From Mobula birostris (lineage: Eukaryota): a DNA stretch of 64,000 nt. The translations under genes were made by a program, and so were the position numbers. The stretch's first letter is position 1. Every line of letters begins with the position of its first letter. Where the stretch lies: NCBI RefSeq assembly GCF_030028105.1, contig NC_092384.1, positions 17,677,629-17,741,628 on the forward strand, given 5' to 3'. A model generated the notes under the pieces. The model worked only from the letters and a program-made list of their open reading frames with translations, was not told the origin of the DNA and ran no database searches. Shown piece after piece: positions 1 through 64,000 of this stretch.

Positions 1-63
1 TCTCCACCCTAAACAGCAAAAAGCATCGGCGCCCCACATCAAAAACAAATACTACTCCTTTAT

Positions 64-214
64 NNNNNNNNNNNNNNNNNNNNNNNNNNNNNNNNNNNNN
101 NNNNNNNNNNNNNNNNNNNNNNNNNNNNNNNNNNNNNNNNNNNNNNNNNNNNNNNNNNNNNNNNNNNNNNNNNNNNNNNNNNNNNNNNNNNNNNNNNNNN
201 NNNNNNNNNNNNNN
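64..214. other. Assembly gap (151 N)
   Basis: Run of n characters. Confidence 0.99.
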
Positions 215-2369
215 AATGGAATTCAGGTTTCCTGGACAAATAAATAGCTTCTGTAAAAATAAAGATTTGAAGTTTGGAAATAGTGATTTACAAACTAAAT
301 ACAACTATAGCCTTGTTAAAGTAAGTTGAATAATATTGATAGTTAAACATAAAGTAATCACAAACGTTGATGCAATATTCATATAAGTTATTTTTAGCTG
401 ATAAACCAAGCACATTTTATTGTATTTAACATACCGTAAAACAAAACAGATTATGTAATCATCTGTATAATAAAGAAGGTGCTTTTATTCATATACCTTT
501 AATCAATGTCATTCTGATACAGAATTTAGTAAAAACAAATGTTCTGTGAACGAAACTGTTCACAATTACATGGAAGCATTTCTGTTGATGTGTTGTTGTG
601 ATTTTACCTATTTGTAATTTCACCAAAATTGCAATCAGGGGCTCTGCAAAAATCTGTGGAGAACATGGTCGTAGTCTGATATTTAGTTCGGCACAACTTC
701 GTGGGCCTAAGGTCTTATACTGTGCTGTAGGATTTCAATGATTCTATGTTTATTCACAGATAAATATTCATGCAATACCACAGTAAGCAATATCACATTA
801 GTATCCAAAGATGTTAGTTCCAGAAGGTGTCATTGAAAAGAGTAATGGTTTGTAAAATACTGATTTTGAAGCAATATCAATGCTGTTGTGTAACAAGGAC
901 TTTTTACAAGGATATTATACCACACCAGTAACCACAACGCAGAGCAAAAGCCAAATGCAAACCCAAAACATGTTATGCAATTGTTTCTATTTTGTGAAAT
1001 ATCGTAATATAGCACAATTTTATTTCACCAGCATGACAATCTAAATAAATCATTATTAAGATCATTTGTATACATTGTATTTACATTGTAAGGATGTGCA
1101 CAGAACTTGAAATATTTAATATTGAAACATCTGATATTTCATTTGTTCTGGTTACGAAAGAGACGAGTGAACCTTCTTTCATCTACCTTTCAGGCGATGC
1201 AATCTAGTTCACAATAAGTTAGAAAACAATTATCCTATTATTATTTATGTGTCTGTTTCCAGACAGTAAAACTCCAGTTTAAATCGTCAATATATAGAGG
1301 GTATACTAATGGTCCCAGAATGAATCCTCTCGGACATCACCAACACCATTGTAAAAGTACCCTTCATCATATTTCGATATCTCTATTATAGCTCATACTA
1401 TGAAGATAATGTGATTAGGAATGTTAACTTAAATCTTTAGTTATATGCCACTATGTTTTCTGACTAGACAGATTCATAAATTAAATGTATATATTACACA
1501 ATGCATAATGATCAAACCACATTCCATTCCATTCCCTGAGTGCGCACTGGCAATATTTAAACCAAAGGGAACATCATCAACACTTAATCTTTTCCAGTAG
1601 ACAGTCAACATAAAAGCTTGAAAAACACTACCGACACAGAAACAGAAAATAGTGAAAATATTCAGCAGGTCAGGCACTACCCGTAAAGAGAATAAATGGA
1701 TTAGTTCCAGAACAATCATAATGTTTATGAAAATATAGATCTACCTGAGCATTAACTCTGCTTCTCTGCCGTAGATACTGCCTGACCCCTGCTATACACT
1801 TCCACCAATTTACTGATTTGTTTTACAGTGCTTCAACCCCAAAAGATTAAATATTAGCTTTCTTTGTCACATCTTCTTTGAAATTAGTAAAGTGTGTCAT
1901 TTGAGTCAAATCAATTCAGCGAACGTTCTGGTGGCTGCAGACTACAAGTGTCAGCATCCTTCCAGCCCCAACATTGCATGGCCACAATTTACTGCCCCTC
2001 ACCATACATCTGACAGGAATGTGGACAGAAACCAGATCACCCAAAGGACACCGACACATTCTCAGGGAGAAGGTGGTAGGAATCGAATCTGATTCGCTAT
2101 TACTGATGCTGTCAAACCAGCTAAAATATTACATTTTCGATCCCAACATCTGTATTTTTATGCTTTTCTAAAATACTTCAGGCGCTGGAAGCCTAAAACG
2201 AAGAATTGTGGAAGCACACAACAGGTTGGTAAACTGAACGGCAGTGTTAGTGATTCAGGTTGATAATCCTGACGGCCCCGTTTAATGATTCCACCGACAC
2301 TGGGTCTAATTTCAATTGCCATTTCTAGCTTATTCTCAGTGCTATCATTACAGTTTTGTTTTTAACTCC

Positions 2370-2880
2370 AGAGGCAACAGCTTCAAGTTCCCCCGTATAC
2401 ACATTACCGAGGATTTCATTTGGTCTGCACATTCCGGCTCTGCTGTTAAAAAGAAGCACAACAGTACCTCTTTCACCTCAGACGGTTGAAAACTTTGGCT
2501 GAGTCCCCAAATCTTAAGGACTTTCTACAGGGTCACAATTGAAAGTATCCTGGGTGGCTGCACCACCGCACAATACCGGAGCTGTACTTCCCTCAATCGC
2601 AGGGCTCTGCAAAGAGTGGTGCAGACAGTCCAACGCATCTGTGGCTGTGACCTTCCCAGTCTTCAGGACATCTTTCGCGAAAAGGGCCCGAAGTATCATT
2701 GGGAACCCACGTCATCCCAACCACAAGCTGTTCTAGCTGCTACCCTCCGGGAAGCAGTACCACAACATTAAAACCAATACCAACAGGCTCCGGGACAGCT
2801 ACTTCCACTAGGCTATCAGACCGATTAATTCACGCTATGTTAGCTGTTCCATTGGATATCTTACTGTACTTACATACTGA
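2370..2880 (+). mobile_element. 3' fragment of an L2/Rex1-Babar-group LINE
   Basis: Decayed C-terminal RT motifs (ITEDxxWS, KKAQQxLFHLRRLK, TIESIL, SYFHxAIRLIN). Confidence 0.65.
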
Positions 2881-3619
2881 AGGCACGGCGAGTTAAGATG
2901 GCGCTAAACGGCGAAATCTTTGCTTGCATCTTCTGAAACTGCTCCATTTCTATCTTTGATACCTCTTTTTTCTTCACCACCTCCCCCCCCCACCCCTTTT
3001 CTGAGTGTGCGGGTTTTTTTCAAGAAACAGATATGGAGTTACATTCTAACTTTGGTTCTTTCCGGAGAGCCTCACGACAGGCCGCTTTTTGATATCTCAA
3101 GGACGTTGCCTGGAAAACGAGCGTTCCTTCAGGGTTCCAGGATTTTGTGGGTCTGGGGATGTGATGATTCTAGGCCAGCGACCGTGACTGAAGCGTCACC
3201 GGAGAATACGGAACGTCGGAAACAGCGGTTAGCTGTCGGGGGTTGTGTGCCCGGAGAGTTGCGCCTTTTTTGTGCTGACTCTCCTGGAGCGGAGCTCGGA
3301 AAGAGCGACGCGAAGGACTTTTAACATCATAAATCAGCCAGTTGTTTGTTATGTCTCCCCTCTCGCTGTGAAACGTGACTACTTTTTTTTCCCTTATTGG
3401 GGGGAGACAGAGAGACGGCCTGTGGTGTGTCGAGTTATCGGGTGAACGAGTAGTTTTGCGGTACTGCGAATCTGTATCATTATTAATGCTTTGCTGTACA
3501 CTTGAGTGCTTGATGGAGGGTGATCACGATTTTTAATGGTTGGAGTTCAGGGGGGGTCATTGGTTTTCTGTTGCTTGTGTGTAGGAGGATGAGTTGTGGG
3601 GGCTTCCGGGTTCTAACGT

Positions 3620-4180
3620 TTTAACTGTCATTCATCCTTCGGGGCACTCCACAGTTCTCCTCGACGTCTGCAGAGCAAAAGAATATCAGGATCAATATAA
3701 TGGCCTTCTCTTCTGCCAGGATGAGTTCAATCTCAAGGTAGTGGACTAACATGTAATATTCGGTCTGCCTAGTCTGCAACATGATTCTATCAACATTGAT
3801 TTCTCCTTCCAGTAAAAACAAAACCTCCCTCTCACCTCTCCTCTGCTTCTATTCCCCACTCTGCCCTTTTACCTCTTCTCACCCGCCTATCACTCACCCT
3901 CCGCCCAACAGCCCGATTCACCTGCTCCCATTCCTCCTATGGGTCACTCTCCTCTCCTATTATATTCCATTTTCTCCAGCCCTTTACCTTTCTGAAGCAT
4001 TTGCTTTCTCCTAACACTTTGCGTTAGCCTTTTTCGCTTCCCGCACCTTTTTTTTGTGGCGTCTACCCCTTCCTTTATAGTCCTGAAGAAGGGTTTCATC
4101 AGGAAACATCCACTGTTGATTCATTCCCATATTTGCTACCAGATTTGCTGAGTTCGCTCAGCACTTTCTGTGTGTAACTC
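3620..4180 (+). mobile_element. Penelope-like element 3' fragment
   Basis: Pyrimidine-rich tract followed by CCTGAAGAAGGG...GAAAC terminal motif, shared with the GIY-YIG-bearing copy at 49.3-50.0 kb. Confidence 0.5.
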
Positions 4181-4389
4181 GGGAGACTGCTGTGCATGAA
4201 AGTCGCAGGAGATCAGCAGTTTCTTAGATACTCAAGCCAGCCATCTGGCATTAACAATCACTCCATGGTCAAAGTCAATGAAACCTCTTGACCATCTCCT
4301 CTACGCAGGCTCGAAGGGCTGAATCGCCTACTCCTGCACCTTTAATCTATATTTTTCTATGTTTTACACTCTTCAAGAAGGGTTAAAGG

Positions 4390-5660
4390 CAGAAGAAAAG
4401 AAATTATAGATTAATCAGTCCGGCGGCAGTGGTGGGGAAGTTATTGAACCCGATTGTTAAGGATGTGGTTTCGGTGTACTTGGAGACACATCATAAAATA
4501 GGCCATAGTTAGCATGGTTTCCTCAAAGGAAAATCTTTCCTGATGGATCTGGGGGAATTCTTTGAAACAATAACAAGCATGATAGACTAAAGAGTATTGG
4601 TTGATGTGTACTTGGATTTTGAGAAGGTGGCAAACATGAGGCTGCAGCCTACGAGACAATGGATTTACAAGAAAAAAATACGAGCATGGATAAGGCAGGG
4701 GCTGATTAGTCGAATGTAAATAGTTGGAATAAAGGAAGTATTTTCTGCTTGACAGCGGGTGCTTCACAGAGGTCTGTGTTGGGGCCGATTCTTTTTACAT
4801 TATATGTCAATGATTTGGATGATGCAATTGGTGGCTTTGTTGCAAATATTCCAGACGATACGAAGATAGGTGGAGAGCAGGTAGCTTTGAAGAAGTAGAG
4901 AGGCTATAGTAGGACTTCGTCAGATTTGGAGAATGGGCAAAGTAGTGGTGGATGGAAAGCAATGTCGGGAGGTGTATGGTTATTTCCAGGTTGACTTTGT
5001 GATGAAGAAGGCAAATGAGATTTTTGCATTCATTTCAAGAGGACTAGAATATAAATGCAAGAATGTAATGTTAGGAATTTATCAAGCACAGGTGAGGCCT
5101 CACTTAGCATATTGTGATCAATTTTGGATCCCTAATCTTGAAAAGGATGTGCTGAAACTGGAGCGGGTTCAATGGAGGTTCACGAAAGTGATTGCAGAGT
5201 TGAATGGCTTGTCATATGAAGAGCGTTTGGAAGCTCTCGTCCTGTATTCACTAGAATCCGGAGATTGAAGGGTGACTGAACTGAAACCTTTTGGATGGTG
5301 AAAGGCCTTGATAGTCTAGATGTGGAGAAAATGTTTCCCATGGTGGGAGTGTCTAAGACCAGAAGACACAACCTCAGAAATGATGAGCGTATTTTTGAAA
5401 GGAGATGATTGGGAATGTCTTCAGCCGGAGAATGGCGAACCTGTGGAATTTGTTGCCTCAGGCAGCTGTGGAGACGACGTCTTTATGTATGTTTAAGAGA
5501 GAAGTTGATAGATTCTTGGTTGGTCATCAAGATTGATTCTTTATTGGTCTTGATTGGGATACGAGGAAAGGCAGGAAATTGGGGCTGAGTGGAAAATTGG
5601 ATCACCCGTGATGAAATAGCGGAGCAGGTTCAACGGGCGAAATGGCCTAATTCTGCTCCT
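4390..5660 (+). mobile_element. Decayed CR1 LINE 3' part
   Basis: RT remnants (QVRPHLAYCDQFW, LERVQWRFTK) with stops and a CR1-type 3' end. Confidence 0.85.
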
Positions 5661-6056
5661 ATTTCTCATGGTCGTATGGTCCAATAATAGTACTAATGTT
5701 AGAGAAGTTGAAGTTTCGCATGTGATTGCAATCAAATTGATTGCCTAAAATCGTAACTCCTGACAGCTAACTAAAATCGCCAATTTACATCACAACGCTA
5801 AAATCTGCATCATCGCCCCGAACATCGACTTCTATCCAAATAACTCCCTCTGCATTATTAGTTTTTTTTTCATTTAGCGCTTTTTTTTAACTTGTTGGAA
5901 ATTTTGCTATGTAATACGCTACACACAAGTTCATATAGACTGTAAATAATGTAGAAGGAGTTCGTGGGAAAAATGCATTTCACATTTTGTTTCATGTTTG
6001 TACAGTTGTCCAGGTTCATTCAGTGCAGATCTTCCTTTCAATGTTTCCAGTCTAAT

Positions 6057-6344
6057 CTTGTTAGATAATACAGATGAGTCTGGCAGGAACGTTCACGATT
6101 CGTGAGATATCCGGTAAAAACAACTTTTCCCTGAGCAGGCTTTGCGTCTCCAGTGTGCTAGAAGCCTCATAAACTCCTTCTCATAAAAGTTCCGTTTATT
6201 ACGGCTTTTATCCTGGTTAGAATTTCTGTATTATTTTGTATCCAAAAGATTTCTGATTTATTTGGGTAAAAGGTTACAGTTTTACATTCCGGGAATTCGG
6301 TGAGGGCCCTTTATCACCAATGATTTTCAGCGGAGTTTGAGGAA
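6057..6344 (-). pseudogene. Paralogous C1 exon (copy 1), multiply frameshifted
   Basis: Starts PQTPLKIIG (identical CTCCGCTGAAAATCATT to copy 2); FYPNKSEIFW and GVYEASSTLE appear in shifting frames with stops; donor GT mutated to AT. Flanking introns resemble copy 2. Confidence 0.85.
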
Positions 6345-6434
6345 CTGCAACATAATAAAACACCAGATTGAATATTCAGCTATTATTTCAACGCATGTGT
6401 TCTCTGTCGAACAGTGGTATGCTGCCACTCCCAA

Positions 6435-7610
6435 TCTATATACTACTAAGACTCCCATGCTCTGTTTGTCTGTTTGTGACCTCCAATTAGCGCAAACGTT
6501 ACATTACATCGGCACTATTTTTGGCTAAATCGACTTAAATGCGCCATCTTACAGAATGCAGGCAAAGTTCAGGGTTATATATTCGTATAGAATGCTCACT
6601 TGTCAAAATCAACAGCCCCGCTTTCACCCGACAGCCGATGTCAGCCATGACGGAAACCGCGACGCGACACCACGACGCATGCGCACGGCCAGCCTTAGCA
6701 GCAACTCACGGTGCTCACAGCAGCGACACCGACCGGAGCAAAAGGACAAGGCAGCTCTATCTCCAGCGGTCACATTCTGCTAATCACCACCAGCATGGGC
6801 AGGATTGGGACAGATCAAACTAAATGAGATCAATAAGGGATAATTAAATTTATTGTAATGACGTACTTCGAGACACCCATCAAACCCTTTGCTACAGTCA
6901 AAGGACAGCAGTGACTATAACACGTCCATTTAGGAGAGCGCCAACCACATCACAAGAAAAATCTGCATCCTGGAGGCTTTGGTGTTACTGCTTCGTGTCT
7001 TCTATTCAGCATTAGGGTAAAAAAAAATATGCCGGGCGGAAAGAGAAGGGGGACATTATGGTTAAGAGATGACGCCAAACGTCGTCGGGAAGGGGCAAGG
7101 AGAGGAACAGAACGAGAATCGGATGAGGCCAGGGCAGTACGACTCTAATTTCAAAGAGTCAGGATAAAAAAGATGAGAGAATAAGAGACAGAAGAGGAGA
7201 GGCATGCACGTCTCCAAAATGACAACAACTGGCATAGAAGGAGGAGAGAGGAAGAGACAAAGAAGCTGAGAAATGCATGTCTCCAGATTCAGAGACAAAG
7301 AACAAACAGCAGAAAAGATGACGAGACGGGGGATGAAAGCACTGCACGTCTACAGAATGACAACGAGAGGCACAAGGGTGGCAGATCAACCAGAAATAAT
7401 GCCATCAAAAGCGTCCTTCGTTAACAGAGGCGGAGCTATATTTGCCTTGCTAAGCGTCGTTCTTCTTTAATAAACTGAGGTTTTCTTCTTCAATTTCCAA
7501 AGCAAAGCGATACCAATAGCATTCAGGAAAATTTAATGTTTATTCTGGTCACATCAGATTGCACTACCCTTCTCTCAAGCGGTGCCTCAATGGGTCGCCC
7601 CGTTGTCTAG
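6435..7610 (+). mobile_element. Non-autonomous Helitron (1176 bp)
   Basis: 5' TC, 3' CTAG preceded by hairpin CAATGGG-TCGC-CCCGTTG, inserted between A and T with no TSD; empty site visible in paralog at 36106/36107; decayed ETEEERHARL-type repeats. Confidence 0.85.
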
Positions 7611-7929
7611 TTGCTATTATTGCTGTTTCAAAACCACTGAGATTGTCATTTAATACTTTGTTTCACGGGGCAAGTAAATATGACCCAGCCAATCACAAGG
7701 CAAAACACAAACAAGGAAAAACTTAGTGCTGACTATAGGCGAGGAACGCGGGACTACTTGGAATGGACGAAGCAGATTTAGCGCGTGTTGACAGTAGCCC
7801 TTTATGTCTCCTTGCAACCGGCCATTTTTTCCACTCCTCTGCCCTTTCAGAGGTTCATTTTGTAATGACGCAAAATGAGTGGCAGTGACTGGAGTTGAGG
7901 AGCAAAGTTTCACACAGTGTTCCATCTCC

Positions 7930-8830
7930 GCCAGTTAGACCTCGGTGTTCCCAGTTGAGTTTCCCTGAAAGAAGTATCCGAAGTTTGTATTGAGGTCAAT
8001 TCAGGTAATTTGGAATTTGAGAAGACCTACGGATTGGTCCAAGATCGTTTCCGTTGGACACGAGTGAAGCCTGAATTTGAAAAATACCTTATGTCGTGCA
8101 TCCAATATATTTGGAGGAAGAAGCTGCCGACTAGAGTGTCTATCAGACGCTGCCACTATCCCATTTACAAAGAACAGAACGACTTAATTTAGGATGTATG
8201 TAATTTCTTCCATAGAGCTTAATTCCAGTAACACTGCGAATGTCTTGGTCATCACTGACTAATACACCAGATATGCTCAAAGATTCTCCAATAAGGATCA
8301 GAGCATACCCATAGTTGCCAAAGTGTATGGGATAAATATATTATTCATTATGGATGCATAGTGACCAGGGAAGGGATTTTAAGAGTCGGACCATATATGA
8401 GTTACTCAGTATGCTTCGAGTTATGAAGTCAAAGACTACACATGTCACCCCCAAGGTGATCCTCAGCCTGAAATATTCAACAGACATTGCTAGACATGCT
8501 TGGGACTCTGGATGCCAATAGAAAGAGAAAGTGGGGCCAACATATTGGATATTTGATACACTGCTACAACTGGACACAAAATGAAAACAAAACTGGCTAC
8601 TCCCCATACTATTCGATATTCGGGCAAGAAACGAGGTTACCTATAGACGTTTGCTCTGGAACCTCCAGGTTGGGGGGGGGGAGAAGAACTTTCTGCAGAA
8701 AACGTATCTCAAGTATGTGTCTAACGTGAGGAAAGAAATGTAAAAATCCCGTGAGCTAGCAGCAGTTTTGGTTAGCAAGCAAAGGCGCGGAAACCAGAAG
8801 AGATGTGGTCAAGGATTCATGTTCTCTCAG
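7930..8830 (+). mobile_element. Gypsy-type integrase remnant
   Basis: GLVQDRFRW (zinc-binding region) and LDMLGTL...W..HIGYLIHCYN.T.NE.TGYSPY..IFGQE.RLPID core, broken by stops and frameshifts. Confidence 0.8.
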
Positions 8831-8918
8831 TTGATGCCTCGAGAAAGAGTTCTAATCATAAACTTGGTACTACAGCGGAAGCATATGTTTGCCAACCACT
8901 CGGTTTCTATGTCTTGCG

Positions 8919-11130
8919 TGTCATGGTCCGGTCCGTAAAGTCCACATTCCGGTTCAGGGTCCGGTCCGTCGATCCATATTCCAGGTTTTCCAGGATTCCC
9001 TTGTCCTGTTGTGTTTCCAGTTTTCCCTTAATTGAGGCACATGATTCTCATTTTGATCTGGCTACATAAATAGCTCCTGGGTTCATTTCCTGGACTGTTC
9101 CCTTCCGTTCCCTTCACTTTCCTCTTCCTCCTGAAGTCTTGACTGCAAACTTCGTCTGAAGCCTTTTCTTGCAATCATGCCTGCAAACTTTGCCTGAAGC
9201 CTTGCATGCGTCCTCGCCTGTATCGCTTTCAAGCTCTACCGCCGGAGCAGGACCAGAGTTTTGTTGTGTCTTCATAAGGAACTGTCTATCGTTGTTTGGA
9301 ACTGTCTCTGTGTCCATGCCTTCAATAGGTAGGTCCGGCCACTTGCCGCTACCTTGTGTTGGGAACCTTCTTGTCGTATTCAGCATTCTGTGTATGAGCG
9401 CTAGGTGCTGTTCCCAAGGAGTGGTCCCGGCTCTGTCTTCTGTGTATGAGTCCTGGCTCTACGCCCTGTTCCCAAGGAGATGCCCCGGCTCATGTTCCAC
9501 GTTCCTGTCTCTCAATTCCAAGGCTCCGTGTTCTAGACCAAGGCTGCGAGCTTCTAGTCCTCGTCCAAGGCTACGAGCGCCCAGTCCTCGTCCTAGGCTC
9601 TCGGGTTCCTGTCTCCCAAGACCACGGTTCTGTGCTTCCTGTTCTTCCAAACCCAAGTCAGGGCTTCGGGGTGTCGTCCTGTCCTTGTGCCTCGCCCAGC
9701 CCAGGAGTACCTCGCCCTGTCCAGGAAAGCCTCTAAGAATCCAAGCCTCGTCCAGTCCTGTAGCCACGTCATGCCTTCGCCTAGTTCTGGAGTCTGAGCC
9801 CGAGTCAGGACCCAGGTTTTGGGTCCTTGTCCTGTCTATGGCTCGCAGTCCATACCCAAGCCTCGAAGAACCCAAGCCTCGTCATGTCCTCGTCTAGTTC
9901 CGAGGTCCGAACCGATTCAAGACCCAGGTCCTGGGTCCTTGTCAAGTCTCTGGCTCAGAGTCCAAGCCCAGGCTCCTGGTTCCAAGTTCCTTGTCCTGGT
10001 CCCACTTTCCTAGCCAAAGTCCTAGCCCAAGTCTATGTTTTTGTCCCAGTTCCTAGTCTGTGTCCTGTCATGTCTCTAACTCTAGTCCTAGTCCTGTTAC
10101 TATTACTTCAGAGACTGTGTCTTCCATTTGGGTCCGCTCCCAATGCCCCGTTATGACAGAATAGCCCAGTCATACATATATCCAGCGACATAGGCACTGT
10201 CGTGTTACTGTCGCCATCCTGGGTTCTCTCCTGTCGTAAGACCCCCCCGCCCCGCCCGCCCGTGTCGTCCATAGCCTTTTCGGTCGCCAAGAGCCTCCCA
10301 TTGAGGAGAGGTGGTACTGTCATGGTCCGGTCTTTGAAGTCCGTTTTCCGGTTCAAGGTCCGGTTCATCGATCCGTATGCAAGGTTTTCTGGTTTTCCCT
10401 TGTCCTTTTGTGCGCCTTAATTGAGACATATTATTCTCATTTTGGGATGGCTACATAAATAGCTCCTGGGTTCAGCTTCACTTGCTGGACTTTTCCCTTC
10501 CTTTCCCTTCACACTCCTCTTCCTCCTGAAGCCTTGCCTGAAGCCTTTGCCTGCAACTTTGCCTGCAACCTTTGCCTGAAGCCTTGCCCTCGTCATCGCC
10601 TGTATCGCTGTCAAGTTCTACAGACGGAGTAAGACCGAAGCCTTGCTGTGTCTTGATAAGGAACTCTCTATCGTTGTTTGGAACTGTATGTTTGTGTCCT
10701 GCCCTTCGCTAGGTAGTTCCGACCGTTTGCTGCTACCTTGAGTTGGGAACCGTCTCTGTGTCCACGTCTACGCTAGGTAGGTCTGGCCGTTTGCCACTAC
10801 ATTGTGTTGCGAACCGTCTCTTCGTGTTCAGCACTCTGTTTATGAGTCCCGGCCCTACGTCCTGTTCCCAAGGAGGGGTCCCGGCTCTGTGTTCCATGTT
10901 CCTGTCTCTCAAGTCCAAGGCTCCGTGTTCCCGTGCTCTCGACCTTGGCTCCAAGCGTCCAGTCCTCGTTCAAGGCTCCGAGATTCCTGTCTCCCAAGAC
11001 AATGGCTCTGTGTTTCCTGTTCTCCAAGGACCACGTCAAGGCTTCGCGGTCCCATCCTGTCTTTGTGCCTCGCCCAGCCCAGGAAAACCTCGAAGAATTC
11101 AAGTCTCATCCAGTCCTGTAGTCACGTCTT
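8919..11130 (+). mobile_element. Non-autonomous LTR element: LTR1 8919-10158, 159-bp internal region, LTR2 from 10318 truncated by CR1
   Basis: LTR1 runs TGTCATGG...TTATGACA; a second copy restarts TGTCATGGTCCGG at 10318 after purine tract GAGGAGAGGTGGTAC. Confidence 0.75.
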
Positions 11131-11139
11131 TTTTTCCAG

Positions 11140-14100
11140 CTATACATAGAGGCACCAACTATAGAAGGGGCACTGTTGGATCTCCTGTTAGGGAATGAGA
11201 TAGAACAGGTGATGGAGCTATGTGTTGGGGAGCACTTCAGGTAGCAGTGATCACAATATCATTAGTTTCAATATAATTATGGAGAAGGATCGGACTGGAT
11301 CCAGGGTTGAGATTTTTGATTGTAGAAAGGCTAACTTTGAGGAGGTGCGAAGGGATTTAGAAGGAGTGGATTGGGACAATTTATTTTATGGGAAGGATGT
11401 AATAGAGAAATGGAGGTAATTTAAAGGTTAAATTTTGCGGGTACAGGATCTTAATGTTCCTGTTAGGTTGAAAGGAAAGATTAAAGAGCCATGGTTTTCA
11501 AGGGATATAGGAAACGTGGTTCGGAAAAACAGGGGGATTTATAATAAATATAAGCAGCTTGGAGTTAATAAGGTGCTCGAGGAATATAAAGAATGTAAAA
11601 AGAATCTTAAGAAAGAAATTAGAAAAGCTAAAAGAAGATACGAAGCAGCTTTAGCAAGTAAGGTAAAAATAAATCCAAAGAGTTTCTACAGCTATATAAA
11701 TAGGAAAAGGATAGTGAGGGATAAAATTGGTCCCTTAGAGAATCAGAGTGGACGGCTATGTGCAGAGCCAAAAGAGATGGGGGAGATTTTGAACGATTTC
11801 TTTTCTTCGGTATTCACTAAGGAGAAGGATATTGAATTGTGTAAGCTAAAGGAAACAAGAAACCATAGAAACCATAGAAACTACAGCATAGAAACAGGCC
11901 TTTTGGCCCTTCTTGGCTGTGCTGAACCATTTTCTGCCTAGTCCCACTGACCTACACACGGACCATATCCCTCCATACAACTCCCATGCATGTATCTGTC
12001 CAATTTATTCTTAAATGTTAAAAAAGAACCCGCATTTACCACCTCATCTGGCAGCTCATTCCATACTCCCACCACTGTCTGTGTGAAGAAGCCCCCCACC
12101 CCCCCAATGTTCCCTTTAAACTTTTCTCCCCTCACCCTTAACCCATATCCTCTGGTTTTATTTCTCCCCTTGCCTCAGTGGAAAAAGCCTGCTTGCATTC
12201 ATTCTATCTATACGCATCATAATTTTATATACCTCTATCAAATCTCCCCTCATTCTTCTACGCCCCAGAGAATAAAGTCCTAATCTATTCAACCTTTCTC
12301 TGTAACTGAGTTTCTCAACTCCCGGCAACATCCTTGTAAACCTTCTCTGCACTCTTTCAACCTTATTTATATCCTTCCTGTAATTTGGTGACCAAAACTG
12401 AACACAATACTCCAGATTCGGCCTCATCAATGCCTTATACGACCTCATCATAACATTCCAGCTCTTATACTCAATACTTTGATAATAAAGGCCAATGTAC
12501 CAAAAGCTCTCTTTACGACCCCATCTACTTGTGACACCACTTTTAGGGAATTTTGTATCTGTATTCCCAGATCCCTCTGTTCTACTGCACTCCTCAGTGC
12601 CTTACCATTAACCCTGTATGTTCTACCTTGGTTTGTCCTTCCAACGTGCAATACCTCACACTTGTCTGTATTAAACTCATTCTGCCATTTTTCAGCCCAT
12701 TTTTCCAGCTGGTCCAAGTCCGTCTACAGGCTCTGAAAACCTTCCTCACTGTCTACTACACCTCAAATCTTTGTATCATCAGCAAATTTGCTGATCCAAT
12801 TTACCACATTATCATCCAGATCATTGATATAGATGACAAATAACAATGGACCCAGCACTGATCGTTGTGGCACACCACTAGTCACAGGCCTCCACTCAGA
12901 GAAGCAATTCTCTACCACCACTCTCTGGCTTCTTCCATCGAGCCAATGTCTAATCCAATATACCACCTCTCCATGTATACCTAGCGACTGAATTTTCCTA
13001 ACTAACCTCCCATGCAGGACCTTGTCAAAGGCCTTACTGAAGTCTATTCAGACAATATCCACTGCCTTCCTTTCATCCACTTCCCTGGTAACCTCCTCAA
13101 AAAACTCCAATAGATTGGTCAAACATGACCTACCATGCACAAAGCCATGTTGACTCTCCCTAAAAAGTCTCTGTCTATCCAAATGCTTGTAGATTCTGTC
13201 TCTTAGTACTCCCTCTAATAACTTACCTACTACCGACGTTAAACTCACCGGCCTATAATTTCCCGGATTACTTTTCGATCCTTTTTTAAACAATGGAACA
13301 ACATGAGCCACTCTCCAATCCTCCGGCACCTCACCCGTAGACAGCATCATTTTAAATATTTCTGCCAGGGCCCCCGCAACTTCAACACTAGTCTCCTTCA
13401 GGGTCCGAGAGAACACTCTGACAGGTCCCGGGGATTTATCCACTTTAATTTTCCTCAAGACAGCAAACACCTCCTCCTTTTCAATCTGTACAGTCCATGA
13501 TCTCACTACTTGATTCCCTCAATTCCATAGACTTCATCCCAGTTTCCTTAGTAAATACAGATGCAAAAAAACCTATTTAAGATCTCCCCCATTTCCTTTT
13601 GTTCTGCACATAGCCGACCACTCTGATCTTCAAGAGGACCAATTTTATTCCTTACAATTCTTTTGCTCTTAACATACCTGTAAAAGCTCTTTGGATTATC
13701 CTTCACTTCGACTGCCAAGGCAACCTCATGTCTTCTTTTAGCCCTCCTGATTACTTTCTTAAGTATTTTCTTGCACTTCTTATACTCCTCAAGCACCTGA
13801 TTTACTCCCTGTTTCCTATACATTTCATACAACTCCCTCTTCTTCTTTATCAGAGTTGCAATATCCCTTAAGAAGCAAGGTTCCTTATTCCTGTTCAATT
13901 TGCCTTTAATCCTGACAGGAACATACAAACTCTGCACTCTCAAAATTTCCCCTTTGAAGGCTTCCCACCTACCAATCACATCTTTGCCAGAGAACAACCT
14001 GTCCCAATCCACGTTTTTTAGATCCTTTCTCATTTCTTCAAAGTTGGCCTTCTTCCAGTTCAGAACCTCAACCCTAGGACCAGATCTATCCTTGTCCATG

Positions 14101-16420
14101 ATCAAATTGAAACTAATGGTGTTATGATCACTGGAACTGAAGTGCTCCCCTACACAGACTTCCGTCACTTGTCCTAACTCGTTTCCTAACAGGAGATCCA
14201 ATATTGCATCCCCCCTAGTTGGTCCCTCTATATACTGATTTAGAAAACTTTCCTGAACACATTTTACAAACTCTAAACCATCTAGACCCCTAACAGTATG
14301 GAAGTCCCAATCAATGTATGGAAAATTAAAATCCCCTAACACCACAATTTTATGTTTCCTGCAGTTGCCTGCTATCTCTCTGCAGATTTGCTCTTCCAAG
14401 TCTCGTTGACTATTGGGTGGTCTGTAATACAATCCCACTAATGTGGCCATACCTTTCCTGTTTCTCAGTTCCACCCATAAGGACTTAGTAGACAAGCCCT
14501 CTAATCTGTCCTGCCTGAGCACTGCTGTAATATTTTCCCTAACAAGCAATGCTACTCCCCCACCTTTCATTCCTCTGCCTCGATTACATCTGAAACATCG
14601 GAACCCTGGAATATTAAGCTGACAGTCCTGCCTCTCCTGTAGTCAAGTTTCACTAATTGCTATAACGTCATAATTCCAAGTGTCAATCCACGCCCTCAAC
14701 TCATTCGCCTTCCCCGCAGTACTCCTAGCATTGAAATATATACACCTCAGAAGATTTTTACCACCACTCACACCCTTTCATAAGGCTATTTATGGAAAGT
14801 AAGACGATTATAGAAGAGGAAGTACTGGCGCTTTTAAGGAATATAGAAGTGGATAAGTCTCCGGGTCTGGACAAAATATTCCCTACGACCTTGAGGGAAG
14901 TTAGTGTAGAAATAGTAGGGTCTTTGACAGAAATATTTCAAATGTCATTAGAAACAGGGATGGTGCCGGATGATTGAAGTATTGCTTATGTGGTTCCATT
15001 GTTTAAAAAGGGTTCTAAGAGTAAACCTAGCAATTATCGGCCTGTGAGTTTGACGTCAGCAGTGGGTAAATTGATGGAGAGTATTCTTAAAGTTGGTATA
15101 TATAATTATCTGGATAGACAGGGTCTGATTAGGAACAGTCAACATGGATTTGTGCGTGGAAGGTCATGTTTGACAAATCTTATTGATTTTTTTGATGAGG
15201 TTACCAGGAAAGTTGACGAGGGTAAAGTGGTGGATGTTATCTATATGGACTTCAGTAAGGCCTTTGACAAGGTTCCACACGGAAGTTTAGTTAGGAAGGG
15301 TCAATCATTAGGCATTAATATCGAAGTAGTAAAATGGATTCAGCAGTGGCTGGATGGGAGACACCAGAGAGTAGTGGTGGATAACTGTGTATCAGACTGG
15401 AGGACGGTGTGTAGCGGTGTGCCTCAGGGATCTGTACTGGGTCCAATGTTGTTTGTCATATATATTAATGATCTGGATGATGGGGTGGTAAAATGGATTA
15501 GTAAGTATGCACATGATACTAAGATAGGTGAAGTTGTGGATTATGAAGTAGGTTTTCAAAGCTTGCAGAGAGATTTATAACAGTTAGAAGAGTGGGCTGA
15601 AAGATGGCAGATGGAGTTTAATACTGAAAAATGTGAGGTACTACATTTTGGTAGGACTAATCAAAATAGAACATACATGGTAAATGGTAGGGCATTGAAG
15701 AATGCTGTAGAACAGAGGGATCTAGGAATAATGGTGCATAGTTCCCTGAAGGAAGAATCTCATGTGGATAGGGTGGTAAAGAAAGCATTTGGTATGCAGG
15801 CTTTTATTAATCAGAACATTGAGTATAGGAGTTGGGATGTAATGTTGAAATTGTATAAGGCATTGATGAGGCCAAATTTGGAGTATTGTGTGCACTTCTG
15901 GTCACCGAATTATAGAAAAGATGTCAACAAAATTGAGAGAGTACAGAGGAGGTTTACTAAAATGTTGCCTGGCTTTCATCTCCTAACTTACAGAGAAAGG
16001 TTGAACAAGTTAAGTCTTTATTCTTTGGAGCATAGAAGGTTGAGAGGGGACTTGATAGAGGTGTTTAAAATTATGAGGGGGATTGATAGAGTTGACGTGG
16101 ATGGGCTTTTTCCATTGAGAGTGGGGGAGATTCAAGCAAGAGGACATGAGTTGAGAGTTAAAGGGCAAAAGTTTAGGGGTAACATGAGGGGGAACTTCTT
16201 TACTCAGAGAGTGGTGGCTGTGTGGAACCAGCTTCCAGCAGAAGTGGTTCAGGCAGGTTCGATGTTGTCGTTTAAAGTTAAATTGGATAGATATATGGAC
16301 AGGAAGGGAATGGAGGGTTATGGACTGAGTGCGGGTCGGTGGGACTAGGTGAGAGTAGGAGTTCAGCATAGACTAGAAGGGCCGAGATGGCCTGTTTCCG
16401 TGCTGTAATTGTTATATGGA
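11140..16420 (+). mobile_element. CR1 LINE ORF2 (11140-11860 and 14780-16420), split by an antisense CR1
   Basis: Endonuclease/linker ends ...EKDIELCKLKET and resumes ESKTIIEEEVL..DKSPG; RT motifs (SKYAHDTK, RPNLEYC) and 3' tail. Confidence 0.9.
11861..14770 (-). mobile_element. CR1 LINE (antisense, nested), endonuclease to 3' tail
   Basis: 340-aa APE endonuclease ORF 13548-14570, RT ORFs, (TTTCTATGG)n tail at about 11861-11885. Confidence 0.92.
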
Positions 16421-16439
16421 AAAATATGAAAATTTTATG

Positions 16440-19400
16440 AAAAGCTGCTGGATATTCCCCCGACTATGGAGATTGAAATGGAGCATCGTTCACTCGTACC
16501 GCTGCCCTCTGGAGACAGAGAAAGTAAATTAGAAAAAATAATGTTTCTAAAACAGAGACACTATGAAATTGGATCTAAATCTATGAATATACTGGCGTGA
16601 AAATTGAAAAAAAATAGCAGAAAATACGATTCATAGAATTAGGGATCCGAGAACAAAAGTGATAAAAAAAAATAAGCGAACTGAAATTCAAGAAGCTTTT
16701 GAAATGTTTTAAATTTCTTGTGTAGCCAAACTATTAATTTCATTCTAATTTTTCAAGGTTGTCTCTAATGTATCCTGTGCCAAACTCAATTTGTGTTTTA
16801 TTTTTCTAGTTCTTTCAGCTTATTTTGTAATTCCTCTAATGTTTTATTCTTTTTTTTCCTTATATGAAGATATCGCGATAATTTTCCCTCTTAAGACAGC
16901 CTTATATATTCCCTCTATATTCCAAAGTTCCAGGGGAAGCATAACCCAAATTGGCATCTTCCTGAATTCTTTAGAAATACCCACTTTAAGCAAAGAACAA
17001 AACAAAATGATGACTGCTGACATAACTGAAGCTGAACTTCAAACTGCAATTAGTAGGCTTAAATTAAGCAAGTCAACAGGACCAGATGGATATACAGCAG
17101 AGTGGCATAAAGAGTTCAGAACTGAGTTAATTCCTGTTTCATTAGCCACACTGAACTGGGCCCAAAGAAAGGCGCAAATGCCACCCAACTGGAAGGATGT
17201 AATAATCTCAGCTATATCAAAAGAAGGCAAGAAAAAAATGGAATGTAGGTCATTTAGATCAATATTTGTTCTTAATGTGGATTATACAATATTTACTTCC
17301 ATCATGGCCAAACGATTAGAAGATTTTCTACCCACACTGATACACAAAGATCCGACAGGTTTTACACAACGCCAAACACAAGACAATATACGAAGGACAC
17401 TTCACATTATGGATCATATAAAAGAATGAAATTGAAGCAATAGTGACAAGCGTGGACGCTGAAAAGACATTTGATTCGGTTAATTGGAATTTTCTTTACA
17501 TAGTTTTAAATATATTTGGTTAACAGGACACAATTATTATAACTATACAGACACTATATGACAGTCCTACTGCCAGGATTAAAATCAATGGATATTTATC
17601 TAATAGTTTTACCCTAGAAAGGGGCAGGAGACAGAGTTGTGCATGGTCACCACTACTCTTTGCATTATATCTGGAAACATTAGCTCAACATGTCAGATAA
17701 AATGCAAGGGAATTAAAGGAACAGAACATAAATTGGCCTGTTGCGCGGATGACATTTTGATCTACCTAGGGCAACCAACATACTGTTTACCTAAATTGAT
17801 GCAATCCTTTGAAAAATATCAGGATCAACATCGATAAAACCCAAATACTTTCATTTAACTATTACCCACCAAGAGAAATTGAAAGTAGATATCCTTGGGC
17901 ATGGCAAACGGAGTCCGTCAAATATTTGGACATCACTATGACACAACATGAAATAGTACAGCACAGTATATGCCCTTCGGCCCACATTGTTCTGCCGACC
18001 CTAAAACCCTGCCTCCCATATAACGCCCCACCGTAAATTCCTCCATATAACTGTCTAATAGTCTCTTAAATTTCTCCAGCGTATTTGCCTCCACCACTGC
18101 CTCAGGCAGTGTATTCCACGCACCAATCACTCTCTGAGTAAAACACACGCCCTCGAATATCCCCCTTGAACTTCCCACCGCTTACCTTAAAGCCATGTCC
18201 TCTTGTATTGAGCAGTGGTCCCTGGAGAAGAGTTGCTGGCTGTCCACTCTGTCTATTCCTCTCAATATCTTGTATACCTCTACCATGTCTCCTCCCATCT
18301 TCCTTCCCTCTAAAGAGTAAAGCCCTAGCTCCCTTAATCTCTGATCATAATGCATACTCTCTGAACCAGGCAGCATCCTGGTAAATCTCCTCTGTATCCG
18401 TTCCAGTGTTTCCACATCCTTCCTACAGTGAGGCGAACAGAAATGGGCACAGTACTCCAAGTGTGGCCTAACCAGAGTTTTACAGAGCTGCATCATTACC
18501 TCGCGACTCTTAAACACTATCCCTCGACATGTGCAAGCTAACACCCCATAAGCTTTCTTTACTGCCCTATCTACCTGTGAGGTAACTTTCAGAGATCTGT
18601 GGACATGTACCCCAAGATCTCTCTGCTCTTCCACACTGCCAAGTATCCTGCCATTTACTTTGTACTCTGCCTTGAACTCCATCTGCCACATCTCAGCCCA
18701 CTTCTGCATCCTTTCAATGTTCCTCTGTAATCTTCGACAATCCTCTAAACTATCTACAACACCGCCAACCTTTGTGTTGTCTGCAAACTTGCCAACCCAC
18801 CCTTCTACCCCCACATCCAGGTTGTTAATAAAAATCACGAAAGGTAGAGGTCGCAGAACCGATTCTTGTTGGACAGCACTAGTCACAACCTCCAATCTGA
18901 ATGTACTCCCTCCACCACGACACTCTGCCTTCTGCAGCAAGACAATTCTGAATCCACCTGGTCAATCTGCCCTGAATCCCATGCCTTCTGACTTTGTGAA
19001 TATGCCTACCATGTGGAATACCTTGTCAAATGCTTTACTAAAATCTATATAGATCACATCCACTGCACTACCCCGATCTATATGCCTGATCACCTCCTCA
19101 AAGAACTCTATCAGGCTTGTTAGACACGATTTTCCCTTCACAAAGCCATGCTGACTGTCCCTGATCAGACCATGAATCTCTAAATGCCCATAGATCCTAG
19201 CTCTAAGAATTTTTCCAATAGCTGTCCCAGCACAGGTGTAAAGCTCACTAGTCTATAATTACCCGGAATATCCCTACTACCTTTTTTGAACAAGGGGACA
19301 ACATTCGCCTCCCTCCAGTCCTCCGGTGTCATTCCCGTAGACAACGAGGACATTAAGATCCTAGCCAGAGGCTCAGCAATCTCTTCCCTCAACTCATGGA

Positions 19401-21815
19401 GCGGCGTGGGGAATATTCCGTCAGGCCCCGGGGACTTATCTGTCCTAATGTATTTTAATAACTCCAACACCTCCTCCGCCTTAATATCAACATGCTCCAA
19501 AACATCAACCTCACTCATATTGTCCTCACCATCATCAAGTTCCCTCTCATTGGTGAATACGGCAGAGAAGTATTCATTGAGGACCTTTCTCACTTCCACA
19601 GCCTCCAGGCACATCTTCCCACAATTATATCCAATCGGTCCTACCTTCATTCCTGTTATCCTTTGTTCTTCACATAATTGAAGAATGCCTTGGGGTTTTC
19701 CTTTACCCTACTCGCCAAGGCCTTTTCATGCCCCCTTCTTGTTCTCCTCAGCTTTCTTGCTTCCCTATATTCCTCAATAGACCCATCTGATCCTTGCTTC
19801 CTAAACCTCATGTATGTTGCCTTCTTCCACCTGACTAGATTTTCCACTTCACTTGTCACCCATGGATCGTTCACGCTACTATTTTTTATCATCCTCACTG
19901 GAACAAATTTATCCCTAACATCCTGGAACAGATCTCTAAACATCGACCATATGTCCATAGTGCCTTTACCTGCAAAAACATCATCCCTATTCATACCCGC
20001 CGGTTCTAGCCTTACATCCTCATAATTTGCCTTTCCTCAATTAAAAACTTCCCTGTCCTCTCAGATTCTACCCTTTTCCATGTTGATACTGAAGGCCAGG
20101 GAGCGGTGGTCACTCTCCCCCAGATGCTCACCCACTCAGAGATTTGTTATTTGGCAAAATCATCAGAATGCAATTATCAGACTATATATATAAAAATAAG
20201 AAAGGTATAACAAGATTGAACCTAATTCATTTTCCTGGTCTCAGTTCAAGGATTGAATCCATTAAGATGAATATACCACCCAGACTACTATATCTCTTTC
20301 AAACGCTACAAATAGAGATGAACAAAAATCGAACAAGATGATATCAATATATATATATAGCAAGGTAAAAGGCCTAGGGTTCGTCTCAAAACTTTGCAAT
20401 TAGCCAAAGGAAAGGAGGGGATGGGTCCTACTTTCTCTTAGAGATTATTATTTTGCAGCACAGTTGAGAGCCGTGATATGCTGGTTCAACCTATCCTATG
20501 ACGCTGAATGGAAAACATTGAAGAGAGGATACTTTCGATCCCCATACAAGCAATTTTGGCTGATAACAACCTACAAAGTTACATAAATAATATTGAAACC
20601 CGTGGGTGAAATGGACTCTTAAAATATAGGAAACTATTATAAAGGAATATAAACTAGAGAGAGACATTACAAATCTTAAATGGTGTGCATATGACTCGGA
20701 TTTTACGCCGAATAAACTGGATACTAGATTTAAGGACTGGACAGCTAAAGGAATAACAGCTATTTGCAATATAATGAAAGAAGGAACACTGTTCAGTTTT
20801 GAAATGTTCAACGAGAAACACTTATTAGAAAAACAAGACTTTTACCGTTATTTACAGATGCGACAGTATGTTAATAGGACTTTTAAAAATGTAACCAAGG
20901 CAAGTACATGTCAAATAGAGCTATTTAGAAAAGCATATAACTCAGACAACGGTAGTAGAATAATTTCAAGCATGTATAAGGGTTTGTTAAATCTTAAAAC
21001 ACGTTCAACTTCAAACATTAAAACAAAATGTGAGAAGGAGGGAGGGATAATAATATCTGAGGAAGACTGGACAATAATATGGAGGTATCAATGGAAGTGT
21101 ATCAGTTCACAGAAATGGAGGAAGTTCGGGTGGAAATACTTGATAAGATATTTTATTACACCCTCTCAGAAATTCCATTATGACAGTAACCCCCCTGCTT
21201 GCTGGAGAAATTGTGGAAATCAAAATGCAAGCCATTATCATATTTTCTGGGAATGCCCCGTTATCAAAGACTTTTGGACTGGGATACATATTGCCTTAAA
21301 AGACATCTTTAAATGTGAAATAACCTTAGAGAGTAAGACCATATATTTTGGGTTTAAACCTCAAGAATAGTTGAAAAGTGATAAATATTTAATGAGTGTG
21401 CTGCTGGTGGATGGTAAAAAGATCATCTCTAGGAAATGGTTATCACAGGACAGCCCAACTTTAAATGTATGGACGGAGATTACAATGGGCATTTACAAAA
21501 TGGAGAAGGTAACAGCATCTGTTAATCATAAGTTGAAACAATTTTATTCATACTGGAAAAAATGGTTTAACTACATAACACCTCGTAGGCCTGATTTTAT
21601 TCTCACAAGTCAATGAATATGTTGTAAAAAAAATCACTCGCTACTCTGTACATAGTTTTATTCTTTCGATTGTTCTTTCTTTCCTCTCCTTTCTATAAGT
21701 GTATACCTCAGATAAGTATTATGTGGAGATTGTGACAAATATGATTATATGACATATATGTACAGTGTCTGAAATACATCTTGTGGTAATGTTTGATGAT
21801 GAAATGCAATAAAAA
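16440..21815 (+). mobile_element. L1-clade LINE remnant (16440-17940 and 20135-21815), split by a CR1
   Basis: KSTGPDGYTAEW, FRSIFVLNVDY, SVDAEKTFD, CADDILIYL and C-terminal CWRNCGNQNASHYHIFWECP; AATAAA near 21808. Confidence 0.88.
17940..20130 (-). mobile_element. CR1 LINE (antisense, nested in L1)
   Basis: ORFs with DKSPGPDGIFP, KFADNTKVGG, LVRPHLEYC. Confidence 0.9.
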
Positions 21816-22449
21816 GTAAGAAACCCGTGATGTCCGAATCAAACATAATTCAAATTGAATCGATTTCTACTTGCTTGGATATGGTCTACTTCGTCCCATT
21901 TTGTGCCTGTTCATGTGAATATTCGAATGTCTTTAACGGTTGTGATCATATCAGTATTCTCTGGTAGCACGTTCAAGTCAACAACCATTCTCTGTGTAAA
22001 ATACTTGCCATGTAAAGCTCACTTAATTTTTCCTCTTTTATCTCAAGGCGACGCCCTCCAGTAACTTACACTAATATTCCCGAGCTACACTCACTGAAAG
22101 AATGACAAGGCTAACATTATTAGGGAATCCCGTTTGACGAACGTATTAAGACACTGGTCAGGAGAAAGGAGTTCTGTATCTTCTACAGGGAACGGGCGCA
22201 CGTGCGCCCCTTCAGAACTATAAGAGATATTCTGGTACACTTTAGGGCAATCTTGACAGCTCAAAGATGGCATGAAATAGGTTGTAAAATATATTAAGAG
22301 GAAGTGAGGAAATAGCGACTCTGAAGGAACAGTGTGATCATTTTTGTGTGGAGCCACAGACGATGTCTGAGCTGCAGGTTATTATTTCTCATCTGTATAA
22401 CTGTGCTGAAAATCATTGCAGCGAAGGAATTAAGGGGAATTAATAGCAA

Positions 22450-24110
22450 TGATTTCCAAAAATCTATATGAGAAAAGGGGAGGAGTGGTGGTGGGGCGGA
22501 AGATGGGCGGGATGAGGGCTGGGTACTTGCTGAGTAAGAATACAGTATGTTTCATAAGCCTGATCAAGTGTATTGGTCGACATTGTGGGATGGTAGGAGA
22601 GGAATTGCAAGGACAATTGCAGTGATATGACCACCGTCTTTTACCAGGATTGTGGTGCCAGAATACTAGAGTGTGGATAATGTGCATTTATTTAAAAGAC
22701 CTGCAAGGATAAACCGAGAGTTACAGGTGTCAAACCTGACATCGGTGCTGGGAACGATAATGGGGTGGATTCTGAGTCAAACAATCTCTCATAATTTGGA
22801 AGGGCCAGGACTGAAAAGGTAACAGTCAGCATGGATTTGTCATGGGCAATCTTATCTCACAAATTTAATTGAGTTGTTTTTGAGATGTGAGGAAGAAATT
22901 TGCTGAGGGCAGGCCAGTAGACTATACCTTCATTGAGATTTGCAATGCCCCGTATGGCATACTAATTTAGAAAGCTGGATGACATGGGGCCCAGGGTTAG
23001 CAAGCCGACAGACCACGAGAGCACCGAACTGGTTTAGTGTAACATCAGAAAGTGTTAGTCTAAATTTGCTGTTCAAGAATGAAGGCCCCTAACTCCTGAT
23101 GTACTGAAGCGGATGGTTCAGGTTTCGGTACTGCTTGTCATTTAGTTCTGAAACACTTAAAGGGATAATATTGGTAACATCACTAATAATTTCTGAGAGG
23201 CAACGGAATTGCTGATGTAGAAGAAAGTGAAAACTAACCAAGACAATGAACTGGGTTAGTAGTCCATCAAGTGCAGATATAATTTAACTTGGACAATCGA
23301 GAAAAGGTGCATTTTGGTTAGATAAACTAAAGCAGAAATTTCACAATAAATTGTCCTGTGCGTTGAAGTAGAACACAGTGACTGAGGTTCTCACGTACAA
23401 CATTTTTTTGCAATTGCCAATGGAGGTGGACCAAAGATAAAGGAGGTGTTTGTCACACTTGACAAAACAGTTGGGGCAATGAGTGCACTGTCTGGAATGT
23501 ACTGTTATTCTGTAGATATCGGTAGTGAAACACTTAGACTATTCTGTGCATTTCTGACCGCCCAGCTATCGCCCAGCAGTCCTTCACACAGTGCAGAATG
23601 GACTCACGAGTACGTTTGCAGGACAACAAGCTGTTAGCTGTAGAGAGAGGCTGGAGTTATTCTTCCATGTGTACAACAGGTTGAGGGATGACCTGATAGA
23701 GGAATATGAATCAACGTGCCTAGCTTACGGTCTCTCACCCAGAATTGGTTAGTCAAAAATGAGAATACATCAATTCAAGGTGTGATAGAAAGCATTTAAT
23801 GTGTCTAGGGAAAGTTTTTCAACAGGTAGGAGCTTGGTAAATGTAAAATGTACCAGAAGGTAGAGGTGGGTTAGGTAGCAATGTGTGAAATGAAATTGGA
23901 TTGGTATGTTAGGTAATGTTGAGAGCAAAATGTTTGCAAGGGACAAAAATGGTCCTCTGGGAGATCAGAAGGACAATCTATGCATGGATCCAAAAGAGAA
24001 CGAGGAGATCTTAAATAGATTATTTGCATCTGTATTTACTCGGGAGACGGACACAGGGTCCACAGAAGTGACACAAAGCGGCAATGAGGTTATGGTCTTG
24101 TATTTCTTCA
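22450..24110 (+). mobile_element. Old, highly decayed CR1-like sequence (paralogous copy at about 40900-42480)
   Basis: Remnants such as CAGCATGGATTTGTC, ATCTCACAAATTTAATTGAGTT, and LFASVFTRE. Confidence 0.55.
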
Positions 24111-24329
24111 TTTAAATCTTTGAAAAGTGGGTCCAAGACCAAAGGGAACCTAACATGACTTATTACTGTAGGCTTCTTCTTCCCTTCTCTTATCTCCAGC
24201 TATCAAACAAATTCTCGGTCCGATCCAACACGTTACTTTTAGTTCCCAGTGTTCTCATTTTACACATATGTCAAACATTTTCAAGAAGTTCTCTGAAAAT
24301 AGTTTTCACATCAGTAATAGAAGAGATTT

Positions 24330-25090
24330 TACAGAGTTGCTGGAAATCTAGAACAACACACAGGAAGGTGCAGAGGAGCTTAGTAGGTGAAGAAACATCT
24401 ATAGAAATGAATAAACAGTAGATGTTTCGGGCCAAGACCCTTCGTCAGCATTGGAAAGGAAGAGGGAAGATGCCAGAATACAAAGCTGGGGGAGTGAATG
24501 GAGGACTAACAAGAAGGTCATGGGTGAAGCCTGGTGAGTGGGGAGGAGGCGATGAAGTAAGAATCTGGGAAGTGATAGATGGAAAAGAAAAGGTACTGTA
24601 GAAGACAGAATCTGATAGGATAGGAAAGTAGACAATGGAAGAAAGGGAAGGAGGAAGGGCATCAAGGGGAGGATATAGGCAGGTGAGAAGAAGAAGTGGG
24701 AGGCCAGAATGTAGAACAGAAGAAGAGGGAAGGGAGGGAGAAAAATTAATGAAAGCAGAAATCAATGTTCATGCCATCAGGCTGGAGGCTACCGGAGTGA
24801 AAATGAGGCGTTGATCCTACACCCTAAGAGAGGCTTTATAGTGTCATAAAAAGAAGCTGAAGACCAACACGTCGCGATGAGAATGGAGAAAGGAAGTAAA
24901 ACGACTGGTCACCGGAATTTCTGCTTTTTTTTTTGGATGCAGTGGCGGTGCTTGCAAAAGTGGTCCTTTAATTTATTTTGGGTTGCACCAACGGAGTGGA
25001 GGCGGCATCGAAAGCACCGGAGAGAGTAGACAACCATAATAGATTCAAAGATAAAAATTTTCCCTCACCAGGACAGACTATTTGGGGCCC
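24330..25090 (-). mobile_element. Penelope-like fragment
   Basis: Reverse complement of the GIY-YIG region and terminal motif seen at 49.3-50.0 kb; orthologous position to 43790-44550. Confidence 0.6.
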
Positions 25091-27939
25091 TGACTGGTCG
25101 TGACTAATTATATCTCTCAAGTGTAATTTTCATGTTGTCTTGGCCTGACGAGCACATTTTTCTACCATTTAGATTTACATTTTTGATTCGAAACCAAATG
25201 TTTTCTTCACTCAGGGATCTGCTCATCTCAGTACAAGTTTGACAGCACTTCATAGTCATTTACAAAGGAAAGTCAGTCTAGAATCTACCTCAGTGTTGTA
25301 ATTTATCACACAAGTAAAAAACCTATCTTCATAGGAAGGCCACTTCTGTTTTAAGAGTATGTTCAGAAATGTAGAAGAATTTTGACAAAACTCCGAATTG
25401 ATTTCATTATTTTCTGATTCAAATGAAAACAATTCTCAATTCTTCTCCAGGTATTTGCTCATGACAGGCTAATAAATGTTCTCGGTGCCAAAAGGCCACT
25501 GTTCATTCCTCTCCATCGATGCCACCTTCACGCTTGGACCGCTGTATAAATAAAATGTTTCTCTTGACATTGATATTGTTATGAGTTTCTCTGTAGTTCT
25601 GTGAAGTACAACGAGCACCGCAATCGATATAGTCAAAGATTAAAACGTTAGAATTGTATTTTATTTGATGTTGTGATGACGCTTCACATTATTCTCTTTG
25701 CAGAATGCTCAAGCCGTATAATTGAAACACAGATGTTGCAGAACATCATGACAAATTTTTAGTTGAGAGGAAAAGAGCTCAAAGTCACTTATTTTAACTT
25801 TGAGCCATTGTCTGTAACATGAGCGTCGAACTTAAAAATAAACGTCTGAAAATCGATTTTTGAACTGCATGCAAACTTCACCCACAAAAGGTTTCCATCA
25901 TATCATTAGGCTCGTTTGTGCATTTCTATTTTCTGCTATTTGTAACTTCCTGTTGACCTGCGTGAAAACTTTGTTGCAGATCTTTAGCTGAAAGAAGAAA
26001 TTGAATCGTAGTGTATAGCACGGAAGAGGCTCATCTCAACCATTCGGAATGAAATATTTTTGAAACTGTTATTTTCCCTTCCTCTATCATGGTACCACTT
26101 CCTCTGGAAGCTTGTTCTACACATCTACCCTCTGTCTGAAAACCCTGACATTCAGAGTTCTCCTTTAAATATTTCTTCTCTTAATTCAGAACGATATCCT
26201 CTCGCTTTAGGTCCCCCAGCTTGGAAAATTGACTATCACCATGTCCGTAGCAATGATTTACCGATTTTCATAACGTTATAAGCCATACTGCTGTATTCCA
26301 GAGTGAACAGCCCATTTCTGTACAATCCTTTCATGCCACCACAGCCTCCCCTTCAAAGCAATGTCCCGGTGTATCTCCACTGCAATCCTTTTAACTCTAC
26401 CGCGTGCATTCTATCTTGTGGTGACCAGAAGAACAAGTAACGCTCCAAGTGCGGCCTAGTCAATGGTTGCAGATGCAATATGATATCCCATCAATCGTCA
26501 AAACACTGTGAAGAGAGCAACTAGACTAATGGCCCTCTTGTCTAATATCCTGATGTGTCGTCTTTTCAGGAGACTATCAATGTGATCCCTAAGGTCCCTC
26601 TGTACCTCAACGGTTCCATATACTGTATAATGCATGTCTTTGCCAATGGTCCAGTAAATTATAAACAGAAGAGACTCTGCAGATGCTGAAATCCAGAGTA
26701 ATAAACACAAAATACTCCAGAAGCATAGCAGGTCTGACAACATCAGTGCAGCGGAATTAACAGTTGTCTTTTTGAGCCGAGATCCTTGATTAGCCTGATT
26801 GCTTTTCTTACGGAGTTGAAAGCAACGTTCCCTCTAATTTTGCAGTAGCGTAGACCAACCGTTGCACTGAGCAGGAAATTTTTACACCGCCTCTATGAGG
26901 ATTATGCACGGGCTGGCAGTTTATTAACAATGTGCTACCGCTTTGTACCAGTGTTGTAACTTGCAACACTGACAATGTAAGTACGTTGATGGTCTAAAGT
27001 ATTTTACATTAAAATTATCGTACGTTTATTATGCAGAAAAATTACGGATTATATTCATTGGCACATAAGTATATGGGTTTCAGAAATGCATAAACATAGA
27101 TTTCATAATCATATTAGCATAATTAACATTATCTAAAGGAAACTTCCAGCTGCGTGACAGCAAAGGCTATATGCGTGGGTGGAATTCGGTTACTGCGCGA
27201 CTGCATGCTTGCACAGCTTAATGGGAACAGTGGTGGCAAGTGTATACAGACGACATAGACAGGAGGCTGGGTTTCCTAATGAACTGAACTGCGTCCGCAA
27301 CCTTCTGTAATTTTCTTCTTGTTCTCGAGGGCTGTCTCCCGCTGTCAAAATTTTGAGTATTAGCATTGACTTGAAACCTACAAAGAGCTTTGAATTGTGT
27401 TAAGATTGATTATTGACGTACACAACCTTCACATTGTGATCATTTCAGACGACATTCTCTGTCTACGAAAAAAATATCATTTTCATATGGACACGTGAAT
27501 AAATTACTCGTACAGAGACGGTTGTAATATTTTCCTTGGAATGAAAAAATGGTCATGCAGAAAAAGGTACCCAATGAATTAAACAAAACAGCCCACTTTG
27601 TGTTCCATTCACAAAGTTTAATGAAGCTACAACCATTTCTTTGACAATGTCCATAAAACCTGAAACTTTTAATGACATTTGAATGAGGGCCAGAGTGGAC
27701 CCATTGTCCTACTTCCTGCATGGCCTTATGCATACAAATTTATAAATATATCACTGTTTCTGTATATGCCGTAGAGTTACCGAAATCTTAGCCAACACGA
27801 TAGGCAAATTCTATCTTCACAGTCGAACGCGATTAAATATTGCCTCAACAGGTACTAACTTTATTCGCTGTTATTGTAAATAAGCTACCCACTGTATTAC
27901 CATAAACTTTACAACTGATTTCAATACCCCTCTTTATCC

Positions 27940-28190
27940 GTGTGGTACGTGGTCAAGTGGTTAGTGCGTTGGGTTCACGATCTGAAGGTCGTGGGTTCGA
28001 TCCTCGGTCAATACACCACCAAATGCTCCACTCCACCTAGCTGAAAATGAGTACCGGCAAATGCTGGCGTCCAGCAAAAGATAGACCGGCGTCCTATCCG
28101 AGTGGGAGTTTCGTACTCCCAGTCGCTTCAAGCCACCGAAACCGGCATAAGCACTGGCCTGATGGGCCACAAGGCTCGGGACAGACTTTA
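27940..28190 (+). mobile_element. tRNA-derived SINE
   Basis: A box TGGTCAAGTGG and B box GGTTCGATCC followed by a non-tRNA body. Confidence 0.7.
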
Positions 28191-28289
28191 ATTTTAATTT
28201 TGATTTATTGGTTTCCCTGTGGGTTGGGGCCACAAGGCTCGGGACAGACTTTAATTTTAATTTTGATTTATTGGTTTCCCTGTGGGTTG
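28164..28289. repeat. Perfect 63-bp tandem duplication
   Basis: GGGCCACAAGGCTCGGGACAGACTTTAATTTTAATTTTGATTTATTGGTTTCCCTGTGGGTTG occurs twice in succession. Confidence 0.95.
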
Positions 28290-30239
28290 GAGCACAATTC
28301 AGTGTTTACGAGATGTCAATCACTTATTTGCTGTTTTCCTCTTCTATTACAATCGAGTGACTGAATTATTTGGCCTGAAATAATAAGAAGCTGCTCGACG
28401 AATTCAAGGGGCCATACAATGTGTGTGAAGACAAGAGAATGGTCAACGTTCTGCGATCGCAACTCGGGATTAGAGGGTAGAGGTAAGATAGTCCATATAA
28501 TAACTGTAAGAAGGAGGTGCGCGACCGAAGCTGTCAGGTAATAGGTGGAACCAAACTGTGGGCTCGAGTAGTGGAGTGGTTGCAAGCGGAGCGAGAATAG
28601 TTTTTTTTTATAATTGGCGGATTCTACCTGAAATTACAGAAACTTTGTCTCGCCAATGGCGACGACTCTCTGGATGTTGTTTTTTTTTACCGTCTGAGGA
28701 ACGTTCAGGTAAAATCATTGGGATGTATTTAGTAGAAGTTGTTCCTTTTTCTTGAAATGATTGGGAACCAGAAGAGGAGATTGTGACTGATGATATCAAC
28801 CATTCTCACGTTGAATGGCCGGTCGCGCAGAAGAGAGAGACGGAATGGTGGAGTCTGCCTTATTCCCGATCCTATCCTTCAGTTCCCTACTTCTATTGTT
28901 TTTTCAGTGGCAATTGGCTCCAATGAATCAGAAAAAAATGTCGAAGTTTCTTTGATGTGTTTACTGTATATCTGCGTTCAAAGAATGTTTGTGTTGAAGT
29001 TTGCATGCTGGTGTGCTCATTGAACTGTGAAGCTGCAGAGCTGCGCAAGTCAGTTTGTCAGCAAAATTGTTATAGTCTGTGAAAATAATTCAAAATCTAA
29101 CATTCAGTGACTAATTGAATCAAACGATTGCAAAATAAATTAGTGATGTACTCATCAGTTATCAATTTTAGATTGCTACCGCTATACACAAGGTTTATGT
29201 CAATGTTCGTTCAAGATCTCCCTTTTTAATTTACATGGAATTTCAACGGCAAAAGCTTGTCTTGTCCCACAGAAGAATGAAAGTTTTTTTTTCCTTACTT
29301 AGAATGAATTTTAGCAAAATCTAATTGGGAGAGTTGAGAAATCGTTGTAGAGGTAGCTATGTTACTAAATGCTTGTCTAACTCACAATACAAGCTCATTT
29401 TCGTGTTATTTCTGTCTGATTTCCGCGGCCTGATTTATCTACTGAGCTCACAGGTGGTTGCTTCACTAGAGTAAAAGTTTAACTTGAACTGGACCTTATT
29501 GCGAAAGGACATTACGAAATTGTGATGATTATATCGCCAGCGATATAATTGTTCTGCAAGCTGACGTATATGAACTAGAGCAGATTTGTCATTCTCTTTA
29601 AACTGACATTGCTGTTCTTCTTTTGCAATTGAAAACATGTTTATTGATTGGTTCAGAAAGAAATTTCGCCCATTTGTCACAATGTCCACTTCTCTTATTC
29701 TTAACTTTCAGTATTATTTCAGCCGTCGTTACCTACTTTCCCCACAGAAGATAAAGGGAAACAATCAGTTGGGAATGCATTCGTTCACAGTCCACAGAAC
29801 CGAAGCCTATTTCGATTTTGAGCTTCTCGCTTCCTATGAAAGCTTCACATCTGCGTACACTGAATGTTAGCTGCCGTGCTTAAATGCCGATACTTCTTTG
29901 TTGGGAAACTGCAGAGCGGCATATGTCAACTTTTCATCACTGCCACGTCGAGTCTGTGGAAATAATTCAATATCCAGTCTTTGTCAATTGTCCAGCAAAA
30001 AAGTGTAGCGATCGATTTTAAGATACAATTGTAATGTATTTAAACATTTTCATTTTCGGAATACTGCCATTTTATTGAAAGAGAGAAAACAGAAATCGCT
30101 GTTTCTTTGTTCTTCACTGCCATTTTGCCATGTTTTACATTATTGTATAAGGTATTATTTTACACGGAACGAAAACTGCTTTCGGTGGACGGGGAGGAGG
30201 CCTCGCCCGGCACATGTAACGTGCAGGCCCAGCGGTATG

Positions 30240-30610
30240 TGGACACGTCCTGATGATCGTTAACCAGATCCCCAGCTATGGGTAAGTACCTACACTGCTT
30301 TGGGGGCAGCCTCGAGGGAGTCGAAAGCTACGGGAGTAAACCTGGGCAGCAAATCCGGAGTGCAGCCCCGAATGTGGCTGGAAGTTATTGAGCATCCGTC
30401 CGGAAGCTCCTGCAGCCAAACTGTTGCCAAACGTGCTGCTTCATAAGCTTTCCTTTGGAGGACACTGGTGAGGTCAAGAGGGAGATTCTGACGAATGGAA
30501 ATCTTAGGATCGCCATACCTTCCGTCCTGGCTTGTGATGATATTCATCATCAGCCATCAGGGCCATTGTCCTTCGAGACAAACAGATGACCACCACCAAC
30601 CACCACAAAG
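30240..30610 (+). mobile_element. Short RTE-related repeat in the predicted 3' UTR
   Basis: AAATCCGGAGTGCAGCCCC motif recalled from RTE 5' regions, plus a (CCA)-rich tail; family call is tentative. Confidence 0.35.
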
Positions 30611-30616
30611 TCAACA

Positions 30617-30850
30617 TTAGACCCTTCTGTTTTTATAGTTTAAAACTAGATAGTTTAAGACTATAGTTTTATATTTTAATATTCTTTCCAAAAACAATGC
30701 TTCTTTTGTATCTCCCCGCCCCCAATCCCTTGGCTTTACCTTGGCATAGACAACATGTTCGTCCTGGCGTCTAACCTGGTGATCTTTTTTGTTTTCTCTC
30801 ACGTTTAGTGTAGCATAGGCAAGGTTATGTTCAAATGGCGCTATTCCGGT
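30617..30850 (-). CDS. Terminal cytoplasmic exon with tandem ITIMs (LAYATL, VVYAKV)
   Basis: Acceptor CTCTTTGTAACAG, then TGIAPFEHNLAYATLNVRENKKDHQVRRQDEHVVYAKVKP...stop at 30617. AATAAA on the minus strand at 30071-30076 is a possible polyA signal. Confidence 0.85.
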   Translation of the reverse strand, partial: TGIAPFEHNLAYATLNVRENKKDHQVRRQDEHVVYAKVKPRDWGRGDTKEALFLERILKYKTIVLNYLVLNYKNRRV

Positions 30851-33800
30851 CTGTTACAAAGAGGTAGTTAACATTGTTAGTGGCAAGTCTAATGCAATTC
30901 CAATTCCATTAAGAAAAATGAGTATGAAAGAGTAAACTTAAATAAGTTAAATGCGACATAATAACATTCCAGCATCAGTAAATAATATTGCGAGGTTTGT
31001 TGTTTCAGAAACGGTACGAAATGTGTTTTCCCTAGTGCTGAACGTCGCTGTGATCTTTCAAGATTGAAATTAATTTCCAAGCACCATTTTCAGTCTATTC
31101 TACGAGTAAGATGAGTTTCTCATCTATCGTCATCTTTTTCCTTCCGCATTTATTTCCCTTTTCCTCCTTTCCCTAACAGTTTACACAGGGACAACTGTCA
31201 CCTTTTTATTCTTCAGGCCCTACAGAGTATTGAAGCAGCGTTGTGTGGGTCAGTGGCTGTCTTGGGTTCTCATACACTGACAGACATGTCCATTCTGTAA
31301 TCGTAACTTATCATAATATTCCTCTATCAAAATACCCCTCTCAGAAGCAAAAAGAAAAGCTGTATCACCTACCGGTTCTCCGCACGGACTTGCTTCCTCA
31401 GAGGTTCTTTGAATACCTAATGGATTCAAAAGTACAATACTTTAAATAATAGCTGTAGTGTTCGGGCACGTGGCCAAGTGGTTAAGGCGTTCGACTAGCG
31501 ATCTGAAGGTGGTCAGTTCGAGCCCCAGCCGAGGCAGCGTGTTGTGTCCTTGAGCAAGGCACTTAATCACACAGTGCTCTGCGACGACACTGGTGACAAG
31601 CTGTATGGGTCCTAATGGCCTTCCCTTGGACAACATCGGTGTCGTGGAGAGGGGAGACTTGCAGCATGGGCAACTGTCGGTCTTCCGTACAACCTTGCCC
31701 AGGCCTGCGCCCTGGAGAGTGCAGACTTTCCAGGTGCAGATCCATGGTCTCGCAAGACTAATGGATGCCTTTATTAGTGTTATAAAAGTTGAAGTTGTGC
31801 GTTGGATTGCAATCAAATTTCTTGCCTAAAGGTGCAACTCCTGACAGCTATTCAAAATGCTATGGCGCACATTGTGGCCATGAAATGTGTTGTGCATGAC
31901 CTTTCATGAATGTGGTGGAACTAGATTTTGATTGAAAGAGTAGAGTGGCGGTACTTGTGTAAAATCGCCGCACAAAGTCAGACTGAAAACCCCAGGCGTC
32001 TGAAAAACATAGGCACAAGGAATGATTGGATAACTTGAATGGGAATGTAAAAGTATTCTGTAATTTATAGTAAGTATTGTCGAATGTGACTCGGATAATG
32101 CCTTGGAAATCTTGATTCTCCCATTAACATTTCTGTTTTCAATCTGTAGAGGTAATAAATGGAAATGCTTGCCAAATCATTCGTGTTCTTACCACGTTTT
32201 GCCTTTACTCCGATTCTTATCAAAATTATAATCAGAACTACAATTGCCAGTCCGCTCAACGCACCTCCGAGAATCAGGGGCTTATTGATGTTGTCTAGAT
32301 CTGGTAATAAAAGAAGAAACTGTGAAACATACATAAATATATAGCGACCGTGAGACAAGGAAGTAGAACATTTTAATTGGTAATTCAGGCCTAAACAAAT
32401 AAAGATTGCAAGAGGCACAATATGACACGAGTTTTAAGGTAATGATAGGACTTATGGAGCGAACAGATCATCTTACATCATGGTTCTTTACAGCGCAACA
32501 CACAAAAAAAATGTTACAGGAACTCAGCAGGCAAGGCAGCATCTGTGGAGAAAAGTGGGCAACTTTTCGGTCGAGAACCTTTGGCAGGACTGGTGCTGCC
32601 TGGCCTGTTGAGATCCTCCAGCATTTAGTGTGGGTTGCTTGGAGTTACAGCATCTACAGATATTCTCTCGTTTGAGTTTTGGTTCTTCACAGTGAGTACT
32701 TTTTATTTGGGTTAAGATATTTTTTTCTTATAAAGATGCCTTTGCAGATAGTTTGGTCGCAAATTTGAACTTACATCGTTTCTATTTCTGAACTGTCACT
32801 CGAAAATTTTCTCAATAGATTCCATTGAAAAACAAGAGAAAATGACGTTTTACTTCCATAAAACATCACGAGATGCATTAATAGAATATTAAAAAGCACA
32901 ATCCGAAGGATATATGAGGAGAAGAGTCCAGGTAATTGGTGAAAATTGGAGAGGAAAACGACAAGGTTTAGAGTAAGTAATAAGACAAGTACACTGGCAG
33001 AGAGAATTCCAGCTTTATGTGCGGAGGTAGCCAAAGGCGTAGAATTGCGCACATAGTTAAAAAAATAACAGAATACGGAACAATAGACGAATTTATATAT
33101 CATTTATAAATATTTGAAACATAAATATGATTTGACTATTTATAAACGTGACCAACTTCCAAATTACTGCTTGATCCTGTCTCACTTTCCTGTATGGTTC
33201 AGATGCTTCGTTTCTCAACTGGCATGAAATATAACTATATCAGTCTCGGATATTTCCAATGAATACACATGCACAATATTAGAAAGGTAGAAATTACAAA
33301 GATTTACCAACTTCTCAATGAGGAAACCTCTCAGTACTGACTCTTATCAGGACAAGGAATCTACCTCCGGCTGAAGGAAATTGTCAACTCATATCCCCTA
33401 CCGGAATCTTATCTATGTATTAGATCGTACTCTCAACTCACAGAGCCTTTTGAATAACCTTACATAAAATTGTTTGTTTTTTTTTGTCACGGTGATATTA
33501 CCGTACAGAAGGTAACATTCACATCCTTCCTGATCTTCTTATTACATATTCTATTTCTCGCTTGAGATTTTATTTGGTGCAAACATACTATATGTTCTTT
33601 ACACAAAATCTATCAAAGTAAAACATATTTTTCAAATCCTTTCACCCAAAGAACACCGTTTTATATAATTACAAAAAACTTTACTATCCATTTTAATATT
33701 TTAAACTACTTTATTTTCATAAGCTATCTTCCTTCCCTTATTGCTCTCTTAGTGATTCTTTGTTGTTTTTTTTTTAAGTTTTCCCAATCTTCCAGATTCC

Positions 33801-36800
33801 CACTACTCGTGGTGACTTTGTACGTATGAGCTTTCAGTTTGATATCTTTTTTTATTTCCTTAGTTATCCGACGCTGGCTCTCCCCACCTGTACTCTCCTT
33901 GCTTTTGACTGGAATATACTGCTATTGAGCATCGTGAACAAACTCTTTGAAAGTATTCTACTGTTCTTCAAACGTCCCACCAAGTAGCCTATGCTCCCAG
34001 TCTACCCTAGCCAGCTCTTCCCTCATCGTTTTGCATTCTCCCTTGATCAGGCATAAGGCACTGCTTTTAGTTCGAAATATTGTGCCTTCCATTTGTAGAA
34101 GAAAAACAGTCTTTCTAAGAGGATCCCTCACTACAAGATTGGTCATTTTACTTCTCTCATTCCGCAGGGCCATATCCAAGATTACATTTCCCTTTGTAGG
34201 TTCAGTAGCATGCTGTTGAAGAAAGCTATCACGTATAGATTCTTTGAAGTCCTCCTCAAGACTGCCTCGACCAACTTGATTGACGTAATCTATGTGCAAG
34301 TTAAAGTCTACGATACCTGCTGTTCCATACTTAATGCTTCAGTTATTTCTCGGTTTAATGCCTGTGCCACTGTAATGTTATTATTCGGTGGCATAAAGAC
34401 AACTCCCACCATGGATTTTCCCCTTTACTATTCCTAATCTCTATTCAGATGGAATCAACATTCCGAACCTCAGATCTTATATCGTCTCTCACTATCGTCC
34501 TGACCTCATCCTTATTTAAGAGAACTTTCCCGCCTCCCTTACCTTCCTGCCTATCCTTCTGTATTACCTGATATCCTTGGATATTTATTTTTCAATCCTC
34601 TCTATTCTGAATCCATGTGCAAGGTAAAGTCCACGGTACCTACTATTCCATTCTTACATGTCTCAGATATTTCTGGGTTTATTTCCTGTGCCACTGTAAT
34701 GATATTATTCGGTGGCCTAGGGACAATTCCCACCAATGTTTATTTTCCCTTTACTATTCCTAATCTCTACCCAGGCGACCTCAACCTCAACATTCTGCTC
34801 CAGAGATATTTTATCGTCTGTCACGATCGCCCTGCTCTCATCTTTAATTTAGGGGGCTTCCCCACCTCCCTTACCTTCCTGCCTATCCTCCCGTATTACC
34901 TGATGTCCTTGGGTAGTTAATTCCCAGTTCTCTCCATTCTGCAACCACGGTTCTGTACAGGCCACTAAATAATACGCTGTTAAACTGATTTGTGCCACAA
35001 GTTCACTGACTTTGTTCCGGATACTACGAGCATTTATATAAAGTGCCCTTACACACATTGTGCCTTTAAAATCTAGTGATCTTTGTCTTTTATGCGCTTG
35101 ATTTTTCTGCATTCCTCCATCACTTTTCTCTTTTTTTTCATCTTTTGTTTTTACTTTATCATTATCCACACTTTGCACTTTTACTTTATCCATACTTCTC
35201 CAATCTGCTGAACAAACCCACATGCTACATATTTTAAAAACCCTATCCACAACCCCAGTTAAGCGATTCGCCAGAATCCAGGTCCCATCACTGTTTAGGT
35301 GGAGCCCATCCGAAAGGAACAGCTCCCTCAATACTCGTGCCAATTTCGCATGAATTCAACCCCATTTCTCCCACATCAATTCCTGAACTACGCATTTAAC
35401 TGTCTAATCTTCTTAACCCTGTGCCAATTTGCACGTAGCTCAGGCAGTAATTTAGAGATTGCCACTTTTTCTGATTCTGCTTTTTAAGTTAGTCCCTAGC
35501 TGCTCAAAATCCCTGATCAGGATTTCTTCCCTTGTTCTACCTTTGTCGTTGACACCCACATTTCCTTGCAGATGTAAGGTTGTAAATAATGTAAAAACGG
35601 TACACACGTTAACTTCACTCCGTTGAAAAAAAAAATGAGATTTCACATTTTATTTCTCATGTTTATACAGCTGTCCAGGCATATTCTCATTCAGGTTGGA
35701 GCTTTCTTTAAATGCTTCCGGTCTTACCTTGTTCGATAATATAGCTGAAACTGGCAGGAATTTTGAGCGTTTCGTGAGATACCAGACAGGTGTAAACCAC
35801 TTTACCCTGAGCAGGCTGCGCATCTTCCAAAGTACTGGAAGCCTCATACAATCCTTCTGAAGTCTCAGTTATTGACGGATCTATTTTAGGTAGAATTTCC
35901 ATACTATTTCTGCGCCAAAGGATGTCTAATTTCTTCGGATAAAATGCTGCAGTTTTGCACATGAGCTTCCGGGTTTTCGATGAAGTTTCTTCAACACGAA
36001 TGATTTTCAGCGGAGTTGGGGGAGCTACAACAGAATAAAACGCGACGTAGATTTTTTAGCTATTATCTGATCGTATGCGTTCTCCGTCTCATGCTACCAC
36101 TCTCTATTGTTATCATTGCTGTCGTTTGAAATCGCCTGAATTTGTCATTTATTAATTATTTCAGGGGGCGGGTAAACATGATAAAACAGATGTGTCGGTG
36201 ACAGATGGGGAACGCACGCCTGTTTGGAATAAACGTAGCAGGTTTAGTGGGTGTTAGGATTAAGCATATAACCATATAACAATTACAGCAAGGAAACAGG
36301 ACATCTCGGCCCTTCTAGTCCATGCCGCACTCTTACTCTCACCTAGTCCCACCGACCTGCGCTCAGCCCATAACCCTCCATTCCTTTCCTGTCCATATAT
36401 CTATCCAATTTAACTTTAAACGACAACGTCGAACCTGCCTCAACCACTTCTGCTGGAAATCTTTCCACACAGCTACCAGTCTCTGAGTAAAGAAGTTCCC
36501 CCTCATGTTACCCCTAAACTATTTCCCTTTAGCTCTGAACTCATGTCCTCTTGTTTGAATCTCCTCCACTCTCAATGGAAAAAGCCTATCCACGTCAACT
36601 CTATTAGTGATAATTTTTCAAAACCCGTTAGATTCTAGTTCCTGAGGATTGGAGGGTGGCTAATGTAACCCCACTTTTTAAAAAAGGAGGGAGAGAGAAA
36701 CCGGGGAATTATAGACCGGTTAGCCTAACGTCGGTGGTGGGGAAACTGCTGGAGTCAGTTATCAAAGATGTGATAACAGCACATTTGGAAAGTGGTGAAA

Positions 36801-39665
36801 TCATCGGACAAAGTCAGCATGGATTTGTGAAGGGAAAATCATGTCTGATGAATCTCATTGAATTTTTTGAGGATGTAACTAGTAGAGTGTATAGGGGAGA
36901 ACCAGTGGATGTGGTATACTTGGATTTTCAAAAGGCTTTTGACAAGGTCCCACACAGGAGATTAGTGTGCAAACTTAAAGCACATGGTATTGGGGGTAAG
37001 GTATTGATGTGGATGGAGAATTGGTTAGCAGACAGGAAGCAAAGAGTGGGAATTAACGGGACCTTTTCAAAATGGCAGGCGGTGACTAGTGGGGTACCGC
37101 AAGGCTCAGTGCTGGGACCCCAGTTGTTTACAATATATATTAATGACTTGGATGAGGGAATTAAATGCAGCATCTCCAAGTTTGCGGATGACACGAAGCT
37201 GGGTGGCAGTGTTAGCTGTGAGGAGGATACTAAGAGGATGCAGGGTGACTTGGATAGGTTGGGTGAGTGGGCAAATTCATGGCAGATGCAATTTAATGTG
37301 GATAAATGTGAAGTTATCCACTTTGGTAGCAAAAATAGGAAAACAGATTATTATCTGAATGGTGGCCGATTAGGAAAAGGGGAGGTGCAACGAGACCTGG
37401 GTGTCATTATACACCAGTCATTGAAAGTGGGCATGCAGGTACAGCAAGCGGTGAAAAAGGCGAATGGTATGCTGGCATTTATAGCAAGAGGATTCGAGTA
37501 CAGCAGCAGGGAGGTACTACTGCTGTTGTACAAGGCCTTGGTGAGACCACACCTGGAGTATTGTGTGCAGTTTTGGTCCCCTAATCTGAGGAAAGACATC
37601 CTTGCCATAGAGGGAGTACAAAGAAGGTTCACCAGATTGATTCCTGGGATGGCAGGACTTTCATATGAAGAAAGACTGGATGAACTGGGCTTGTACTCGT
37701 TGGAATTTAGAAGATTTATGGGGGATCTGATTGAAACGTATAAAATCCTAAAGGGATTGGACAGGCTAGATGCAGGAAGATTGTTCCCGATGTTGGGGAA
37801 GTCCAGAACAAGGGGTCACAGTTTGAGGATAAAGGGGAAGCCTTTTAGGACCGAGATTAGGAAAAACTTCTTCACTCAGAGAGTGGTGAATCTGTGGAAT
37901 TCTCTGCCACAGGAAGCAGTTGAGGCCAGTACATTGGCTATATTTAAGAGGGAGTTAGATATGGCCCTTGTGGCTACGGGGGTCAGGGGGTATGGAGGGA
38001 AGACTGGGGCGGGGTTCTGAGTTGGATGATCAGCCATGATCATAATAAATGGCGGTGCAGGCTCGAAGGGCCGAATGGCCTACTCCTGCACCTATTTTCT
38101 ATGTTTCTGTGTTTATCCCACTCATAATTTTAAGCACCTCTATCAAGTCCCCTCTCAACCTTCTACGCTCCAAAAATAAAGATTGACTTTAATTCTTATC
38201 CAATCTGGCCATTTTCGTTCCTGTCTCTGCACTTCTAGGTCAGTTTTGTATTAACGCAAAGTGAGTGTCAGTGAATCTGCAAAACTATGCTGGTTTCAAT
38301 GAGATCGGCGTTGTGGAGCAGCACACGAATCAAGCTGTGTTTCTCACTGTAGAGGTTTTACACATCTATCCCATAATTGTCATTAATGAAGTGGCTTTGT
38401 TTGCCTTTGGGCTTTAGATGGAATTGAAGATATTCCTCTGTGAATTTACTGAACTGTTGATTACGGTGTTTCGATGTTCCCCGTTCCAAAAGCTCTTCGA
38501 GAGTTTGGCAGTATGGACGATGTAAATTAATTACTTATAAATATTTGTGGCTATACGTTTAAACAAATGCAGGATCGAAATCGGTAAAATACGTCGAGAT
38601 GTGGTAGTATAAAAGCAGGCTGAGGAACGGGCGGATATCGTTTTACCTCAACAACGCTTCGCTTGGAATTAGATGGCTTCTGATTTGCCCTTCAACACAA
38701 TTTGTCTACTGCTCCCAATCTCTACTTAGCTAACCCGAATCAAATCCTTTGACTAAAAATGAGGTGGTTCTGTTCATTCGCTGTTTAATGTTTTTGATTG
38801 TTTGAAGTTGTTGGGGCTGGTTGAAGAATAGGTAAATGCACGGAGACGGTGGGGAGTATTGTGTAGGAATATAACAAATACATGGTTGGAAATATCAACG
38901 GTCCAAATAATAAGTGGAGCAAAAGCCAATCGCCAGGTTCACATCGAAATAATAAACAGAATAATCCGAAAAACTCCAAAATGATATTTTCTTTTTTTCA
39001 AAAAAAAAGGTGTAAAGCGAATTAGTGACACAAATTTTCAAACAGCAATACCATTTCAAAACATTTCCGCAATCTTGGGTTTTCCTAAAATGCAAAAAGA
39101 TGAAAATGTTCCACTTACTTAGCACAATAAGCTGAGATCCACTTCCATTTCCAAATATTTGTTGTTGACTTTTCACTTGACAGTAATACACGCCGACGTC
39201 TGAGTAGCTCACATTCAGGAGAGTAAATGTGCCCCTGCCTTTCTTTACTTTGAACTTATTTCTGCTGTTTGGTTCTATAAATGCCTTCTGATCCTCCTTC
39301 CACCACGAAACTTCAGCAGTATCTTGTAATATTGGAAATTTGCAGAACATGGAATCAGTTTCACCGATTGGGACTCTTAAGATTGGAGGGAATTGTTCTA
39401 CATTGGTCGAAGTTGCTTTTGCGGCTGACAAAGCATAAGTGAGAATGATGAAAAGAGTTTTATTCATTGGACGAAGAATCAACTGACAAAATAGGCAGAA
39501 CAATGGTATGCGAATTGAATATTTACTATGACTAAAATTGCTGGGGGTAATTAATGTATAATATTATAAAATATCTACTTCGTAGATTGGGAACAAATAT
39601 TTAAGCGTACCTGGCCAAAACGCGGCGAGAAGCGCCAAGCACAAAACGTCTGCATCCACCGACAT
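30617..39665 (-). CDS. VJ-C1-TM-ITIM immunoglobulin-superfamily receptor, predicted 347 aa; join(39665-39611, 39424-39119, 36024-35728, 32300-32193, 31416-31373, 30850-30617)
   Basis: All six exons have AG/GT boundaries with compatible phases (1,1,1,1,0) and total 1044 nt with no internal stop. Domain order is signal peptide, V, C1, TM, two ITIMs. Confidence 0.85.
31373..31416 (-). CDS. Short cytoplasmic linker exon (44 nt): GIQRTSEEASPCGEP
   Basis: Acceptor GAATCCATTAG and donor CCG|GTAGGT. Converts phase 1 to the phase 0 that the terminal exon requires. Confidence 0.7.
31460..31785 (+). mobile_element. tRNA-derived SINE, antisense within the TM-linker intron
   Basis: A box TGGCCAAGTGG, B box AGTTCGAGCC, central GTGTCCTTGAGCAAGGCACTTAA. 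Confidence 0.8.
32193..32300 (-). CDS. Transmembrane exon (108 nt): DLDNINKPLILGGALSGLAIVVLIIILIRIGVKAKRG
   Basis: About 22 hydrophobic residues followed by a basic stop-transfer segment. Acceptor TTTCTTCTTTTATTACCAG, donor G|GTAAGA. Confidence 0.9.
33900..35560 (-). mobile_element. CR1 5' fragments (ORF1 end / ORF2 start) with an internal duplication
   Basis: DGLHLN...WILANR, ALYINARSIRNK, QEGKGGG; 34350-34560 is repeated at 34680-34920. Confidence 0.8.
35728..36024 (-). CDS. Ig C1-set exon (297 nt)
   Basis: C1 signatures LMCKTAAFYPKKLDILW, GLYEASSTL, YTCLVSHETL. Acceptor TTCTGTTGTAG, donor G|GTAAGA. Confidence 0.92.
36270..36605 (-). mobile_element. CR1 3' end fragment
   Basis: Reverse complement of the 3' end at 16100-16420. 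Confidence 0.85.
36620..38110 (+). mobile_element. 5'-truncated CR1 with an uninterrupted 454-aa RT ORF (36656-38020)
   Basis: NYRPVSLTS, LDFQKAFDKV, GVPQGSVLGP, SKFADDTK, VRPHLEYC; 3' tail TTTCTATGTTTCT. Confidence 0.95.
39119..39424 (-). CDS. Ig V-type exon (306 nt) with J-like G strand
   Basis: Translates VEQFPPILRVPIGETDSMFC-KFP...VSWWK...FTLLNVSYSDVGVYYC-QVKSQQQIFGNGSGSQLIVL. Acceptor TTTGTCAG, donor A|GTAAGT. Confidence 0.93.
39611..39665 (-). CDS. Leader (signal peptide) exon: MSVDADVLCLALLAAFWP
   Basis: ATG at 39665, hydrophobic core, phase-1 donor CCAG|GTACGC. A strong acceptor TTTCTATCTTTCAG ending at 39686 implies an upstream non-coding exon. Confidence 0.75.
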
Positions 39666-42600
39666 TGCAAATGAGAGTGGTCCACCTGAAAGATAGAAAT
39701 TCATCGGATGTAATAATCAAGTGCTCGTAATATATGAAGTCATGTGGTCAAGGTTCCATGTTGCCTTGGGTAGAAGAAATGCTGCAGATACAGGAAATCG
39801 CGAGGAATACACACAACGCGCGAGCGGAGCTCAGCATTAATGATGAAAGAGAAATAGTCGATGTTTCGGGGTAAGGTCCTTCTTCAGTACTGGAAAGGAC
39901 GGGAGAAGAAGCCACAATAAGGAGATAGGGGAGGGAAAGGCGTATAAGCTGGCAGGTGATAAGTGGAGGGAGGGGAAGTAAAGAGATGGAACTTGATAGG
40001 TGGATTTATATTCCGTCTCGGTAGCCTCCAATCTGCTGATATGAACATTGGTTTCTCTAACGTTCAGTAATTTCTCCCGTACACATTTCACCGTTTTCCA
40101 TTTTCCATTCTGCGTTCTTTTTCCTCCTCACCCCGCTTTTCTGCTGCTCCTCCATTACTTTCGCCAATAGCCCAATGACCTCTCCTATCAGATTCTTTCT
40201 CATTCAGCTCTTTCCTACTTCCACATATAGCCTTCGGGGCATTCCGAATTCACACAAGGCGTTTCCTATGTTCTAGTCCTTCCCGGTTCACTGCGTCTAA
40301 ATGATATAAGCTGCAGCCCGTTATTGATTCTTATCGTTAAGTAATTCTAGCACAGCACAGGAAAATGTCTTTCGACCAATGATGCCTGTATCGGTCAAAA
40401 TGCAAATTGAATTCTATCTGCTCGCTCTTTTTTTGCATGTTCATGGGCATGTTTAAATGTCTTTTAACTGTTGTGATAATATCAGCACTCCCCTAGGCAC
40501 TGTCAAGTCGCCTAACACTCTTTGCGTAACATACCTGCTTCACAAACCTCACTTATTTTTTTCTCTCTTACTTCAAGGCGATGCCCTCTATTAACTGCCG
40601 CGAATGTTCATGAGTGATACTAGTGAAGAGAGTGGCTCGGCCAACAGGATTATAGAATCCCGGTTCTCGACGATATTTAGACACTGTTTCGGAGAAAGGC
40701 GACCTGCATCATCCATAGGAAACGAGTTCAAGCAATTCACAACCGAAATTTAAGCTATATTGTAGTACACCTGAGGGAAGTCATGAGAGCACAAATGTAG
40801 CATGATACAAACTTCAGTATAAATTGAGACCGAGAAATCGTGATGACTGAGCTGTAAATTATTATTTCCCATCACTGTGGCGAAAATCAGGGAAGCCAAG
40901 GGATTAAGGGGAATTAACATTATTTTTTAAAAGATTCACGGGAGAAAAATAGAGGCGTCGGGGGAACGGGGTGCTCACGGTTTAATTAACGCAATCCGTT
41001 TGATGAACATACAGCACCTGATCAAATGTATCTTTTGATATTTTGAGAAGCTGCAGGAGAAATTGTCAGGCCTATTGAAATGATATCAGCATCGTTTCTA
41101 ACAAGGATTAGTGTTACCGCAGCATTGGAGAGTGACAAATGTGCATTTATTTAAGAAGATCTGCAAGGACAAGCGGAGATTTGAAGGTGGCGAGACGAAC
41201 ATCGGTGCGTAGAAAGTGTATCGGAGGGAGAGAATCTATCACAATTTGGAAAGGCAAAAGTTGAAATAGTGACCGTAGTATGGATTTGTCATTTGGAATC
41301 TCATCTCACAAATTTGATTGAGTTGTTTTGAAGAGGTGAAGAAAATTGTTGAGGGCAGTAATTGGACTATACCTTCAAAGACATTTGCAAGGTCCTCTAT
41401 GGCAAGCTTGCATGGAAAGCCAGGTGACATGGGAGCCAGGGTGAGCAAGCCACCTGAGCACAGCAACACAAGATTGGTTTAGGAGAGGGACTCAGAAGGT
41501 GACAGTGGAAATTTGATATCAAGAATAACCGCCTGCAACTAGTCGTGTACTAAACTGGTAGGTTCCAGTTCTAGTATTGTTCATCATCTCCGAAATATTT
41601 AGATGAAAATATCTTAACTTAGTTGATATCTTTCGGGATGCAACGACATTGGTGGTGACAGTGAAAGATAACTACGACGATAAACTGCGAAAGCAGGCCA
41701 AGCAAGTGCAGATAGAATATAACTCGGACATTTGCACAAATTGTATTTTGGTCAATTAAACTAGGGCCGGTATTGCACAGTAGATTGTCCAGGGCGTTGA
41801 AGTAAAACAACGTGACTGAGGGGTAGACGTAGACTGATCATTGAAGCTGACAAAAAAGATGGATAGACTGGTGAGGAAGGTAATTGACACATTTATTCAA
41901 CAGTTGTCGCAATGAGTACAGCACCTGGGCCGTAATATTCAACAGTACAAGTCGTTGCTGAAGCATAATAAGAGTATTCTGTGCATTTCAGATCATCCGG
42001 CCATAGAAAGTGCGCGATGAAGCTTGGAATAGTGCAGAAAATATTCACAAATACACTTGCGGGGCAGCGTGTTTTAGTTGTAGGCAGAGTCAGGGGTTAT
42101 TCTTCTCTAGAGCACAGGAGGTTGAGTGGTGAGCTTATATAGGTATATAAAAGCATGAGGGGTGTAAGCAGTGGTATGGTTACAGTCTTTTACCCAGAAC
42201 AGATTAATCGAAAATGAGAATGCATCTGTTCAAGTTGAGAAACAATACATTTAAATAGATGTGAGGCAAGCTTTCCAAAGCGAAGGGACTTGGTAACTGG
42301 AATAGAGTACGGGATCAATTTGTAGAATCGGGTACGATTATAATGTGCTGGGAACATTTGGATTGGTACACAGATAGAAAAGGTTTATTGTGATAAGGTC
42401 CAAACGCAAGAAAATCCGTCTAGCTGGGATAGGTTTCTGGGTCTACCTGGACGAAATGGGTTGAAATCCTGGTGATCCAGGATTTCAAATGTGTTGAAAT
42501 TGTATGATCTCATGTATTCCTCTGGGCTAGCGGGGAGGGGGGGTGGTGTTCCTTCGAATGCCGGAGATAGAAGGGCGATGTGATAATAACATAGGGTTAA

Positions 42601-43789
42601 TGCGTGATTTATCTAATTGATCCTTGATTATGGACATGGACGTAATCACGAAAATGTGTTCCGTGCACGTATAACTTATTCCCGTAAACCAGCAGTGTAT
42701 TCTCCAATTGCGGCCTCATGTTAAGGTCAATAGAAGAAAGAAGGACAGGATACAATTGTCCCACTCATATGAAATTAATTTGTGTGAAAAATATACCTAC
42801 CTGACTTTTAGAGGTGAGAGCAATATTCTCTGACTGGTTTATAGAAGGCAATAATAAGAATCACAGTCGAGGGTAAAACAAAGTAGCGATATCTTAACAA
42901 CTTAAAATACGCCTTACAAATACTAGCCAGACTCCATTGAAATCGTCAAATGCCTGTTAATTGAAATGTATTCACTGCTATAAACGGTGTTTAATCTGTT
43001 TGAAAGTATTGTTAACCAAGAAAAACATTTATTTGGAGATTAAAGATTTTTAAATGTTTAACTTTTGTTTTCGTTTTGGAGGATTTGTGAAGTTTTGAAA
43101 TTTACCCCCCCCCCAAAAAAATCAGTTGTTTAAAACGTTTTTGATTTGACAGTCCCAGTTAACTCTGAAGACTACTGGATTATTTTTCTCAAGAGACGTG
43201 TCACACTATTCGGGAAACCCCACGAATTGTGCATTATCTGACTATTACCATGTGCATGGGTTTATCACATAAAATCTTATCCAGCCGTCTGGATCGTTGT
43301 CATTGTTAAAAACAAATACTTGCAGGTATCTTGCAAGGATTGCAAATTCCACTGCACTTGCACTTTAACGTGAAAGGTTTTCGGTAGACGTGGAAGAATA
43401 AAAGAGTGAGAAACAAAATCAATGCCTTCTTTGCCACCGTTCATCGGGCGATCAATCAGAAATCTTAGATCTGTTTTGTTCTCCACTGACGTTCTATGAT
43501 CAGCTGTTAATCTCCATGTTTCCTCCAATTTTGCGAACAGCGCTTTTCTTTGGAATATTTTGCGGTTGTTGTCCAGAAATTACTGCGCAATACAACCTAA
43601 TGTTAATCCCCATGGTCCTGCATTACTTCATTCTAGTCTTTGAAAACATGGTGAGAAAATTGGGTCCAAGTCCAAAGGGACTTCAGCATGTTGTGTGCTC
43701 CTTCTTCCCTTCTCTCAGCGGCAGCTATATAAGCAATTCCCCGTGAGACACACCACATTATCTTTAGCTCACAGTGTTCATTTGTGCAA

Positions 43790-44550
43790 GAGATTCAGCA
43801 GATACTGGAAATCTAGAGCAACACGCTGGCAGATCAGGCAGCACTTATGGAAATAAATGAACGGTCAACATTTCGGTCCAAGACCCTTCATTAGGACTGG
43901 AAAGCAGGAGGGAAGATGCCAGAATAAAAAGTTGGTGAAGAGGAGGACAAGTTAGATTGTGATAGCTGAAGCCACGTTGAGTGTGCTTTGGTGGGTGGAG
44001 GGAAGCGTGTACGGTTCGGCGGTGGGATGAAGTAAGAAGCTAGGAGGTAAGAGGTTGAAAATGCAAAGAGCTGAAAAACAAGGAATCTAATAGGAGAGGA
44101 GAGTAGACTACGGGAGAAAGGGAAGGAAGTGGGTCAGAAGTGGATGTTATAGGCAGCAGAGCTGAGAAGATAAGAGGACAGAGGTGGGAACAGAAGAGAG
44201 ACGTGGGAGGGAAAAATACCTGAAGGAGAAGTCGATGTTCATGTCGTCAGGTTGGAGGCTACCTAAACTGAATCCGCGGTTTTGCTCGCCCACCCTGAGA
44301 GTAGCCTCATGAAGGCGTAAGAAGAGGACAGGAATCGCCATGTCGGAACGTGAATGGATAGGAATAAAAACGATTGGCTACTAGCAAATTCTACATTTCG
44401 GGATGGACTGAAGGTGATCGAAAAGTTGGTCCCCTAGTTTGCGTTGAGTCTCAACAAAGTAGATGAGGCCGCATCGGTAGCTGTGGCTGCAGTAGACGAA
44501 CCTAACCGACACGCAAGTGATTTGTTGCCTCACTGTTCGTGGCCCTGAAT
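43790..44550 (-). mobile_element. Penelope-like fragment
   Basis: Contains LGSLQPDDMNIDFS on the minus strand. Confidence 0.65.
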
Positions 44551-45410
44551 GGAGGTGATGAAGCTATAATTTTCAAGTTGTCTTCGCCTCTCAGGAAATT
44601 TTTCATTCCATTTCGATTTACATATTTTGATTCGAAACAAACTGATGTCTTCATCCATTTTAATACAACTTTGACGACACTTAAAAGTCATTTATGTCAT
44701 TCTACAATCTAGCTCGGTTGTGAAATTAATTACACAAATAAAAATCCTTTTATTCATAGAACGGCCACTTCTTTGTTTCAGTATGCGATCTGACGTCTAT
44801 ATCCGACGACATTTCATTATTCTCTGCCTTAAATGAAAATAAACCGCAATCATTCTCCAAATAGTCGCTCGCGATGTAACCTTTCACGCTTGGAAGGTTG
44901 TCAGTAATCGATATGGTTAAAAATTAAAACTTAAAGCTCTGTTTTATTTCATATTGTGATGAAGCCTCTCATTTTTCTCTTTCCAGAATGCACACGTCGT
45001 AGAATCGAAACACGGATTTTGCAGAAAAAAAACATTAGAAACATTTAGTTGCGAGGAAGAGGCTTTGAAGACACCTTTTAAAAAAGTAATCCATTGTCTG
45101 TAACCTAAAGGTCGAGCTTTTAAAAACAAAGCCAACAGTCCGCAAATCGATTTTTGAGACACGTAAATTTTAACCACGAAGTCTTTCCATGATATCATCA
45201 GCGGGCTCGTTAGTGCATTTTTATTCTCTCCGATTTGTAATTTCCTGTTGACTTGCACGTGGAGTTTGTTGTAGATCTTTAGCTGAAAGAAAACATTGAA
45301 TCCTGGAGTGCTTCACGGAAAAGGACTCTTCCAACCGTTCCATCCATTCAGAGCGAAGTATTTACGTAGCCGTTCTTATACCTGCTTCCAGCATGGGACC
45401 ACTACCTCTC

Positions 45411-47370
45411 TGTAGAAGAATTTCAGACTCTTTGGATATGTAGCGTGTTAACCTAATGGCTTGTGAATACTCCTGAGATTTAATTGAGATTCAACTAAAG
45501 GTTGCAGCGCCGGCTGGAATGCGACCAAAACGTTGTGATTTAGTTCAAGTTTTAAAGTCACGTAACGTTCTTGTTTGTTGCAATCTAGTTATAAGTTCAA
45601 AGTCAAGCAATATTCTTGTTAAGTGCTTTTAGTTACGTACGCTGTGTCTATATAATGAACTGTGTCTGAAAGCTAAGCAGAGCCCCTCAACACAGCCCTC
45701 CGTGATATCATGTATAATTAAAGTCCTTTTGTCCGAAATAATTCTCCGAGTCGGCCTGATTTCTTCTGTCTGCTGCTCCTGAGGTTTATCCGCAACAGAT
45801 TGGCCACTAGGATGGGATCCTCAATTTAGTCTCCGAGCTGAAAGGGGGAGGCTATAAGAGCAGGATCCAGCAAAAAGAACCCTAGGCCGAAAAGGAGAGG
45901 CAAGACAGAAAGGACCATTCCAAGTTGGGGCGAAAAATCAGTCTCCTAGCTGAAAGGGGAAGACTGGTGCCTTGCGTCCTAGCTGAAAGGGGCACGGCAG
46001 GGGGTGCTCGTACGGGTACCAGGGTAGCTACCGATCTATTGCGTAACCGAACTCAGAGAACTGTGGAAGAAACACACCAGTGAGCGCTATAGATAAGATT
46101 CTGTGTGAAATAATACGAGCACGCGGTATAGTTACTCTCTTTTGCAGAAAATGGGAAGTGCCAGCAGTCGAGCGGCTTCGGCTGCTCCTGCGGCGAAACC
46201 TCGGCGGCCGGGAACGCAAGGAAAGAACTTGGAAGTAAATAAGAAGACAAAAAACGAATGAAAACTGTAAAAAAAAAAAAAAAAGACCCAGCAGAAGGCA
46301 GAGGACCCTCTGGTGCTCCCAGTGTCGCCAGCGGACACAATAGTAAGAGAAACCAGGGATGACTGGTAAACTATAAACTTTAGCATTGATCTCTATGGGT
46401 GGTCTCAAGGAGACTGGCCCTAGGGGTTAGGTTTAAGATCCCCCTGATTCAGACTTGGAGGGAAGAAGTGGCGAACGGGAATGGGGACCCTAATTGGAAT
46501 TTTGAGTACATGACGTGACGTTTTGAAAAATTGATGGAGGTGGCCAAGAAGCACCAAATCCGCAAACCGAAAAAGGAGGAGGAGCCGTAGGGGAATGGGA
46601 GTTAGAGGTTAAGACAGGGGATGGAAGGGATGGGGCTATTCGATCTAAAGTAAGCACGCGCCATGGCAAGGAACATCAGTCTGTGCGGGAATCTACCACC
46701 CCTCAGATAAAGCAGGCGCCAAAAATCATGATTAGGGACGTACCCGTACTCAAAGCCTGGACTCTCTCTGAGGTCTGGATATGGTGGCAGAAGCCCCTAA
46801 TCCGGTAAAAAAAGACGGCTGCATTCCTCAGTTGGCTGGAACAAATGTGTGAGATCTACAAACCCCTACCAGGAGACTTACGAACTCTGTTGAGATGTGC
46901 TTATGGCAGCTCTTGAGTGGCCATAAAAGATACCTTACAGGTCCTACCTGGAGAGAATGGGGATTGGCGGGCAGACGATTTGCAGGTACCCCAGGGATAT
47001 GAATCACTAGAGTATTGGTTGCAGAATAGGGGTAAGAACGCCATCATGAGGGCAGCACAAAGACATGGGGATTTAAGGGAGTTGACCAGATGTTTGCAGA
47101 AGAAGGATGAGTACGCCCCTGATTTTATTGCCTTATTTCGGAATACGTGGGCATAACGGGCCATTAGAGGAAAACGGACCATTGGCAGTTCAAACTTTGC
47201 TCAATTGCATGCTGCCTCAGCAAGTGCGGGTTTTTTAAATGAGGACTTTGAATTGGCAGGCTATGCCTTGGGCGGAAATAGTCACCACGCTGGTAAATAT
47301 GGATCTGAAGGGACTATTTGTTGACCGCCGGGATGGACCCAAAACGCATGAGACACAATTACCAGCACTT
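45411..47370 (+). mobile_element. Endogenous retrovirus remnant: putative 5' LTR 45411-45797, leader and broken gag
   Basis: TG...CA-bounded 387-bp segment with TATA-like sequence, then TGG (PBS-like). Capsid-like WLEQMCEIYKPLPGDLRTLL and MHR-like QKKDEYAPDFIALFRNTW. Absent from the paralogous site near 26110. Confidence 0.6.
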
Positions 47371-49259
47371 CATATTTGCTTGAGAAAGTAGTCCACTCTT
47401 GTGACCTTGCTCTTCAGAGGAATGACAAATGGCTACTTGTGTTTTAAATGAGTAGATGAAGAAATGAAAAGGTAAGGTAAGAGTACAAAGTTCCTGTCAA
47501 CTACGAAGACGATATAATTGTGCGTCTTTACTTGAAAGTAAATATCAAAACAATATTTAACGGTGGAGAAATCGACGATATTTGAGATATGATGTGATCT
47601 AGGAAAAGGAAGAGAATAAATGATTATCAAAGGGAAATCTATCCCAGCCAGCATATCCAGCAGAACAGGTCTGAGCGGCCCACTCTTGTTTCTCTATTAT
47701 TTTCGCGTAATTCTCTGGATTGCCGAAACTCTTTCAGGAATGATGGTTGATTGCATTATCAGTCAGATGATTTATTTCACTGCCGATGTTCTCTGTACCA
47801 ACTCCCCACCATTCTTAGTCCCGTATCTTATCCACCAACCAGGCTGACCTGATGAGTAACAATAATGTATTATTCCACCAGGATGCTCACCCTGTTCTGT
47901 CACACATACATCTACCTGGACCGGAATTAATGAGTCATTTTACGACTATTGGCCAAATAAATGCTGGGCATAATTCAGATTTATTTTGTTCCATTGGGCA
48001 ATTGGGCAGTTACTAATCGCCGAGGAGCTCTGTCCAAAGCACTATATTCTTCGAGGGTACACATCTAGACACGTGATTCCAATATAAATCTACTTTCCAG
48101 CGTCCACGTTTTTCAGGCAAATGTTCTGATTAGGCTAAATCTAATTTCCTTTAATATGACCATGTGCGCATCTCCCCTGCTTTAATGTGGGCTGGGACAG
48201 GTACATAGGTTGCGATGCATTTCTCTTGCATTCTGGGTGCCCTGGGATTTCTGTTACTACCATGTGATAGTGCAGTTATATTTTTCAGATCATTTTGAAC
48301 AGTAAGCCGTGAATGTATATGAAACAGAAGAAAACTGAATATTTTATCATGCGACATTTTCTGATCAATATTCAGACACGGAGATATTATCGCGAGAACA
48401 TGTTGCGATGTTTTTCACATCTCCAAATCTGTATTTCTCTCGGTTGAACGTTGACATAAGTGGTGAAGGATAACTGTACAGTTGGCGTTTTTTACCCTGC
48501 AAACAAAGTTTCTGTCACTGGTGATGACGAATTTCTGATTTTTTTTTTCATCCTCTGAAGACTGTGAAGAGAATATCTTGGGGGGCGTTCGGCGGTACTT
48601 AAGGCAAAGTAGGTTTATTTCATAGAATGACTGGGGACTGTTCAATGATATAGCAGAGGAGAATATGTTTGAGCATATCAGACATTACCCTCTTGAACGA
48701 CATGGCTGTAGAGGGAGGCGGAATGGCTTATTTCCAATCCTATTCTTAAATTTCTTACTTTTATCTTTTTTACAGTGACAATCGCCTCTAATGAATCGAA
48801 GACGAAATTGATCCCTTATCTTCCTAACTTCTACATGTGATATCGATTAATAATCTTTGCCTGGATGCAAGAATTGAAAAGAAACAATGCCTCGGGCCTG
48901 CACTCATTAATCGTCAATAGCTTCGAACTGCAGTTGGATTCTCAGCTTCACAGTTTCTTTGATGGATTACATCTGCGTACAATGTTTGCTTATTTTGATG
49001 TTCGGATGCTGAGGTGTTCTTGGAATCGGAAAGCTGCACAGCAGCGTATGTCAGTTTGTCAGCTCCATTTCTCTAAGTCAGTGAAAATATTTCAGAATCA
49101 GCGTTTAATCGATAATCCATTGAGTTGAAAAAAAATCCAATCAAAAATTGTAAAAGAAATTAGTGATGCATTCATAAATCATCAATTTTAGATTTCTACC
49201 GTTTTACACCTGGAAGGGCATGTGTAGTACTTGTTCCACTTACAAGCATAAGTGCCGGG

Positions 49260-49960
49260 AAGGAGTATCCTTGTACATGCCCTTACACGTCCTCCCTCAC
49301 CACCATTCAGGGCCCCAGACAGTCCTTTCAGATGAGAAGACATTTCGCCTGTGAGTCGGTTGGGTTAATATACTGCGTCCGGTGCTCCCGATGCGGCCTT
49401 CTGTATATTGTCGACACCCGACGCAGGCTGGCAGACTGTTTCTCTGAACACCTACGCTCTGTCCGCCAGAGACAGCAGGATCGCCTAGTGGCCACACATT
49501 TATATCCATGTCCCATTCCCGTTCTGATATGTCTATCCACGGCCTTCTCTACTGTCACACTCAGGTTGGAGGAACAACACCTTATATTCCGTCTGGGTAG
49601 CCTCCAACCTGATGGCATGAACATTGACTTCTCTAACTTCCATTAATGCCCCACTTCCCCTTCATACCCCATCCTTTCTTTCTCATCCTATGGGCTCCCC
49701 TCCCCTTTTCCTTCTTTCTCCCCAGGCCTCCTCTCCTTTCTCCAGCCTGGCACCCCTTTTGCTAATCAACTTTCCAGCTCCTTGCTCCAACCCTCCCCCT
49801 CCTGTCTTCTACGATCATTTCGGATCTGCCCCTCCCCCTCCCACTTTCAAATCTCTTACTATCTCTTCTTTCAGTTAGTCCTGACGAAGAGTGTCTGCCC
49901 GAAACGCCGACTGTGCCTCTTCCTATAGATGCTGTCTGGCCTGCTGCGTTTACCAACAAT
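49260..49960 (+). mobile_element. Penelope-like element, GIY-YIG endonuclease end
   Basis: CESVGLIYCVRCSRCGLLYIVDTRRRLADCFSEHLRSV...IFRLGSLQPDGMNIDFSNF. Confidence 0.85.
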
Positions 49961-49974
49961 TTTTGTGTGTGTTA

Positions 49975-51030
49975 GTGAAATAAAGGGATCTTATTCTGGC
50001 TTGCCGCCGGTTCCCAGTGGAATTCCACAGGGGTTGGTTTTGGGACCACTGCTTTTTCTGATGTGCGTCAATGATTTGGCCCACGGGATTTATGGCTTTT
50101 GGCTAAATTTGCCGATGATACAAAGTTTGGTGGAGGAGCGGGTAGTGTTGAGGAAACAGAGAGCCTGCAGACAAGCGTAGTTGGTTTAGGGGAATGGTCA
50201 ACAAATTAGAAAATTAAATACAATTTTGGAAAGTGTATGTTCATGCACTTTGGTGGGAGAAATAAACGTGCAGACTATTATTTAGACGGGAAAAGAATTC
50301 AAAATGCAGTGATGTAATGGGAATTGGGAGACCGTGTGCAGGATACCCGAAAGGTTAACCTCCAGGTTGAGTCGGTGGTAAAGAAGACAAATGCAAAGTT
50401 GGCATTTATTTCTAGAGGTATAGAATATAAAAACAGGGTTGTGATTTTGAGGCTCTGTAAGACAGTCGTGAGACCACACGGAACATTGTTTGTAGTTTTG
50501 AGCTCCTTCATTTAGAAAGGATATACTGACATTGGAAGGCGTTCAGTGAAGATTCACGAGAATGATTCCCGGAATGAAAGGGTTACCTTTTGAGGAACGT
50601 CTAGCAGGTCTTGGTCTGTATTCCCTGGAGTTCAGAAGAATGAGGGGGGAATCCCTTAGGAACATTCCAAATGTTAAAAGGCCTGAACAGATTAGATATG
50701 ACGAAGTTATTTCCCATGGCAGGGGAGTCTAGGACAAGAGGGCACGACTTCAGGATTGAAGAACGTCCATTTAGACAGAGATGCGGAAAAATTACTTTAG
50801 TTAAAGAGTGGTAAATATGTGGAATTTGTTGCCATGAGCGGCTGTGGAGGTCAAGTCATTGGGTACATTTAAGGCAGAAATAGATGGGTTCTTGATTAGC
50901 CAGGGCGTCAAAGAGTATGAGGAGAAGGCAGGGGAGTGGGGATCACTGGAAGAATTGAATTAGCTCATGATTGAATGGTGGAGCGCACTCGATGGGCCGA
51001 ATGGCCTACTTCTGCTCCTTATGGTCTTAT
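49975..51030 (+). mobile_element. Decayed CR1 3' part
   Basis: GIPQGLVLGP, AKFADDTK, AFISRGIEYK and 3' tail. Confidence 0.85.
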
Positions 51031-51049
51031 ACATACAGTATGTTTTGCG

Positions 51050-51300
51050 TGGCTCGGTGGCGTATCGGCTAGCGTAGCACTATTAAAGCAGCAGTGATCC
51101 AGGTTTCATTCCCGTGCCCGACTAAATGGTGTGTTTCTAATTTTTCCCATGACTGTATGACTTTCTTTCGGCGCTCGGGTTTTCTCCCACATTTCAAAGA
51201 CGAACGGGTGAGTCGGCTAATTAGTCACATGTGTATAATTTAGCTGCACGAACTGGTTGGGCGGACGGCTCTATTACAGTGGTATATCTCTAAAGCAATT
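51050..51300 (+). mobile_element. Decayed tRNA-derived SINE
   Basis: GGTGGCG..GGCTAGCG head, degenerate B box, GGGTTTTCTCCCACATTTCAAAGAC core. Confidence 0.5.
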
Positions 51301-51529
51301 TCTTATGTTATTCATGGCAATCTCTCTGCTTTACCTGAGAATAGATAATACATTCTCCTTGCTGTCGATCTTTTTGAGTAATAGAAAAGGATTTTAAAAA
51401 ATGGTTGGAAGATCATTTTGTCCGCGTATAATGATATTGTCCGTATATCATCTTTTTCAACTTACGTTATTTGTTGTATTTTTCACGGTAATACGTTGAA
51501 ACTGCACCCTCTCTAACATACTGGTGGAG

Positions 51530-52541
51530 AGAGTTTTATTTGGGTTTTTATCGCTGGAAATAGTTACATTTGGACACGTCTCATTAGCGGGGCAGCAGGA
51601 TGGCCGCATTGTTTATTCCAGAGACCAGCTTATTATGCTTATGCCGGCCGGTTTAGCGAACGGAGCGGCGGACACCCCTGCTGAAATCTGGAGGAAAACA
51701 CACAGAGGATGCAAAGGGGGATCAAAAAGGCGAGGGAAGAGGACCGGGTCGAAACAACAGAGACTTATGGAGAGGAGAAGCTATAAGCCGTGTCACCCCT
51801 CTCTCATTATGGGCAATGTGAGATCGCTGGCTAATAAAGTGGACGAGTTGACGGCGCTAGCCAGGAGTCAGAGAACATTTCGGGAGTGTAGTGTTAGGTA
51901 TTTTACTGAAACGTGGCTGCGCGAGGACATACGCGACAAAAACGTTTCCATAAAGGGCTTCCAGACCGTTCGGGCTGACCGGAAGTGCATTGAGAGCGGT
52001 AAGCGTAAAGGAGGGGGGGTTTGCTGTTCTGATTAACAACAGATGGTGCAATCCTGGTCATATTACGATCAAGGAACGTGTTTGTAGCCCGGATGTTGAA
52101 CTTTTTGCTGTTAGACTCCGGCCATATTATTTGCCAAGGGAAATCTCACATGCAATGGTGGTTGTTGTGTACATCCCTCCCTCTGCCAAACCGACGTCGG
52201 CGTGTAACATCATTTACATCGTTGCACACAAGAGTACATTCAGCCAGAGACTCATTCCACGGGGGTGCAGCACTGAGCGTCATGGGAAGTCATTCCTGCC
52301 ACTGGCCATCAAACTTTGCAGCTCCTCCCTTGGAGGGTCGGACACCCTGGGCCAATGGGCTGGTCCTGCACTTATTTTCGTCTGGCATGGTTTACATGTT
52401 ACTATTTGATTGTTTGTGGTTTTGTATTGCTGTGTTTGTACTCTCTTCTTGGTTGGTGCAGCTTTAACGAGACACAATTTCCCTCGGGATTCAGTCAGTC
52501 AGTCAGTCAGTCAGTCAGTCAGTCAGACAGACAGTCAGTCA
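51530..52541 (+). mobile_element. Internally deleted L2/Rex1-Babar-group LINE with (CAGT)n tail
   Basis: LIMGNVRSLANKVDEL...FTETWL endonuclease joined directly to C-terminal TERHGKSFLPLAIKL; microsatellite at 52492-52540. Confidence 0.75.
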
Positions 52542-54087
52542 TACCGGAGGTGGGAGACCAAACCCACTTCAAATGGAAGTCATTATGTTTACTTTGGATC
52601 TCCAAACAACCACTTATAACCCTGCTATCAATCAGATGGGTTTCTCAGGTCTGGCCATCTCTTATGTTATATCCCTCCCGCCCTTCCAAGTTTGGTGCAT
52701 AGGCTTATCCGATGCGTTTCTCTTATTAACAATTATTATAATTATTGGCATGAACAGATTTTGTACCCACGGTGCAATTAGTATCTGTGATCGTTCAAAC
52801 TCACATTATCTAGGTTAAGGATATTGGGTCAAATGGCAAGCCCCGTTCCAGCCTGGCTGAACTGAGGTAGCAAATACGGGCGGGGTGCCTTGCCCGCTGT
52901 TGAGCTAATTGGTTCTGCTGGTGAATCAATTGAAATAAAAGCGAAATAAGTAGAGCTGTTGGAAATGCCTGTTACAATATATCGTTAAAATAGCATTTGT
53001 TTTCGCTGAAACAATCACAGAGAATTCGAGAGCAATAAACCAACGGTAAATAATTTATCTTCAACGTTCCAGCTTCATCATAGATATTACTCTCAGAAGC
53101 GATCCTTCATTTCGGGAAGTGATACAAAACGCTGATCGAAGTTTCAACGGAGTTCTACTATAATGAAGCCAGTGATAAATGACAACCTTGTTTTGGTGAT
53201 GTGAAAAGTTGCTGCAGCAAATATCGTTACGTAAAAGTAGAAATATGCGTTAAAATTGGGAAGGTGATTAATGGAACACAAGAAGACGTATACGAAACGT
53301 CGACTGTACCTCTTCCTAGAGATGCTACCTGGCCTGCTGCGTTCACCAGCAACTTTTATGTGTGTTGCTCGGGATACAACCGGTAAATGTTTAATATATG
53401 CTATCAGCAGAATCCGGATGGGACAAATTTAATAACATTGAATTGCTGTAACTCTGAAGTGAAATAAACAAATAAAACACACAGTAGGTCAGGAAACGCG
53501 AGAACAAAGAGAAACAGTTAACGTTTACGTAACTATCTGGGGAGGGGTGTTCAATCAGAAAGGACAAAGATTTCTCTTTCCCAAGATGTCGTTAGAGATT
53601 TTTAATTTCTAGATTAAATCCAAAATGGGACACGACAATACATTTATAAGTTTCAGGCATTTCTTTCAAAATTGAGGATGATAATCATTCAGCGTAGCCG
53701 CTTGGGTAGAAGGCACCTTGCGGAGTTTCGTTAACATGTGGGTATCATTATGCACCAGATACTACACGGTTTATTGGACGCATATTCGATTCCATTCCAG
53801 GTTATGCACTGCTGTGTGGATCTTTGTTGGGAATCGGGATTAAAAACTGCATAGGAATTTCCAAAACAAGATTTCGTTGCATTTTCAATTTTGCTTACTG
53901 TGCGTTCAAATCAAAATGTAACATATATTGCGAAATGATTTGTGCGTGTACTGTATTTCGCCATTGACCACAACACTGTGATTCTCGTAAGCCGGTATTT
54001 GACATCCAAAACATCTCAGTCTTAGATTTATAATTAATTATTCGTCACACGAAAAACGCTTAACAGCCTAACTTACATTGGTATATA

Positions 54088-56632
54088 CAGAGGCATGCAA
54101 AAGTTTGGGCACCCCGGTCAAAATTTCTGTTACTGTGAATAGTTAATTGAGTAGAAAATGAACTGATCTCCAAAAGTCATAAAGTTAAAGATGAAACATT
54201 ATTTTCAACATTTTAAGCAAGATTAGTGTATTAAAATTGTTTTGTACAATTTTAGAGTGGAAAAAAAGAAAAGGAGCGCCATGCAAAAGTTTGAGCATCA
54301 CAGGAGGTTTGAGCTCTCTGATAAATTTTCCCAAGTTCTCAGATCTTAATTAGCTTGTTAGGGATATGGATTGTTCACACTTATCGTTAGGAAAAGCCAG
54401 GTGATTCAAATTTCAAAGCTTTATAAAAACCCTGACTCCTCAAACCTTGTCCCAACAATCAGCAGCCATAGGCTCCTCTAAGCAGCTGCCTAGCACTCTG
54501 AAAATTAGAATAAATGATGCCCACAAAGCAAGACAAGGTTATACGAAGATAGCAAAATTCTGGAAGGAAATATCACACCGTCTATAGAAAAAAAAGCTGA
54601 AGATGAAGAGAGGATGGCTTCTACAACAGGATAATGATCCTAAACACACCTTAAAATCCACAATGGACTACTTCAAGAGGCGCAAGCTGAAGGTTTTGCC
54701 ATGGCCCTCACAGTCCCCGGACCTAAACATCATCGAAAATCTGTGGATAGAACTCAAAGGAGCAGTGCATGCAAGACGGCCCAAGAATCTCACAGAGCTA
54801 GAACCCTTTAGCAAGGAAGAATAGGCGAAAATCCACCAAACAAGAATTCAAAGGCTCCTTGCTAGCTACAGAAAGTGTTTACAAGCTGTGATACTTGCCA
54901 AACTGGATGTTACTAATTACCGACCATGCAGGGTGCCCAGACATTTGCTTCGGGACCTTTTTCTTTTTTTTTTGTTATTTTGAAACTGTAAAAAATGGCA
55001 ATAAAAAAGTAATCTTGCTTAAAATATTAAAGAAATGTGTCAACTTTATCTTTATGTCTTTTGGAAGTCAGGTCATCTTTTACCATAGAAACCATAGAAA
55101 CTACAGCACAGAAACAGGCCTTTTGGCCCTTCTTGGCTGTGCCGAACCATTTTCTGCCTAGTCCCACTGACCTGCACACGGACCATATCCCTCCATACAC
55201 CTCCCATCCAAGTATCTGTCCAATTTATTCTTGAATGTTAAAAAAGAACCCGCATTTACCACCTCCTCTGGCAGCTCATTCCATAATTCCACCACTCTCT
55301 GTGTGAAGAAGCCCCCCCCCCAATGTTCCCTTTAAACTTTTCCCCCCTCACCTTTAACCCATGTCCTCTGGTTTTTTTCTCCCCTTGCCTCAGTGGAAAA
55401 AGCCTGCTTGCATTCACTCCATCTAGACCCATCATAATTTTATATTCCTCTATCAAATCTCTCCTCATTCTTCTACGCTCCAGAGAATAAAGTCCTAACC
55501 TATTCAACCTTTCTCTGTAACTGAGTTTCTCAAGTCCCGGCAACATCCTTGTAAACCTTCTCTGCACTCTTTCAACCTTATTTATATCCTTCCTGTAATT
55601 TGCTGACCAAAACTGAACACAATACTCCAGATTCGGCCTCATCAATGCCTTATACAACCTCATCATAACATTTCAGCTCTTATACTCAATACTTTGATTA
55701 ATAAAGGCCAATGTACTAAAAGCTCTCTTTACGACCCTATCTACCTGTGACGCCACTTTTAGGGAATTTTGTATCTGTATTCCCAGATCCCTCTGTTCTA
55801 CTGCACTCCTCAGTGCCTTACCAGTGACCCTGCATGTGCTGCCTTGGTTTGTCCTTCCAACGTGCAATACCTCACATTTGCCTGTATTAAACTCCATCTG
55901 CCATTTTTCAGCCCATTTTTCGAGCTGATCCAAGTCCCTCTGCAGGCTCTGAAAACCTTCCTCACTGTCTACTACACCTCCAATCTTTGTATCATCAGCA
56001 AATTTGCTGATCCGGTTTACCACATTATCATCCAGATCATTGATATGGATGACAAATAACAATGGACCCAGCACTGATCCCCGTGGCACACCACTAGTCA
56101 CAGGCCTCCACTCGGAGAAGCAATTCTCTACTACCACTCTTTGGCTTCTTCCAGTGAGCCAATGTCTAATCCAATTTACTACCTCTCCTTACGACTGAAT
56201 TTTCCTAACTATCCTCTCATGCGGGACCTTGTCAAAGGCCTTACTAAAGTCCATATAGACAATATCCAGTGCCTTCCCTTCATCCACTTTCCTGGTAACC
56301 TCCTGGAAAAACTCCAATAGATTGGTCAAACATGACCTACCACGCACAAAACCATGTTGACTCTCACTAATAAGTCCCTGTCTATCCAAATACTTGTAGA
56401 TTTTGTCTCTTAGTACTCCCCCCAATAACTTACCTACTACCGACGTTAAATTTACAGGCCTATAATTTCCTGGATTACTTTTCGATCCTTTTTTAAACAA
56501 CGGAACAACATGAGCCACTCTTCAATCCTCCGGCACCTCACCTGCAGACAGCAACAGCTTAGCTATTACTCGCTTAGCTATTCACAGTAACAAAAATTTT
56601 TACCGGGGTGCCCAGAGTTTTGCATGCCACTG
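54088..56632 (+). mobile_element. Tc1/mariner element interrupted by CR1
   Basis: TA-flanked TIRs CAGAGGCATGCAAAAGTTTGGGCACCCC / GGGGTGCCCAGAGTTTTGCATGCCACTG; transposase remnant QQDNDPKH...[15 protein letters not shown]. Confidence 0.92.
55082..56550 (-). mobile_element. CR1 nested in Tc1
   Basis: RT ORFs 55256-56518; same tail family as 11861 and 63630. Confidence 0.92.
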
Positions 56633-57538
56633 TATTACCGTTCATCTTGATGCAACCGGTTACGAACGAGTGTGGAATCCTGGAAGAATATAGGAAGCAG
56701 ATTCTACAAGAATATTCAAATACATATTGGATATATACTTCAAAATAAAGAGTTGTCAGGAAGTTTCATTCTTCCCTACTGCGTTCCAAATGTTAGAAGA
56801 AAATAAATTTATATTTTCGCTGCTGTATGTGTAGTCCTCTCTGCAAGGAGACAAGCCTCATCACCTATCGGCTCTTTAGTCTGACATCTGTCCATAGAAA
56901 CTGTGTTAATCCCCGAAGAAAAGTAAAATAAATTATTTGCATTGTAAACACTGGACATTATTCGTTTGATACCAATCGAATTAATTGCGTAAGAGGAACT
57001 GCTGAATGTACGGATCTTTCAGAAAGCATTTTATCTTAATGCAGTTGTCTTAATACAGTGCATCAAAATCATTACATAACGCTCAACAGTCTTCGACTTT
57101 TAAAGAAGCCGTAAAGTGATAATAGCATACGAGTGGCTGTACTACATTTAAATACTGCTACTAAACTGCAAATTAAAATCAATGAGACATGCACGAGTTC
57201 GTCAATGTTTTTTACACAGTCACAGTAAACATAGACCTATGCCAAGCTGCTTACGCTTCAAAATCTGGATCTGCCATTCTATTGAAAACGACATTTGAAG
57301 TATTCCAAAGGGATATAACGGCATTTCTGAACAAGATACAGCATGTAAATACAGCTAGTGGACTGGTGAAATTATTGCTTCTATTGTGCCTGATAATTAT
57401 TTATGTAATCCGGTTCGAACATCTCAATCTCTGTCTAATCATGCTGTAATGACATTTATTCTTTTTGAAGTTAAATTTCTTTAGCGCTTCTATTGTGCGC
57501 GAATAGAGGTGATATTTCTCAGCGATCAGGGTCCTTAC

Positions 57539-57646
57539 CGTGCAATCTTTTAAACTTGACTTTCACCAAAGCTATTATCAGAGCTAAAATTGCCGATCCG
57601 CCCACTGCACATGCCGGAATCAATTTAGTATTAACGCCCTTTGGAT
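57539..57646 (-). pseudogene. Paralogous TM exon (copy 3) with mutated acceptor
   Basis: DPKGVNTKLIPACAVGGSAILALIIALVKVKFKRLHG; same 108-nt length as the intact copy; donor GTAAG intact; acceptor position reads TG (57648-57647). Confidence 0.8.
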
Positions 57647-58212
57647 CAACAGGGGGAAAACAAGAAACTGTGACACACTTGTACATATAACAACAAATGC
57701 ACACTTAAGAATCAACAGTGTGATATATTTTATAGGGTCCTTTCAAATCTCACTACACAATATCGGAAAATGTATAATAAGACAGGAAATGCAAATTCCC
57801 ACCTTTGTTATATCACGATGAGATAGAGTTTAAGTTTTGCTTTGTTATAATATTGGCAAATGTTCAGAAATTTGCTACCTTACAAATACTGCACGAATTT
57901 AATTTCTGAATTCGTCCTACACGATTTAAACTAACGGAAAAACACGTGACTGTTAGCTTCAAAGCTTCAAAATTAGTCATTCTTCCGTGTTTGGGTAGCT
58001 GTTCAGTTACTGTCCTTAACAAGGTCACATTGACCCCACCACTATGACTTATAAGCGCCTCCATCTTATATTGACCACAAAAGATTCTGAACGTGCTGAA
58101 ATCCAGAGAAACACAGAAAATCCTGGAAAAACTCAGTCGATCAGGCAGATCTAAAGTGTCGCCGTTTAAGGCCGAGATCCAACATCATGACTTCATGAAG
58201 ACACCATCTTAC

Positions 58213-58498
58213 CTTGCTCCTGTATGTAGCTGAAACTGGCAGGCACCGAGAGGGAGACATGTGACACCAAACAGGTGTTTTCTCCAAGTAGACTGCGTGG
58301 TTCGCAATAAACTAAAAGTTTCGTACAAGCCGTCCACGCTTCGGTTTGTCACACTTTCTATTCCAGTGAGAATTTGCTTGTTATTTCTTTGCCAAACGAT
58401 TTCTAATTTCTCCGGGTAGAAAGCAGTCGTTTTGCAAAGGAGCTTTCGAGGAGACGAAAACCCTCCATCAGGAACAATTTCCAAAGGAGTTGGAGGAG
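58213..58498 (-). pseudogene. Paralogous C1 exon (copy 3), frameshifted
   Basis: PPTPLEIV...LLCKTTAFYPEKLEIVW...GLYETFSLL in one frame, then TCLVSHVSLSVPASFSYIQEQ in another. Length 286 nt vs 297 nt: one codon shorter plus an 8-nt deletion before ACC TGT. Splice sites intact. Confidence 0.85.
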
Positions 58499-60009
58499 CT
58501 TGAGTAAAAACAAAATTATATTGGGTATTTCAGATCCATTTCAGTGCAGGTAGATTCTTTTAACTCCCGACCATCTAGCATGACACGCTAACAATAAAAT
58601 TAGTTACCCGCCAGTATTGACCAGTATTTAATAAATTCTTTCAATTTCATGTTTTGTTTATCATTGCTAAACATTCACACACACACCCAAGCGAAACATT
58701 GTTCTTCTCGGACCAGGTTGCAAAATAGAGTATATATAGTCACACACAGCACATGTAGTTACCATCCAGCACTGACAGTCACAAAATAAGCAAAATAAAA
58801 TGCAGTCCGTTTGGGAGAATGATAATAAGAAGAGTTCAGAGAATACACCTCGACGGCGAAGTGAGGAAGATATTCTCTCTTGAATGGTATTTGAGCATTA
58901 TTGCACAGTTGGGTTTGCGGTGGGCGTTAGCTTTGGAAACCTGGCTACTTATGGATTTTTCACTTCGTATCAAGACTGAGCTACAAAACCCAAAATATCA
59001 CAGATTTCTATAGTACGAATGCACATGGAATTGAATATTCTGGCAGCTTAATGCTTAGGGAGTGTATCAGGTCTTGGGTTTCAGTTTTCTAGTCATAAAC
59101 GTTCAGTAATAGAACTTTCCCCGGAATTTGAACCATTCCTGGAACAGTTCCCCCATACGGAATGTGACAAATCATCTTCTCCGTGAAACAGCCAGGAACG
59201 CAAATGCAAATTGATACTAATCGCATTGATTCTCTCGTTCTATTCTTTCTAAAGTCTGAAGTCCTGCAGCAAAATGGTCAACAGTGACTTGGCACTGCTA
59301 TAGGATCGCTTGTGGAAATGATGCCTTGCAGAGGGTCAAACAGAAACTGAACAACCTCAATTTCACCATGCACAGAGTTTACTAAAACGTGAGCCCAGTT
59401 TTAAGGATTTGTGAACGTGGACCGCTTCCACTACAGCTATGGTCGGTGTCTAACAGGGTGATTCAATAGTTAGATTGCTTTATCTGTTTATCACAGCAGT
59501 TAGGATTTCGCTCTGCTTACAGTAGCCATCCGGAACTCACAGCTGCCCGACGCCACGTCCCACGCCTATACCGATGTCAACGTTCTTGGCCTTCTCAAAT
59601 TCTAGGTGACGGGCAACTCTAGGGTTAAAAAATCTAAGGGCTTCTGCAGATACACTAAGCATAACGAGACAGAGACAGATAAAACTGATCCATTTGAAGA
59701 TCAGCGGGTTTAACAATGCACGGGGCGGAAAGAGATGGGAGGGGGGCATATCGTATTTATTTCCATTCGTATTTGTTCGGGAGACGTACACAGAAACTAT
59801 ACAATTAAGGCAACACAGAAGCAATGCCATGGCCCATATACGGTTTACAGCCCTGAGGCAAATTAGGGTGCAGAAGTTCCCAGAACATGGCAAGGTGTCC
59901 CATTGGACCTTGTTGGAAGCTATGCAGAAAATGAAAGGGCTCCGATAGAGCGATTCAAAATGTCCTTACCCGTGGGTGAAATGTCGGAGGACAAGAGTAT
60001 AACTAATGT

Positions 60010-60780
60010 TTTATGACCATATGACAATGGGATATCGGAGCCGAACTAAGCCATATGGCCCACCAAGTCTGCTCTGCCATTTCATCCTAGATAATACTTT
60101 CTGCTCAGCTCCAATCTCCTGCCTTCTCCCTGTAGCTCTTCATGCTTTAACCAATCAAACATCTATTAACCTCTTCTTTAAATATCCATAAGCACTTGGT
60201 CTCCATAGATGCCTGTGGCAAAAAAACAATCCACTGGTTCTACACTCTCTGGCTATAGGCATTCCTTTTCATCTCCTTTTAAAAAGGATTCCCCTCTATT
60301 CTGAGGCTGCGTCCTCTGGTCTTAGACTCTCCCACCATTGGAAACATTCTCTCCACATCCACACTATCAAGTACTTTCAACTTTCAATAGGGTTTAATAC
60401 GGTCGCCCCTATTTTTTTTTCTAAATTATAATGAAAACAGGCCCAGAGCCATAAAACGCTCTTCATATGACTAGTTATTGAATTCTGGAATCATTGTCGT
60501 GAACCTCCTTTGAACGCTTTCCAGATTCAACACGTTCTTTCCAAGATAAGGGGCCTAAAATTACTCACAATACCCCGTGACTCATCACCAGTGCTTTATA
60601 ATGTCTCACCATTACATCAACACAGACAGAATATTCTGGTGAACGCAGGAGGCCAGGCAGCATCTATCGGCAGAGGTACAGTCGACGTTCCGGGCCTGGA
60701 CTCTTCGTCAGGACTAATTGAAAGAATAGATAGTAAGAGATTTGAAAGTGGGAGGGGGAGGGGTGATCCGAAATGATAGG
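60010..60780 (-). mobile_element. CR1 3' fragment plus Penelope terminal fragment
   Basis: CR1 tail at about 60020-60080; CTCTTCGTCAGGACTAA motif as at 49870-49900 (reverse complement). Confidence 0.75.
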
Positions 60781-61290
60781 GGAACTCAGGAAGGGTTTTA
60801 TGCCGCGTCGGGTACGGACAGTGTTACAATGAAAAATTTGTTTCTCTTGATAATTTCCTTCAGGGTTTGGTTATAAAAGTTTGACTAATAAACTACTGCT
60901 TAATGTCTGGATTTCAAAACAGAAAGGAAAATGATGAACAAGACCGGTTTGAACTACAAGTACATTCCCTCGGACGTCGTCATGCATGTGTCTCCGGTAC
61001 AATGTGTGATTTTGGATTCTGAGTATTGATGACAAATAGAACAATATATGGTTGCGTATTCGGCCTATTACTTCAGCAATTTCCATATAATTTAAACGCT
61101 TACGTTTCATGAAACAAAAGCATATAATGTGAAACCTTCATAAATTTATTCCAGTGACAGATTTCAGTCTGTTGTGTTTTTTTTTCAAAGAAGACCTGAA
61201 GATCGTTACTCGCTGCCGTGACCAGTTCGCGCGAAAAACTCAGCGAAAAGCAACAACAAAGGTTGTCTGTGATAAAAATATATTCCGGGT
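60780..61290 (-). pseudogene. Possible relic leader/intron/5' V-exon region of copy 3
   Basis: Patchy similarity to the leader-V intron and V acceptor of the intact gene (TTCATCATTTTCCTTTCTGTTTTG vs TTCATCATTCTCACTTATGCTTTG). Candidate exon start at 60906 runs into stops and abuts a TE at about 60780. Confidence 0.35.
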
Positions 61291-63629
61291 ATAGGATGTT
61301 GATTACATAAAGAGAGAGCTTAGAGTTTAAACAGCAAGTTATTCACTTTAATGATGACAGAGATTCAAGAGGTACTGCGATAAAATCTGTAAAGTGCGCA
61401 TCGAGGAATCCCCAAATTATTGATGGCAATACCGAAGCTCAATTTTAAATTCAATAAACACGAGCAGTTCCATTAACGGAAATGCTGCTCTTTCAAATGT
61501 CTCCTACAGTTCCACAAAGTGAACAGGAGACAACAGGATAGACTTTCGAGCAAAAATTTTAACTCGATACAGAAGAAAAGGGTTAACATGCACCCATGTG
61601 TCTAACCTGGCAGGCCATAAATTGTTATCCATTTATAAAATGACAACACGGAATATTCAAAAGCATCTTGGTTGGCAATGAAACAATACTGAGCTTCCAC
61701 GTGCTTCCTACGAACGGAGTTAAGATTCTGATTACCATGTTAAACGCCTTGACATTTTGAGCAGTTACATTTCCGAATTTCCACGCAGCGGTGGGGATGC
61801 TATGCCTTTTTTCATAGAAGCTTTGTCACCATGATTAAATTGTATTTCCTGTCCTCTCAGATCTGAAATTATGTAGCTGCTTGGGGCGCAAAGTTGGTCA
61901 TAGGTAACACACATTGTGTCTATTGGATCCCACGAGACGTAATTGAGGTCTGTTTGTTTAGCCAGGAGAGGATATTGACATTGTGAGCCTCATCGTGCTG
62001 TGGATCTGGATGAACAGAAAGAGACAATTCTGATGAGAGAGAGCTTAGTTTTACGTTACAGGTAATTTGTGATGCCGAATGCAAAAATGTGTCTGCGCCA
62101 GAAAACACTATTTCCAGAAGGCAAGTTTTCTGTTGAGATTTCTGCCTTGACCTTCAGATATACCAAAGGTGAGAGTACTGTGATTAGTTCGCAGCGAACC
62201 ACTCTCTGTTCTCCATTCGTGCATTCTTCATGGTGTGTAAGAATGGAGCAGTAACTTGGACCGATTAATAAGCACTTAAAAACAAGCTGGCTGATAAAAA
62301 TTGTCTCGTTTGAGCCCGGTTGGAATTGTCGGGGGTAGCTCTCGGGTGACAATTTAATAAGACTGCCGATACAATTTTAGTTTTAAACCCTACATCTCTT
62401 TATTTTCACCAGCATATATTTGTTCAGCGTTAGCTGGGGCGGGGAATAATAGGAATGTATAAGACATTTTGTTCTTTTTATGTATTTAATTTCCTAGCTT
62501 TTTTTAATTTCAAATGTCTGAATACATGACAATCTCAGAAAAATCAAGACATTTTTAAATGTCAAGCACAGCTCTGGTTAGGCCAAATGATTGACTGTAA
62601 ATCTAGATTTCTAATTTGTGAGACAATTTTGTCGACTGGACGAGGTAATCCTTTACAATATCGCGCCTTTAAATGTTTCTGTCTTCAATACTAACATATT
62701 GCGAAACGTTTTCAACAAGTTCTTTTAGGATGGATGTTTCAACTGAATGTTCATTATTCTTTAATAGATAATAGGGAGCTGAATTGGAGTTAGTTGACTG
62801 CAAAATTAAAGCTACCGTTTGATACTACTGTGTGGAAGTCATAGGAAACACTCAGCAGCCAGGCAGAGTCTTCAGAGAGAAATAGTGTGAAGATCTTCAG
62901 CTGATAATTTTTTACTAGGTCATGAAGAGAAATTACGTGTATTTTCCCCTTTTCATAGAATGTTCCCGATTTTTTTCTGGTTAATTTTGGATTGCAAACA
63001 ACTGCAATGCACTTTGCCATTAATTACCCTGCTCTCCAATTAATGATGTAACTTGATATGAGCCCGACACATAGCGACAAGACCTCACTTCCCCATTCAT
63101 TTAAGTCTTTAAAATTATTGTGGAAACCTTTAGATCAAGAGACAACTCTCGACATCTCTACTTCATATAACGTTGTCTGCCTGTTACCTGTCCTTTAACA
63201 CTGCTTTTAATATAACAACCGACCAGTGCAGCACAGGAATAGCACCTTCGGCGAAGCTGTCTGTCGTGAACACGATGTCAAATTGAACTAAATGTCAACT
63301 AGCTGCGGTCCCTCATTTAATTAATCAGAAAGGAAAATGCGTTCCCACGAAATCGGTTTAATCTGTAAAGTAGTTGGTTCCAGATTCAATGCTCTCAGAT
63401 ATTAGCTATTGAGCTGTTTTTAACAACTGTTTTTTTTTATATTTATTTCCATAATAAACATAACACAGAAACAGGAAATATAGACGTTGCAGCACAAACT
63501 GAGAAACATCTAGCTGACAGAAGGAGGATATCAAATAAGTCACCAAAATTAAACTTATTGACCTACTCTTAAACGTCAAATGTGAAAACTCGAGCTGTCT
63601 GCTACATACAGTTTTCAGAAAGCCATTGA

Positions 63630-64000
63630 ACCATGGACCCATAGAAAATTACAACTCAAAAACAGGCCTTTTGGCCCTTCTTGGCTGTGCCGAACCATTT
63701 TTCTGCCTAGTCCCACTGACTGCACCTGGACCATGTCCCTCCATCACCTCTCATCCATGTACCTGTCCAAGTTTATCTTCAATGTTAAAACTGAGCCCGC
63801 ATTTACCACTTCATCTGGCAGCTCATTCCACACTCCCACCACTCTCTGTGTGAAGAAGCCCCTCCCCAATGTTCCATTTAAACTTTTCCCCCCTCACCCT
63901 TAACCCATGCCCTCTGTCTTTTATTCTCTCCTAGCCTCAGTGGAAAACGCGTGCTTGCATTCACTCTGTCTATACCCATCATAATTTTATATACCTCTAT
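63630..64000 (-). mobile_element. CR1 3' end (runs off the window)
   Basis: Near-identical to 55082-55450. Confidence 0.9.

Follow-up and report, generated by a model that had tools for sequence, protein, structure and literature searches.

Gene content of the window

The window, a 64,000-nucleotide stretch of the Mobula birostris genome with a single assembly gap (an N run at 64-214), carries all of its gene parts on the minus strand (Table 1). Very probably it belongs to a cluster of V(J)-C1-TM-ITIM immunoglobulin-superfamily receptor genes, holding one working gene (copy B), the decayed product of an old ~20-kb duplication (copy A) and a pseudogene from an older lineage (copy C). A previous sequence-only reading had placed three same-strand C1 exons here, and their low ends (6057, 35728 and 58213, minus strand) lie exactly where it put them; both of the 108-nt TM exons that it reported were also recovered. 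Its claim that the middle copy alone is intact holds as well, with nine exons that translate exactly to XP_072135435.1 and lesions in both A and C. The multigene immune-receptor cluster that it proposed is present, as one live gene with decayed paralogues. Such arrays are commonplace among immune gene families.

Table 1 Features of the receptor locus, in window coordinates.
Feature	Position	Strand	Remarks
Copy B gene	29867-44341	-	nine coding exons, GT/AG sites; translation is P0185, XP_072135435.1
Copy B 5' exon	44263-44341	-	
Copy B 5' exon	41373-41453	-	
Copy B leader exon	39611-39685	-	
Copy B V exon	39119-39424	-	with J motif
Copy B C1 exon	35728-36024	-	
Copy B TM exon	32193-32300	-	108 nt
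Copy B exon between TM and LAYATL exons	31373-31416	-	
Copy B cytoplasmic exon	30740-30850	-	ITIM LAYATL
Copy B last exon	29867-29953	-	LTYAAL, then stop
LINE in copy B V-C1 intron	36262-38181	+	reverse transcriptase; missing from unit A
Unit B 5' region	40429-45409	-	upstream exons and introns of gene B
Copy A C1 exon, pseudogene	6057-6344	-	75% nt identity to B exon; similarity continues into both introns
87-nt non-coding element	5691-5777	-	79% identity to 31772-31858 in B; lowest-coordinate A/B homology found
Copy A V-C1 intron remnant	7606-7888	-	collinear with B 36103-36255 and 38187-38274 (B intron minus LINE)
LINE-fragment block	11800-21400		endonuclease, reverse transcriptase, zf-RVT; where unit A leader and V exons are expected
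Unit A 5' region	21899-26105	-	collinear (blastn) with 40429-45409; 65-73% identity, E = 0 to 1e-86; K2P 0.30-0.42
Relics of B's two 5' exons in unit A	24752-24793, 22926-23006	-	tblastn of P0002 and P0185
Unit A start	28609-29189	-	paralogous to 48477-49209
Orphan pseudo last exon	28946-29100	-	duplicate of 49.0-kb exon; frameshifted; first Tyr to Cys; start of second unit
Copy C C1 exon, pseudogene	58213-58498	-	8-bp deletion shifts frame just before second Cys; 3-bp in-frame deletion
Copy C TM exon	57539-57646	-	108 nt; TG, not AG, at acceptor position used by B; next AG downstream leads to a stop codon
Copy C first cytoplasmic exon relic	56821-56913	-	first-motif Tyr to His; tblastn with P0157 and P0017, 48% identity, weak match
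Possible copy C second cytoplasmic exon relic	51318-51377	-	IIYSQV-type motif; weak (70% over 61 nt, E = 0.004)
Clade-II-type last exon, probably copy C's	48917-49072	-	LTYAAV and TLYADV kept; 76% identical to P0157 tail
Young LINE copy inside copy C	55082-56553		93% identical to 11862-13346

Copy B is a putative inhibitory receptor gene

Copy B is a working, annotated and transcribed gene, with the caveat that the RNA label of the runs is a guess. Its recorded span is 14,475 bp (29867-44341), and its architecture comprises a leader, V(J), C1, TM and two ITIMs. A piece of a 364-nt RNA-like contig, from runs whose RNA label is likewise guessed, was placed on 32190-32302 and represents the TM exon in spliced form; low-depth contigs from these same runs also fall in introns. 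Pfam assigns a V/I-set and a C1-set domain to copy B (C1-set E = 9.6e-9), and C1-set matches for copies B and C range from 1e-8 to 6e-9. A C1-set domain is recognized by a gap of exactly 13 residues from the B-strand Cys to the C-strand Trp, by (F/Y)(F/Y/H)P in the BC loop and by x-V-x-H following the F-strand Cys (PMC2785349). Copy B has all of these, as Cys-13 residues-Trp, FYP and C-L-V-S-H. The V exon (39119-39424) reads through FGNGSGSQLIVL to a phase-1 donor and, in copy B only, is a single-exon V with a J-like G-x-G-x-x-L-x-V. No recombination signal heptamer (CACAGTG or CACTGTG) is present near it at 38.9-39.7 kb. Comparison of the V domain with the ESM Atlas returned generic Ig clusters only.

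From these sequence features we infer a putative inhibitory receptor. The non-rearranging V domain with its built-in J motif would bind ligand, the single C1-set domain would serve as a stalk, and the ITIMs LAYATL and LTYAAL would recruit SH2 phosphatases.

An old ~20-kb duplication relates copy A to copy B

The C1 exon of copy A retains the FYP motif and the Cys-Trp spacing but has lost its second Cys to a 4-bp deletion. It carries a further 7-bp deletion, a 4-bp insertion and two 1-bp deletions, together with in-frame stops and a donor changed from GT to AT. The TM region and LTYA(A/S)L ITIM that mark the family are present in B and occur only in damaged versions in C; neither a TM exon nor an ITIM tail was found for copy A with the family HMM across the window. 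Beyond the exons in Table 1, the family HMM (--max) and motif scans detected no V, C1 or TM exon anywhere in the window, and these searches together with tblastn gave no additional V, TM or tail exon for A or C.

The duplicated non-coding blocks listed by the sequence-only reading were recovered to within a few bases as a blastn chain. Homology between A and B runs in one order, from 21.9-29.2 versus 40.4-49.2 kb through the intron remnants at 7.6-7.9 kb and the C1 exon with its flanks to the 87-nt element, and all pieces are similar in divergence (K2P 0.20-0.42). At the start of unit A, 28945-29189 and 48952-49209 share 71% identity. The pseudo-exon at 29.0 kb has a K2P of 0.35-0.38 to the 49.0-kb exon versus 0.62-0.78 to B's own last exon. 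The 87-nt element, which lies outside the adjoining high-copy repeat, was considered as a small exon and rejected; it is non-coding because all frames are closed.

Very probably, these relations reflect a single old tandem duplication of a ~20-kb unit (49.2 to 29.2 kb today), which gave rise to copy A and to the orphan last exon at 29.0 kb. The unit comprised the last exon of the upstream neighbor, the intergenic and 5' region and an entire B-type gene, and unequal crossing-over is the presumed mechanism. The second unit then decayed, losing its leader, V, TM and tail exons while LINEs filled ~10 kb; the crippled C1 exon, non-coding homology and the orphan last exon are its only survivors.

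Copy C is a pseudogene of an older lineage

Upstream of B, copy C is a pseudogene from a different, older lineage of the same receptor family. Every exon found is damaged except one weak relic. Its C1 exon keeps all C1-set hallmarks apart from the frameshift (13-residue spacing, FYP, C-x-V-x-H) and is 90% identical to the paralogue P0157 (XP_072135230.1) over 92 columns. The last exon at 49.0 kb, judged by order and similarity only, probably belongs to copy C. A 1-nt frameshift in it precedes the family's conserved SKKL-stop end, which is seen in another frame. The V exon of copy C may lie beyond 64 kb rather than having been lost. Sequence words of copy C are next to absent from the RNA-labelled runs, an absence that is not proof of silence.

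Phylogeny, relative age and competing explanations

A tree of C1 domains joins copy A to B, P0186 and Hypanus P0004 (support 98/88) and places copy C beside P0157 in another clade, of 26 members (100/99). Starred support marks the clades to which A, B and C belong, and all three copies nest in the family. The C1 exons are divided between two clades of one family tree. Approximately unbiased (AU) tests reject the monophyly of A+B+C (p = 5.8e-5) and a grouping of A+C (p = 0.004); for an exclusive A+B pair the value of p = 0.078 falls short of a clear rejection. The long branch of copy A (0.5) leaves its exact place within clade I unsure.

The tree contains six orthologue pairs between M. birostris and M. 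hypostoma, and each lineage has 1:1 orthologues in M. hypostoma. Genes cluster by orthologue across species, not by species, and in the window a live gene is accompanied by two pseudogenes and an orphan exon; the birth-and-death pattern suggested earlier is borne out. Its tempo is another matter. A related species has the same layout across 28.3-34.3 kb, where 112 of 4608 sites differ from the window (2.4%), and the A/B K2P of 0.30-0.42 is ~15x deeper than the 0.024 between species. Turnover of the locus is slow, not rapid as had been claimed, because A/B divergence is ~15x species divergence and a related species has relics of the same structure. An upstream exon of a Hypanus gene model is closer to unit B (73%) than to unit A (52%). 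On relative, uncalibrated ages judged from sequence divergence, the A/B split is older than the Hypanus-Mobula split.

It is very unlikely that the locus represents three tandem repeats of a single 20-kb unit, arisen locally and recently by the fast turnover of KIR/NITR loci. The C1 exons do recur on one strand at 22-30 kb spacing, and the duplicated non-coding blocks are offset by 18.5-20 kb. Nevertheless, the similarity between B and C is confined to exons (C1 66%, TM 59%) with no intron homology, and the AU rejection of a single clade, the orthologues of each lineage in M. hypostoma and the depth of the A/B divergence all stand against three repeats. The ~20-kb unit of the sequence-only reading is real for the A/B pair but does not extend to copy C.

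Equally improbable is that the non-coding duplications are shared transposons only and the three C1 exons unrelated neighbors. Many repeats in the window are LINE copies, and an element at 24.3-25.1 kb, inside the paralogous block, is present four times. The match between 3.7-5.66 kb and 49.5-51.0 kb was rejected as a further unit; it acts as a repeat family, because 5063-5524 is nearer to an inverted copy at 60150-60617. Like the pair 11862-13346 and 55082-56553 (93%), it reflects transposon copies, not unit paralogy. The A/B chain, however, stays collinear, with order and orientation preserved, across at least 17 kb of exons, introns and intergenic DNA; its divergence is uniform, and most of it has one partner only within the window. 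An assembly artefact, whether from a misjoin or from haplotypes left uncollapsed, is in our view scarcely conceivable as the source of the copies, although the one gap at 64-214 might speak for it: the copies are 25-40% different, far beyond allelic levels, and contigs of the related species, from independent runs, span 28.3-34.3 kb in the same order. An old A/B duplication beside a separate copy C lineage is the reading that we retain.

Family membership and comparison with known receptors

Copies B, A and C belong to a cartilaginous-fish V(J)-C1 receptor family, not to KIR or NITR. KIR belong to the leukocyte receptor complex and carry C2/I-type Ig domains; NITR combine a V with an I domain and are known only from bony fish. 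The second domain here is a C1-set by Pfam and the host is a ray, which sets aside KIR and NITR as the family. KIR, LILR and NITR do resemble the manta cluster as tandem arrays of inhibitory and activating Ig-type receptors with pseudogenes and birth-and-death evolution, but in the sequences compared the manta locus has no sign of fast turnover or of copy-number variation.

The exon plan and a tail in which KLTYA(A/S)L precedes a terminal xxYAx(V/L) are common to the family from chimaera to rays. Narcine and clade-II members keep the last Tyr motif, whereas the tail of copy B ends before it; copies A and C are dead members. The 86.2-Mb record that contains the window carries at least 10 annotated paralogues, seven with consecutive accession numbers, and this accession order suggests that the cluster would extend past the window edges. 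Within 10 kb of P0157, P0152, P0002 and P0185, no neighboring gene is listed. P0186 and P0187, two paralogues outside the window, share 80% identity with B and end in a short tail that lacks Tyr motifs. A classical activating partner would combine a short tail with a charged TM residue for pairing with an adaptor. The activating partners envisaged earlier find a partial counterpart, in that a tail-less paralogue of this kind exists elsewhere on the chromosome, but the TM of P0186 and P0187 lacks a charged residue. P0162 (Lys) and P0176 (Asp), also outside the window, have a charged TM but long tails.

Among described receptors, PRARP (chicken PRARPA and PRARPB) is presented in PMC10751288 and PMC11599192, which cite its 2019 description (J Immunol 202:1992), as a gene that does not rearrange and whose VJ domain is already joined. 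It reportedly carries in addition a C1 domain, a TM segment and ITIMs. The architecture of copy B (non-rearranging VJ-C1-TM with ITIMs) fits this definition, a likeness in architecture alone. Searches returned chondrichthyan proteins only, and every named relative found is from Chondrichthyes.

SIRP alpha, beta and gamma, a family characterized by CD47 binding, share with the B family an N-terminal V followed by C1-set, and the occurrence of relatives with ITIMs and of others that lack a tail. The ectodomain of copy B matches solved chains of SIRP alpha and gamma (E = 1.5e-11), but Ig light chains match as well or better, and SIRP has two C1 domains (V-C1-C1) as against the single C1 exon between V and TM in B. 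SIRP has been discussed as antigen-receptor-like (PMC2785349). UrIg and UrIg2 are, like B, non-rearranging VJ-C1 genes of elasmobranchs, apparently with several constant domains and forming antibody-like dimers; ITIM and SIRP are absent from the text of that report (PMC12227049). In a C1 search, multi-C1 proteins matched B at 25-32% identity only.

We regard as speculative and rather unlikely a broader proposal: that slow elasmobranch change kept alignable a duplication older than the stingray-manta split, and that the family is the cartilaginous-fish counterpart of SIRP/PRARP, near the stock of rearranging receptors. If true, the stepwise loss of tails, exons and whole genes in a VJ-C1 inhibitory receptor family could be reconstructed from this locus and its sister clusters. 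As it stands, the locus is an internally consistent, relatively dated case of slow birth-and-death in cartilaginous-fish V(J)-C1 receptors.

Annotation of the family

The literature searched yielded no published account of these V(J)-C1 receptors of rays and sharks. For annotation, the window has one predicted inhibitory-type receptor gene, XP_072135435.1, which NCBI labels only as 'uncharacterized protein', and gene predictors could mis-join the two pseudogenes and the orphan exon near B into models. The V(J)-C1-TM family is known from automatic annotation only. Its machine names include "SIRP-like", "NCR3LG1-like", 'tyrosine-protein phosphatase non-receptor type substrate 1-like', 'natural cytotoxicity triggering receptor 3 ligand 1-like' and 'immunoglobulin lambda-1 light chain-like'.

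Copies A and B belong to one receptor lineage and copy C to another

The window is vertebrate DNA with a G+C content of ~42% and a single N run (64-214). Self-comparison of the window reproduced every duplicated pair listed in a sequence-only reading of this DNA, whose three C1 positions are the exact low ends of the C1 exons of copies A, B, and C; both of its 108-nt transmembrane (TM) exons are also present. Pfam assigns C1-set domains to B, the intact middle gene, and C, a pseudogene, and a V/I-set domain to the sole V exon. An unfiltered family profile search and two motif scans returned no further V, C1, or TM exons in the window. Every gene part sits on the minus strand.

Duplicated and repeated features of the window
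Feature	Positions	Strand	Remarks
C1 exon, copy A	6057-6344	minus	
C1 exon, copy B	35728-36024	minus	
C1 exon, copy C	58213-58498	minus	
TM exons	32193-32300; 57539-57646	minus	108 nt each
C1 exon plus both flanks, A vs B	5969-6408 vs 35631-36088		73-74% identity
Non-coding element, A vs B	5691-5777 vs 31772-31858		87 nt; 79% identity
5' region, unit A vs unit B	21899-26105 vs 40429-45409		collinear chain, 65-73% identity
Unit start pair	28945-29189 vs 48952-49209		71%; match reaches 28609 / 48477
Repeat with '...GSLQPDGMNIDFS' peptide	3723-3809; 24752-24793; 44222-44341; 49515-49634	+; -; -; +	four copies in window

The relationships among the copies were examined by maximum likelihood in a tree built from 53 C1 domains, with A and C read through and X placed at each break. 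Copy A, also a pseudogene, groups with B, the M. hypostoma orthologue of B, the tail-less paralogues P0186/P0187, and the Hypanus protein P0004 in a starred clade (98/88); Narcine is sister to this A/B clade. Copy C is placed elsewhere, among 26 sequences that form another starred clade (100/99), with the paralogue P0157 of M. birostris as its closest neighbour (90% identity). Approximately unbiased (AU) tests rejected both an A+B+C clade (p = 5.8e-5) and an A+C clade (p = 0.004), and gave p = 0.078 for an exclusive A+B pair. Since C sits in the other clade and resembles B within exons only, the proposed array of three equal copies does not hold. Six M. birostris/M. hypostoma orthologue pairs in the tree show genes clustering according to lineage rather than species, so the pattern is one of birth-and-death and not concerted evolution; the earlier description of an immune-receptor cluster of this kind, with a 20-kb unit, was right in kind.

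A probable single 20-kb duplication and its age

Three last-exon copies were found, at 49.0, 29.9 (B's own), and 29.0 kb. Their K2P distances (0.35-0.38 for 29.0/49.0, 0.62-0.78 for 29.0/29.9, and 0.54-0.73 for 29.9/49.0) order the homology chain of the two units. Unit B begins with the upstream gene's last exon (49.0 kb), continues through intergenic and 5' sequence, and closes with gene B; in unit A, the corresponding parts are the orphan last exon (29.0 kb), the 5' region, and gene A. The extent of unit B, from 49.2 to 29.2 kb, is 20 kb, the size anticipated from sequence alone. K2P between the units is 0.30-0.42 in all larger aligned pieces and 0.20-0.33 in three short ones, a similarity that fits a single duplication event. 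The differences in length between the units are due to later LINE insertions and deletions. Separately, LINE copies that are 92-93% identical (16086-16419 vs 36272-36604, inverted; 11862-13346 vs 55082-56553) postdate the gene duplication by a wide margin and show that LINEs continue to insert into the cluster.

Contigs of a related species span 28.3-34.3 kb in the same order as the window, orphan exon included, and differ from it at 112 of 4608 sites (2.4%). The A/B distance is 12-17 times this divergence, and turnover at the locus is slow, contrary to the rapid turnover first proposed; the accompanying KIR/NITR analogy fails as family membership. The upstream exon of a Hypanus gene model is 73% identical to unit B and 52% to unit A, a difference that dates the duplication to before Hypanus and Mobula diverged. 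Its age may then be of the order of 100 million years.

At position 30784, within B's second cytoplasmic exon, one related-species DNA contig carries a 1-nt insertion (depth 12.5 of 18.5); if real, it would shift the reading frame ahead of the last ITIM. In the M. hypostoma model P0002, the tail is unrelated and the gene spans 65 kb, features that would fit such an insertion if the related species is M. hypostoma.

Copies A and C are relics

In the C1 exon of copy A, four deletions (7 bp, 4 bp, and two of 1 bp) and a 4-bp insertion are accompanied by in-frame stops; the second Cys is lost to the 4-bp deletion, and the donor is changed from GT to AT. A profile search of the window found no leader, V, TM, or tail exons of this copy. 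Homology to B persists in the 5' region, with relics of B's two upstream exons, in the 87-nt non-coding element, and in a V-C1 intron remnant (7606-7888) that is collinear with the B intron once the LINE there is disregarded. The expected site of A's leader and V exons (11.8-21.4 kb) is a heap of LINE fragments. A G+C-rich local duplication (8919-9714 vs 10318-11092; 77% identical, offset 1.4 kb) lies at the expected place of A's V exon, and its ORF has no Pfam match.

In copy C, an 8-bp deletion shifts the frame of the C1 exon. The TM exon has TG at the position of B's acceptor AG, and use of the next AG leads to a stop. In a weakly matching relic of the first cytoplasmic exon, His replaces the motif Tyr. 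The last exon that probably belongs to copy C (48917-49072) keeps both Tyr motifs, but its conserved SKKL-stop end has moved to another frame. No V exon of copy C appears before the window ends at 64 kb; it may be located beyond that edge.

Copy B encodes an intact V(J)-C1-TM-ITIM receptor

The nine exons of copy B, joined at canonical GT/AG sites, encode 395 residues identical to the M. birostris protein XP_072135435.1, an NCBI 'uncharacterized protein'; the 14,475 bp recorded for its gene correspond exactly to 29867-44341. Close paralogues start at the leader-exon Met, so exons 1-2 and the start of exon 3 are probably 5' UTR taken as coding. One copy of the GSLQPDGMNIDFS repeat supplies the annotated first coding exon, so this stretch of the N terminus is unlikely to be genuine protein.

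The V exon ends in a J-like motif, FGNGSGSQLIVL, followed by a phase-1 donor; no recombination heptamer was found near it. The single C1-set domain shows the published hallmarks (PMC2785349), with 13 residues between Cys and Trp, FYP, and C-x-V-x-H. The TM segment has zero charged residues, and the tail contains LAYATL and LTYAAL, with VVYAKT, not a canonical ITIM, between them. The ORF ends ahead of a last Tyr motif that is kept in the Narcine orthologue and in clade-II members, relatives in the lineage of copy C. Among solved structures, Ig light chains and SIRP alpha/gamma match the ectodomain to a similar degree (E = 1e-15 to 1e-11).

Introns of B contain very high-copy short SINE-like repeats (31464-31773 and about 32500-32630), with a summed contig depth of ~2 million in DNA runs and abundant in RNA-labelled runs too. 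The C1-TM intron holds tandem 323-nt units (34287-34609 vs 34610-34941; 80% identical) adjoining a LINE-endonuclease-looking ORF that has no Pfam match.

Probable expression of copy B

A 364-nt contig from an M. birostris RNA-labelled run has one piece exactly on B's TM exon and other parts elsewhere; it also spans the second cytoplasmic exon. A second contig terminates close to the last exon's acceptor. Low-depth contigs occur in introns and downstream of B as well, and the RNA label of the runs is presumed, so expression of B is supported, short of proof. Zero-mismatch contigs of an RNA-labelled run also lie 3' of B's stop (28388-28578 and 28900-29100); the orphan pseudo-exon may therefore be crossed by the 3' UTR of B or by read-through transcripts. 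RNA-labelled runs cover next to none of the copy C stretch, which does not prove silence.

A wider family in cartilaginous fishes

All of the ~90 named relatives found are from rays, sharks, or chimaera, and their automatic names contradict one another (SIRP-like, NCR3LG1-like, Ig lambda-like, tapasin-related-like, MHC II-like). At least 10 M. birostris paralogues share with the window the 86.2-Mb record of assembly GCA_030028105.1, seven of them under consecutive accessions (XP_072135221-231), and a comparable series in M. hypostoma ends with the B orthologue. Accession order is not a map; nonetheless, these series suggest that the array extends past the window.

Outside the window, a tail-less paralogue (P0186, XP_072135223-225, and P0187) is 80% identical to B. 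Its V-C1-TM product ends just past the membrane, has an uncharged TM, is kept in both Mobula species, and could be a decoy or partner of B. The clade-II proteins P0162 and P0176, also outside the window, carry a Lys or Asp within the TM segment, yet retain long tails with Tyr motifs. A literature search found no publication describing a V(J)-C1-TM-ITIM family of cartilaginous fishes. UrIg and UrIg2 are distinct genes with several C1 domains; PRARP appears to be the published concept closest to B's family.

What the first reader, a model, noticed from the sequence alone, without database searches (positions are those of the whole stretch)
30617..39665. Complete non-rearranging antigen-receptor-like inhibitory receptor (VJ-C1-TM-2xITIM) hidden among transposons
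Seen: six exons splice in frame to a 347-aa type I membrane protein with one V domain, one C1-set domain, an uncharged TM and two ITIMs. V and the J-like strand share one exon, and I found no credible RSS. Established: V+J joined to C1 is the layout of an Ig light or TCR chain, C1-set domains are largely confined to jawed-vertebrate adaptive-immunity molecules plus a few relatives such as SIRPs and tapasin, and ITIMs recruit SHP-1/2. As I recall, germline VJ-C1 genes have been reported elsewhere (e.g. chicken PRARP and MHC-region surveys), but I cannot establish orthology here. Inference: an innate inhibitory receptor built on a TCR/IgL-like chain, a candidate relative of the pre-rearrangement antigen-receptor ancestor, and possibly an undescribed family.
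Basis: partly seen in the sequence, partly recalled or inferred. Interest (0 to 1): 0.9.

Follow-up and report, generated by a model that had tools for sequence, protein, structure and literature searches.

The report
Manta ray SIRP-like inhibitory receptor gene
This is a real, expressed manta-ray gene for a membrane receptor with an antibody-light-chain-like outside and an inhibitory tail; it is one copy of a large shark-and-ray gene family that public annotation already predicts and mostly labels SIRP-alpha-like, so it is useful but not a new kind of molecule.

Summary
The gene is real. On the minus strand, a leader, one V exon with a J-like end, a C1-set exon, an uncharged TM exon and tail exons splice in frame.

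The 3' end is wrong. The real transcript most likely splices to a further exon at 29953-29867, giving 7 coding exons and 335 aa, not 6 and 347. This CDS is 100% identical to residues 61-395 of a RefSeq "uncharacterized protein" of Mobula birostris.

The tail has tyrosines in LAYATL, VVYAKT and LTYAAL. A fourth motif lies behind a premature stop.

No RSS is present, so the gene does not rearrange.

Every homologue whose source I checked is chondrichthyan, in ten or more genomes. Automatic names vary: SIRP-alpha-like, NCR3LG1-like, Ig-lambda-like and others. The family tail consensus and protein-language-model neighbours point to SIRP-alpha. Fold and sequence searches cannot separate SIRP, IgL/TCR, B7 and butyrophilin.

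This copy evolves at dN/dS about 1.1 against M. hypostoma, whose copy has a tail frameshift. Decayed paralogue exons lie in the window.

The scan noted many similar genes elsewhere in this genome. Verdict: a SIRP-like inhibitory receptor of moderate interest; special kinship to the antigen-receptor ancestor is not shown.

The parts
39611..39665 (-). Leader exon, coding part (ATG at 39665-39663; MSVDADVLCLALLAAFWP + 1 base; phase-1 donor)
   Evidence: Identical to P0200 residues 61-78. Paralogues P0205, P0006 and P0017 start at the same Met.
39119..39424 (-). Single exon for the compact V/I-type domain plus the J-like G strand (..YYCQVKSQQQIFGNGSGSQLIVL). The family-invariant core is G-x-G-S-x-L-x-V, with N where antigen receptors have F/W.
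   Evidence: Pfam I-set 33.2, Ig_2 32.6 and V-set 29.7 bits. Invariant G94, G96 and V101 in alignment A2. X5 holds 0.64 of the words of this stretch. It is the only V-profile hit in the window.
35728..36024 (-). C1-set domain exon (PPTPLKI..FYPKKLDILW..VYTCLVSHETL)
   Evidence: Pfam C1-set E 9e-9. PDB hits are Ig constant domains, MHC-related proteins and UrIg2. The RNA contig ends this exon at 35728 and joins it to 32300.
32193..32300 (-). Stalk plus uncharged transmembrane exon (DLDNINKPLILGGALSGLAIVVLIIILIRIGVKAKR)
   Evidence: Both borders were seen as joints in X5 record 26. Translation.
31373..31416 (-). Cytoplasmic exon 1 (GIQRTSEEASPCGEP)
   Evidence: Joints 32193>31416 and 31373>30850 in X5. 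Identical to P0200.
30740..30850 (-). Cytoplasmic exon 2 (TGIAPFEHNLAYATLNVRENKKDHQVRRQDEHVVYAK), carrying tyrosines 1 and 2. It ends at the donor AAG|GTAAAG.
   Evidence: The acceptor at 30850 was seen in RNA, and the contig runs to 30746. Donor use is inferred from P0200 identity and from the family junction ..VYxQ|TK..KLTYAxL.
29867..29953 (-). Cytoplasmic exon 3 (TRRGSDEKLTYAALQFPNKEVSAFKHGS, then TAA at 29869-29867), carrying tyrosine 3. The ancestral fourth motif (SVYADV) lies just behind the stop.
   Evidence: translation. X5 record 25 starts at 29955, at the acceptor. Identical to the P0200 C-terminus. M. hypostoma has a Lys codon in place of the stop.
30617..30739 (-). Most likely intron.
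   Evidence: No X5 contig lies on 30650-30745. The segment is absent from P0200. It is AT-rich and of low complexity.
39666..44341 (-). Upstream exons of the RefSeq model (44341-44263, 41453-41373, 39685-39666). They add 60 in-frame residues before the signal peptide and are probably 5'UTR.
   Evidence: Exact reconstruction. The first exon's peptide also matches repeats at 3723-3809, 24752-24793 and 49515-49634.
36656..38020 (+). LINE reverse-transcriptase ORF inside the V-C1 intron
   Evidence: Pfam RVT_1 E 1.6e-33. This roughly 1.5 kb block is missing from the orthologous intron of M. hypostoma.

Best explanation
The locus is an intact, transcribed gene of Mobula birostris (or a genome identical to it here). 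It encodes a 335-aa type I membrane protein. The parts in order are: signal peptide; one compact V/I-type Ig domain whose G strand carries a germline J-like motif; one C1-set domain; a short stalk without cysteine; an uncharged TM; and a tail with three tyrosine motifs (LAYATL, VVYAKT, LTYAAL).

It is one copy of a large, clustered, fast-turning-over multigene family. Every member whose source I checked is from a shark, ray or chimaera. In layout and tail pattern the family is closest to SIRP-alpha (SHPS-1).

Inferred mechanism: the V-like domain binds an unknown, probably cell-surface, ligand. Src-family kinases phosphorylate the ITIM tyrosines. The tandem SH2 domains of SHP-1/SHP-2 dock on a pair of them (Y282/Y305 are 23 residues apart, Y282/Y318 are 36 apart). 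The phosphatase then damps activating signals in the leukocyte that carries the receptor.

Shown: gene structure, splicing, transcription, domain types, absence of RSS, family membership. Inferred: ligand binding, phosphorylation, SHP recruitment, cell type.
For: - Splicing and transcription: the X5 contig joins four exons with GT..AG borders, and both Ig exons are held in X5.
- Exact identity of the 7-exon CDS to RefSeq P0200 residues 61-395.
- Domains: C1-set and Ig/I-set/V-set hits. The AF2 ectodomain model has pLDDT 88.5 and two beta-sandwiches.
- Family: 128 representative clusters at E<=1e-10 for the C1 exon. The roughly 60 homologues whose source I saw are all chondrichthyan: Mobula, Hypanus, Hemitrygon, Narcine, Pristis, Amblyraja, Scyliorhinus, Chiloscyllium, Heterodontus, Heptranchias, Mustelus, Carcharodon, Callorhinchus.
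- Clustering: members sit next to each other in Callorhinchus, and remnants of two more copies lie in this window.
- Tail consensus of 16 members: xxYAxLxL, about 20 aa, EERTVYxQTK, then KLTYAxLxL, about 20 aa, TEYAxI. The window gene fits it. From my memory of human SIRP-alpha (ITYADLNL..TEYASIQ..LTYADLDM..SEYASVQV), it is the same plan.
- Language-model features: the two nearest Atlas clusters are 'SHPS-1-like' (0.97) and 'Signal regulatory protein alpha' (0.96).
- The highest TM-scores in Swiss-Prot models are rat and mouse SIRP-alpha d1-d2 (0.75-0.76).
Against: - No ligand, phosphorylation or SHP binding was tested.
- The link to SIRP is weak by sequence. No non-chondrichthyan protein scored even at E<=10 among the word-sharing candidates. 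Fold searches do not single out SIRP.
- SIRP-alpha has two C1 domains; this protein has one.
- This copy shows no purifying selection against M. hypostoma: 15 non-synonymous and 4 synonymous differences, dN/dS 1.10, with introns 2-4% diverged.
- The tail is damaged differently in the two species: a nonsense codon before tyrosine 4 here, and a 1-nt insertion in cyt2 in M. hypostoma. The Hypanus model lacks the tail.
- Expression is low (contig depth about 9) and was seen spliced in one of four RNA runs.
Confidence: 0.7

Rival explanations
1. This copy is a decaying or already non-functional member (an expressed pseudogene or a receptor losing its signalling tail) of a birth-and-death family. 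The open ectodomain frame is there only because the decay is recent.
For: - dN/dS is 1.10 against the M. hypostoma orthologue, matching the neutral expectation of 77% non-synonymous changes.
- There is a premature TAA before the fourth tyrosine motif here and a frameshift in cyt2 in M. hypostoma.
- The Hypanus and M. hypostoma gene models have no ITIM tail.
- Frameshifted or stop-riddled paralogue exons lie at 58.2-58.5 kb, 6.05-6.35 kb and 28.97-29.07 kb.
- The 5' exons are TE-derived.
Against: - All seven exons are open with intact splice sites.
- The transcript is correctly spliced.
- Two canonical ITIMs remain.
- Only 19 substitutions were counted, so omega is imprecise. Ratios near or above 1 are usual for ligand-binding immune receptors.
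- The V domain alone gives 0.40.
Confidence: 0.2
2. It is a cartilaginous-fish orthologue of PRARP. PRARP is the non-rearranging VJ(-C1)-TM-ITIM genes described from chicken, with orthologues from bony fish to birds. That would make it a remnant of the antigen-receptor precursor rather than a SIRP relative.
For: - The architecture VJ-C1-TM-ITIM is, as I recall the abstract of Fu et al. 2019 (J Immunol 202:1992), the PRARP layout.
- PMC10751288 names PRARP and NKp30 as VJ genes in the MHC.
- An earlier follow-up in this scan (s1-145046) reports a similar gene on another piece of this genome whose family runs 'from sharks to turtles'.
Against: - Among the roughly 60 homologues whose source I saw, none with this one-C1 layout came from a bony vertebrate.
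- The bony-vertebrate entries among the hits I looked up are long multi-C1 proteins that score by summed domains, plus a 461-aa lizard V-C1-C1-C1 protein (P0041) and a 337-aa trout protein of three C1 repeats (P0032).
- No PRARP sequence could be obtained and the paper is not held, so there was no direct comparison.
- MHC linkage was not tested.
Confidence: 0.07
3. It is a B7/butyrophilin-type ligand (NCR3LG1/B7-H6-like, as several automatic names say), that is, a V-C cell-surface ligand rather than a signalling receptor.
For: - Automatic names 'NCR3LG1-like' and 'PD-L1-like' are given to many members.
- The top VIA-align matches are a checkpoint regulator, PD-L2, B7-H6 and butyrophilins (Z 15-16.5).
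- Pfam C2-set_3 (butyrophilin Ig-C) scores 25.4 bits.
Against: - C2-set_3 is under its cut-off of 27, while C1-set is well above its own (36 against 21).
- As far as I know, the J-like GxGSxLxV strand and the four-tyrosine ITIM tail are not B7 features.
- The Z-scores fall off smoothly through unrelated two-domain IgSF proteins such as Neph1, SYG-1 and nectins.
Confidence: 0.03

Closest known systems
SIRP-alpha / SHPS-1 (PTPNS1) and the SIRP family
   Same: - A non-rearranging N-terminal Ig domain with a J-like G strand in one exon.
- C1-set constant domain(s) and an uncharged TM.
- A tail with paired xxYAxL and xEYAxI/V motifs about 20-25 residues apart (family consensus; SIRP-alpha motifs from memory).
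- Nearest language-model clusters and best TM-scores.
- The commonest automatic name in the family.
   Different: - One C1 domain instead of two. A few members have two (P0009).
- The N-domain is shorter and scores as I-set.
- The second tyrosine motif is RTVYxQT rather than TEYASI.
- No detectable sequence match to tetrapod SIRPs in the word-limited searches.
- Orthology, synteny with human 20p13 and CD47 binding are untested.
[quoted passage not shown] 2019)
   Same: A germline VJ exon, a C1 domain in non-avian species, a TM and an ITIM-bearing tail (from memory of the abstract). PRARP is cited as an MHC-region VJ gene in PMC10751288.
   Different: PRARP is reported from bony fish to birds. 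For this family, no homologue of the same layout whose source I saw came from outside Chondrichthyes. No sequence comparison was possible.
UrIg and UrIg2 (non-rearranging elasmobranch VJ-C1 genes; PMC12227049)
   Same: Elasmobranch, with a single-exon VJ, a split leader, C1-set domains and no RSS. The UrIg2 structure 9dmx is among the top PDB sequence hits of the C1 exon.
   Different: UrIg has three C domains and is secreted. UrIg2 has nine to eleven C domains. The word ITIM does not occur in the UrIg2 paper. Here there is one C1 and an ITIM tail. The 9dmx score comes from several domains added together and is no better than that of Ig heavy chains.
Ig light chains and TCR chains
   Same: V + J-like strand + one C1-set domain. 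They give the best Foldseek E-values (1e-15 to 1e-13, 21-24% identity).
   Different: There is no V/J split, no RSS and no stalk cysteine for an interchain bond. N replaces the F/W of FGxG. The V is compact, without a C'' strand in the model. The tail carries ITIMs.

Membership tests
SIRP family | N-terminal V-type Ig domain with a germline J-like G strand, non-rearranging | tested here: met
   A single exon 39424-39119 ends ..NGSGSQLIVL. GxG and V are invariant in the family. There is no RSS. Caveat: the domain scores I-set above V-set.
SIRP family | Membrane-proximal C1-set domains (two in SIRP-alpha) | tested here: inconclusive
   The C1-set type is met (36 bits), but there is only one such domain. 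Some family members have two (P0009).
SIRP family | Cytoplasmic tail with four tyrosines forming two ITIM pairs that bind SHP-1/SHP-2 | tested here: inconclusive
   The family consensus has four tyrosine motifs in the SIRP-like order. This gene keeps three, two of them canonical. SHP binding is not testable here.
SIRP family | Orthology: conserved synteny with the SIRP cluster (human 20p13) and a tree grouping with SIRPs | not tested
   Only family members were seen within 10 kb in Callorhinchus. No curated SIRP sequences were obtainable. Language-model neighbours are SIRP-alpha clusters, which is a lead, not a test.
SIRP family | Binding of CD47 (SIRP-alpha, SIRP-gamma) | not testable with these tools
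   Needs a binding assay.
PRARP | VJ single exon + (C1) + TM + ITIM | tested here: met
   Gene model. The definition of PRARP rests on my memory of Fu et al. 2019.
PRARP | Orthologues across bony fish, amphibians, reptiles and birds; MHC-region location | tested here: inconclusive
   No homologue of the same one-C1 layout whose source I saw came from a bony vertebrate. The searches were word-limited or used C1 only, and only about a third of the 150 listed C1 hits had their source looked up. Map position is untested.
UrIg/UrIg2 | VJ followed by three or more C1-type domains; secreted, or membrane-bound with many C domains | tested here: not met
   One C1 domain and an ITIM tail, against the descriptions in PMC12227049.
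Rearranging antigen receptors (IgL, TCR) | Separate V and J segments flanked by RSS heptamer-spacer-nonamer | tested here: not met
   V and J are contiguous in one exon. There are 0 heptamer-nonamer matches, and no heptamer near the exon.
B7/butyrophilin (NCR3LG1-like) | IgV + B7-type IgC (Pfam C2-set_3 / C2-set_2), no J motif, no ITIM pairs | tested here: not met
   C2-set_3 scores 25.4 bits, below its cut-off of 27. C1-set scores 36 bits, above its cut-off of 21. The J-like strand and the tyrosine tail are present.

The most novel reading that the evidence does not exclude
The chondrichthyan V(J)-C1-TM-ITIM genes form a distinct, ancient family, present in chimaeras, sharks and rays. On this reading it is neither SIRP nor PRARN-type orthologous to anything in bony vertebrates, but a separate surviving lineage of the pre-RAG VJ-C1 stock. 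Together with UrIg/UrIg2 and NKp30, its dozens of germline-joined V exons could then be used to polarise the characters of the exon that the RAG transposon split.
Probability: 0.15. Interest if true: 0.7.

Novelty: new member of a known kind. Interest (0 to 1): 0.38.

Why it matters
Non-rearranging genes that join a J-bearing V exon to a C1 domain are the comparison set for the question of which gene the RAG transposon invaded. The published candidates are UrIg, UrIg2, NKp30 and PRARP.

This locus shows that mantas, and by homology the other cartilaginous fish sampled, carry many such genes wired to an inhibitory tail. Public annotation hides them under a dozen conflicting automatic names. I found no paper on them in the library searched.

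A curated description with phylogeny and map position would tell two things. First, whether SIRP-type inhibitory receptors go back to the base of jawed vertebrates. Second, whether the family is linked to the MHC or its paralogons.

For this single copy the matter is ordinary: one fast-evolving, partly eroded member of a multigene family.

Tried and rejected
- My first reconstruction of the tail (cyt1 31392-31336, cyt2 from 30840) was wrong. The RNA contig showed 31416-31373 and 30850.
- Profile searches of the PDB with family V and C1 alignments were swamped by multi-domain proteins (titin, contactins, Ig heavy chains) whose scores add up, so they could not rank families.
- Foldseek (Swiss-Prot models, PDB) and VIA-align gave flat rankings over all V-C two-domain IgSF proteins.
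- The alignment-based protein search was saturated at 8000 candidates and returned only 27 family members. A single-sequence search at E<=10 found nothing outside Chondrichthyes.
- PRARP (Fu et al. 2019) and the first UrIg paper are not held. 'PRARP' as a search word gives urology papers. Searches for SIRP with shark, Callorhinchus or cartilaginous fish found nothing relevant.
- Synteny by 10-kb flanks in Callorhinchus showed only more family members. Earlier scan notes put the MHC-type findings they listed on other pieces of the genome, which does not settle linkage.
- ARAGORN and Rfam found nothing in the highly 'expressed' repeat at 31.45-31.85 kb.
- A secreted UrIg-like reading was rejected (one C1, TM present), and so was a rearranging-segment reading (no RSS).


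Full report
**Observation**

The region was read on both strands. On the minus strand there are, in order:
- an ATG-led hydrophobic leader (39665-39611);
- an Ig-domain exon (39424-39119);
- a second Ig-domain exon (36024-35728);
- a stalk/TM exon (32300-32193).

All four have AG/GT borders and phase-1 junctions. The two cytoplasmic exons I first guessed were wrong.

Logan contigs of four RNA runs of the same organism were laid on 29850-35849. Run X5 contains one 364-nt contig that joins 35728 to 32300, 32193 to 31416 and 31373 to 30850, each time skipping a GT..AG intron on the minus strand. With these exons and read-through to the stop at 30619-30617 the product is exactly 347 aa. X5 also holds 0.85 of the sampled words of the C1 stretch and 0.64 of those of the V stretch. 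For C1 that share equals the exon's share of the stretch.

**The 3' end**

The X5 contig stops at 30746, and no X5 contig lies on 30650-30745. Family proteins aligned to the window revealed a further tail exon near 29.9 kb. It has a good acceptor and reads TRRGSDEKLTYAALQFPNKEVSAFKHGS, then a stop, then a decayed SVYADV. An X5 contig begins at 29955, at that acceptor.

A RefSeq model, P0200 ('uncharacterized protein [Mobula birostris]', 395 aa), turned up in the profile search. Its residues 61-395 are reproduced letter for letter by the seven exons:
- L
- VJ
- C1
- TM
- 31416-31373
- 30850-30740
- 29953-29867

This gives 1008 nt and 335 aa. Its first 60 residues are reproduced by three upstream pieces at 44341-44263, 41453-41373 and 39685-39666. 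So the window is M. birostris or identical to it here.

The donor AAG|GTAAAG after 30740 is used in the annotated transcript. The junction ..VYxQ|TK..KLTYAxL is conserved in the family alignment.

The 60-residue N-terminal extension would bury the signal peptide. Its first exon matches dispersed repeats. Paralogues start at the MSVD/MSLD methionine. I therefore take it for 5'UTR.

**Domains**

- Pfam gives C1-set for the second domain (E 9e-9; 36 bits against a cut-off of 21). The butyrophilin C2-set_3 model stays under its cut-off. Hallmarks FYPxxLxIxW and YTCLVSHxxL are present.
- The first domain scores I-set 33.2, Ig_2 32.6, Ig_3 31.7 and V-set 29.7 bits, the last on its C-terminal half only.
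- It has only 54 residues between its cysteines. In the AlphaFold model (pLDDT 88.5, pTM 0.77) it shows no C'' strand.
- Its G strand is J-like. In 16 family members G94, G96 and V101 are invariant or nearly so, giving N-G-x-G-S/T-x-L-x-V. The FG just before it in this gene is not the conserved part.
- NGS here is an N-glycosylation sequon inside the motif.
- There is no heptamer-spacer-nonamer anywhere in the window. The nine CACAGTG heptamers (7 expected by chance) are all at least 1.4 kb from the V exon.
- The stalk has no cysteine and the TM no charge.

**Relatives**

An exhaustive HMMER search with the C1 exon found 432 representatives at E<=0.001 and 128 at E<=1e-10. The single-C1 hits have the same layout, with C1 at about residues 122-219. 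All whose source was looked up are chondrichthyan. Three further searches found only chondrichthyan proteins, even at E<=10.

At least eleven different M. birostris proteins on the same 86.2-Mb record belong to the family. In Callorhinchus the genes lie side by side.

The automatic names contradict each other: SHPS-1/SIRP-alpha-like, SIRP-beta-like, NCR3LG1-like, Ig lambda-like, TCR beta-like, PD-L1-like, tapasin-related-like and MHC class II-like. That is what one expects of a family equally far from all of them.

The entries from bony vertebrates among the hits I looked up are of two kinds. Most are long multi-C1 proteins that score by summed domains. The others are a 461-aa lizard V-C1-C1-C1 protein and a 337-aa trout protein of three C1 repeats.

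**What it resembles**

- The family tail consensus is xxYAxLxL, about 20 residues, EERTVYxQTK, then KLTYAxLxL, about 20 residues, TEYAxI. The window gene has LAYATL, VVYAKT and LTYAAL, and the fourth motif lies behind its stop. As I remember human SIRP-alpha (ITYADLNL, TEYASIQ, LTYADLDM, SEYASVQV), this is the same plan.
- The ESM Atlas feature search puts 'SHPS-1-like' (0.97) and 'Signal regulatory protein alpha' (0.96) first.
- Foldseek against Swiss-Prot models gives the best TM-scores to rodent SIRP-alpha d1-d2 (0.75-0.76). Its E-values are flat from Ig kappa to PD-L1.
- PDB Foldseek lists only Fab light chains.
- VIA-align lists B7, PD-L2, Neph and butyrophilin first.

So 'works like SIRP-alpha' is the best-supported reading. 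Membership of the SIRP family is unproven, and special closeness to IgL/TCR is not shown.

UrIg and UrIg2, the published elasmobranch VJ-C1 genes, have three and nine to eleven C domains, so this is not one of them. PRARP has, as I recall, the same VJ-C1-TM-ITIM layout, but I could not obtain it.

**State of this copy**

The M. hypostoma orthologue (L001) keeps all seven exons at 96.5-98.4% identity with their flanks.
- Over L to cyt1 there are 15 non-synonymous and 4 synonymous differences. dN/dS is 1.10 overall, 0.40 for V and 1.02 for C1. Introns differ by 2-4%.
- M. hypostoma has an extra A in the A-run of cyt2, which shifts the frame after the first ITIM. It has a Lys codon where M. birostris has the TAA.
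- Its RefSeq model and the Hypanus model lack the tail.

The window also holds the following remnants:
- a C1 exon with a frameshift (58214-58511), with TM (57516-57704) and tail (48968-49090) exons of a second, V-less copy;
- a stop-riddled C1 remnant (6050-6351);
- a decayed duplicate of the last tail exon (28967-29071).

This is birth-and-death evolution. The copy studied is intact and spliced, but under little or no purifying selection.

**Earlier notes of the scan**

The same V exon was noted as 'unusually compact' (s1-145959), and I agree. At least eleven notes describe VJ-C1-ITIM genes elsewhere in this genome. Some lie on the same piece, 0.25 Mb and about 14 Mb away. One followed-up case on another piece is said to belong to a family 'from sharks to turtles' (s1-145046). 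For the present family I found no member of the same layout outside Chondrichthyes.

**Verdict**

A real, expressed, non-rearranging V(J)-C1-TM-ITIM receptor gene. It is best read as a SIRP-alpha-like inhibitory receptor of a chondrichthyan multigene family, and its exact protein is already in RefSeq. Its evolutionary interpretation goes beyond the evidence.

Noticed in passing
window 58214-58511, 57516-57704, 48968-49090 (minus strand): Remnant of a second family gene, closest to M. hypostoma P0017 (81-95% identity). It has a C1 exon with a frameshift near 58254-58276, a TM exon and an open tail exon (..KLTYAAVQL..TLYADV..). No V exon was found in the window for it.
   Followed up: partly
window 6050-6351 (minus) and 28967-29071 (minus): A stop-riddled C1-set pseudo-exon, and a decayed duplicate of the last tail exon (LTCAAL, SLNADI) about 0.8 kb downstream of the real one.
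   Followed up: partly
window 36600-38110 (LINE RT ORF 36656-38020, + strand): The reverse-transcriptase element in the V-C1 intron is absent from the orthologous intron of M. hypostoma. It is therefore an insertion in the M. birostris lineage or a deletion in the other. Similar copies lie elsewhere in L001.
   Followed up: partly
window 31450-31850: A repeat in the TM-cyt1 intron has enormous summed contig depth in all four RNA runs (7,000 to 48,000), with many contigs at 95-99% identity. This looks like a very abundant SINE-like element. ARAGORN and Rfam find nothing there.
   Followed up: partly
L001 21639-21810 (M. hypostoma orthologue, cyt2 exon): A one-base insertion in an A-run shifts the frame after the first ITIM. 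The RefSeq model there (P0001) skips the tail and takes a 3' exon some 50 kb away, so its gene range is 65 kb. This could be a real lesion or a homopolymer error.
   Followed up: partly
window 44341-44263, 41453-41373, 39685-39666 (minus): The RefSeq model P0200 starts 60 codons upstream of the signal peptide, in exons of which the first matches dispersed repeats in the window. This is probably a TE-derived 5'UTR or alternative promoter rather than coding sequence.
   Followed up: partly
window 39119-39160 (J-like motif): The conserved N of the family motif N-G-S/T-G makes an N-glycosylation sequon inside the G-strand bulge that mediates V-V pairing in antigen receptors. A glycan there would argue against a light-chain-like dimer.
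   Followed up: no
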